Part shown: positions 1-31,729 of the stretch, piece after piece | How positions within the stretch are numbered: the first letter of the stretch is position 1 | Layout: every line of letters begins with the position of its first letter | Virus record (IMG/VR): IMGVR_UViG_3300012940_000074 | Coordinates: 1-31,729 of that record | DNA length: 31,729 nt | Origin: a virus | Taxonomy: Duplodnaviria; Caudoviricetes | Reading direction: 5' to 3' (one strand) | The notes under the pieces: model-generated | The model's database searches: none | What the model saw: only the letters and a program-made list of their open reading frames with translations | What the model was told of the DNA's origin: nothing | Made by a program: the position numbers and the translations under genes

Positions 1-189
1 CGGCATCTTCCGATGCCACCCTGGCCGTCTCGGCGGCGGTCTTGTGCTGGCCTGCGAGGGCTGCGGCATCTTCCGATGCCACCCTGGCCGTCTCGGCGGC
101 GGTCTTGTGCTGGCCTGCGAGGGTGGCGGCATCTTCCGATGCCACCTGCGCAGTTTGGGCATCAGTCTTATGTTGAGCCGCGAGCGTTG
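1..189. repeat. 63-bp tandem coding repeat (at least 3 copies, the third degenerate)
   Basis: CGGCATCTTCCGATGCCACC recurs at 1, 64 and 127. Units 1 and 2 are nearly identical and encode a 21-aa unit, VASEDAA(A/T)LAGQHKTAAETAR. Confidence 0.95.
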
Positions 190-370
190 CCGCATCCGCA
201 GCCTGTCCTGCCGACGTGTTTGCTGACTGCTGCTTGGCATTAACGTCTTCTTGGAGCGCATTCGCTTCTTCAGCAAACGTCGGCAGTGCCGCCATGAACG
301 TATCGGCACGGGTCGCAAAGTTCGCCGGATCAATCCGGCTCGGTGGCGTGGGGAGTGGGGTGATAGCCAT
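1..370 (-). CDS. Putative tail fibre / tail-tip protein, 5' part only (runs off the window)
   Basis: Not in the ORF track. ATG at 370 overlaps the upstream TGA (ATGA). Translates as MAITPLPTPPSRIDPANFATRADTFMAALPTFAEEANALQEDVNAK..., followed by Ala-rich 21-aa repeats, open to position 1. Confidence 0.8.
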   Translation of the reverse strand, partial: MAITPLPTPPSRIDPANFATRADTFMAALPTFAEEANALQEDVNAKQQSANTSAGQAADAATLAAQHKTDAQTAQVASEDAATLAGQHKTAAETARVASEDAAALAGQHKTAAETARVASEDA

Positions 371-1266
371 CAGATCAATCCTTCAATTTCAATGCTGCAG
401 TAAGCGAGCGTGGGATACGTGACCTCGATCGAGAAGTCACGATAGAAGCCGAACACTGTTTGGGACTGGAAACCTGCCGCATCGCTGCCGATCCACACGC
501 ATGGCGTCGCGCGTAGCTCGGACAGCACGCGGTGCACTTTGTTGAGCCTGGTTTTTTCCACTTCGAAGCGACCCGACATGCGCTTGCTGAACCGGCGTCG
601 CACGAATGTCGTGACGCCGGTTTCGCTCGTATCCTTGCGGCTGTAGTCGATGATGCCGATGTTCGATCCGCGCTGCGTGTCGCCCAAGTGCTGCGCCGTG
701 CCGAACACGAGCCCGCCGCATTTCACCATCCCGCCGCCGGCGATCTCGACGGTGACATGCGCGCTGCCGTACACTGGCAGATCGGTCAGCACTACTTCGG
801 TGAGTTGGTCGAACGGCTCAAAAAAATAGTCGTACCAGTCTGTCACCAAGGTACCGTCGAGCGCGCTTTCGTAGCTGTAGATCACCGGGCCACCCAGGCC
901 ATCCTGCACAGTCACTGTCAGGCTTGCCCCCTCCAGATTCAGGAGCGCCAGGCTATTGACGATGCCAGGGGCGACGACAACAGACAGCGGGCCACCCGAT
1001 GCATCGAAAGTCGTCTGCGAACTCACTTCCTGGTCGAACATCATCCACCGGTTTGTCGCCGACACTTGCGCCCAGTACGTCGCATTGCCACCAGGCGTGT
1101 GGTTGATGTTCGGCGTCTGCAGGCATTCCCAGACGACATGCTCATGAATGACGCGATCGCCGACGGCATAATCGGTCTCGCTATTCCATTCCGCATGGTC
1201 GTCCTCCGGTACGTTGGTGGAGATCAGCAGGGGCTCGGTAATCTCGATCGGTTTGATCACCTTCAT
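370..1266 (-). CDS. Distal tail-like protein with an N-terminal CBM5/12-like (chitin-binding type) module
   Basis: 298 aa, immediately after the tape measure gene (ATGA overlap). EWNSETDYAVGDRVIHEHVVWECLQ...PG...YW matches the W-x4-Y-x2-GD-x-V pattern of CBM5/12. Confidence 0.7.
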   Translation of the reverse strand: MKVIKPIEITEPLLISTNVPEDDHAEWNSETDYAVGDRVIHEHVVWECLQTPNINHTPGGNATYWAQVSATNRWMMFDQEVSSQTTFDASGGPLSVVVAPGIVNSLALLNLEGASLTVTVQDGLGGPVIYSYESALDGTLVTDWYDYFFEPFDQLTEVVLTDLPVYGSAHVTVEIAGGGMVKCGGLVFGTAQHLGDTQRGSNIGIIDYSRKDTSETGVTTFVRRRFSKRMSGRFEVEKTRLNKVHRVLSELRATPCVWIGSDAAGFQSQTVFGFYRDFSIEVTYPTLAYCSIEIEGLI

Positions 1267-4200
1267 ACGTTCTCCACACTCTCGACGTGTAACGGCTCGT
1301 CGTGGTCGTTCCGCACGTACATGCCGTCTTGCTCGATACGGCCCAGAAGTCGTGCCGTGGCACCGGTATTGGCAGCGGTTGCCCGTGATTCCGCGCGCAG
1401 GTTGGTCATTTCACGCCGCAGCAACGCCAGCTCGGCGTGCAGGGCACGAATCACAGCAGTGGGGTCGCCGCCGGCCGCGCCGCGCATGAACGCGGCAGTT
1501 TGACTGGCGTTCCAGATCCGGGCAGGGCCGGTCGCCTCCAACTCCGGGCCGTTCTCGCCAACCAGGCGCAAGCCTCCTGTGTGGTGCCCGCCGGCGGCGA
1601 ACGCAGCGACGGACTTACCGGTTAGCGCGTTAACGACCTGCTGCAGCCCGGCGGCTGTTCTGTCGCGACTCGCGTTGATCGCATCAACGATCAACCTCTC
1701 GGCCGACCGGGTCGAATCATCTAGCTCGGCCAGTGTCGCGTCGATCTGGCCGAGCAGTTCCAGGCTGTCTTCCTCGTAGCCGGCCGGCGCCAGGGTTTCC
1801 AGACGCTCGGCGACCGTCTCGGCGCGCGCCAGCGCTGTCGCCGCGAACCGAGTGTATTCGAGGTCGGTGCCATAGACCTCTCGAGCCTTCTCCAGCAGCG
1901 GATTGAGCAGGTTGTTGAGTTGGTCGCCGTAGCCAGCCAACGTTTCACCGTCGGTCGACAGCGCCATCGCATACGCGGTTGCGTATTGTTCCTGGAGCTG
2001 TTCGAATTGCTGCTCGGCCGAGAGTTGGCTGTAGCGATAGCTGTCCACGGTCCCGCGCAGTGTCGACGCGGTCGTGTTCATCAAATCAGCGAGCTGCTTC
2101 TGCGTCTCGTAGTAGCGCAAGGTCTCCTCGCGCAGCCGGCTCAACTTGTCAACCGATTTGCCGGCGTCGATTGCGAAGTCCTGCAGGGCGTCCGCATAGG
2201 CGAGCTGCGCAGCGCCCGCATTTTTTGCCGCGGTGTCCGCAGCTTTCTGAGCGGCGACCGTGGCTGCCTGGGCTTTTTCGAACGCAGCCTGCGCCGCTGC
2301 AATCTTCGCAGCCGACGCAGCGGCATTCGATGCCATCTGCTCCCGTGCCGTCTCCAGGGCAGTCAGCCGGTCGGCAAGCTTTTGTGTGAGCTGGCCATTA
2401 TCGACATTGAATCTCTCTGGTACGTAGGTTCCGGGGGCGATCGAACCGTCCAGTAACTTGCTAGAGTCATATTTCGTCAGGCGACGAATGTCGGCACGGC
2501 TGTTGTACAGGTTGATCAGGCTCGTTTCTCGGGACGCTACCCGTGCGGCATCCGCCGCCGCAAGCTTGTTCGCCGCGTCTTGCGCTACACCGATAGCTGC
2601 CAGTTTCTGCGCTTCGTCCGCGCGCTTTTGCTTCAGTGCTGCATCGGCGGCGGCCAGTTTGCTCTGCGTCGACAGCAAGGCCGCGTTGCTCGGCAAGTCG
2701 GTGTTGATGTCGGCGATCTGGCGCGCAATGGTCGATTTGCTCATCACCGTGGGGTCGATGATCTGCAGCGCCGCCTCGCGCACTGCGATACGCTCATTGC
2801 CGATGCTATTGATGACACCGGCGATGCGTTCTGCCAGGTTTTTGAACACGAGTTCCATCGTGGAGACGAATGTCGACGTGTCGACGTCCTGCAAGGCAGT
2901 CGCGAGGCCGGCCACGTCGACGATGGTGTCGTTTGCGCTCAGACGCAGGTTGTCGATCTGATCGTTCAGCAATGCGGCCGCGAGCTGGGCGCCGGTCAGG
3001 GTTGGCGAGATCGCTGCGCCGGCATCAGTGAAATAGATCAACCCGGAGCCAGCATCCATGAAGATGCGCGAAATCGCGCCGGCGATCGTGCCGGTCTGCT
3101 CCATATTGGATGCAAATGCCTGTGTGCCGATGGACGCAGCATCAAGGGCCGGTATCAGTTGGCCGCGTCCGGTGAATGTTTCGATCAGACGCTCTGCCGT
3201 TTCCTGAGCCATGCGCGCCGTCGTTTCTGCTGTCGCGGCGAACTGCGGAGCGATCGCAAGCAGCGTGGCATATGCAATCCGACCCGATTCCGTGTTCAAG
3301 TCCAGTGAAGCGGCGATATTGCGCAGCTCGTCCATCGTGCGCGGCATCGCAATGTTCACCGCGTCCAGCGCATCGGCCATTTGCCGCGCGCTGTCCTCGG
3401 CGCGCTCGGATTCAGAGTAGTAGAGCTGGTAGAACGTGGCGCTGGCCTGGCTCAGGTTTTCCATGCCGCCGAACGCATCGGCCAGCTTGCTCGCGGCATC
3501 GCCGCCGGCAAGCGACACTTGGAACAGCCGCTGGCGCAGCATCGACAGCCAGGAGTTGGCCCCAACAAGACTGCTGCTGAGCCGCTGCAGCGTGTCGCTT
3601 GCCGTCTCTCCGGTCTTGCCAAATTTCTCGATGCCGGGCGCGACCTCTTTAACGATGTCGTTTGTTACGTCGATGAGCAACTCGGCAATCAGCGTCTTGT
3701 TTTCCTCTTCATCCTTTGTGAGCTTGAGCTTGATGCTTTTCGCGTAATCATCGAGCTTGTCGGCCTCAAGCCCCAACGCCTCGGCGAAGCCGGCAGCCGA
3801 TGTTTTAATGGCTTCGAAGCTGGATGAGAGATAGTCGCGCAACTCAATGTCGAGCCCTTCCCGTGTAGTGCCGCGCTTGTCGCTCCTGAACCAGCCACCT
3901 TTCTGAACCCAGTTTTGATATGAATTGCCGTTGAAGCCGAGGTCGGAAAACTCGCCCTCGATGCCAAACGACTTGACTTCTTTTGGACCACGGCCGAACG
4001 CACGGTTCAGCACGCCACCGATCGCGCCGCCGATGATGGCGCCCAGAGGACCGCCGATCGAGCCGATCTGAGCGCCAAGGGCTGCACCGGACACAGTGCC
4101 GACAACCGGAGTGATCGAACTGCCGTATTTGCCGGAAATCATGTTGCCGAGGCCGATGCCGGCGCCGATGCCGCCGAGCCAGGTGCCCGCTACGCCGGCC

Positions 4201-6620
4201 ATCTGGCCGTAGCCGATCGAGTTTGCTACTCCGCTCATGCCGGCGGCGTTGTATGCCGACGCGGCCGCCGCTGCCTGGGCAGATGTCATGCCCATGCCGG
4301 CGCCGAATGCCGATACCGCCGACGAACCGAACATGTTGCCGGCCATCGATACGAGGCCGCCGAGACCGGCGCTCGCCGCACCGGAGAATCCATCCCACAG
4401 TGCTTTTCCGGCTGTGAGCATGTTGAGCGGGCTCGTTCCCGACCCGCCGATTGCGGACGCCGCTGCCGATGGTGAAAAAACAGATGCGACGGCGCCAGCG
4501 ACCGGCGACATGATCGTTTGCACGACCGGCCGCAGAACCAGCGTGCGGAAATAGTCCTTCAGATACTCGCCCGCACTTTTCCCACCGCGCATGATTGCGT
4601 CGGTCAGCGAGCGGCTGACGTCGTCGAACGATCGCTTCCATTCCTCCGCAGCTTTCGTCGCGGCCTTCGCATTTTCTTCCTGACTTTCATGAGAGCTGAT
4701 CGCTGCCGCCAGGCGCTTCCTGGCCTCGATTTCCCGGCCGAGCTGCGCGATCGCTTCGTCCGAGCCTTCGAACTGGAGTAGCGCGGCGCGCTTTTCTTCC
4801 AGGCGCGCGATCGCCAATTCCTCCAGCGCTGCCTTGCTTCGGCCATAGGTCGCGACCTCGTCTTCGAGCACCTGGGCCTTGGCGTTAATAGCGTTTATCT
4901 GTGCTTCGACTGCAGCGGCGTCTTTTTCGCGCTGCTTGCGGAATTCCTCGTGAGCCTTGTTCAGCTCCTCCGTGGCATCGATCTCGCGCAAGATGCCCGC
5001 GAGGGTTTCGGCCTGGGCGAGTTGCTCTTGCAGGCGTGCGCGGGTGCGCTCGTCTGTTGCGGCCTTCAACTGCTCGGAATAGCGCAGAGCGAGCTGTTCG
5101 CCTTCGTTGAGTTTCGCCGCAGCGGCGCCGTGCTCCTGGAGCTGCGCAAGGTACTGCTGTTCTGCCTGGATGCGAGCCCTCATGTTGGCCAGTTCCGATT
5201 CGCCATGTTGAGCAGCTTTCGGCTGGTACTTCTCTCGCACAATCGCGATCGCCTTCTGGATATCCAGCTCGCTGCGGCCCGCAGCCACGCCATCGGCGCG
5301 GACCTTGGCGATCTCCGCCTCCATCTTCTTCTGCTTGCTTTGCCCCTCGTACAGCACCTGCGAAAATCGGATGCCGGCTTGTTCGGCACGAACCCGTTCC
5401 GCCTCAGCTTCGGCAGCACGGTCGATCAGGTGAATGGTTTCCTGGCGCAGCGCCTTCTCGTCGGTCAGTGCCTGGAGGACTTGCCCCAGCGTCTGCGTAG
5501 AACCGAGGCCCGCCCGCGTGTTCTCGCCGTGCTGCGCGATTTGCGCGCGCACGGATTCGATACGCGCGTCCAGCACCGCCATCTGCTGCTCTGCAGTCTG
5601 ATCGCGGCCGATCGAAAGAACCTCGTCCAGCGCTTCCTTGCCAGCATTTTTAACGGCCTTCCATGCGCGTTCAATGAGACCGAGGCTCTCGGTAATGCGT
5701 GTTGCCCGAGCAGCCATGGCATCGGCATAGGTGGATTGAGCGAGCGCCGCCGCTTCCTCTTCCCGCCCCTGATCACGCAGTGCTCGGATCTGGTCGTACA
5801 CAGCGGCAGTCAGATAGCGGTACTGCTCATTGAGCTTCAGGCTGGCCTCGACCGGCGCCTTGCCGAGTTCGGCGAACTCCTTGACCGTGTCGCTGACGGC
5901 CTTGCCCACCGCACTTTCCATTTTCAGCGCCACTGTCGTGAAGCGCTCCAGATTGGCCGCGGCCACCCGGCCGGTTGATACCATTTCGGCAAGAGCCGCT
6001 GCAGCGGCCGACTGCGTGCCGGTCACGCGATCGATGCTCTCGGCCATGGCGTTGAGCTGTCCCACAGAGACGCCGGCAGCGTTGCCAGTCATGACGATCA
6101 CTTTGCGATACTCGTCACCTTCGCGCGATCCCTGGTTGTACGCCAAGGCAAGACCCACGGCCGCACCGGTTGCCAATGTCAGAGGATTGATCAGGCGGAG
6201 GACGTAGCCGCCGACCGCGCGAACCGCCGGCCCGATCCCGCCAAACATGTCCTTGAGCTGTCCGCCTTGCTGGAGCAGCACCGTCATCGGTGCCTGGCCG
6301 GATGCCAGCGACGTGAAGATGTCCGTCATCTGCGCCGGCACGCCACGCAATGCAGCGGCGGTCTGTTTGGCCGACATGCCGGTTCGTTTCGTCAGCGCCT
6401 CGGTTTCGTTCAGCACCTCGACATTGCGGCGATGTGATGATGCAAGCTCGGACGCAGTATTGCCAAGCTGCTCCTGCGTAGCCGCTACCGTCTTGGCGAC
6501 GTTCTCGGCCGTGGCGCCGATCTTCTTTGTCGCAGCCTCGACGTCGCCCAGGTTTGTGACGGCCTGCTTGTTGCCGTCGACCCTGATCTGGATGCCGAAC
6601 TGGATGAGCTTGCTTGTCAT
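1263..6620 (-). CDS. Tail length tape measure protein (lambda-type N-terminal domain)
   Basis: 1785 aa, Ala-rich. Has the lambda-family motif AALRGVPAQMTDIFTSLASGQAPMTVLLQQGGQLKDMFGG, a Gly-rich hydrophobic middle and a C-terminal FAAGGHHTGGLRLVGENGPEL. Confidence 0.95.
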   Translation of the reverse strand: MTSKLIQFGIQIRVDGNKQAVTNLGDVEAATKKIGATAENVAKTVAATQEQLGNTASELASSHRRNVEVLNETEALTKRTGMSAKQTAAALRGVPAQMTDIFTSLASGQAPMTVLLQQGGQLKDMFGGIGPAVRAVGGYVLRLINPLTLATGAAVGLALAYNQGSREGDEYRKVIVMTGNAAGVSVGQLNAMAESIDRVTGTQSAAAAALAEMVSTGRVAAANLERFTTVALKMESAVGKAVSDTVKEFAELGKAPVEASLKLNEQYRYLTAAVYDQIRALRDQGREEEAAALAQSTYADAMAARATRITESLGLIERAWKAVKNAGKEALDEVLSIGRDQTAEQQMAVLDARIESVRAQIAQHGENTRAGLGSTQTLGQVLQALTDEKALRQETIHLIDRAAEAEAERVRAEQAGIRFSQVLYEGQSKQKKMEAEIAKVRADGVAAGRSELDIQKAIAIVREKYQPKAAQHGESELANMRARIQAEQQYLAQLQEHGAAAAKLNEGEQLALRYSEQLKAATDERTRARLQEQLAQAETLAGILREIDATEELNKAHEEFRKQREKDAAAVEAQINAINAKAQVLEDEVATYGRSKAALEELAIARLEEKRAALLQFEGSDEAIAQLGREIEARKRLAAAISSHESQEENAKAATKAAEEWKRSFDDVSRSLTDAIMRGGKSAGEYLKDYFRTLVLRPVVQTIMSPVAGAVASVFSPSAAASAIGGSGTSPLNMLTAGKALWDGFSGAASAGLGGLVSMAGNMFGSSAVSAFGAGMGMTSAQAAAAASAYNAAGMSGVANSIGYGQMAGVAGTWLGGIGAGIGLGNMISGKYGSSITPVVGTVSGAALGAQIGSIGGPLGAIIGGAIGGVLNRAFGRGPKEVKSFGIEGEFSDLGFNGNSYQNWVQKGGWFRSDKRGTTREGLDIELRDYLSSSFEAIKTSAAGFAEALGLEADKLDDYAKSIKLKLTKDEEENKTLIAELLIDVTNDIVKEVAPGIEKFGKTGETASDTLQRLSSSLVGANSWLSMLRQRLFQVSLAGGDAASKLADAFGGMENLSQASATFYQLYYSESERAEDSARQMADALDAVNIAMPRTMDELRNIAASLDLNTESGRIAYATLLAIAPQFAATAETTARMAQETAERLIETFTGRGQLIPALDAASIGTQAFASNMEQTGTIAGAISRIFMDAGSGLIYFTDAGAAISPTLTGAQLAAALLNDQIDNLRLSANDTIVDVAGLATALQDVDTSTFVSTMELVFKNLAERIAGVINSIGNERIAVREAALQIIDPTVMSKSTIARQIADINTDLPSNAALLSTQSKLAAADAALKQKRADEAQKLAAIGVAQDAANKLAAADAARVASRETSLINLYNSRADIRRLTKYDSSKLLDGSIAPGTYVPERFNVDNGQLTQKLADRLTALETAREQMASNAAASAAKIAAAQAAFEKAQAATVAAQKAADTAAKNAGAAQLAYADALQDFAIDAGKSVDKLSRLREETLRYYETQKQLADLMNTTASTLRGTVDSYRYSQLSAEQQFEQLQEQYATAYAMALSTDGETLAGYGDQLNNLLNPLLEKAREVYGTDLEYTRFAATALARAETVAERLETLAPAGYEEDSLELLGQIDATLAELDDSTRSAERLIVDAINASRDRTAAGLQQVVNALTGKSVAAFAAGGHHTGGLRLVGENGPELEATGPARIWNASQTAAFMRGAAGGDPTAVIRALHAELALLRREMTNLRAESRATAANTGATARLLGRIEQDGMYVRNDHDEPLHVESVENV

Positions 6621-6627
6621 TGACTGT

Positions 6628-7028
6628 CTATGCCTGCCTGCTTCTCTTCTCGGCCATCACCGTTAATGCTTCGAGTTCCATCACACGGATGCCGTCGAAG
6701 ATATCGGCCCAATCCTTGCGCTTGATGCCGCGCTTGAGCTTCAGCACCGTTTCAAGCCTGCTGTAATTGATGCCGGTCCGAATCAGGCGTCCTTCATTCG
6801 CAACGATGTCCCACTGAGAATGCAGGGCCATGAACACTTCGACGATCTGGGCGTTCTCCGGCCATACTTCGAAACGCTCGATGTCATCCTCGGCTTGCAC
6901 CGGCACACCTTCGATTTCGCTGGCCAGGCCGAAGGCCGCCATGTCTTCGGCAACCTCGGTGCTGACATGGGCCTGGCCGAACTTCGCATCATTGCTGCCG
7001 CCGGCCCACCAGGCGGCAGCTTCCTTCA
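6628..7028 (-). CDS. Tail assembly chaperone, frameshifted (gpT/DUF1799-like) segment
   Basis: ORF 6628-6942 (FEVWPEN...F...QW...GINY...IRVMELEAL) extends upstream in frame as LKEAAAWWAGG... to the slippery site of the preceding gene. Confidence 0.8.
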
Positions 7029-7406
7029 GTTTTTTACCTTCGCTCCGCCGATTGTCGCGAAGAAGGTTTTAACGATCGAGGGACGCACCGGGAATACGTC
7101 CAGCAGCGCGGAAAGGTTCGCCTCGTTGAACTCCAGATCGGCACCGGATTCGTCCTGCACGCCAGCCCAGCCGACCATGACCATGCGAACCAGCTCGTCA
7201 TCGGTCAGGCGCTCAACTTCTTCATAGTCCTCCTCGCCTTCCTTGCTCTTGAATCCGAGCAGGCGGTCATTGATTTCATCGAGTTCGCTCTGCGTCAGGC
7301 GCTTGAACTCCGCCTGGAATTCGCGCTGAATGGTTTTGCCGCCATCGCTCGGGATGGCGACCTTGACGGTGGCGGTGTAGGTTGGATTGACTGCGAGCTT
7401 GAACAT
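7026..7406 (-). CDS. Tail assembly chaperone (gpG-like)
   Basis: 126 aa between the tail tube and tape measure genes. GWAGV motif, ends ...KVKN at a slippery heptamer, SD AGAGG. Confidence 0.85.
   Translation of the reverse strand: MFKLAVNPTYTATVKVAIPSDGGKTIQREFQAEFKRLTQSELDEINDRLLGFKSKEGEEDYEEVERLTDDELVRMVMVGWAGVQDESGADLEFNEANLSALLDVFPVRPSIVKTFFATIGGAKVKN
7029..7035 (-). other. -1 programmed frameshift slippery site A-AAA-AAC
   Basis: The minus strand reads GTA AAA AAC TGA. The -1 frame is open through 6628. Confidence 0.85.
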
Positions 7407-7450
7407 GTGAATTTCCTCTTGCGGTATGTTTGGCGAGTATGTTTGGTGAA

Positions 7451-7470
7451 CTGCCCCGCGCGCGGGGCAG
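7451..7470 (-). terminator. Hairpin after the tail tube gene (weak terminator or RNA-stabilising stem)
   Basis: Perfect 20-bp palindrome CTGCCCCGCGCGCGGGGCAG, 3 nt after the stop codon, with only a short U-run. Confidence 0.45.
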
Positions 7471-7473
7471 GGG

Positions 7474-8421
7474 TTACAGGTTCGCGACGGCGACTTCGTC
7501 GTTGCCGTCGACCGGCGCCGGCTCCAGCGTCAGCTTGTATGCCAGCATTTCCTCGATCCGGTCGTACTCGACGTTTGCCACGCGCACCTTCAGGTCGGTC
7601 TTGAGCTGCTTGCCCGCCGTCGTGCCATGCGTGGTCGTTAAATCGACGACCTGGTTCGCCTCGCACAGCGCGAACGGGTCGAAGGTACCGATCGGCGGCG
7701 CGAGCACCATCAGGCTCGCCTGCGGCGCGCGATCGACGATCGCTACCTCACGGTGCGGGCCCGGAATATCGACGCGCGAAATGCTGTTGCCGAGGGACCA
7801 TTCCAGATCCGAGAACGCGAGATCGACGCCATTGAGCGTGGCCGGCAGCGTATTGATGCTGGTGACGCCTTCCTCGATCGTCCAGCCGGTACGCGTCACC
7901 GTCGGCAGTCCACCGGCAATCGGAGACAGGTACAGGAAGTCGTAGCTGAACGACAGCATCGGCGTGCCCTTTGCGGTCAGCTTGCAGCGCACGTCGCCCC
8001 GACCGCCGGTCAGCTTGTGCAGCACGCCGTCGATGTTGATGTATGCGCACACGCTGCCGAATGCGGTGCTGACCAGGTTGTACGCGACGGACGTATCCGC
8101 AACCGTCGTCTCGGCCATGCCGCAGCCGAGCATCAGCGCCCCCCATTTCGGGGCGGTGCCCACCGTGCCGGAGCCGGCATACGCAACGTCGAAACTCAGC
8201 TTGGCCCACTTCGAAACGACCACGCTGCCGCTGCTGCCCATGTAAGGCAGCTCGATGTTGCGATCGGCACGCTCGACGTCCATCGGCGTCAAGGTCACAT
8301 TGCGCGCCTCGATCCAGTTTGCCTCGCCGGTCGGCGTGGCATCTTCGCCATAACTGGCTTCGGGTTTCACCAGGATGGCCTTGTTCTTCCACTGGCGCGG
8401 GGTAGCGATCAGATTAGCCAC
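7474..8421 (-). CDS. Major tail tube protein (non-contractile tail)
   Basis: 315 aa, beta-rich, begins ...ILVKPEASYGEDATPT. It lies before the chaperones and there is no sheath gene. GTG start with SD AAGGAG. Confidence 0.8.
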   Translation of the reverse strand: MANLIATPRQWKNKAILVKPEASYGEDATPTGEANWIEARNVTLTPMDVERADRNIELPYMGSSGSVVVSKWAKLSFDVAYAGSGTVGTAPKWGALMLGCGMAETTVADTSVAYNLVSTAFGSVCAYINIDGVLHKLTGGRGDVRCKLTAKGTPMLSFSYDFLYLSPIAGGLPTVTRTGWTIEEGVTSINTLPATLNGVDLAFSDLEWSLGNSISRVDIPGPHREVAIVDRAPQASLMVLAPPIGTFDPFALCEANQVVDLTTTHGTTAGKQLKTDLKVRVANVEYDRIEEMLAYKLTLEPAPVDGNDEVAVANL

Positions 8422-8626
8422 GCTTCTTCTCCTTCACAGATTTAACGGGTTTGATGGGGGCAGCCGGCTGTTCCTGCTGCGCGCCAGCGGCCTGCGCTTC
8501 CCGGACCGGTTCGCGCCTGCCGCTGGCGGGATCGAAGACGTACCGCCCGCCGATTCCCCAGTTCGGAGACTTCGCAAAGTCCGCCGTGCCAGGAAGAGGC
8601 CGTGCTTGCTTGTCTGCGGTTTTCAT
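8414..8626 (-). CDS. Small conserved phage protein (GGRYVFDPxxGxR type), ~70 aa
   Basis: ATG 8626 with SD AGGAG and an ATGA overlap. Sits between the tail terminator and tube genes. Confidence 0.65.
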   Translation of the reverse strand: MKTADKQARPLPGTADFAKSPNWGIGGRYVFDPASGRREPVREAQAAGAQQEQPAAPIKPVKSVKEKKRG

Positions 8627-9045
8627 AAAATGCTCCTGTCGAAATATGCGGTGCGGTACACGTCCTGCCACCACATGTGGCCGTCGCGAAAGGCCAGCAG
8701 GCCGCTATTGCCGCGCTCGTAAGGGTCGTGGCCAGCCGCCGGCGACCAGCCAAGCAGGCGCTCCTTGACCGCTTGCCGAAGCTCGATCAAGTCCTGTCGC
8801 GCTGCGTCGCCGGTCACGTCGCTGACGTTCTTCACAACGAAGGCGATGCCGACGCCTGCTACGACGCGCTGGATGACGACGTTCCCCATCTGGTTTTCGC
8901 CTGGCGACTCTTCCAGAGGGAACACGAATGCGGCCGGCGTGACAGTTGGATTACGCTCGACGGCCGTCTGGAAGTCCGCCGCGCCTCCGACCAGCTTCAA
9001 CGCCGGCACCTCGGCGCGCAGACGGGCAATCGTTGCGTCGATCAT
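8623..9045 (-). CDS. Tail terminator (Mu gp37-like)
   Basis: 140 aa with TPAAFVFP and VKERLLGWSP motifs, following the gp36-like gene. Confidence 0.8.
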   Translation of the reverse strand: MIDATIARLRAEVPALKLVGGAADFQTAVERNPTVTPAAFVFPLEESPGENQMGNVVIQRVVAGVGIAFVVKNVSDVTGDAARQDLIELRQAVKERLLGWSPAAGHDPYERGNSGLLAFRDGHMWWQDVYRTAYFDRSIL

Positions 9046-9440
9046 GGCCGCCCCGAGCGCTTGAATACCGCCTCGGTCGGCGCGACCATCACCACCTCGG
9101 CCGAGCCGCCGCCGGATACATTGGCAGCGCCCTGGAGCACCACCCGGCCTGACTGGACGTCACGCAGCCATGCGATCGCATCCTTGTGGTCGTCGCGGGC
9201 GCGGTCGGTCGCGGCGTCGCCGAGCAGCATGTAGCGCGCGATCGCGCAGGCGTACTGCGGCAGGTTCGCCGGCACCGACGACAACGGCAGGACGTAACGC
9301 GTAGCCAGGTAGCCGTTAATCAGCGCGTCGGCGCCGTCGAGAATCTGATCGAGCGCGCCGTCCGGCAGGGCCGATTCGCGTTGTGCGATTTCGGCCTCGC
9401 CGTAGCGTGCCTCCAGTGCCTGGCGCGATGCGTAGGGCAT
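9042..9440 (-). CDS. Head-tail adaptor (Mu gp36/J, DUF1320-like)
   Basis: MPYAS...RYG...INGYLATRYVLPL...CAIARY...AIAWLRDV is the typical gp36 pattern. Confidence 0.9.
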   Translation of the reverse strand: MPYASRQALEARYGEAEIAQRESALPDGALDQILDGADALINGYLATRYVLPLSSVPANLPQYACAIARYMLLGDAATDRARDDHKDAIAWLRDVQSGRVVLQGAANVSGGGSAEVVMVAPTEAVFKRSGRP

Positions 9441-9821
9441 TTACGCCTCTTCCTCGCCGGCCGGCACCTCGACCTCGCGCACGGTCAGGTCGGGATCGTT
9501 GCGCAGCATCGCGACCTGCTCCTTCGTCAGCTCGTCCAGCCGCACAACGGTCGGCTGCTTAAACCACGGCCGCCCAGCCCTCCGAAAGCCATCCCGCGTC
9601 GAGGTAACTTCGAGGCCAGGGATGCTTTTGGTTGACGAGTTTTGCCCAGCGCTTGTGTCGGGCTTGGCGGCAGCGGCGGGGGCCGGAGCGGCCTTTGCTT
9701 CGTTGGTGCCTGCCCCCTTGGCCTCGTCGATCGACGCCTGGTTGATAGTGGCGGCCGGTGCCCCCTTGGTCTTCGGGGCCGGGCTGGGCTTTGCGGCGCC
9801 GGCCGTTCCTTTTTTTGCCAT
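9441..9821 (-). CDS. Mu gp35 / HI1506-like protein
   Basis: ATG 9821 with SD GGAG. Ala/Lys/Pro-rich N-terminus and C-terminal DGFRRAGRPW...LRNDPDLTV motif. Confidence 0.8.
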   Translation of the reverse strand: MAKKGTAGAAKPSPAPKTKGAPAATINQASIDEAKGAGTNEAKAAPAPAAAAKPDTSAGQNSSTKSIPGLEVTSTRDGFRRAGRPWFKQPTVVRLDELTKEQVAMLRNDPDLTVREVEVPAGEEEA

Positions 9822-9853
9822 GTGGATCTCCAGATCGATGCAGCCCTGGTTCA

Positions 9854-9881
9854 GCCCCGCCCAATCAATCATGGGCGGGGC
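9854..9881 (-). other. GC-rich hairpin after the major capsid gene
   Basis: GCCCCGCCCA-N8-TGGGCGGGGC, a 10-bp perfect stem with no U-tract. Confidence 0.5.
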
Positions 9882-9910
9882 GGCACTTCACGGGCGGTGG
9901 GTTGGGTTCG

Positions 9911-10981
9911 TTACGCTTCGGAGCCGTCCGAGCCGTAGGCCAGTTGCCAGAAGCCGTAACCGCCGGCAGCGCGTGCCTCGGCGCCGAACTTGAACTTCTT
10001 ACGGTTGAACACGTCGTTGGCTTGGGGATCGATCTGCTGAACGAAGACCGGCGCCTTGCGTTCCTGATAGATGAACGGCTTGACGGCCTTGGTCGTGTCG
10101 AGCAGGTACCAGGCGGTGTCGGACGTCAGGCGCGCATCCTCGACCACCTCGGCCGTGTTCTTGTACGGATTCGGCTTGCCATCTTCCAGCCGGTCGTTGG
10201 TCATCAGGGCGCGGGCGATATCACCCAGGGACGGCGGCACCAGCAGCACGTTCGGCGTGATGTTCAGCGGGCGGCCTTCGTCATCCTTGAACTTGCGCAT
10301 CGCGGTGCGCGCGGCACCATAGCTCGCCTGAGCTGCCGCAAGCGTAGCGATCGACAGTTTCTTGGTACCCTTGTTCGAGACGGAGCCGATGGTGCCGTCA
10401 GCTTGGCGCACCGGGTGATCGGTATCAATGAAGTTCTGGCCGTCGTAGCACTTTGTGGCCATTGCACCGTTCACCACGTCCATCACGATCTCGTCCGGCA
10501 ATTGCGCGGCCGACTCGCCGGCCATTTGTGCCTGCGGACCGTAGATACCGAGGTTGTCGTCCTCGATGTCGTTGCGATCGACCTCGACCGTGGCTTCGAA
10601 GTCATCATTGACGATGGTGTACTTGAAGCCCTCCAGCGCTTTGACGTGCTTTTCGCCGATCCACTTGCGCATCTTCGGAAACTTCGACAGCCAGGCGTAA
10701 TCGTTCTGGCCGGTCGTCGACACCACCTTCATGGCGATCTTGTCCCAGACCTTCGGCGCGGCGCCGAAAGCGTTGTTGAAGGTGGTTTTGAGGCTGATGA
10801 ACAGGTTGTTGAGCGTTTCCTTGTCAACGAGCAGGCCAGCCATCCCGATGGACAGCGCATGCTCGCCCGTTACCGAGGGCGGCAGGATGCCGGCAGCGGC
10901 CGGCATGGAGAAAACGCCGGCCAGCACGCCCAGGGCGATGCTGGCGACGGCGATGGCGGTGATTGCGAAGCGCGATTTCAT
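9911..10981 (-). CDS. Major capsid protein (Mu gpT family) with a hydrophobic N-terminal leader
   Basis: Core YAWLSKFPKMRKWIGEK...FEATVEVDRNDIEDDNLGIY...CYDGQNFIDTDHPV...GYGFWQLAYGS. Start at 10981 (SD AAGGA); alternative ATG at 10843. Confidence 0.93.
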   Translation of the reverse strand: MKSRFAITAIAVASIALGVLAGVFSMPAAAGILPPSVTGEHALSIGMAGLLVDKETLNNLFISLKTTFNNAFGAAPKVWDKIAMKVVSTTGQNDYAWLSKFPKMRKWIGEKHVKALEGFKYTIVNDDFEATVEVDRNDIEDDNLGIYGPQAQMAGESAAQLPDEIVMDVVNGAMATKCYDGQNFIDTDHPVRQADGTIGSVSNKGTKKLSIATLAAAQASYGAARTAMRKFKDDEGRPLNITPNVLLVPPSLGDIARALMTNDRLEDGKPNPYKNTAEVVEDARLTSDTAWYLLDTTKAVKPFIYQERKAPVFVQQIDPQANDVFNRKKFKFGAEARAAGGYGFWQLAYGSDGSEA

Positions 10982-11013
10982 GTGTGCGGTTCCTTGTGTG
11001 TTGCGATTGACGG

Positions 11014-11418
11014 TTACTCGACCCAGACGCCGTCCGTGTCGATGCCGATGACCGTGCCGGCGGGCGAACGCGTGTTCGTGCCGCTGGTTGCCGCAACCGT
11101 CTGGTCGTCGACGATGTAGCAGGTCTTGCCCAGGTCGGCCTGGTCGATTGGGTCGGCGCCCGAGTTCGCCCACTTGAAAGCCTTCTTGCGCCGCACGACG
11201 ATCGACTTGGCGCCGTTCGCGCCGTCGGTGTTGTCGACCGAGTGCTCGGCCCGACCGAGATACGTCAGCGTTGTGGCGGTCGAACCAGGCGCGGCATAGC
11301 CGGCTGCGTTGGCGACGACGATGGCGCCGGCGTAGATCACGGCGTCGGCCGCGACCGGCACCGGCAGGCATTCGCCGTCTTTGTAGGGTGTGTTGCGATC
11401 AGCAGTCAGTGCAGACAT
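11014..11418 (-). CDS. Capsid decoration / cement-like protein
   Basis: 134 aa between protease and capsid genes. ALTADRNTP...PVAA...IYAG...YIVDDQTV...GVWV; SD GGAG. Confidence 0.75.
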   Translation of the reverse strand: MSALTADRNTPYKDGECLPVPVAADAVIYAGAIVVANAAGYAAPGSTATTLTYLGRAEHSVDNTDGANGAKSIVVRRKKAFKWANSGADPIDQADLGKTCYIVDDQTVAATSGTNTRSPAGTVIGIDTDGVWVE

Positions 11419-11458
11419 GGATGCTCCAGGTAGTGCGTGGTGAATCGAACGCAGGCCG

Positions 11459-12025
11459 TCAGGCCTGCTCGGCTTGCTGTGTCTTCAGGAAGTCTTCCTG
11501 TGAGATGCCCATGGCGGCGCACAGTGCGGCCTGGTTGGGCGTGAGGCTGCCGCCCTGATTGGCTGGCGCTTTGCCGCCGGTCTGTGTGCCGTTCAGGTGC
11601 ACGACCGGCGGCGCTTTCTCGATGTACGCGGTCAGCGCAGCCAGATCCTTGGCGCCGAACTCGCGCGCCCACGACTCCATGGACGGCAGCAGCTTGCCGG
11701 CCGCAATCGCGCCGGAGACCAGGTTGTCGATGCGGGTCTTGTTCAGCTCGCCGGTCAACTGCGCGACCTGGCTCTGCAGGTCTTGCACCAGGCCGATGGC
11801 GACGAACTTGGAAGGATCAGGCGTGGCGCCCGACAGGCTGGCGATCTGCTCGCGCTGGGTCTGGATGTGGGCGATCAGGTCAAAGCTGGCGGCGGCGGTG
11901 GCTTCACCTCCCATGCCATCCCTGATTGCCTGGGTCAGCTTTTGAAGCTGGGCCAGGATGTCTTCTGCGGTGCTGCCGACAGGCAGGTTCAGCAGCCAGC
12001 GCAATTGTTCAAGCAGTTCATCCAT
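11459..12025 (-). CDS. Nested in-frame scaffolding protein (Mu gpZ-like)
   Basis: Internal ATG (MDELLEQLRWLLNLP) preceded by SD CAGGAG within an AT-richer linker, as in Mu I/Z. Confidence 0.7.
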   Translation of the reverse strand: MDELLEQLRWLLNLPVGSTAEDILAQLQKLTQAIRDGMGGEATAAASFDLIAHIQTQREQIASLSGATPDPSKFVAIGLVQDLQSQVAQLTGELNKTRIDNLVSGAIAAGKLLPSMESWAREFGAKDLAALTAYIEKAPPVVHLNGTQTGGKAPANQGGSLTPNQAALCAAMGISQEDFLKTQQAEQA

Positions 12026-12631
12026 GCTTTTCTCCTGAGTGAGTGAAGTGGTACGAGGCGACGCGAAAAGCTGGGTCGCAGCAGCTAACAAGACTTCCTC
12101 CATCCCATGGATGGCGGGGTTGTTGGTGATGGCGGCCATGAACAGCGAAACGACATTGCCTTCTTTGTCGTAGCCGATGACCGGGGAGATGTAGCGGTAC
12201 TCGCCGGCCGCGATCATTTCCTTGGCCCGCTCCGTCCACTCCACGTCGACGGCAAACAGGCCGACGCCTTCGCGCCACTCCAGCTTGCGGAACCAGCCGG
12301 CGGCCGGCGCGGGCTGGCCGTTGGTCTGAGCGCGCAGAGTCTGGTGCTCGTAGTCGATGACGTAGGGGTTCTTGCGGGCTGCGGCGGCATTGATCAGTAC
12401 CTCGGCAAGCGCAGCGTCGATGTGCCAGTGCGGCGCATCTTCGGGTCGCCCGTCGAAGCCGCGGAAGTCGCCGGCCGGCATGAGCTGCAGTTCATTCCCG
12501 GCAGTGACGGCCAAGGAGCATGCCGCCAGCCCGGTCAGGGCGGCGGTGGCGCTGCGGGCGCCAAGCGCGGCGACCAAAACCGGAGCGGAGGTGGCGGCAG
12601 ACAGCGCAGCGATGTGTGGCGTGGAGTGCAT
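11459..12631 (-). CDS. Prohead protease I (Mu gp32-like) with C-terminal scaffold domain
   Basis: IDYEHQT, PAPAAGW, VEWTERA, EYRYISPV and AAITNNPA motifs. Confidence 0.93.
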   Translation of the reverse strand: MHSTPHIAALSAATSAPVLVAALGARSATAALTGLAACSLAVTAGNELQLMPAGDFRGFDGRPEDAPHWHIDAALAEVLINAAAARKNPYVIDYEHQTLRAQTNGQPAPAAGWFRKLEWREGVGLFAVDVEWTERAKEMIAAGEYRYISPVIGYDKEGNVVSLFMAAITNNPAIHGMEEVLLAAATQLFASPRTTSLTQEKSMDELLEQLRWLLNLPVGSTAEDILAQLQKLTQAIRDGMGGEATAAASFDLIAHIQTQREQIASLSGATPDPSKFVAIGLVQDLQSQVAQLTGELNKTRIDNLVSGAIAAGKLLPSMESWAREFGAKDLAALTAYIEKAPPVVHLNGTQTGGKAPANQGGSLTPNQAALCAAMGISQEDFLKTQQAEQA

Positions 12632-12637
12632 GCCCGC

Positions 12638-12682
12638 ATCGTGTCAGCGCGCGCGCAGGCTGCCACTACTGACACCTGTCAG
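12638..12682 (-). promoter_or_regulatory. Activator-dependent late promoter (PI-like)
   Basis: Palindrome CTGACA-CC-TGTCAG (12669-12682), 25-bp spacer, then -10-like CACGAT (12643-12638). Confidence 0.7.
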
Positions 12683-12699
12683 CGGTGTGTTTCAGGGGG

Positions 12700-12870
12700 G
12701 ATTTGCGGGAAACCGCGATATTGAGGGACGGCAATGGAGCCGCGAATCGAAAACGAGGCCGTTAAAGCCGCGTTAAAAACTTCCGCCGCCCAATCGGTGC
12801 GGGTATGTACTGCCCGGCACCGTTAAAAACGCTCCAATCGGCCGAAATCCGAACCGGGTTTTGCGCTCGG
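12700..12870. other. Candidate strong gyrase site (SGS)-like element
   Basis: Non-coding G-I interval, where Mu carries its SGS. Short A/T tracts in roughly helical phase and three CGTTAAA copies. Confidence 0.5.
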
Positions 12871-13398
12871 TCAATCGAGCAGGTATTGACGTATCCGCTC
12901 CAGGATCGCCTCGGCCTCGGTCGGCGCCAGCTCGTTGCCGGCAGTGACCGGCAGGAACGGGCGCGCGGGGATGTCGCCCCAGAGGTGGGGGAACTCGCTC
13001 TTCTGACCACCGAACTGCTGCATGCGAGCATAGCGCATTGATGAGCCCAGAGTCAGCGATTCGTCAGTGGCCTCGTAGAAGATCTGGCGCGCCAGGTCGC
13101 CGGACTCGCCCTGCAGCGGCCGCTTGCCGGTTGCGAGCTTCTGGCCGCGCGCGGTGATCTTGCCGGTCTTCTTGGAGAACCCGCCGCGCTTGTTCAGATA
13201 GGCGATCAGCGTGGCCTGGGTGTTCGGCTTCCACCTGGTGCCGTCCGGCGCCGTTGCCGTCGCAAAGCGCTGCTTCGTGCGCTCGGTCATGTCTTCGCCG
13301 AGCGCGAGCAGGACCGGCTGCATGTTGTCGATGCGGTCGGCCAGCTCGCGTAACGCAGCGGCGGCGACTTCGTGCGTGGTCTCGATCGTCTTGCTCAT
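12871..13398 (-). CDS. Virion morphogenesis protein (Mu gpG-like)
   Basis: RF...APDGTRWKP, YARMQQFGG and IPARPFLP motifs. Confidence 0.9.
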   Translation of the reverse strand: MSKTIETTHEVAAAALRELADRIDNMQPVLLALGEDMTERTKQRFATATAPDGTRWKPNTQATLIAYLNKRGGFSKKTGKITARGQKLATGKRPLQGESGDLARQIFYEATDESLTLGSSMRYARMQQFGGQKSEFPHLWGDIPARPFLPVTAGNELAPTEAEAILERIRQYLLD

Positions 13399-13420
13399 GG
13401 ATTTGCCCTATACTGGAGCC

Positions 13421-13511
13421 GTGAGCGGGTGAGGCGTGGAAATTCGGAGTCCACGCTCACGGGCGGCAACGCCAAGTGCATGGAGGGACGTCCGGCCTCC
13501 CACTCGCTCAT
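13421..13511 (+). ncRNA. Putative cloverleaf/tRNA-like structured RNA convergent on gpF
   Basis: Four helices found by hand. G-U pairs and a GCAA tetraloop favour the + strand. TATACT at 13409-13414 lies 7 nt before helix 1. Confidence 0.55.
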
Positions 13512-14779
13512 TTCACTACTTCGAAGAATCCCCCCTTGATTTCCCCATCGATCGCCTCGCGCGGCACCTTGAATGCCGAGACGATCATGTTCGTCTCGCC
13601 CTTGTTTCTCTTCAGCTTGTAATCGAACTCGACGACAAGCCGGACCTCGCGGCTGTCGCCGGATGCGGCCACATAGATCAGCTTGCCGCTGCGGCGGTCG
13701 AAAAGAATCTGCAGCGGTTGTTCCAGGATCGCGGGCAGCATGCCCCACTCGTCGGCCGTCAACGCATCGCCGGCCTGCTGGTGGCGCAATGCCTTCTTGC
13801 CGATGATGAGCCTGTCCTGCACCGCGATCTCGGCCGACGCCGGCACCAGGTTCTTCTGCTCGGCCAGCCAGTCCAGCGTTTCACGGTCCATGGCGCCCAC
13901 GATGGCAACGCGCCTGCGCATGACGGGATCGGCCAGCACGTCGTCGATGAATGCACGAAAGAACGTTGCCGTCTCGGCCTGCAGAACGGGCCGCATGGCC
14001 TCGTACATGGCGGCGCCGACCGGGGCGTCGAGGCGGATCAGCTTTTCGTCGATCAGTTCCTGCAGCGATCGGGCCACATTCGCGCCTGGTGCGTAGTCGA
14101 AGCCATGATCGATGCCGACCGGCGCGCCGGTCGTCGGGTCGATCTCGCTCCATTTGCGATCGGGCGTCGTCTTTCCTGCGGCCTGGGCTTTCTCGAACTC
14201 GTTGGCGTCGACCGCCGTCACCCGGCACTGGCAGCCCCAACCATTCGGCGGGAAGTGCGCCACCCAGAAAGGATGCTCGTGGTGCAGCACCATGCCGTTC
14301 CAAGCCAGGTGCAACGGGCGCGGGTGCATGACACCATCGGAATGGACGTAGCGCCAGTACGGCCGCAGGGCCAGCAGCGCGGGATTCTTGAGCTGCTTCC
14401 AGCGGCCGGCCGCGTAGCTGGTCGACATGTTGGTCTGGTAGATCACGCGCGTGCGCCAGGCGTAGCCCGCTTGGCTGCCTTCGCCTTTCCAGCCGGTCCA
14501 GCCGTGCTTGGCCACCACCGCGTTAAATTCCTTGCGAAAGGCTTCGATGCCGGCGCCGTCTTCGATCCGGCGCGCCATTGCCCGGTGCAGGTCGTTGACC
14601 AAGTCGGCCTGGGCGGCGCCGGCGACGATGAAGGCGCGGTCGTGCGCGGCCTTCCAGATGTCGTCCCAGGCGTCGCTGGGCAGGGCCAGCTTGCGTCTGA
14701 AGAAGTCGAGCTGTTCGGCGAACGGCGTGTTCTCGTAGCCGTTCTCCGTTTTGGCCGGCGTCTGGATCGCGATCGGCAT
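13508..14779 (-). CDS. Head morphogenesis protein gpF (MuF) with a C-terminal BECR/PBECR-like extension
   Basis: MuF core (AFIVAGA...RTRVIYQTN...HLAWNG...FPPNGWGCQCRV...GFDYAPG) plus a ~150-aa tail (KKALRH...LPAILEQP...FDRRSGKLIYV...IVSAF). Confidence 0.9.
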   Translation of the reverse strand: MPIAIQTPAKTENGYENTPFAEQLDFFRRKLALPSDAWDDIWKAAHDRAFIVAGAAQADLVNDLHRAMARRIEDGAGIEAFRKEFNAVVAKHGWTGWKGEGSQAGYAWRTRVIYQTNMSTSYAAGRWKQLKNPALLALRPYWRYVHSDGVMHPRPLHLAWNGMVLHHEHPFWVAHFPPNGWGCQCRVTAVDANEFEKAQAAGKTTPDRKWSEIDPTTGAPVGIDHGFDYAPGANVARSLQELIDEKLIRLDAPVGAAMYEAMRPVLQAETATFFRAFIDDVLADPVMRRRVAIVGAMDRETLDWLAEQKNLVPASAEIAVQDRLIIGKKALRHQQAGDALTADEWGMLPAILEQPLQILFDRRSGKLIYVAASGDSREVRLVVEFDYKLKRNKGETNMIVSAFKVPREAIDGEIKGGFFEVVK

Positions 14780-14780
14780 G

Positions 14781-16355
14781 CTACTTGCCGTCCGCCACGT
14801 CGCTCATGCCCTTGAGCTCGGCCAGGGCGAACGCGGCGGCCATCAGCTTGACCAGCTCGTCCTGCGGCTTGCCGCCGAACTGCTCGACCATGGCCTTTTG
14901 CAGAGCGGTCAGATCGGCGGTCTGATCGACCAATGCCTGGATGCGGTCAAGCATGGCAGACCACGCGAGGTCGGCGCTCTGCGCCAGCGCCTCGGTTTCG
15001 GTCTCCACGGGGTCTTCCGGCAGGGTTGCGGACAGGGCTGCTCTACGCAGGGCTGATAGCGCTGTGGCTGTGGCTGTGGCTGCGGATTCCGGCTGCGCCG
15101 TCGGCTGCAGCACAGCCTCGCCCTTCTGCGGCTGCGGAATGCGCAGCTTTTCCTGCGCCCATGACACCGGCACCTGGACGCCGGCGTCGACGAGCTTTGG
15201 CAGTGCCTCGGCGTACAGCTTCAGATCGGCCGGCTCGCCCAAATCGAACTCGAAGCGCGGGCAGCGCGCCAGGCCGTCCACGCCGCCCCGGTTTAACGCG
15301 ATCAGCGGATAGACCAGGTCACGCGTCAGCGTTGCGGCGATTTGCCGCGCATCACCACGCCGGATGTCGTGCCGCACTTCGTTGTGCACCTTGCCGAGTG
15401 CATAGCTGCCGCCGCCGTTGTTGCCGGTGTCTGCCGACAACGTCTGGCCCAGAATCGACTTGCTCTGCGACTTCTCGGCCCACTGCATCATCTTCAGGTG
15501 CGCGGACTCGCCGGCACCACCGGTGATCTTCTGGATTTCGATCTGCATGTCGGCCGGCATGATCGCCCGCGCGTCATGTCCCAGCGCCGTGACCGCACGC
15601 AGCAGCGAGGCTTTTTCTTCCGGGTTGGCCCCGGCGTGATACTTGCCGAGGATGATAGGCAGACCATAGGTTTCGAGGAACTCGGCGAAGTCACCCAGCG
15701 CATAGGCCTTGTACAGGAACGGCCACACCAGCGTGCGATGCAGGCCCAGGCGCCCGCCATAGCCGCTCTTGGCCTTGCCGTGCGTGTGCATGATCCAGCC
15801 GAACGGCACCAGTGGCGTGCCCTCGACCGAGCAGTCCATCAGGCGCAGCTCCGTGCGGGACGGGTCGAGCCGGAACCACTCTTGTGGCCGTGGGTGAAAC
15901 TCCGGCAGCAGCTCGCGGCCTTCCTTGCGCCACTCCAGCTCGACCGGCGCGAAACCGTGGCCTGGGCCTTCCATTAACGCCAGCAGCAGATCCTCGATCG
16001 GATCGGCCGCGTCCTGCAGCACCTCCTGCACCCACTCGGCCGATGCCTTCTCGGCGGCCGTGGCATTGCGCGGCGGGACGATGCTCCAGTTCAGGCCGAC
16101 GATCGCGTTCTTGCGCTTGTCCATCTCGGCGCGCAGATGGCCGTCGCGCTCTTCCATGTCGGCGAACAGCCGGTGCTGGTCGAGCAGGTTGCCCTGGTCG
16201 GCATCCTGCAGCACGCGCGCCAGGCGCGCCGGCGTCAGCCCGCCGAGCATGGGCGTCAGATACTGGTTGTGCAGGGCCGTGATGTGCGCGGTCTGCGGCT
16301 CTTTCAGCGCGCCGGTGTCGATCGGCCTGCCATACTGGTCGATGATCTTGGTCAC
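14781..16355 (-). CDS. Portal protein (Mu gp29 / DUF935)
   Basis: 524 aa. IIDQYGRP, DMEERD, FLETYGLP, SKSILGQTL and ALGKVHNEVR motifs. Confidence 0.95.
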   Translation of the reverse strand: MTKIIDQYGRPIDTGALKEPQTAHITALHNQYLTPMLGGLTPARLARVLQDADQGNLLDQHRLFADMEERDGHLRAEMDKRKNAIVGLNWSIVPPRNATAAEKASAEWVQEVLQDAADPIEDLLLALMEGPGHGFAPVELEWRKEGRELLPEFHPRPQEWFRLDPSRTELRLMDCSVEGTPLVPFGWIMHTHGKAKSGYGGRLGLHRTLVWPFLYKAYALGDFAEFLETYGLPIILGKYHAGANPEEKASLLRAVTALGHDARAIMPADMQIEIQKITGGAGESAHLKMMQWAEKSQSKSILGQTLSADTGNNGGGSYALGKVHNEVRHDIRRGDARQIAATLTRDLVYPLIALNRGGVDGLARCPRFEFDLGEPADLKLYAEALPKLVDAGVQVPVSWAQEKLRIPQPQKGEAVLQPTAQPESAATATATALSALRRAALSATLPEDPVETETEALAQSADLAWSAMLDRIQALVDQTADLTALQKAMVEQFGGKPQDELVKLMAAAFALAELKGMSDVADGK

Positions 16356-18118
16356 AGCATGCTCCTGGAACTGGTGTCGAAGTCGTCGCGCCCGGCACTT
16401 GCGCCGCGCCGGCCGACGCTCTGGAAGTCGTCATAGGTGGCCGTGCCGCGCGTAATCGCCACCCACCACAGCAGGTGCAGCGCGGTCAGGCCGTCGTAGT
16501 GGTGGTTGGTCTGCGGCTCCGGCCAGGTGTCCAGCTCGGACAGCAGCTGCGTGAGCTTGGCGTGCAACAGGATCGCCGGGAAGATCTGGTCCGTGATGTA
16601 CGGCTCCAGCGAGTCGATCCGCACCTCGGGCGGGACGGTAGCCGTCACGCCGACCAGCGGCAGCGGCACGCCGGCCTGCAGCCCGGCCTGGATGAAGGTC
16701 TGCCGGGAGTGCTCGTATGCGTTGTTGTTCTCGAACGCGATCGCGCGGCAACCGAACTCGCGCTGTGTCGATATCAGGTCGGCCTCCAGCTTGGACGGCA
16801 CGCGGCGCTTGATCCACGCCTCCATGACGTGCAGGCGCTTCATCTTCGGGTCCAGCCCGCCCACCACGATCGCAGACGGGTCGGACTTCTCACCTTTGCC
16901 CATGGAGGGGTCGCAGGCGCCGAAGATGATCCAGTCCGCCATGCGCTGCACCCAGAACGTGATGTTGCCGAACACCTTGTCGTCGTCGCTGCGCGGATCG
17001 CCCTGCATTTCTGTGTTAAACGCCTTCGGCGCCGTGGCGCGCTGGCGCATCAGCCAGAACAGCGAGCGCACGGCCGGCCAGGAGACCACGGCGCCAAGAT
17101 CCATTTCGGCTTTGTGCGCCAGGTAGAAGCGATACGAGGGCAGCTCATTCTCCGGAATGACCTTGCCCTCCTTCGCCGCGGCTTCGACCGCGCGGGCATC
17201 CTCATTGCGCATTAACGCCTCACACTGCTCCCACAGCGCCATGTCCTTCGGCAGCTCTACGATTGCGCGGAAGTGGTGGACGACATGCCCGATGGTCCGC
17301 CTGGCGCGGCTGATCGGATCATCCTTGTCCAGGATGGTGCCGACACCGGCATACTTCACCGTGCCATCGGGCGGGCCGAGGTAGTCGATCGCCTTGGTCA
17401 ACCAGTTCCAGCGGTTCTCGCGCTCGGTCGGGCTCTTGGCCTCGGCGTCGGTGATCAGGTCATCGCCCATCAGGAGCTTCGGGCGGCTGGCGCCGTGGAA
17501 CGTGCCCCGGATCGCCTGCTCCGCCCCGAACGGCTCCACTTTCACGCCAGTCTTCGTGACGCACTCGCCGACCTTCCATGTCGGGCCCTTGCCGCACACC
17601 TCGGGGAAGTCGAGTGCAAGCGCGGCATTGACGGTCAGCTCCGTCTTGACCACTTCGAGCAGCTTGGTCGGCAGCTTGGTCTCGGCACCGAGCAGGATGA
17701 TGTAGTCGATGAAAGGCGGCAGCGGCCCGGCCCAGCCGATCTCGGATCGAATCTCCGGCCGCTGCAGGAGCGCCTGGACGGCGCACCACACCGGGCCGAT
17801 CTTGGTCAGCAGCGACGACTTGGCCTCGCCGCGCGGCGCGATCCACCATTCCTTGACGCCGCCCACCTGGCGCAGCAGTTGCGGAAAGCGATCGCAGAAC
17901 TGCGCCTGGAACAGCGACGGTTCGCCCCGGACGTGGTGCGGAAAATAGGTGTAGGCGAAGAAGCGGAAGTCGCCCATCAGCACGCGCTTGCGACGCGCGG
18001 CGATCGCCTTCGGCGATGCGTCCAGTCCGACTTGGTGCGCCTTGATGTCACGCCGCAGCTGGCCGACCAGGTCGGACAGTTCGTTGCGGAATTCCTTGGC
18101 CGTTAAATCGGGCTTCAT
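16352..18118 (-). CDS. Terminase large subunit
   Basis: 588 aa. Walker A-like APRGEAKSS, RPKLLMGDD, nuclease-domain DPSMG...DPSA and HYDGLTAL. Confidence 0.92.
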   Translation of the reverse strand: MKPDLTAKEFRNELSDLVGQLRRDIKAHQVGLDASPKAIAARRKRVLMGDFRFFAYTYFPHHVRGEPSLFQAQFCDRFPQLLRQVGGVKEWWIAPRGEAKSSLLTKIGPVWCAVQALLQRPEIRSEIGWAGPLPPFIDYIILLGAETKLPTKLLEVVKTELTVNAALALDFPEVCGKGPTWKVGECVTKTGVKVEPFGAEQAIRGTFHGASRPKLLMGDDLITDAEAKSPTERENRWNWLTKAIDYLGPPDGTVKYAGVGTILDKDDPISRARRTIGHVVHHFRAIVELPKDMALWEQCEALMRNEDARAVEAAAKEGKVIPENELPSYRFYLAHKAEMDLGAVVSWPAVRSLFWLMRQRATAPKAFNTEMQGDPRSDDDKVFGNITFWVQRMADWIIFGACDPSMGKGEKSDPSAIVVGGLDPKMKRLHVMEAWIKRRVPSKLEADLISTQREFGCRAIAFENNNAYEHSRQTFIQAGLQAGVPLPLVGVTATVPPEVRIDSLEPYITDQIFPAILLHAKLTQLLSELDTWPEPQTNHHYDGLTALHLLWWVAITRGTATYDDFQSVGRRGASAGRDDFDTSSRSML

Positions 18119-18624
18119 TTCGCGTCCGCCAGGATCTTGGGCAGCACGTCGCCGAACGGCTCCAGGATCTCGACCAGGACGCTGCCATGTTGAGGGAACC
18201 GCTCCTGGACGAATTCGGCCAGGCCGCGAATGACCGTCATGCCGATCGCCAGGCTGTTGGCTTCGGGCAGGAACTTCTTCATCGCGGACATGCTCTTGTG
18301 GATGTTGTCCATCAAGCTGGAGAGCAGCTCGACGCGCGTCGCAGCCTCCATCTCCTGGTCGTCCTTGATCAGCTCCAGCACGCTGTTGAACTGGACCAGC
18401 ATCTCGGTCAGGATCTGCTGCGCGAGCTGCTCGACGTCGCCGCCGGCCAGGGCGGAGGCGCTGCGCACCTTGTCCCAGTCGTCGCCTTCCGCTGCGGCTT
18501 TGTCGCGCCAGCGCTTGGCCGTGGTGTAGGCGACGCCGGCGAGCCTGGCCGCCTGCTCCAGGGAGAGGCGGTCGAAAACATAATGCTTGCGCACCAGGGC
18601 ACGCACATCGGCGCTCTTTGCCAT
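18115..18624 (-). CDS. Putative terminase small subunit (DUF1804-like)
   Basis: N-terminal HTH followed by GDDWDK; directly upstream of the large subunit. Confidence 0.8.
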   Translation of the reverse strand: MAKSADVRALVRKHYVFDRLSLEQAARLAGVAYTTAKRWRDKAAAEGDDWDKVRSASALAGGDVEQLAQQILTEMLVQFNSVLELIKDDQEMEAATRVELLSSLMDNIHKSMSAMKKFLPEANSLAIGMTVIRGLAEFVQERFPQHGSVLVEILEPFGDVLPKILADAK

Positions 18625-18950
18625 TACATCCCCAGCTTGCGCTTCAGGAGTTCGATCAGGGCGGCCACCGCAACGCTCGCGCCAATGCCGGCCACTGCGC
18701 CCGAGCGGGCGGCACCGTTCTCCAGCGCCTGGATGCGCTTCTCATGCTCGCCGACGCGCTCGGCAGTCGCCTTTGGATTGGCAATCTCAAGCTCGCGCAG
18801 TCGTTGCTCGTGATAGTCGAGGCGCTGCGTCACCTTGACGTCGAGGCTGGCAAGCGAACCCTCAAGGCGCTTGGTCGATTCGGCCTGTACGTCGAGCTTG
18901 CCCTCGATGCGCCCGAGGATGCGCGCGATATCGTCATTGTTGACTTGCAT
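18624..18950 (-). CDS. Coiled-coil protein with a C-terminal hydrophobic segment
   Basis: 108 aa (LGRIEGKLD...AVAGIGASVAVAALIELLK), between the spanin and terminase genes; SD AAGGA. Confidence 0.75.
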   Translation of the reverse strand: MQVNNDDIARILGRIEGKLDVQAESTKRLEGSLASLDVKVTQRLDYHEQRLRELEIANPKATAERVGEHEKRIQALENGAARSGAVAGIGASVAVAALIELLKRKLGM

Positions 18951-19467
18951 TGTCTTCCTTGGATCGGGGCCGGGCCCCGGAATTGATACGCGACCGGACC
19001 AAGTTCCAGCGCTCTTGAATTGCGGTCAGTTGTTGTGCGTTCGGGACGCAGACTTCTGCATAGTTGCGCTTGCAGATGTCGAGCTCGGCTGCGCATGCGG
19101 AATCAACTGCCGGGCCGGCTGCGCGAGCAGCGGATCGAGTTCCGGCATCGTCGGGCAGACGCTGCGCGTCGTTGAGCACGCGGCCAACACCGGCAGGCAC
19201 AGGGCAATCAGCAGGGAGTGTGATCTTGGGTAGCGCACGGGCTTTCTCCAGTTGGGCCTGTAGGCTGGCGATGTACGCCGATGTGGCGCGGTTGTTCATG
19301 CGTTGCAGCTCGCCCTCGATATCGCGCGCTGCGCGCTCGTCCTTGAGCTGCTGGCGCTCGATCTGTGCGCGCTCGTCGCGTGCACCCTTGCGGTAGCCCG
19401 CCACGCCCGACAGAGCGAGGCAGATCAGAATGGCAAGCCAGAGGCGCGCGTCGAGCACGTCACACAT
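18934..19467 (-). CDS. i-spanin (Rz-like)
   Basis: N-terminal TM (LWLAILICLALSGVAGY) followed by coiled coil, within the lysis cassette. Confidence 0.75.
   Translation of the reverse strand: MCDVLDARLWLAILICLALSGVAGYRKGARDERAQIERQQLKDERAARDIEGELQRMNNRATSAYIASLQAQLEKARALPKITLPADCPVPAGVGRVLNDAQRLPDDAGTRSAARAAGPAVDSACAAELDICKRNYAEVCVPNAQQLTAIQERWNLVRSRINSGARPRSKEDNASQQ
19026..19238 (-). CDS. o-spanin lipoprotein (Rz1-like), embedded in the i-spanin gene
   Basis: Lipobox VLAA-C, Pro-rich mature part, different frame inside Rz. Confidence 0.75.
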   Translation of the reverse strand: MRYPRSHSLLIALCLPVLAACSTTRSVCPTMPELDPLLAQPARQLIPHAQPSSTSASATMQKSASRTHNN

Positions 19468-19705
19468 TTTTAACGGGGCACGTAAACGAGACGGTGTTGA
19501 TCTCGCGCTTGCTCCGATTGACAATGGTCAGCCGGCCGGTGCCGCGCAAGGAATCGCAGTCGATCACGATTTCCATGTTCGGCTTCGCTGGCTTTTTCTC
19601 TGCAGCCGGAGCGGTTCCCGCTCCTGGTTTCGAAGCCTCTTCGGCTGTCGCAGTGGTGGTGACCGTCATCAGCGCGACGGTCAGGGCAAGCAATGGGCGC
19701 GTCAT
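19460..19705 (-). CDS. Small secreted protein (81 aa), unknown function
   Basis: ATG 19705 with SD GAGGA and an ATGA overlap. Signal peptide MTRPLLALTVALMTVTTTATA; two Cys. Confidence 0.65.
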   Translation of the reverse strand: MTRPLLALTVALMTVTTTATAEEASKPGAGTAPAAEKKPAKPNMEIVIDCDSLRGTGRLTIVNRSKREINTVSFTCPVKNV

Positions 19706-20331
19706 GGTGTCCTCTGCAGGCAAATGGTTTGGCCCCAGTCCGCATAAAGCGGCTGGTGCCGGAAAATGATCTTGCGGGGGTAGAGCCGGCTGTGCTCGAA
19801 GTTGGCCGGGCTCTGGCGGGTAGGAACGAACTCGGTCACGCCGAACCATGTGCCGGGGTCGGGCGAGGCTTTTTGGGCCTGCATCACATACCCCGGCCCT
19901 GCGTTGTAGCCCTTGAATGTGGCCGCCCACCTGTTGCAGGCATCTTTGCCGAGGACGCGCTTGTAAATCCATTCGTTGTAGCGCACCAAGGCACGGATTG
20001 CCCACTGCGGGTTGTAGGGATCGGGCGCGCCGAGTTCCGGGTATGACCGGGATACCTGTTCGGCGGTCGCATCCATGAACTGGGCCAGACCGCGCCCGTT
20101 GTCGCGCGCCGTCACGCCTGGCCGCCAGCTCGACTCCTGATGAATCTGGCCGGCCAACGCGGGCACGGGCGCGTTCAAGCCGAAAACAGCCTGCGCCTCC
20201 CGGATCAAAGTTGCTCGGTACCGCAACGCCGGATCGGCCGCGACGGCGCTGGCGGCCACGACGGTCAGCAGTAACGCGCCGAGCGTCACGCCGAGCATGA
20301 TCCGGGCGAGCAGGCGCAGGCGCGGCGTCAT
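19702..20331 (-). CDS. Endolysin, lytic transglycosylase (SLT) with an N-terminal signal/SAR segment
   Basis: QIHQESSW, GLAQFM and YNAGPG motifs. Start at 20331 through a TAATG overlap with the holin. Confidence 0.9.
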   Translation of the reverse strand: MTPRLRLLARIMLGVTLGALLLTVVAASAVAADPALRYRATLIREAQAVFGLNAPVPALAGQIHQESSWRPGVTARDNGRGLAQFMDATAEQVSRSYPELGAPDPYNPQWAIRALVRYNEWIYKRVLGKDACNRWAATFKGYNAGPGYVMQAQKASPDPGTWFGVTEFVPTRQSPANFEHSRLYPRKIIFRHQPLYADWGQTICLQRTP

Positions 20332-20615
20332 TACAGCCCCAGAGCGACGGCGAGCATGCACGCGGCCATGACGATGGCCCGGCGTATCTCGCTCAGCGGA
20401 TGGCTGCCGCAACTGATGCGCTTGCGGAATGCGGAGCGATCGATCCAGTAGCCGACGTGCGCGGCAATGGTCTGATGCCCGAGCTTGTACATGACGGTTT
20501 GCATGCGCGGCAGTGCATCGGCGTGAGCCAGCAGCATCGCGGCCGCGTAAAACGCAAGGGCGATGAACAGCCATTGCGCCATGCGCAGCTTGTCCTGGTA
20601 GTTCTGTTGTTCCAT
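20331..20615 (-). CDS. Putative holin (2-3 TM type)
   Basis: 94 aa with hydrophobic segments and GYWIDR...RRAIVMAACMLAVALGL; first gene of the lysis cassette. Confidence 0.85.
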   Translation of the reverse strand: MEQQNYQDKLRMAQWLFIALAFYAAAMLLAHADALPRMQTVMYKLGHQTIAAHVGYWIDRSAFRKRISCGSHPLSEIRRAIVMAACMLAVALGL

Positions 20616-20668
20616 GTGGGCGCTCGCGGTTGATGAGAGAGGCAAGGCGCCGGCGAGGCGCTTGGCGC

Positions 20669-20716
20669 AATGTACGCGCGAGCGCGAGAGCAGAAACCGC
20701 TGACATGTGTCAGCGG
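20669..20716 (-). promoter_or_regulatory. Activator-dependent late promoter (Plys-like)
   Basis: CCGCTGACA-TG-TGTCAGCGG palindrome (core 20700-20713), 25-bp spacer, then -10-like TACATT (20674-20669). Confidence 0.75.
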
Positions 20717-20750
20717 CCGGAAACAGGCAGGAAAGGGAAAGGGGGCGGAG

Positions 20751-21185
20751 TTACAGCAGGCTCATCTGACGCGAGTCGATGGCCTTGGCGGTGAACGTGG
20801 TCGACTTTTTCAGCACGCGCCAGATAGTACGCTCGTGCAGGGGCGGCGTGAAGAGCCGGGTAATGCGGGTCACCGCCTCGCGCGCCGACAGGTTCTCGGA
20901 CATGGTCAGGCGATCGAACTCGGCATGGATCATCGAATTTCGAACCGCCTGGAGCGCGGCATGGCACAGCGGAATGGTGAAGGGCGCGTTACCGTAGTAG
21001 TTGAGCAACTTCAATGCCGCTTCTTCGCCGAGCAGCTCGGACATCCGCTGCTGGCTGGCCTCGCTCCGGTAAAGCGTGATGATCTGGCCACCGTGGGCAT
21101 CGACCAGACGCAACGCCGCCGGCAGGCCGATCAGGGTGATCAGGCGCTGTGCGCTGGCCGGGAGGTGGCTCAGGTCGGGTTGCAT
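20751..21185 (-). CDS. Mor/C-family transcription activator
   Basis: LP...LIG...L...GGQ, then IPLC...RN..I..EF and a C-terminal HTH (ERTIWRVLK). Last gene before the late operon. Confidence 0.85.
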   Translation of the reverse strand: MQPDLSHLPASAQRLITLIGLPAALRLVDAHGGQIITLYRSEASQQRMSELLGEEAALKLLNYYGNAPFTIPLCHAALQAVRNSMIHAEFDRLTMSENLSAREAVTRITRLFTPPLHERTIWRVLKKSTTFTAKAIDSRQMSLL

Positions 21186-21289
21186 GGTTTGCGGACCTCC
21201 TTCAACAGTTCAAGCATGCGCCTCCGGTACGTGTAGAACGGCACCGCGACAAAGAACGCACCGCAAGCAAACCCAATCCAGAAGCACAT
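21170..21289 (-). CDS. 39-aa membrane peptide
   Basis: MCFWIGFACGAFFVAVPFYTYRRRMLELLKEVRKPCNPT; SD AAGGAAGG; fills the gemA-activator gap. Confidence 0.55.
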   Translation of the reverse strand: MCFWIGFACGAFFVAVPFYTYRRRMLELLKEVRKPCNPT

Positions 21290-21291
21290 GG

Positions 21292-21732
21292 CTATCGGCC
21301 TTCCTTGCGGCGCTGGTCGTAGGTCAGCGCAGCCACCAGTTTGGTGAGTTGCTCCGGTGTGCAGAACGCCAGGGCGTCGACCTTGCAGATGCGTCGCACC
21401 AGACCAGGTTCGATGTAGCGGCGGTCTCGGCCTTCTGCAAGCAGCAGGGCGTCGATCTTGGCAAGCAAAGATGCACGATCGGGTGTGCCGCGCATCGCGC
21501 CTTTTGCGGCCAACTTCTGCCGCGCCGTCGAGACGAATCCGAGCCGTGCAAAGTGATCAAGCAGGCGCTGCCGGCCGGTCGCGCTCAGGTCCGATGACGA
21601 GGCGACACCGCCGATCTCGCGCAGCAGTTTGCGATAGACGTCGTCAGCCATCGCCAGCTCGCGCCGGGCGACGTGAATCAGGCGGATTTCGGCTGCGCGC
21701 CTCTTGTCCGCCGTCTCAGCTTTCATCTGCAT
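21292..21732 (-). CDS. gemA: GemA (Mu gp16 / DUF1018)-like protein
   Basis: IHVARRELAMADDVYRKLL...GF...KIDAL...QLTKLVAAL pattern. Confidence 0.88.
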   Translation of the reverse strand: MQMKAETADKRRAAEIRLIHVARRELAMADDVYRKLLREIGGVASSSDLSATGRQRLLDHFARLGFVSTARQKLAAKGAMRGTPDRASLLAKIDALLLAEGRDRRYIEPGLVRRICKVDALAFCTPEQLTKLVAALTYDQRRKEGR

Positions 21733-21799
21733 CTCCAGTCCACGTCGCCGGTTCGGCTAAATAGGCGACGACGAGCCACGCCTCCAGATCTACGCTCAT
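21716..21799 (-). CDS. Possible 27-aa peptide
   Basis: MSVDLEAWLVVAYLAEPATWTGDADES; starts 2 nt after the previous stop and overlaps the gemA start. Confidence 0.3.
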   Translation of the reverse strand: MSVDLEAWLVVAYLAEPATWTGDADES

Positions 21800-21801
21800 G
21801 T

Positions 21802-21906
21802 TCAATACTCTTTCATGTCTCGTTCCAGGAAGTAGGCGGTCAGTCCTGCCAGCGCCGCCACGACGATCACCACCACTGCTAGGGTGAGCGCTAGTGCGAT
21901 CAGCAT
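21802..21906 (-). CDS. 34-aa single-TM peptide
   Basis: MLIALALTLAVVVIVVAALAGLTAYFLERDMKEY with a strong SD, GAGGAG. Confidence 0.65.
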   Translation of the reverse strand: MLIALALTLAVVVIVVAALAGLTAYFLERDMKEY

Positions 21907-21916
21907 GGTCTCCTCG

Positions 21917-22606
21917 CTACTCCAGCAAGGCGGCGGTCTGCGCCATTCCGACACCGCGATTCAATTGCGCCTGCTTGCCTTGCATATAACCGCTGTCACG
22001 GTGATCGTTCCGGACGCCAGCCGGCTGTGCGCTTCTGGCACTGACGTTCCGGGTATGGGCGTAGTTGATGTGCATGTAAGCTTCGATGGCCCGCTTTTGC
22101 TCCGGGGTAGGCGCAACTGCAGCAATGAGGTTGCGAACCGCAATTACCCATCCTTCGCAGAACTGGTCCGCTGCGGCCGTCTTGTTCTTGCGGTATCGCT
22201 TCAATGCGGTGCGGATGTAATTCGTCCTGGAGCGCCGCAATTGACGCAACAGAACCGTGAAGGTGTAGCAGGCCACGTCCGGGGCAGGGGCTGCGCCGAT
22301 GAAGCTGTACCCGCCATCAATGGCGAGGCCGCTTTTGCTGAGCCGACGCGTGAAGATGATGTCGCAGGCAAATGCACTTGCCACTGCGCTGGCAAGCACC
22401 ACTTCATAGCGGGTTGGCTTCGAGCTGCAGGCGCTTTTTGCCCATTCTTCGGACACCTCTGCTACCAGCAACTCGGGGTGTTCTATGCCGAACCGTTCCA
22501 TGAGTTTCTGTGCTTGCCGCATTGCGGCTGCCGCTTCGTGCGGCTCGCCCGATTTCGCCAGCGCCATGCACTTGCGCACCTTGTCGATTGCCGTTTTCTT
22601 GTCCAT
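21917..22606 (-). CDS. DUF2786-domain protein
   Basis: MDKKTAIDKVRKCMALAKSGEPHEAAAAMRQAQKLM, FCEGW; SD GAGGA. Confidence 0.85.
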   Translation of the reverse strand: MDKKTAIDKVRKCMALAKSGEPHEAAAAMRQAQKLMERFGIEHPELLVAEVSEEWAKSACSSKPTRYEVVLASAVASAFACDIIFTRRLSKSGLAIDGGYSFIGAAPAPDVACYTFTVLLRQLRRSRTNYIRTALKRYRKNKTAAADQFCEGWVIAVRNLIAAVAPTPEQKRAIEAYMHINYAHTRNVSARSAQPAGVRNDHRDSGYMQGKQAQLNRGVGMAQTAALLE

Positions 22607-22607
22607 G

Positions 22608-22832
22608 CTATTTATCCTCGCAAGCGAGCAGGCATGTCGCAATGGCGAAAAGCATCCCCAACTCGGAGCCACGAACTGCGAAACGTAGTGGTGCGTCGTG
22701 GTGACCATCGGTGGCCGGCTTGCGTAGCATCGCTTCGGCTTCATCACAAAGTTGGCACGGTCCATTGCAACGGGAATGGGCTGGTCGGTCAGGCCTCAGA
22801 TGCCCTGCGTTGACAGAAATTGAGTTCTTCAT
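22608..22832 (-). CDS. Hypothetical protein (74 aa, CxxxCxxC)
   Basis: SD AAGGAG, ATGA overlap, exactly fills the gap. Confidence 0.55.
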   Translation of the reverse strand: MKNSISVNAGHLRPDRPAHSRCNGPCQLCDEAEAMLRKPATDGHHDAPLRFAVRGSELGMLFAIATCLLACEDK

Positions 22833-23152
22833 GCGGCGACTCCTTCTGACTGTTCGGTCGGCAGCTCATCGGCGTAGAAGAACCGCAGCAAGGAATCGAA
22901 CCACGGCGTGCCATCCAGCGATGCGTCATCCGAGTGAAAGTCACGGCCCGGACCACCCGCCCCAACTGTCCCGAAGAACCGACCGTTGAAGGTGCTAAAC
23001 AAGACCTTTGCTTCAGTCTTGCCGTCGGTCGAACTGATCTTCACGTAGTCCGACTGCCCCATGTCGTAGAGCGTTGTGTTCAATTCCAGGCCTTGTTCCT
23101 CGCATTGAACCCGGATCTCGTCGAGGGTTTTCACCCTTGCAAACCGCTTCAT
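22829..23152 (-). CDS. Hypothetical protein (107 aa)
   Basis: Start MKRFARVK with SD GGGAG and an ATGA overlap. Confidence 0.7.
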   Translation of the reverse strand: MKRFARVKTLDEIRVQCEEQGLELNTTLYDMGQSDYVKISSTDGKTEAKVLFSTFNGRFFGTVGAGGPGRDFHSDDASLDGTPWFDSLLRFFYADELPTEQSEGVAA

Positions 23153-23424
23153 GATGTTCTCCCTGCTTGATGTCCCTTCTTCCCCAGTACCCGCTTGTGC
23201 AGCCACATGCTCGCCACGATCCCGAACGGCCCGCCGAGCATGTACGCTGCGATCTCCAGCAGGTCACCCTGCGGCACGGTGCGCAGGATGACCAGGTTGC
23301 TGCCGCTGATCAGGAAGGACGTTAAAAACGCCGCGACGTAATGCCCCTTGTTGACGTTCAGCGACTGAAAGCCGAGCGAGGCCACCAGCAGGAACGTGGT
23401 TGCGAACAGGATGAGGGCGCTCAT
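23149..23424 (-). CDS. Small multi-TM membrane protein (91 aa)
   Basis: Three hydrophobic segments; translationally coupled on both sides. Confidence 0.75.
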   Translation of the reverse strand: MSALILFATTFLLVASLGFQSLNVNKGHYVAAFLTSFLISGSNLVILRTVPQGDLLEIAAYMLGGPFGIVASMWLHKRVLGKKGHQAGRTS

Positions 23425-24053
23425 GCTGTTGCGATATCGAGGCTGATGGGGGCGTACTGGTCGGTATCGCCGACCCGCTCATAGAAGCGGACGTACTGCT
23501 TGCTGCCGACAACCTGTACCGACTCGCCGATCGCCTTCATCGCGCGCTGCCAGCGATCGTCGTCGATCTCCAGGCGGCGCAGCCCGAGGATGCGGCCGGT
23601 GTTCAGGTTGCCTTCCTTATCCGTCTGAAACGCTTCCTGCACCAGCACCTTGATCTCGGGCCGGCTGCCTTGGCTCCACTCGTCGATGCATTCGTCGATC
23701 AGCGCCTTGGCCGCCTGCAGGCGTTCGTCGAACACGATGTTGTCGGCGGTGGCTACCTGCAGCTTGTAGCGGCCGTCGAAGCTGTACAGCGTGACGTTGC
23801 CCTTCTTGCCGCCGATCTTCGTGTCGTACTGCTCGGCAGAGAGCTGGACGAATGCAGCGACGTCGCCGAACACCTTGGCTTTGAAGTCGGCGATCGCTTT
23901 GCTCAGCTCCTTGGCGCTGGCCGCCAGTTCCAGCGTCAGCGCGTCGCGCGCCATGTCGATCGGCTTGATCATCGACTCGGGGATGAGTCGGCCTTGCGCG
24001 TCCTGTCGGTAGCCCGGAGGAACGGTGCTGGTTTGGTTGAGAACTGCGTTCAT
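23421..24053 (-). CDS. DUF3164-family protein
   Basis: DAQGRLIP...GGKKGNVTLYSFDG...FDERLQAAKALIDEC...W..AM.AI.ES...SKQYVRFYER; SD AAGGA. Confidence 0.9.
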   Translation of the reverse strand: MNAVLNQTSTVPPGYRQDAQGRLIPESMIKPIDMARDALTLELAASAKELSKAIADFKAKVFGDVAAFVQLSAEQYDTKIGGKKGNVTLYSFDGRYKLQVATADNIVFDERLQAAKALIDECIDEWSQGSRPEIKVLVQEAFQTDKEGNLNTGRILGLRRLEIDDDRWQRAMKAIGESVQVVGSKQYVRFYERVGDTDQYAPISLDIATA

Positions 24054-24069
24054 TGTTTTCCTTTCAGTG

Positions 24070-24330
24070 TTAATGCAGGGATGCATGGTCCTGGACCTTC
24101 ACGATGACGTTGTTCTTGATCACGTCGTCGACCGCCGCCAGTACACCCGGCGTGTCGTCATTGATTCGCGCAATGACGATGGGGACCAGCGAAGTGCCGA
24201 TTTGCTGCAGCGCCTTTTCGAGCGCGACCATCTTCTGCGTAGTCTCGAAGAGGCCTTGTTCGACATCCGCATATGCCGGTTTTTCTCCGGCCTCAAGTGC
24301 TGCTGCAGCACGTTCCATCCATGTGCTCAT
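24070..24330 (-). CDS. Hypothetical protein (86 aa)
   Basis: MSTWMERAAA... with SD GGAGG and an ATGA overlap. Confidence 0.7.
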   Translation of the reverse strand: MSTWMERAAAALEAGEKPAYADVEQGLFETTQKMVALEKALQQIGTSLVPIVIARINDDTPGVLAAVDDVIKNNVIVKVQDHASLH

Positions 24331-24584
24331 ACAACCTCCGATTTCTTGTTTCGCCCTTCCGGGTAACGGTTTTCCATGTAACAGGCCTTGCAGCTCCAGT
24401 TCAGGCCATCCAGTTCGGCGCGGCTGGCGTAGAAGAACTCGCTGTCGGCCGGCCAATACTCCCGGCACCGGCCGCAACGCTTTTCCAGGCCACCCTCTCC
24501 CTCGCGATACACGCCGCTTGCCAGTCGCTTTGCTTTCAATTTCGGCGACGGGCACGCGACGATCAGTTCATCGGCTTGACACAT
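24327..24584 (-). CDS. Small zinc-finger-like protein
   Basis: EKRCGRC...EFF...SCKAC; SD AGGAGG. Confidence 0.75.
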   Translation of the reverse strand: MCQADELIVACPSPKLKAKRLASGVYREGEGGLEKRCGRCREYWPADSEFFYASRAELDGLNWSCKACYMENRYPEGRNKKSEVV

Positions 24585-24943
24585 CAGCCGGCCTCCTGCA
24601 GCGATCTGACCTTGGCGAAAATCCGTGCCGAGAGAATGCCTATGGCGGTTGCCGCCGCTTCGTCGTCACTTGCGCTGATACCGCGCATCGCGTGGATCAC
24701 CGCATGCGCGACTTCGTGCGGCACGATTTCATCCAGACGCGCGTCCATCCCGAGAACGATCAGACCGTGGTGCCGTGCCCGCGCAGAGGTGCGAGGCTGG
24801 AAGTAGCCGTGCACGATTGTTTCGAGCCGGCGTCGGCTTCCCTTGCAGTACTCGGCATCGACTTCTTCGACGGTCGCCAGCAGGCGCACCTGGATGACGA
24901 TGCCGGCGTGCGAGGCAACGAATGACATCAACGCGCGCGCCAT
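24584..24943 (-). CDS. Small HExxH metallopeptidase-like protein (119 aa)
   Basis: Start MARALMSF through a TGATG overlap; LDEIVPHEVAHAVIH...DEAAA. Confidence 0.65.
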   Translation of the reverse strand: MARALMSFVASHAGIVIQVRLLATVEEVDAEYCKGSRRRLETIVHGYFQPRTSARARHHGLIVLGMDARLDEIVPHEVAHAVIHAMRGISASDDEAAATAIGILSARIFAKVRSLQEAG

Positions 24944-25305
24944 CAGTTCACCCGCTCGTTCCAGCGGACTTCGCAGCCGGCGATCAACACGTAGCCGTAT
25001 CGGGCAACGCCCTTGCTGTCCGTCTTGATCGTCATGCCATTTCCAGCGCGCGAGAGAAACGGTGCAGCCGAGCGTTCGACAAGAATGGAAGGCCGCTCGC
25101 CGGCCAGGTCGATCATCAGAACCGATGCATAGCCGTGTTGGCGCAGCCAGCGCAGCGTGCTGTTTGCCGTCTGCAGCTTCTTGGTCAACTCGGCAGTGAG
25201 CACCTTGGGCGCGAACGCTTGACCCTTGGGCTCGGCAAGCACGGCCGCAATCTGTGCGCGCAGCTTGATCGGTAGGGCGCGGTAATCGGTGGGTGCAGCC
25301 ATCAT
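24943..25305 (-). CDS. Hypothetical protein, possible winged HTH
   Basis: 120 aa; SD GGAGG; coupled to both neighbours. Confidence 0.7.
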   Translation of the reverse strand: MMAAPTDYRALPIKLRAQIAAVLAEPKGQAFAPKVLTAELTKKLQTANSTLRWLRQHGYASVLMIDLAGERPSILVERSAAPFLSRAGNGMTIKTDSKGVARYGYVLIAGCEVRWNERVN

Positions 25306-25820
25306 TCGGTCCTCCCTTCGTTGTTGTCCTGAATGAGCGGCCCGCCGACTTCCGGCAGCGGGAGCGTGACCTTGTCGATGACGCCGGCCTGCTGCGGAGG
25401 CTCGTCGACGTCGGCGGTCTTGCGGGGCGGCTTACCCGGTACGGATGCCTGGGTGCCGCGTTTAACGCGCTTCGGGCATGTCTGACATGCGCGCCAGTGC
25501 TGCATCTCGCGCGGACTGTTTGTCGGCGCTGACTCGCGGTAGGCGTACTCGCGGCACTGCAGGCCGGTAATTCGGTGCTCCTTGCCGTGGTACTCGGAAA
25601 GAAATGGACACTCGACCAGGCCAATCGTGTTCATGACCTTCTCTGCCACCTTCGACGTATCGGCCTTGCCGGTTCCGTATGGCCCGCAGCAATTGAGAAT
25701 CTGCGAGACGGCCGAGCGTGAAATGCCGACGCGCTGCGCGGTCTTGCTGATGCTGCCGGTCGCCGCCGCATCCGCGCGCAGGATGGCAAGCCATTCAGGC
25801 TCGTTCGAGGGCGATGTCAT
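25302..25820 (-). CDS. HTH DNA-binding protein with a Cys cluster
   Basis: ISKTAQRVGISRSAVSQIL HTH; CPF...C...ACQTCP; SD AAGGA. Confidence 0.8.
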   Translation of the reverse strand: MTSPSNEPEWLAILRADAAATGSISKTAQRVGISRSAVSQILNCCGPYGTGKADTSKVAEKVMNTIGLVECPFLSEYHGKEHRITGLQCREYAYRESAPTNSPREMQHWRACQTCPKRVKRGTQASVPGKPPRKTADVDEPPQQAGVIDKVTLPLPEVGGPLIQDNNEGRTE

Positions 25821-26424
25821 ATTGCTTTCCTTCGTTCTGATCGAATACCGTGCCGGACGCCACCTGCGGCACCGGCGGCAGCGGGCCGGTGTCGCGCAAG
25901 AGCAGGTAGCGCTTCGCGCCATTCGATGTGGAAGACTGCGGCGCTTCACGGTGACGCATCTCGGAGAGGTAACCAGCGCGGCAGAGAAACCGCAGGTACT
26001 TCTGGAGATTGTTTTGTGCGCGGCGGATGTCGCCTTCTTCGGTGCCGGCGTCCAGCAGCACGCCGAGCAGTTCGGGTACGCTGGCCTTGCGCCGGATGCG
26101 CAGCACGCGCCACGCGCGGTCGCGCAGCGAGTTGACGACCACCTTCGGCTTGCCGGTCGGCGCTTTCGGGCCACTGATCAGCTTCGCACCTTCCTCCAGT
26201 GCGGCTTGGCCGAGGGCGGTCAGCCGGTAGCAGCCCGGTTTGACCGTGTCGTCGGCGTAGAGCTGGCGCTCCAGATATCCATGCGAGACGAGCTTGGCGC
26301 ACGCATCGGCGACCTGCCGCGCCTTGAGCCCGGTGTGCTTGACGATGGCCGCGTGTTTAACGCAGCCTTTCGGGCAGACCAGCGCCTTGACGGCTTCCAT
26401 CACGGCTTGCGATGTCCAGGTCAT
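25795..26424 (-). CDS. Tandem winged-HTH protein (209 aa)
   Basis: Start MTWTSQAV; YRLTALG, LRDRAWRVLRIRRK, YLLLRDTGPLPP. Typical of the region after B. Confidence 0.8.
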   Translation of the reverse strand: MTWTSQAVMEAVKALVCPKGCVKHAAIVKHTGLKARQVADACAKLVSHGYLERQLYADDTVKPGCYRLTALGQAALEEGAKLISGPKAPTGKPKVVVNSLRDRAWRVLRIRRKASVPELLGVLLDAGTEEGDIRRAQNNLQKYLRFLCRAGYLSEMRHREAPQSSTSNGAKRYLLLRDTGPLPPVPQVASGTVFDQNEGKQYDIALERA

Positions 26425-26732
26425 GGCTGCACCTGTTCCGTGTCGGTCGCTGCCATCGAGTCGTTGCTGACCTGCATGTCGATTCCGGCACGCGCCAAAG
26501 CATTGACCAACTTCACATACGCCATGTGCAGCACCGAGTCGGTGTTCTGTGCGTTGAGCATCTGCACGGCGAAGATGGCAGCGGAAGCCAGATTCGGGGC
26601 GGCGCCGAGAATCTTTGCCGTAGGCTCGTCGTAGATCCGGCTGGCGACGACGTGCTCGCTCGGCTTGCCGATATCGGCGACCAATGCGAAGCCGTTGGCG
26701 TGCGGCCGCACGATCAGATCCTGACAGTTCAT
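26421..26732 (-). CDS. Hypothetical protein (103 aa)
   Basis: MNCQDLIVRP... with SD GGAGG and an ATGA overlap; AKILGAAPNL motif. Confidence 0.7.
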   Translation of the reverse strand: MNCQDLIVRPHANGFALVADIGKPSEHVVASRIYDEPTAKILGAAPNLASAAIFAVQMLNAQNTDSVLHMAYVKLVNALARAGIDMQVSNDSMAATDTEQVQP

Positions 26733-27463
26733 CGCGCACCTCCCGCACGCGGCCGGCGCGCGTTCCACTCGATGCACAGCTCAATGCCCTTGAATGCCTC
26801 CGCCGTGGCCTTGACGAGGCTGTTGCTCTTCGCTACGCGCTCGATGGTGGCGATACCGTTCATCACCAGGCGCATCTTTCCTTCGCTCTGGCGGTGCAGC
26901 TCGCGTACAAGTTCGGCGCCGATATCGACTTCTGCCAACTGCTTGCACGCCAACTGCACATCCTGTTCGGTGAGCGGCTGGAAATGGACGACCTGGGCGA
27001 TGCGGCTGCTGATCTGCGGGTAACGCGCGATGCGGGACTCGATCGTTTCCATGCCGACCAGGACGACGAGCGTCTCGGTCAGGTCGCTGATGTCGCGCAC
27101 GCATTCCAGGATCGAGGCGCTTGAGCGCACCGTGAACTCGGCTTCGTCGATGATGATCGGCGTCTGCCGCGCACCGACGGCGCCGATGATGCGCGCCTGC
27201 ATGTCGTGGTTCGTGGTGTTGGTCTGGATGCGCAGCGTCTCCGCCATCTCGACCAGCAGACCGCGCTTGGTCCACGTTTCTTTTGCACGCAGGTAGACGG
27301 CGTTGGTATCGACCGCGAAGCGGTCCACCGTCTCGCTCTTGCCGAGTCCGGCCGGGCCGGTCACGAGCATCAGCGAGGCCTCGCGCGCACCGCGCTGCTC
27401 GACCGCTTTGACGGCCTGCACGAAGCGTGCGTAGTTGCTGTTTTGGACGAAACCTTTTTTCAC
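26729..27463 (-). CDS. Transposition ATPase B (MuB-like AAA+)
   Basis: Walker A GPAGLGKS, Walker B IIIDEA, LVGM, SRI; follows the transposase. Confidence 0.93.
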   Translation of the reverse strand: MKKGFVQNSNYARFVQAVKAVEQRGAREASLMLVTGPAGLGKSETVDRFAVDTNAVYLRAKETWTKRGLLVEMAETLRIQTNTTNHDMQARIIGAVGARQTPIIIDEAEFTVRSSASILECVRDISDLTETLVVLVGMETIESRIARYPQISSRIAQVVHFQPLTEQDVQLACKQLAEVDIGAELVRELHRQSEGKMRLVMNGIATIERVAKSNSLVKATAEAFKGIELCIEWNARRPRAGGAR

Positions 27464-27527
27464 CTATACTCTCCCTCAGTCACTTGCTGTGGCTACTTCA
27501 ACTCGGCTGTCTGGGCGCTGCAGACGC

Positions 27528-29726
27528 TCAGACAGCCACCTTAAAAACTTCTCCCTCCGCCCCGTCCCAAGCCAGGCCAAGCGCTTCGAACCGTTCACGC
27601 AGCGCCTCGTAGATATCGCTGCCGACGAAGCCGGCCAGGAATTGGCGATCGCTTTCAGTCCAGGCGTCGCGGTGCTGCATGAGCCATTCGTAGCGATCGG
27701 AATCGATCATGAAAATCGGGCGCGCGTTACTGGTGCTGCTTGCCTCTGCAGGCGAGTGTGCGAAGACCTCGATCGCTTCCTCGCGGCGAACGCTCAGATC
27801 GCCCAACTCCAGCACCGGGCTAGCGTTGTTCTTCAGGGCGAAGGTGGCGTCCTGCACGTCGTGCATCGGCGCCCCTTGCTGCTCCAGGCGTACTTCCTGC
27901 AGCTTGGCTTCCAGCCGGCGGGCACGGCCATCCGCGCGCTTGCGGGCGGCCCGTTCCAGGAACGATTCGGAGAAGTAAGCGCGCTTGTTCGCCTCGAAGC
28001 CCGCTGTGCAGATGAAGCGGCCCTGCTGGTCGTACACCCACACCTGGTCGCCATCGTGGATGTCGTAGGCCACGCGCACGACGTCGCCGTGGTACTCGGT
28101 CAGCTCCTGGGCGAAATACAGGTTGTTGAACAGGCGAATCTCGCCGCGCAGCACCTTGGCCTCGCGTTGCGGGCGGAACAGCTCACGTGCTTCGGCCTTG
28201 GTCACGGTGACCAGTTGCGCGCCTTCCTTGACGCCGTGCTCCCACGCCTCGTTCGGCGACATGTGCCGGCGGCGGCCGAGCGTCGGATCGAACACCATCG
28301 GCAGGCTGCGGTGCGGCCGGTTGTTGTAGGTCGCGATCTTGTCGTTGCAGAAGGCGATGAAATCGTTAAACGGCATCAGGTACTTGCTGCGGCCGGCGAG
28401 CACCACGTCACGGCGCGTCAGCTTGTGCACCTTCTGCTTGGCTTGCGCGTCCATGGTGGCGCCGATGTAGGTCGGCAGCTCCTTGGCGGCGCGGACCCAC
28501 AGCGTTTGATGGGCGCGCTCGATGACGCCGCGCGCCTGCGAGTTGTAGGCAATCGAGTGCGTCATCGTGAAGCCAAGGCGACTCGACATGCCGATGCCGG
28601 GTTGGCTCATCAGCGCGTTCTTGTAGCCGGAGCCGTTGTCGACGTAGAAGGCAGAGGGGATGCCGCCGATTTCGCAGGCGTGGCGCAGGGCGTCCAGGAC
28701 GGCCAGGCCACTTTCCGCAAGATCTACGCTCCAGCCCACTGCACGCCTGGTAGCGACGTCGAGCACGGTCGTCACTTCGGGGCGGAACGGCTTGCCGTGT
28801 GCCGGGTGCGCAATCTCGGCGTCGAAGGTGTGGCCGTCGGCGGTGTACACGTCGGCCGGCCACAGCATGCCGCTGTCGCGCCGGACGAAAGGCTTGATGT
28901 TCTTGAGGTCGCGCGGGCCCATGCGACCGGCCTGCAGCTCGACGTTTCCCATCTTGCCGAGGAGCCGGCGCGCGCGGTGATAAAGGGCGTCCTTGTCCAG
29001 GCCGTGCTTGGCAGCCACTTGCTCGACTGCCCAGGCGAGGCTGGGCTTCTGCGGCCGCTGGTATTCGACCATTAGGTCGGTCGCCCAAGCGGGGATGCGT
29101 ACTACAGCGTGCTGATCCTTCGGTGCCAGGGCATCGACGGCATTAACGCCGGCTGCAGCTGGCTGGTACGCCTTGAACCAGTCGTAAATGGTGCGGCGGC
29201 TGAGCGTGCGCTTGCCGTCGCGGCCGGCGCGGGCGTTCGCCACAGGCACGAGCTGCGCAAGGTGCTCGGGCAGTGTGCCGTCCTGCGCCATGATGACCAC
29301 CTTCATGATCGCTTTCTCGCGGCCCACGATCTGGGCGATGCGGTCGACCTCGCGCAGGATCGCGGCGCGCGCCTCGGCGGTGCGCTTCTGCCAGTCCTTT
29401 AACGCACCGGCTTGGGTGGCGACCGTCATCGCAGTGGAGGCTGCGCTGGCAGGGGGAAGGGGGCTGCCAGATGGAATGACGGCCGCCGCCGAAGCCGGCG
29501 CGGATTGTGTGAGGGCGCGGATGACAACCTGATCCTTGATGGCCGCCATGATCAGCGCCGGCGGCGCGTACTCGCGGCGGATTCCGCCGCGTCCTCGCGT
29601 GCCCTTGACCTCGATCGATGGCCACTTCTCGCGTGCGACCAGCACCTCGATCCCTTGGCGGGAGCGTGGCAGACCTTCGAGGCCAAACGCGAGCAGTTCG
29701 GCTGTGGTGTAGTAGGTCTTGATCAT
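27528..29726 (-). CDS. Mu-type DDE transposase A (732 aa)
   Basis: N-terminal Mu HTH (GRGGIRREY), DDE core TADGH / YVDNGSGY / RGVIER, YNNRPHRSL and Mu C-terminal domain. Start at 29726 by ATGA overlap. Confidence 0.96.
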   Translation of the reverse strand: MIKTYYTTAELLAFGLEGLPRSRQGIEVLVAREKWPSIEVKGTRGRGGIRREYAPPALIMAAIKDQVVIRALTQSAPASAAAVIPSGSPLPPASAASTAMTVATQAGALKDWQKRTAEARAAILREVDRIAQIVGREKAIMKVVIMAQDGTLPEHLAQLVPVANARAGRDGKRTLSRRTIYDWFKAYQPAAAGVNAVDALAPKDQHAVVRIPAWATDLMVEYQRPQKPSLAWAVEQVAAKHGLDKDALYHRARRLLGKMGNVELQAGRMGPRDLKNIKPFVRRDSGMLWPADVYTADGHTFDAEIAHPAHGKPFRPEVTTVLDVATRRAVGWSVDLAESGLAVLDALRHACEIGGIPSAFYVDNGSGYKNALMSQPGIGMSSRLGFTMTHSIAYNSQARGVIERAHQTLWVRAAKELPTYIGATMDAQAKQKVHKLTRRDVVLAGRSKYLMPFNDFIAFCNDKIATYNNRPHRSLPMVFDPTLGRRRHMSPNEAWEHGVKEGAQLVTVTKAEARELFRPQREAKVLRGEIRLFNNLYFAQELTEYHGDVVRVAYDIHDGDQVWVYDQQGRFICTAGFEANKRAYFSESFLERAARKRADGRARRLEAKLQEVRLEQQGAPMHDVQDATFALKNNASPVLELGDLSVRREEAIEVFAHSPAEASSTSNARPIFMIDSDRYEWLMQHRDAWTESDRQFLAGFVGSDIYEALRERFEALGLAWDGAEGEVFKVAV

Positions 29727-30163
29727 GCGCCCACCCCGAGCATCCGTTCCATTGCTTGCATGCGCCGCTTGATGTCGTCGCTCATCGCCTTCAGCTTCCC
29801 GTACTCGGCGTTTAACGCATCGCGGCCCACGGCCAGACGGGCGCCCCGCTTCGTGGCAAGCCAGGAAGACATCGCGTGCGACTTGCACGCCGCTTCTGCA
29901 GCGGGCACCAGGTAGAAGGGGATGTTGTAGGCGTCGCGGCTTTCCGACGTCCATGCGTCGAGCATGTATTTGCTGACCTCACGTCCAGTCAGGCGCGACA
30001 TTTCCGCGGCGATCTGGAAACGGTCCATGCCCGATTCCGCGAACATGGTGCTCAGCAGGGCCGCAACCTCTGCCCCGTAGTTCATGCTGGCCGGATTGGG
30101 CGCTGGCGCCTGCGGCACCATGAACATGTCGTCAGTGAAGAGATCGCGATTGCGGCGGGACAT
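29723..30163 (-). CDS. Conserved regulatory-type protein between ner and A
   Basis: 146 aa, RFQIAAEMSRLTGREVSKYMLDAWTSESR; SD GGAGG. Confidence 0.8.
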   Translation of the reverse strand: MSRRNRDLFTDDMFMVPQAPAPNPASMNYGAEVAALLSTMFAESGMDRFQIAAEMSRLTGREVSKYMLDAWTSESRDAYNIPFYLVPAAEAACKSHAMSSWLATKRGARLAVGRDALNAEYGKLKAMSDDIKRRMQAMERMLGVGA

Positions 30164-30165
30164 GT

Positions 30166-30483
30166 CTACGCCCTCCCTGCCGCATGAACATTGCAGTCAT
30201 GACTGCAATTCTTGATACTATCCAGTGCGTTTAACGCACCCGTCCGCTTGGCCTTTTTCGCCGCGCGTTTCGCGTATCTGGTAGGCCAGATTTCCTGTGG
30301 CTTGACTCCGATCGCAGCCGCGATGATTCCTTCAGCCTTCGGCCAGGAGCGTTGCAACGCAATGGAGAGTGCCGTTGGGTAGTAACCGTTGTCCCGCGCC
30401 AGTTGCCGAAGACTCGTTTCATTCATGCGCAGCCGGGCAACGATCATTGCCGAGTGCCAGTCCGCTTTTTGTTTGGATTTCAT
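30166..30483 (-). CDS. ner: Ner/Nlp-family HTH regulator
   Basis: DWH...SLRQLAR...WPKAEGIIAAAIGVKPQEIWPTRY; divergent from the repressor. Confidence 0.93.
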   Translation of the reverse strand: MKSKQKADWHSAMIVARLRMNETSLRQLARDNGYYPTALSIALQRSWPKAEGIIAAAIGVKPQEIWPTRYAKRAAKKAKRTGALNALDSIKNCSHDCNVHAAGRA

Positions 30484-30675
30484 TGTTGGCCGCGATGTTT
30501 AACGTGTAGACATGGCGGCATGTTAATTCATTCGCGCAAAATTGCGCGAATGAATAATCACTATTTGCTTATTTGAATTAATTAGGTTTTGCTAAAACGC
30601 GCAAAATCAACGACCTAGGAATATGCAAGTGCGCAAATATTCGTGCTGCTCCGTTGCATATTGGGGACTGTGAAT
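30484..30675. promoter_or_regulatory. Divergent immunity/operator region
   Basis: AT-rich. Perfect inverted repeat ATTCATTCGCGCAA-AA-TTGCGCGAATGAAT (30526-30555) and further GCGCAAA copies at ~30599 and 30631. Confidence 0.8.
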
Positions 30676-31428
30676 ATGCAACTCGACTCGAAGCTGTTCG
30701 AAGAGCGCCTGAAAGAGGCGGTCAGGCCGGAGCCGCTTAATCGGTGGTGCGACCGGGTGGGCGTGAGCTACTCCACGCTGAACAGTGCGTTCAGGAGAAA
30801 GGCCATCCCGAACACCGAGCTGGTGGCCCAGATCAGCATTGCCCTGGGCAAGTCAGTCGACTGGCTGCTCGGCCTGACCAATGAACCGTCCCGGATGCTC
30901 AGCTACGGCGCCATGCTGATCGAGGATCAACCGCGAGCCATCCCGCACGGAGAGAGCGAGAGCGCAGAGGAACAGGGCACCACGGACTGGAGCGAGTTCG
31001 TGCAGGTTCCTCTCTATGACGTCAGCGCTTCTGCGGGGCATGGAGCCTTTGCGCCATCGCATGAGAATGTCGATCGGTACCTAGCATTCCGTCGGGACTT
31101 CATCCAGGGGGTACTGGGCCTAAATTCGGCTCGGCTTTATTGCATCAAGATTCGTGGTGTCAGCATGGAGCCGCTATTGCGGAACGGGCATCCTGCCCTT
31201 GTCGACCCGGACGACAATGAAGTGTTGTCCGAGGGGCCGCATTTCCTGCGTATGGAGGGCGCGCTGCTCGTTAAAAACCTGCAGCGTCTCCCGGGCGCCC
31301 GGCTGCGTATCTGGTCCGAGAACCAGACAACCAGCGCCTACGCGCCGATCGAGCTGGACTGGCCGCCACGTGAAGGCGTAGATCTGCAGGTGCTCGGCCG
31401 CCTTCGGTGGTCCGACTGCATTTTCTGA
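30676..31428 (+). CDS. Phage repressor, HTH plus S24 (LexA/CI-type) peptidase domain
   Basis: N-terminal HTH (...SVDWLL), SAG cleavage site, GVSMEP Ser and VKNLQ Lys. ATG 30676 preferred; GTG 30643 is the alternative. Confidence 0.92.
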   Translation: MQLDSKLFEERLKEAVRPEPLNRWCDRVGVSYSTLNSAFRRKAIPNTELVAQISIALGKSVDWLLGLTNEPSRMLSYGAMLIEDQPRAIPHGESESAEEQGTTDWSEFVQVPLYDVSASAGHGAFAPSHENVDRYLAFRRDFIQGVLGLNSARLYCIKIRGVSMEPLLRNGHPALVDPDDNEVLSEGPHFLRMEGALLVKNLQRLPGARLRIWSENQTTSAYAPIELDWPPREGVDLQVLGRLRWSDCIF

Positions 31429-31448
31429 TCGGCTTGGGATGGTTTAGG

Positions 31449-31606
31449 TGCAGAATCCCGCGCAAAAATCGCCGGAGTTTACGTAAACGCGCCGATTTTT
31501 TGCAAAACGACCGCCCCTAACGAAAAAGCCGGAAACCCGCGTCATTGCTGGGTTTCCGGCTTTTTTCATGGGCTCCCGGATATGCAGAAGCACTCACCCC
31601 CTCACA
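31449..31606 (-). repeat. Prophage left end with candidate transposase-binding repeats
   Basis: TGCA(G/A)AA at 31449, 31501 and 31583, ending ...CCCCTCACA at 31606. Confidence 0.65.
31522..31567. terminator. Bidirectional intrinsic terminator
   Basis: AAAAAGCCGGAAACCC-N11-GGGTTTCCGGCTTTTTT, downstream of the repressor. Confidence 0.85.
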
Positions 31607-31729
31607 TATTCTCGCTCTGCTCATAGAGAATCGAGATCATCACCTCCCGATCGCAATTCGGTGGAGCTGCCGCTGATCAACCTCCAATGGAACTTGATTC
31701 CCAGGTCCGTCCATACGAAATACACCCAC

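Follow-up and report, generated by a model that had tools for sequence, protein, structure and literature searches.

Chi, DNA uptake sequences and HIP1 are short words that are dense inside genes by synonymous choice and randomly spaced; what they label is the host chromosome, and their readers are host proteins. Chi is over-represented there with a strand bias in each replichore, and uptake sequences occur at about one per kb throughout it. The nucleoid-occlusion sites of SlmA and Noc are longer chromosomal palindromes that act on division, and the box of CtrA, an alphaproteobacterial protein, reads TTAA-N7-TTAAC. The central strong gyrase site (SGS) of Mu is a single strong cleavage site that drives processive supercoiling, and without it replication and end pairing are delayed; full-length MuB joins an N-terminal HTH domain to an AAA+ module, and Mu genome immunity means that self-insertion does not occur anywhere along the genome. 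In the available portions of two reports on Mu, the chromosomal domain is said to require SGS, MuB and further Mu sequences, SGS alone being insufficient (PMC3820752), and genome immunity is treated as unexplained, with "more to be learned" (PMC7350765); those portions describe no sequence mark for Mu genome immunity or for the chromosomal domain (MuB, SGS, IHF/Fis/HU) (PMC3820752, PMC7350765).

We analyzed a 31,729-nucleotide stretch of DNA, hereafter the window (IMGVR_UViG_3300012940_000074), from a transposable, Mu-like siphophage; the right end of the phage genome is missing, and the nearest hosts are Betaproteobacteria (Burkholderiales). The heptamer WTTAACG occurs in it about once per kb, inside genes too (Table 1).

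A phage-specific heptamer

An earlier note on this DNA had estimated that about 29 of 36 TTAA tetramers occur as TTAACG or CGTTAA. Our recount gave 29 of 37 at the same coordinates, including the three reported for the G-I interval (12760, 12771 and 12821). A or T precedes all sites but one, as claimed: 28 of the 29, comprising 21 TTTAACG and 7 ATTAACG, the exception being the palindrome. An order-2 Markov model predicts 2.65 copies of TTAACG, against 30 counted with the palindrome taken twice, and 0.52 of TTTAACG. The 40 called genes hold 22 copies of WTTAACG, compared with a mean of 2.4 (maximum 8) in 1000 synonymous-codon shuffles and 3.3 (maximum 9 in 300) under a dicodon null built from 34 non-enriched relatives, so the enrichment survives the Markov and codon-shuffle check that had been suggested. 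Both orientations and different frames are indeed used, with TTTAACG in all four stop-free frames (2, 3, 3 and 8 copies) and on both strands, and 9 of the 15 TTA leucine codons sit in the motif, in line with the earlier remark that many sites require such codons. The scattered sites are spread evenly over early, middle and late genes. Across the phage family the core word is TTTAACG, with ATTAACG enrichment limited to the window and one relative, G001. In several phages, some sites sit just upstream of ner, gp26 or DUF3164.

Table 1 Features of the window
Feature	Position	Strand	Remarks
ATTAACG	239..245	+	partial tail gene
Palindrome CGTTAACG	1628..1635		tape measure gene; not W-preceded
TTTAACG	3648..3654	+	tape measure
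ATTAACG	4883..4889	-	tape measure
TTTAACG	5649..5655	+	tape measure
ATTAACG	6661..6667	-	tail chaperone
TTTAACG	7068..7074	+	tail chaperone
TTTAACG	7636..7642	-	tail tube
TTTAACG	8441..8447	+	small tail gene
ATTAACG	9314..9320	-	head-tail adaptor
Gene I (head protease)	11459..12631	-	right border of central interval; phrog_328
Head-to-tail tandem TTTAACG-CGGC-TTTAACG	12760..12777	-	G-I interval; 11-bp period
Tandem flank, phased AT/GC	12778..12870	-	predicted gyrase-wrapping arm; third TTTAACG at 12821-12827
Gene G (neck)	12871..13398	-	left border of central interval; phrog_26
TTTAACG	14521..14527	-	gene F
TTTAACG	15292..15298	+	portal
ATTAACG	15973..15979	+	portal
ATTAACG	17211..17217	+	large terminase
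TTTAACG	18101..18107	-	large terminase
TTTAACG	19469..19475	+	lysis region gene
TTTAACG	23320..23326	-	91-aa gene
H2, HTH and predicted zinc domain	25302..25817	-	phrog_2119, family without assigned function
TTTAACG	25461..25467	+	H2 gene
H1, two winged-helix-like domains	25795..26424	-	phrog_2030; Pfam HTH_27; MarR-type hits
TTTAACG	26356..26362	+	H1 gene
B, AAA+ transposition ATPase, 244 aa	26729..27463	-	phrog_296, AAA_22
Transposase A	27528..29726	-	phrog_310, Mu-transpos_C
TTTAACG	28364..28370	-	transposase A
ATTAACG	29142..29148	+	transposase A
TTTAACG	29398..29404	+	transposase A
TTTAACG	29811..29817	+	phrog_2345 regulator
TTTAACG	30230..30236	+	ner
TTTAACG	30498..30504	+	directly upstream of ner
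TTTAACG	31269..31275	-	repressor c
Likely left phage end	31590..31606	-	begins TGTGAGGGG; compare Ab30 TGTGGGGAG; likeness only

The host comparison covered the hosts of five related prophages. The density of the heptamer in these prophages exceeds that of the host chromosome (0.03-0.11 per kb) 6-17-fold, and the word stops sharply at the prophage borders; the earlier note's proviso that the host might show the same bias applies to none of the five. The word is depleted in the coding DNA of the relatives' hosts (10 observed, 25 expected), and four co-resident non-Mu prophage regions are not enriched (0/1.4, 2/1.9, 4/4.4 and 1/0.8). The complete chromosome of G001 shows no replichore skew (47 plus and 53 minus in the first 100 of 206 sites, with strands mixed throughout 0-3.26 Mb). 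At positions sharing the window's amino acids, strongly scattering phages use the word in 16 of 33 cases and non-enriched phages in 0 of 15, which points to selection on the DNA itself; at compatible tripeptides the figures are 78 of 417 versus 16 of 856. These observations support the heptamer as a DNA-level, phage-specific mark.

The central tandem and its variants

The tandem of the G-I interval, which on the other strand reads CGTTAAA-N4-CGTTAAA, lies 18.8 kb from the left end; in four cultured phages, Mu, RS138, HW12 and Ab30, the central site falls at 48.7-52.7% of genome length. A strict tandem is found in 51 of 58 loci with H1/H2, in split-MuB relatives, where MuB is divided between a short ATPase and these two HTH genes, versus 4 of 13 without. 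Its orientation flips among phages, and the conserved promoter elements beside gene I are separate from it. In the 10-11.5-bp range, AT power reaches 4.49 in the window flank, 2.61 in Mu and on average 3.31 in 64 central flanks of relatives, against a background of 2.01 in 426 other intergenic stretches and 1.79 in shuffles; flanks of scattered sites are not phased (1.65 and 1.87, versus the same 1.79). Phages without H1/H2, or without an arginine in the H2 helix, retain a phased TTTAAA. Mu carries a degenerate copy at 17916-17933, where the annotated gyrase cut is at 17879/80; this copy, at +37 to +54, falls in the part of the SGS right arm that is essential, its first 40 bases. From position, phasing and the degenerate Mu copy, we infer that the centre may be a gyrase site. 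In Ab30, the insertion-free gap that has been reported lies at a distance of about 0.85 kb from the tandem, and self-insertions are most numerous in the central domain (PMC5977238); both points speak against the shielding model proposed below.

Many phages with the H2 arginine (G024-G030, HW12 and Ab30) possess the tandem but no scattered copies, and scattering is therefore not required for growth. The tandem is the core element; its amplification into scattered copies has been acquired or lost several times. In phages whose scattered word is a variant, the central tandem carries the same variant. For example, G006 and G037 scatter TCTAACG (11/1.2 and 16/1.4) and their tandem carries CGTTAGA, which in G037 was located after it had been predicted; G022 and L292 scatter GGTTAAG (13/2.2 and 13/1.6), with GTTAAG in the tandem, and L196 scatters GGTTAAA (7/0.4). 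Words differ even within one host genus, Undibacterium (G002 and G011 versus G006). Between L217/L206, whose tandem has CGCTAAA at both half-sites, and G013/L208, the A-B-H1-H2 segment is 33-49% identical, versus mostly 81-98% elsewhere. Since scattered and central words change together, one reader for both site types is indicated.

A candidate reader and a model

H2 combines a Cro/XRE-type HTH resembling the MuB N-terminal domain with a domain of four invariant cysteines; its recognition helix is S34-R35-S-A-V-S. The best PDB match of its profile is the MuB N-terminal domain (2mqk, E 0.0033), and its structure model (pLDDT 87) has a Z of 5.7 to 2mqk, tied with other HTHs. The window's B possesses the AAA+ module and aligns to MuB only from residue 93; it lacks an N-terminal HTH on its own chain, the NTD-like HTH sitting on the separate H2 gene. 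H2 is thus predicted to be the split-off N-terminal domain of MuB, an ancestry that suggests coupling to B.

The arginine in the H2 helix tracks the strict tandem (49 of 55 with Arg, 0 of 5 without). A later check of records at least 80% complete gave 3 of 3 with Arg and 0 of 5 without, two of the latter having already been in the earlier count. Fisher values for this link, about 1e-4, overstate the case because SRxxxS is a common HTH consensus and the rows are related. Pooled scattered counts are 499/114 for Arg phages, 42/35 for non-Arg phages and 75/79 for phages with full-length MuB. On the B tree, all 20 strong dispersers have the H2 arginine, and the strong and non-Arg labels require 5 changes. 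G006 and G020 have the same H2 helix (YSRTSVSLAL) and different preferred words, and L395 has no H2 arginine, yet 15 scattered copies versus 5.7. A filament structure study judged the MuB N-terminal domain not to be DNA-binding (PMC11292022), and two reports retell that purified gyrase acts on the Mu right arm without phage protein (PMC10052514, PMC6463007); these points weigh against the model set out below. The tracking of the tandem by a helix residue suggests that H2 may read the heptamer. Of the readers named in the earlier note (GemA, B or an HTH protein), one HTH protein, H2, thus has correlative support, whereas GemA and Ner have none. The modelled C-terminal half of GemA resembles the C-terminal bundle of lambda Red-beta, and phages with near-identical GemA differ in their central words; Mor and TerS were not supported either.

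A word that occurs about once per kb inside genes, stops at prophage borders and is doubled at the centre is likely a self mark. By analogy with Mu, we favor a model, to which we give somewhat less than an even chance, in which H2 would bind TTTAACG at the tandem and the scattered copies and hold the B ATPase on phage DNA. The bound sites would help to fold the phage genome into a single loop whose tip is the centre, and this folded domain would shield the phage from self-insertion. Because the scattered sites are randomly spaced, lack arm polarity and do not pair as mirror images around the genome centre, a zipper version of the model gains no support. The DNA-level self mark of the earlier note holds as a phage-specific mark (nulls, frames, strands, hosts and tandem co-variation), its role being conjectural: the Mu domain and Mu genome immunity suggest domain folding, end synapsis or immunity. 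The modification target offered alongside found no support in this analysis. More tentatively still, the N-terminal HTH of MuB, split off in a large phage clade, might have become the sequence-specific, co-evolving reader of a private seven-base password that seeds the central loop and gives whole-genome immunity, with the right arm of Mu SGS as a degenerate relative. We did not find a TTTAACG self mark in print; if the password reading is true, a mobile element would here tell self from non-self by a mark encoded in its sequence, for which no precedent has been described.

Alternative readings and known systems

The word might instead be read directly by the host, through gyrase or a conserved DNA-bending protein, with the tandem as an optimized wrapping arm and the scattered copies as extra loading points keeping the phage domain supercoiled. 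The tandem lies at the position of Mu's gyrase site, Mu's copy is inside the essential part of the right arm, the flank is phased, orientation is free and phased TTTAAA persists without H1/H2 or the arginine. We nevertheless consider this rather unlikely, given the unphased flanks of scattered sites, the different words within one host genus, and the lack of enrichment in host DNA or co-resident non-Mu prophages. The same folding or immunity role could belong to another phage protein: H1, as an alternative reader or a partner of H2, or transposase A through its N-terminal domain. Winged-helix readers such as PhoB and CtrA typically recognize direct repeats with an 11-bp period, which suits H1, a protein that travels with H2 and B; A bound within the phage DNA could clear B, as happens in cis-immunity. 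This too is unlikely, since two H1 classes (about 20% identical) and several A types accompany the same word, which is missing from the left end of the window and shows no clustering in the operator region.

The sites could also serve as nucleation points for a silencer or regulator encoded by the phage, which would coat the prophage and control its transcription rather than transposition. The even cover of early, middle and late genes and the copies just upstream of ner, gp26 or DUF3164 fit, but the strongest site is orientation-free, at the geometric centre and apart from the gene I promoter elements, and the candidate readers belong to the transposition operon; we regard such a role as improbable. 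Strongly scattering phages are concentrated in some host groups (Oxalobacteraceae), and the trait has arisen or vanished repeatedly, as might befit a word targeted by DNA modification, used in packaging or protecting against a host defense system. This is very improbable, as no accessory gene, methylase included, tracks scattering, non-Mu prophages in the same cells lack the word, and the link to the central tandem would go unexplained. Least credible is that the word is an artefact of codon pairs or a signal shared with the whole host, such as Chi or an uptake sequence: the density resembles that of uptake sequences and the hosts compared are those of relatives, but host densities refute it for these relatives, and the codon and dicodon nulls are exceeded about 7-9-fold. 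Because co-resident non-Mu prophages lack the heptamer and the strands of a complete chromosome are balanced, it is not a Chi or uptake sequence.

The analysis offers a word, a candidate reader in which one residue can be mutated, naturally occurring specificity variants that can be exchanged, and natural phage pairs with and without scattered sites. Its sequence rule locates the central site in phages with a split MuB, among them the Pseudomonas Casadabanviruses, whose central site had been put elsewhere. It bears on how Mu-like phages protect 37 kb of their own DNA from their transposase, and on which features of the SGS right arm and of the remaining genome create a closed domain. If the model is true, a seven-base tag that excludes or organizes transposition would be a genome engineering tool.

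Compared with known systems, the phage word differs from Chi, uptake sequences and HIP1 in being depleted in hosts, free of strand skew and different within one host genus. Like SlmA or Noc sites, scattered copies would place a protein over a region and keep a polymer-forming machine off it, but the word is a 7-base asymmetric one on a phage and would act on transposition if the model holds. The tandem has exactly the TTAA-N7-TTAA spacing of the CtrA box, whereas the nearest hosts are Burkholderiales and the tandem also occurs in Pseudomonas phages. With Mu genome immunity it would share the need to distinguish 37 kb of the phage's own DNA from that of the host, although Mu has full-length MuB and no scattered word (10 versus 7.6). 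The window shares with Mu SGS the central G-I position, the phased arm and, in Mu's right arm, TTAAACC-GGTA-TTTAACG with the same 11-bp period; in contrast, the gyrase site here is a predicted one, and this phage group has a crisp CGTTARA tandem that co-varies with the split MuB module and whose unit is also scattered genome-wide.

Placement of the heptamer in phage and host DNA

Family searches of the window returned repressor, Ner, transposase A, B, DUF3164, GemA, Mor, lysis, terminase, portal, F, G, I and capsid, and also named a long non-contractile tail; the window is thus a Mu-like siphophage with its genes on the minus strand. Its closest relatives were found in Noviherbaspirillum, Undibacterium and other Burkholderiales, among them the prophage G001, with 93% identity in B and 91% in TerS. 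The features discussed below are collected in the table.

Coordinates of features in the window, in Ab30 (locus L421) and in Mu
Feature	Sequence	Position	Description
B	window	26729-27463	AAA+ transposition ATPase, 244 aa, without the MuB N-terminal domain
H1	window	25795-26424	Two winged-helix-like domains, behind B
H2	window	25302-25817	HTH and four invariant cysteines, behind B; PHROG: unknown
GemA	window	21292-21732	Modeled as two three-helix bundles joined by a flexible linker
Central tandem	window	12760-12777	In the G-I interval
Dyad	window	12640-12665	CTGAC...GTCAG, 45-50 bases upstream of gene I, kept in many relatives; likely late-activator site
Palindrome	window	30524-30556	Long and near-perfect, between ner and c; likely operator
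63-bp tandem repeat	window	1-160	79% identity at that period, in a tail gene truncated at the contig edge
Left end	window	31606	Likely, by likeness to Ab30; the right end is missing
Published candidate gyrase site	Ab30	18769-18805	Spans an inverted repeat in the G-I insert, an anti-CRISPR promoter
Insertion-free gap	Ab30	18,769-18,805	Position corrected for 33 surplus bases at the start of the record; ends on one TCTAACG
Candidate SGS	Ab30	19630-19656	Conserved triple CGTTAAC/CGTTAGA repeat, 0.85 kb off; by comparison, a better candidate
Repeat	Mu	17916-17933	TTAAACC-GGTA-TTTAACG, +37 to +54 relative to the gyrase cut annotated in Mu

The earlier note had claimed that TTAA tetramers in this DNA occur mostly as TTAACG, in different frames and often by way of TTA Leu codons. 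Indeed, 29 of the 37 do so (21 TTTAACG, 7 ATTAACG and 1 palindrome), and the word occupies all four stop-free frames and holds 9 of the 15 TTA codons. The enrichment also survived the codon shuffling that the note had suggested: there are 22 coding copies, where 1000 synonymous shuffles gave 2.4 (highest value 8) and a dicodon model built on 34 non-enriched relatives gave 3.3 (highest of 300, 9). Positions encoding the same residues carried the word in 16 of 33 cases in phages strongly enriched for scattered copies, in 0 of 15 in non-enriched and in 0 of 4 in weakly enriched phages, and compatible tripeptides were used for it in 78/417 versus 16/856. Overall, the scattered word is placed wherever the protein permits. 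Scattered sites occur in both orientations on both arms. Their spacing is random (CV 1.0 over 347 gaps), and no flank signal was found around them. A polar arrangement (by orientation, 74/87 on the left arm and 46/50 on the right) and a mirror arrangement about the center (matches 22 vs 19 and 54 vs 48) were both rejected.

The word is confined to the phage. WTTAACG occurs at 0.50-1.31 per kb in five related prophages, 6-17 times the 0.03-0.11 per kb found outside them in the same genomes, and its density, in 4-kb bins, drops sharply at the prophage edges. Comparison with host DNA, likewise proposed earlier, was made on hosts of related prophages and revealed no shared bias; coding TTTAACG numbered 10 there against 25 expected. 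This pool comprised 13 unselected stretches (L408-L420) and the flanks of 10 prophages; seven host stretches chosen for word clusters (21 vs 12 expected, lower GC) were left out of it. Either avoidance of the word or an effect of codon pairs could underlie the host deficit. We conclude that the word is real, phage-specific and selected.

Among 230 units scanned (complete prophages, and loci with a minimum length of 9-11 kb), 158 were distinct: 19 were strong for TTTAACG, 15 weak, 3 carried TCTAACG, 2 CTTAACC, 89 were not enriched and 30 unclassified. In the B tree, strong phages fall in several clades, beside non-enriched kin. The word is not enriched in Mu, B3, BcepMu or HW12. A different word, CGGATCC, is enriched in all frames of the G008 prophage and of locus L168 (20/4.3 and 12/2.5 observed/expected; host flank 1/5.6) and is possibly a second mark; H2 of G008 has Leu in place of the Arg considered below.

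The central tandem and its scattered counterparts

The three-copy cluster noticed earlier between G and I is present, and CGTTAAA-N4-CGTTAAA within it proved to be an 11-bp direct repeat. This tandem is present in most relatives, also where no copies are scattered, HW12 and Ab30 of Pseudomonas being among them. Its orientation differs between phages, and in four cultured phages it lies at 48.7-52.7% of genome length. Helical phasing in the 80 bases beside it is 3.31, compared with 2.01 in other intergenic DNA. From these sequence features, we read the region as the predicted counterpart of the Mu strong gyrase site (SGS). In the G012 prophage, the G-I interval contains GGCTACA repeats, and GGCTACA numbers 13/2.9 in coding DNA; we dropped this repeat as a variant tandem, the canonical TTTAACG tandem sitting upstream of F.

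Scattered and central words correspond. The two match as CGTTAGA in G006 and G037, GTTAAG in G022 and L292, and GGTTAAA in L196, and across the 20 phages whose tandem is perfect CGTTAAA numbers 214 versus 31 expected. In G037, the scattered word led to the prediction of the variant tandem, which was afterwards found, and words differ inside one host genus. L217 is a contrary case, with a CGCTAAA tandem yet scattered CGCTAAA at 0/0.8. Because the scattered word tracks the central word, we infer that one reader probably serves both types of site.

An apparently split MuB module and the candidate reader

MuB appears to be split into a short AAA+ B and a separate HTH/zinc protein resembling its N-terminal domain, an arrangement also seen in Pseudomonas Casadabanviruses. 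Searched against the PDB, the H2 profile scores best with the MuB N-terminal domain (E 0.0033); the H2 model matches that domain at Z 5.7, equal to other HTHs, and Foldseek returned no match at E 0.001 for H2, nor for GemA.

The earlier note had named GemA, B and the HTH proteins as possible readers. Correlation now points to one HTH protein, H2, while GemA gave no signal. Among loci covering both regions, the strict tandem is found in 51/58 with H1/H2 and 4/13 without. By the Arg at the start of the H2 recognition helix, it is found in 49/55 with Arg, six Arg loci lacking it, and in 0/5 without, an association in which the helix consensus is generic and the rows are related by descent. Scattered counts are 499/114 in Arg phages, 42/35 in non-Arg phages and 75/79 in 25 phages with full-length MuB. 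In a later search (25 records, 8 at least 80% complete), the tandem was found in 3/3 Arg and 0/5 non-Arg phages, two of these five having been counted before. Two non-Arg phages retain only phased TTTAAA, and five non-Arg phages showed no sign of another scattered word. To account for the strong and non-Arg labels, five changes must be placed on the B tree. In L217/L206 the A-B-H1-H2 block is swapped relative to G013/L208, and both half-sites are changed too. Two rows run contrary: G006 and G020 share the same H2 helix but have different words, and L395 is non-Arg yet shows 15 vs 5.7.

Neither Mor nor TerS nor the accessory genes showed a signal as reader, and no accessory gene follows the strong class. 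Across GemA, Mor, TerS, DUF3164, A and B, nearest-neighbor and column tests singled out no gene. GemA was rejected, being 98% identical between L217 and G013 despite their different central words. In the model, its C-terminal half resembles the C-terminal domain of lambda Red-beta (Z 8.0, rmsd 2.2, 59 residues), a domain whose solved complexes have lambda exonuclease and the SSB tail as partners; a preprint calls GemA uncharacterised and reports that it licenses Gabija (bioRxiv 10.1101/2025.08.30.673261). A transposase end or enhancer site was likewise dismissed, since the word is missing from the left end and unclustered between c and ner.

Proposed mechanism, alternatives and relation to Mu

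We tentatively propose, as a reading with a reasonable chance of being correct, that in split-MuB phages H2 would bind the heptamer as single sites through the genome and tightly at the central tandem, and would thereby hold B on phage DNA, so that the loop is shaped and self-insertion barred. Two published observations speak against this proposal. Ab30, which has only the tandem, self-inserts, most densely in its central domain (PMC5977238), and the MuB N-terminal domain was judged non-DNA-binding in filaments (PMC11292022). The insertion-free gap of Ab30 did not match a tandem footprint, lying ~0.85 kb from the tandem (PMC5977238).

Direct reading of the word by gyrase or a host protein is unlikely; no helical phasing was found beside scattered copies, and their role as mini-gyrase sites was rejected for that lack in the surrounding DNA. 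That H1 or A is the reader we regard as rather less likely. Slightly lower again do we place silencer sites. A role in modification or anti-defence is improbable, and no enrichment was seen around non-Mu portal genes in four regions (one may be a remnant) of three of the hosts of related prophages. A host signal or artefact is hardly credible: strand skew was absent among the first 100 of 206 sites in one complete chromosome, and host-wide bias, Chi and uptake sequences were ruled out by host densities, the absence of skew and the host coding deficit.

The word is linked to the central SGS-like site and also, through correlation, to the split MuB module. Our search, which took in few subscription journals, turned up neither a genome-wide heptamer nor this tandem described for Mu-like phages. 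Whether this is a new class of sequence-encoded self recognition is a possibility we view with some doubt. The primary SGS dissection may already count the Mu repeat among its bending motifs. According to a review, the SGS right arm spans +26 to +85, its first 40 bases being essential and phased (PMC6463007), and the Mu copy of the repeat falls within these essential bases.

Follow-up and report, generated by a model that had tools for sequence, protein, structure and literature searches.

The window analyzed here is the whole 31,729-base stretch of a viral record rated 83% complete, and it belongs to a Mu-like phage, with Pfam matches to a transposase, a repressor, Mor, a portal, gpF, gpG, protease I, gpT and tail genes. 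Between the stop codon of gpF, the MuF minor head protein, and the start of gpG lies a gap of 109 nt, which holds a predicted structured RNA read from the opposite strand. The features of this module are as follows:

12871-13398, strand −: gpG (tail completion/Neck1; Pfam and phrog matches), which directly adjoins the gpF stop or overlaps it at every locus that has lost the RNA
13409-13414, strand +: TATACT, the −10 element, with 6 nt between it and P1 and no −35 detected
13421-13511, strand +: predicted 91-nt structured RNA, class A (fold, covariation; 105 bits with covariance model R1, of which it is a training member)
13421-31/13501-11, strand +: helix P1
13433-40/13450-57, strand +: helix P2
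13458-78, strand +: P3, variable
13482-86/13496-500, strand +: helix P4
13445-13494, strand +: predicted loop-loop (kissing) helix, CGGA 13445-48 (P2 loop) with UCCG 13491-94 (P4 loop), from covariation
13508-14779, strand −: gpF, 423 aa (PF04233, E 1e-11; phrog_220, E 3e-93)
13511-13960, strand −: C-terminal MuF-C/PBECR domain of gpF, residues 274-423, predicted BECR fold (Pfam, ESM Atlas, model, structure search)
13577-13579, strand −: Ser401, last strand of the domain, invariant in A1; second residue of the PBECR His/Ser-Thr configuration
13781-13783, strand −: His333 in the KKALRH helix (helix 55-63 of the tail model), invariant in A1
14219-14593, strand −: Phage_Mu_F domain of gpF, residues 63-187 (Pfam)

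With a MuF N-terminus and a variable C-terminal extension within a phage head module, gpF has the architecture of a MuF polymorphic toxin. A small immunity ORF was not found downstream of it, the gap being taken up by the RNA and the next gene being gpG. Pfam returned only Phage_Mu_F and MuF_C for gpF, with no ToxN, CptN or TenpN family, and no Ro60/TROVE family was found among the 32 translated stretches of the window that were scanned, of which three ORFs outside the listed families matched nothing. Elsewhere in the window, the gpT capsid ORF (9911-11371, strand −) is open for 187 codons ahead of its Pfam domain; its likely start is Met132, followed by a hydrophobic, signal-like leader of ~47 aa and then by a Mu gpT-like start.

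A predicted structured RNA in the gpF-gpG gap

The original prediction placed in this gap a four-way junction of helices P1 to P4, preceded by TATACT and with its 3′ end overlapping the gpF stop, and the locus is as it described. For 13421-13511(+), the MFE and centroid structures are both the P1-P4 structure (−46.4 kcal/mol, z −3.84), 0 of 200 shuffles are as stable, and the gpF stop codon (13508-10) falls within the 3′ strand of P1. Because the minus strand of the same 91 nt is also more stable than shuffles (z −3.06), folding alone is insufficient to fix the strand. The G-U pairs and GNRA loop from which the strand had originally been read are only partly conserved: among 24 homologues, just 4 retain the G-U pair at the outer end of P2, and P3, with its GNRA loop, varies in length and sequence. 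The plus strand nevertheless stands, because of the conserved −10 element, the T-loops of related RNAs and a start site mapped in a relative in E. coli Sakai (see below).

Covariation among homologues, proposed as a check in the original prediction, was found. In 24 homologous RNAs, picked by eye from gpF-gpG gaps and aligned with MAFFT, 89.8% of cells are paired, compared with 39-45% in slid controls, and two-sided changes occur at 15 of the 27 pairs. The covariation score was reached by 0 of 500 shuffles, a control that ignores relatedness, and RNAalifold independently recovers P1, P2 and P4. The alignment also contains a contact that the earlier reading had missed, namely a kissing helix between the P2 and P4 loops. 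Its cells are 98.9% paired, with two-sided changes at two of its four pairs (G-C to A-U in 4 of the 24 sequences and A-U to C-G in 8); the loops read CGGA/UCCG in the window and CGGC/GCCG or CAGC/GCUG in others. We infer that this helix builds a tRNA-like elbow, taking the place of the D/T elbow of tRNA.

The window RNA is not itself a tRNA when judged by a cloverleaf with anticodon loop, T-loop and CCA or by tRNA models, and ARAGORN returned 0 matches for it. Rfam 15, which includes DUF3800, drum, skipping-rope, C4 and YrlA, gave no match for the window, nor for 20 homologous loci at gathering thresholds or 8 loci at E ≤ 1; a sole snoRNA match at E 7.9 was discarded as chance. A small protein encoded in the gap appears unlikely, as covariation and deletions follow the RNA structure. 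In phage B3 (L011:2761-2859), a hypothetical gene (B3ORF34) is annotated opposite the predicted RNA and may be a mis-call.

The C-terminal tail of gpF

The tail of gpF had been predicted to be PBECR-like, and Pfam, the ESM Atlas, a structural model and a structure search all point to a MuF-C/PBECR-type BECR domain. The match to PF18819 (MuF_C) has E 7.5e-4 and, at 20 bits, lies below the curated cut-off of 27.6; a homologue (L014) scores above that cut-off. Neighbours in the ESM Atlas are MuF_C, PBECR2 and PBECR3 proteins at 0.92-0.95, with a low recognition score. The tail-only model (pLDDT 96) has a helix followed by a four- to five-stranded sheet, the topology of the BECR core, and thus a predicted BECR-type fold rather than the non-nuclease fold that the original prediction had named as evidence against itself. 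BECR toxins make up most of the top 20 rows when this model is used in a VIA structure search, at low Z values: BrnT is best (Z 5.2, rmsd 3.8 over 76), followed by CdiA NC101 (Z 4.5), colicin D (Z 4.4, rmsd 3.3 over 86) and CdiA Kp342 (Z 4.2), with RelE/ParE proteins also among the neighbours. The top structural neighbours (colicin D, CdiA tRNases and BrnT/RelE; Z 4.2-5.2) are PDB entries 5znm, 5i4q, 6cp9 and 3u97. Foldseek gave no match for the tail at E ≤ 0.001, a PDB sequence search with the tail gave nothing under E 0.16, and a fold search with the full-length gpF model was uninformative.

In the available text of Iyer et al. (2017; PMC5512222), MuF-C is defined as a PBECR domain whose active configuration is a His plus a Ser/Thr, Mu gp30 is termed inactive, and RNA binding is suggested for inactive MuF-C. 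PBECRs have also been assigned to the colicin-like BECR group in a 2026 preprint (10.64898/2026.08.28.747851), the available main text of which contains no ncRNA terms. The gpF tail has the corresponding residues, His333 in the helix and Ser401 in the last strand. Many His-less tails retain the Ser/Thr, and several tails that have the RNA carry a different residue in its place; it does not track the RNA in either of the tail sets described below, and we rejected it as a correlate. His333, whose presence does track the RNA, is predicted to be an active-site or RNA-binding residue. Together, the sequence matches and the modeled fold support assignment of the tail to the MuF-C/PBECR-type BECR domains, for which RNase activity is predicted.

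Presence of the RNA follows the helix histidine

Two sets of tails were compared with their gpF-gpG gaps. The first set holds 143 distinct tails from gpF proteins of at least 390 aa. Of these, 96 group with the window tail and 32 make up a PBECR3-type cluster; the other 15 are outliers or unrelated. Among the 96, 83 have both the His and a convergent RNA, called by an R1 match or a T-arm motif (by eye or motif in L011 and L116); 12 have neither, with gaps of −17 to 31 nt; and in the remaining tail (L104) the helix is degenerate, its His is shifted and the RNA is absent. The second set holds 82 new proteins of at least 380 aa, 60 of which match the tail profile: 52 have both His and RNA (about 20 of these being close Sp18-type copies), 6 have neither, 2 have the His without the RNA and none has the RNA without the His. 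Both exceptions in this set are broken loci, one with the 3′ end of the RNA only (L216) and the other with a replaced C-terminus (L283). Across the 156 tails of the two sets, 135 have both, 18 neither, 3 the His without the RNA and 0 the RNA without the His.

In a tail tree of 56 rows (unrooted, with the His columns in the alignment), the His-less/RNA-less label changes five times, and at least three of these changes are forced by starred branches. One tail inside an RNA-bearing clade (L026) is without exactly the whole 121-nt cassette of its sister L005; at another locus (L036) the RNA persists although the tail has a deletion immediately after the His. Arg-His is conserved in all 32 PBECR3-type tails, and in the 29 for which gpG was located the gap is at least 71 nt. 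MuF-only genes (L146, L171, L173 and L174) overlap gpG, and unrelated tails on the same MuF (e.g. L135, L150 and L155) are followed by co-directional small ORFs. Occurrence of the RNA beside gpF genes without the tail, which the original prediction had set down as a refutation, was not seen: the RNA is absent beside both tail-less and His-less gpF genes.

Named phages can be sorted in the same way. B3, Pasteurella AFS-2018a, Curvibacter TJ1 and Sp18 have the His and a gap with an RNA or an RNA-like sequence, followed in Curvibacter TJ1 by a hairpin plus U-run, while Mu, JBD69, phiSHP3, Bhz63 and Klebsiella ST405 are His-less and have a gap of at most 0. Ralstonia phage YO098_1 keeps the His, does not keep the Thr and has no gap; phage RS138 has an out-of-frame tail and no gap. 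All cases of a His without an intact RNA (L104, L216, L283 and YO098_1) have a degenerate tail or a broken locus. Coupling of the RNA to the His helix of the tail is, on this comparative sequence evidence, well supported.

RNA classes, arrays and orphan copies

Different tail clades are accompanied by different RNAs. Clade B tails have RNAs with a canonical T-arm, and PBECR3 tails have a third RNA class (C). In a crude motif table, in which the B3 and Sp18 motifs are confused, tails of clade A pair with RNA A (35) or B3 (12), those of clade B with B1 (35) or B2 (7) and those of clade C with C (30). This cognate pairing is accounted for equally well by specificity and by shared inheritance of tail and RNA as one cassette. 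An A-like tail is paired with a B1 RNA at L393, and at L319 a class A RNA matches R1 with 36.8 bits beside a distant tail outside the R1 training set. The phage B3 RNA is a kissing-loop variant by eye only, with no R1 match and a different MFE structure, and the single-sequence fold z of T-loop-class relatives is weak (−0.2, −0.98). By eye, class C RNAs come in two circularly permuted motif orders (L045, L059, L066 and L136 versus L065, L130, L143 and L149).

To avoid the bias of a protein-first search, viral contigs were also scanned for exact RNA patterns. Class A gave 44 loci, of which 39 are convergent with an A/B tail, 2 lie inside another protein and 3 are orphans; class B1 gave 42, of which 40 are convergent with a MuF tail and 2 are orphans (one being the L357 array). 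In the two class A loci inside another protein (L350 and L355), the RNA (44 bits) is antisense within a phage ORF of more than 1000 aa that is not a MuF protein, directly behind a PBECR3 domain (E 2.5e-8), in a record without MuF. The L350 copy lies at 1438-1537 (strand +), and at both loci the RNA has a TTGACA...GATAAT promoter-like stretch and its antisense strand is translated as linker. Because this RNA sits behind PBECR3 without MuF, pairing follows the PBECR domain, not MuF.

Tandem non-cognate RNAs occur behind intact tails at L030, L070, L105, L120, L141 and L385. The orphans comprise two class A copies between GemA and Mor (L322, which may be a fragment); one copy near a Mu-like protease (protease I) in a 13.6-kb provirus rated complete (L327); an A+B1+A array (L357:356-652, strand +) that lies ahead of the RstB-like and G2P replication genes of a filamentous-phage-like provirus of 5.8 kb, which has no MuF or PBECR match and may be a fragment; and a B1 copy with a 30-aa tail remnant near gpT/Mor (L376). 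The L322, L327 and L357 records have no MuF or tail match. L322 (GemA/Mor/AAA), L327 and L376 are short Mu-like elements, possibly satellites. The tandem and orphan copies argue that the RNA is useful without a toxin in cis.

Short orphan C-terminal tail fragments are also found in gpF-gpG gaps, behind the RNA at L009 and before a class C RNA at L169; they resemble the silent cassettes of polymorphic toxins. Small unrelated ORFs are inserted between the RNA promoter and gpG at L034, L064, L068, L121, L153, L157 and L165, which marks this site as an insertion hot spot.

Promoter and expression

The absence of a good −35 noted originally holds in that no sigma-70 −35/−10 pair was called at the window RNA; no terminator was called directly behind P1. 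The −10 element overlaps the ribosome-binding region of gpG. Of the 83 RNA loci, 68 have a −10-like TAnnnT hexamer (at least 4 of 6 matches) in the antisense 5′ flank; for comparison, such a hexamer occurs in 7 of 83 windows placed inside gpF and in 20 of 83 on the sense strand. A terminator-like hairpin at 13577-13598 (+), 66 nt 3′ of P1 and antisense within gpF, may be due to chance, as the window has 3 terminator-like sites with 1.8 expected.

Relatives of the RNA are already annotated in E. coli Mu-like (Sp18-type) prophages, where the RefSeq 'tRNA-OTHER' feature is a member of this RNA family; at L186:1814-1893 it lies on the strand opposite gpF. The Sp18-type stretch is present in 230 of 5,426 complete E. 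coli genomes, and its RNA is often labelled 'tRNA-OTHER' in RefSeq. The dRNA-seq data for E. coli Sakai in the available supplement of Sy et al. (2020; PMC7547250) list a TEX-enriched start at 5058595(−), enrichment 14.58, uninduced, antisense to ECs4971/ECs4972. This start follows TAAAAT by 7 nt and precedes P1 of the Sp18-type RNA by 2 nt; in the same part of that supplement, no other starts with prefixes 5057, 50582-50587 or 5059 and no 3′-end entry for the Sp18 RNA were found. The supplements of Tree et al. (2014) contain no sRNA at the Sp18 F-G gap. The plus-strand transcript called for by the original prediction is therefore seen in a distant relative, the data covering that RNA and not the one in the window: the Sakai start shows transcription for a T-loop-class RNA, a different class from the window RNA.

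Proposed function of the RNA

We regard the 91-nt element as a genuine RNA that has not been catalogued before; its close coupling to PBECR domains with the His is well supported. In the literature searched, which lacked most subscription papers, we found no description of this RNA or of its pairing with the tail. We propose that the RNA is constitutively made and is probably the antitoxin (immunity RNA) of a predicted BECR RNase at the C-terminus of the virion-borne gpF. It would be transcribed from its own −10 promoter, independently of the late operon, and so be available both in the lysogen and while heads are being assembled. The coaxial P1/P4 stem and the loop-loop elbow would imitate the tRNA shape attacked by colicin-D/CdiA-like BECR enzymes and allow the RNA to occupy the His helix of the tail. 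Under this scheme, neither the producer cell nor a lysogen with the matching RNA would be harmed by gpF, and gpF delivered by the virion could act in cells without it. Decay of the His helix would make the RNA dispensable, and it would then be deleted.

This antitoxin reading is favored because the RNA fills the slot in which MuF toxins and unrelated tails have small ORFs, and because of its own promoter, its apparent mimicry of a tRNA substrate, its loss together with the His helix and the accumulation of orphans. Several points count against it. Some His-less phages might have been expected to retain an immunity RNA, but 0 of 18 do so; the intermediates that are seen run the other way, with the His and without the RNA, though their tails are degenerate or their loci broken. 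Since the RNA tracks the His helix and not the Ser/Thr, this helix could serve to bind RNA instead of forming a catalytic site. The low Z scores of the modeled tail fold and the empty Foldseek result count here too.

Alternatively, the RNA could be an obligate partner or cargo and not an inhibitor. The PBECR domain would bind (perhaps mature) it, and the complex, or the RNA itself, would be delivered, or would be retained to act as a specificity factor or as a decoy for host defences that target tRNA. Loss of either partner would then make the other useless, as fits both the 18 His-less tails and the His-bearing, RNA-less intermediates. The orphans in the inovirus-like record and in MuF-less Mu-like elements fit a toxin-independent benefit, and the RNA binding suggested for inactive MuF-C in the available text of Iyer et al. 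(2017; PMC5512222) points the same way. We nevertheless regard this alternative as unlikely: the RNA relative's own antisense promoter, not a late promoter, is active in an uninduced lysogen culture; His-less tails persist at folded length in Mu and D3112-like phages without any RNA; and no conserved variable guide segment with a target was found in the window, where the best trans-antisense match is 11 nt (E 0.49).

Regulation in cis, which the original prediction had included among its options, now appears improbable. As a type I-like antisense RNA, the element would pair with the gpF-gpG junction of the late mRNA and silence leaky gpF or tune gpG. Antisense pairing does not need a conserved kissing helix or T-loop, the class of RNA tracks the protein clade, orphan copies have no cis target, and the overlap with gpF in the window is just 4 nt, at the 3′ end. 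These observations outweigh, in our view, the opposite-strand arrangement and overlap with the gpF stop, the coding overlap of up to ~30 nt or more in L039, L073, L103 and L113, the position of the L350 RNA fully antisense within an ORF and the overlap of the −10 element with the gpG ribosome-binding region. It is more improbable still that the element acts on the sense late mRNA or as DNA (a processing site, terminator or mobile insert), with the plus-strand fold being incidental. The minus strand does fold better than shuffles, and tandem and relocated copies show that the element moves, but G-U-preserving changes and T-loops are read on the antisense strand, the RefSeq feature lies opposite gpF, an antisense start is mapped in the Sakai relative, and presence of the element follows a protein residue.

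A broader picture is possible, to which we give slightly less than an even chance: phage PBECR RNases may be a class of polymorphic toxins with RNA immunity factors. These factors would comprise several tRNA-mimic families, with T-loop, kissing-loop or circularly permuted forms. Each family would match one toxin clade and be exchanged together with it as a cassette. In giant polyvalent proteins, which leave no room for a gene, the RNA would be encoded antisense, and unrelated elements, among them an inovirus-like provirus and Mu-like satellites, would accumulate it in orphan arrays. The RNA would then be the missing partner of a widespread domain, the tail profile finding 1,207 protein clusters at 50% identity. 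RNA antitoxins would extend beyond ToxN-like folds to BECR enzymes and virion-borne toxins, and unexplained phage pseudo-tRNAs would gain a function. The role of Mu gpF-type tails becomes directly testable, as laboratory hosts have natural phages with both the His and the RNA (B3) and with neither (Mu, D3112-like).

Comparison with known systems

The top structural neighbours of the tail model, colicin D, the CdiA tRNases and BrnT/RelE, are all toxins whose known neutralizing factors are proteins (immunity or antitoxin), and tRNA is the substrate class of the colicin-D/CdiA enzymes. With the MuF polymorphic toxins, gpF shares a MuF N-terminus, an exchangeable C-terminal domain, a place in the head module of a temperate phage and an element directly downstream of the toxin-like tail. 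In the available part of Jamet et al. (2017; PMC5576092), that element is a small ORF, found downstream of 89.4% of 191 toxin genes, and proteobacterial MuF tails are assigned no known function; in the window it is an RNA, non-coding and convergent with gpF, that has a predicted promoter of its own. The PBECR/MuF-C domains (Pfam PF18819, PF18810 and PF18812) are given a predicted activity and no partner RNA in the available text of Iyer et al. (2017; PMC5512222).

Other RNAs resemble the window RNA in part. The bacterial Y RNAs (YrlA), as described in the available part of Chen et al. (2014; PMC4201824), are tRNA-mimic ncRNAs encoded beside a protein partner, in phages too; that partner is Ro60 and not a BECR protein, and the window RNA has no Rfam match and a Watson-Crick kissing helix in place of the T-loop. 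For the DUF3800, drum and skipping-rope motifs, the available part of Weinberg et al. (2017; PMC5737381) likewise describes a single protein domain associated with a number of unrelated RNA structures, which are often encoded on the opposite strand, but the protein is a different one and the window RNA matches no Rfam family at gathering or E-value thresholds. The allo-tRNAs of Mukai et al. (available part of PMC5389517) lie near TA genes and, unlike the window RNA, have anticodons.

A functional parallel may be found in the type III TA systems ToxIN, CptIN and TenpIN (as given in the available part of PMC12283969), in which, as proposed here, a structured, pseudoknotted ncRNA neutralizes a protein RNase. 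Their antitoxin consists of tandem repeats with a terminator, upstream in the toxin operon, whereas the window has a single tRNA-shaped RNA that is downstream and convergent; the toxin fold also differs, and the toxin-like domain of the window is fused to a virion protein. Judged from sequence, the RNA and tail would thus work like a type III TA pair, from outside the operon arrangement and the toxin families that define that type.
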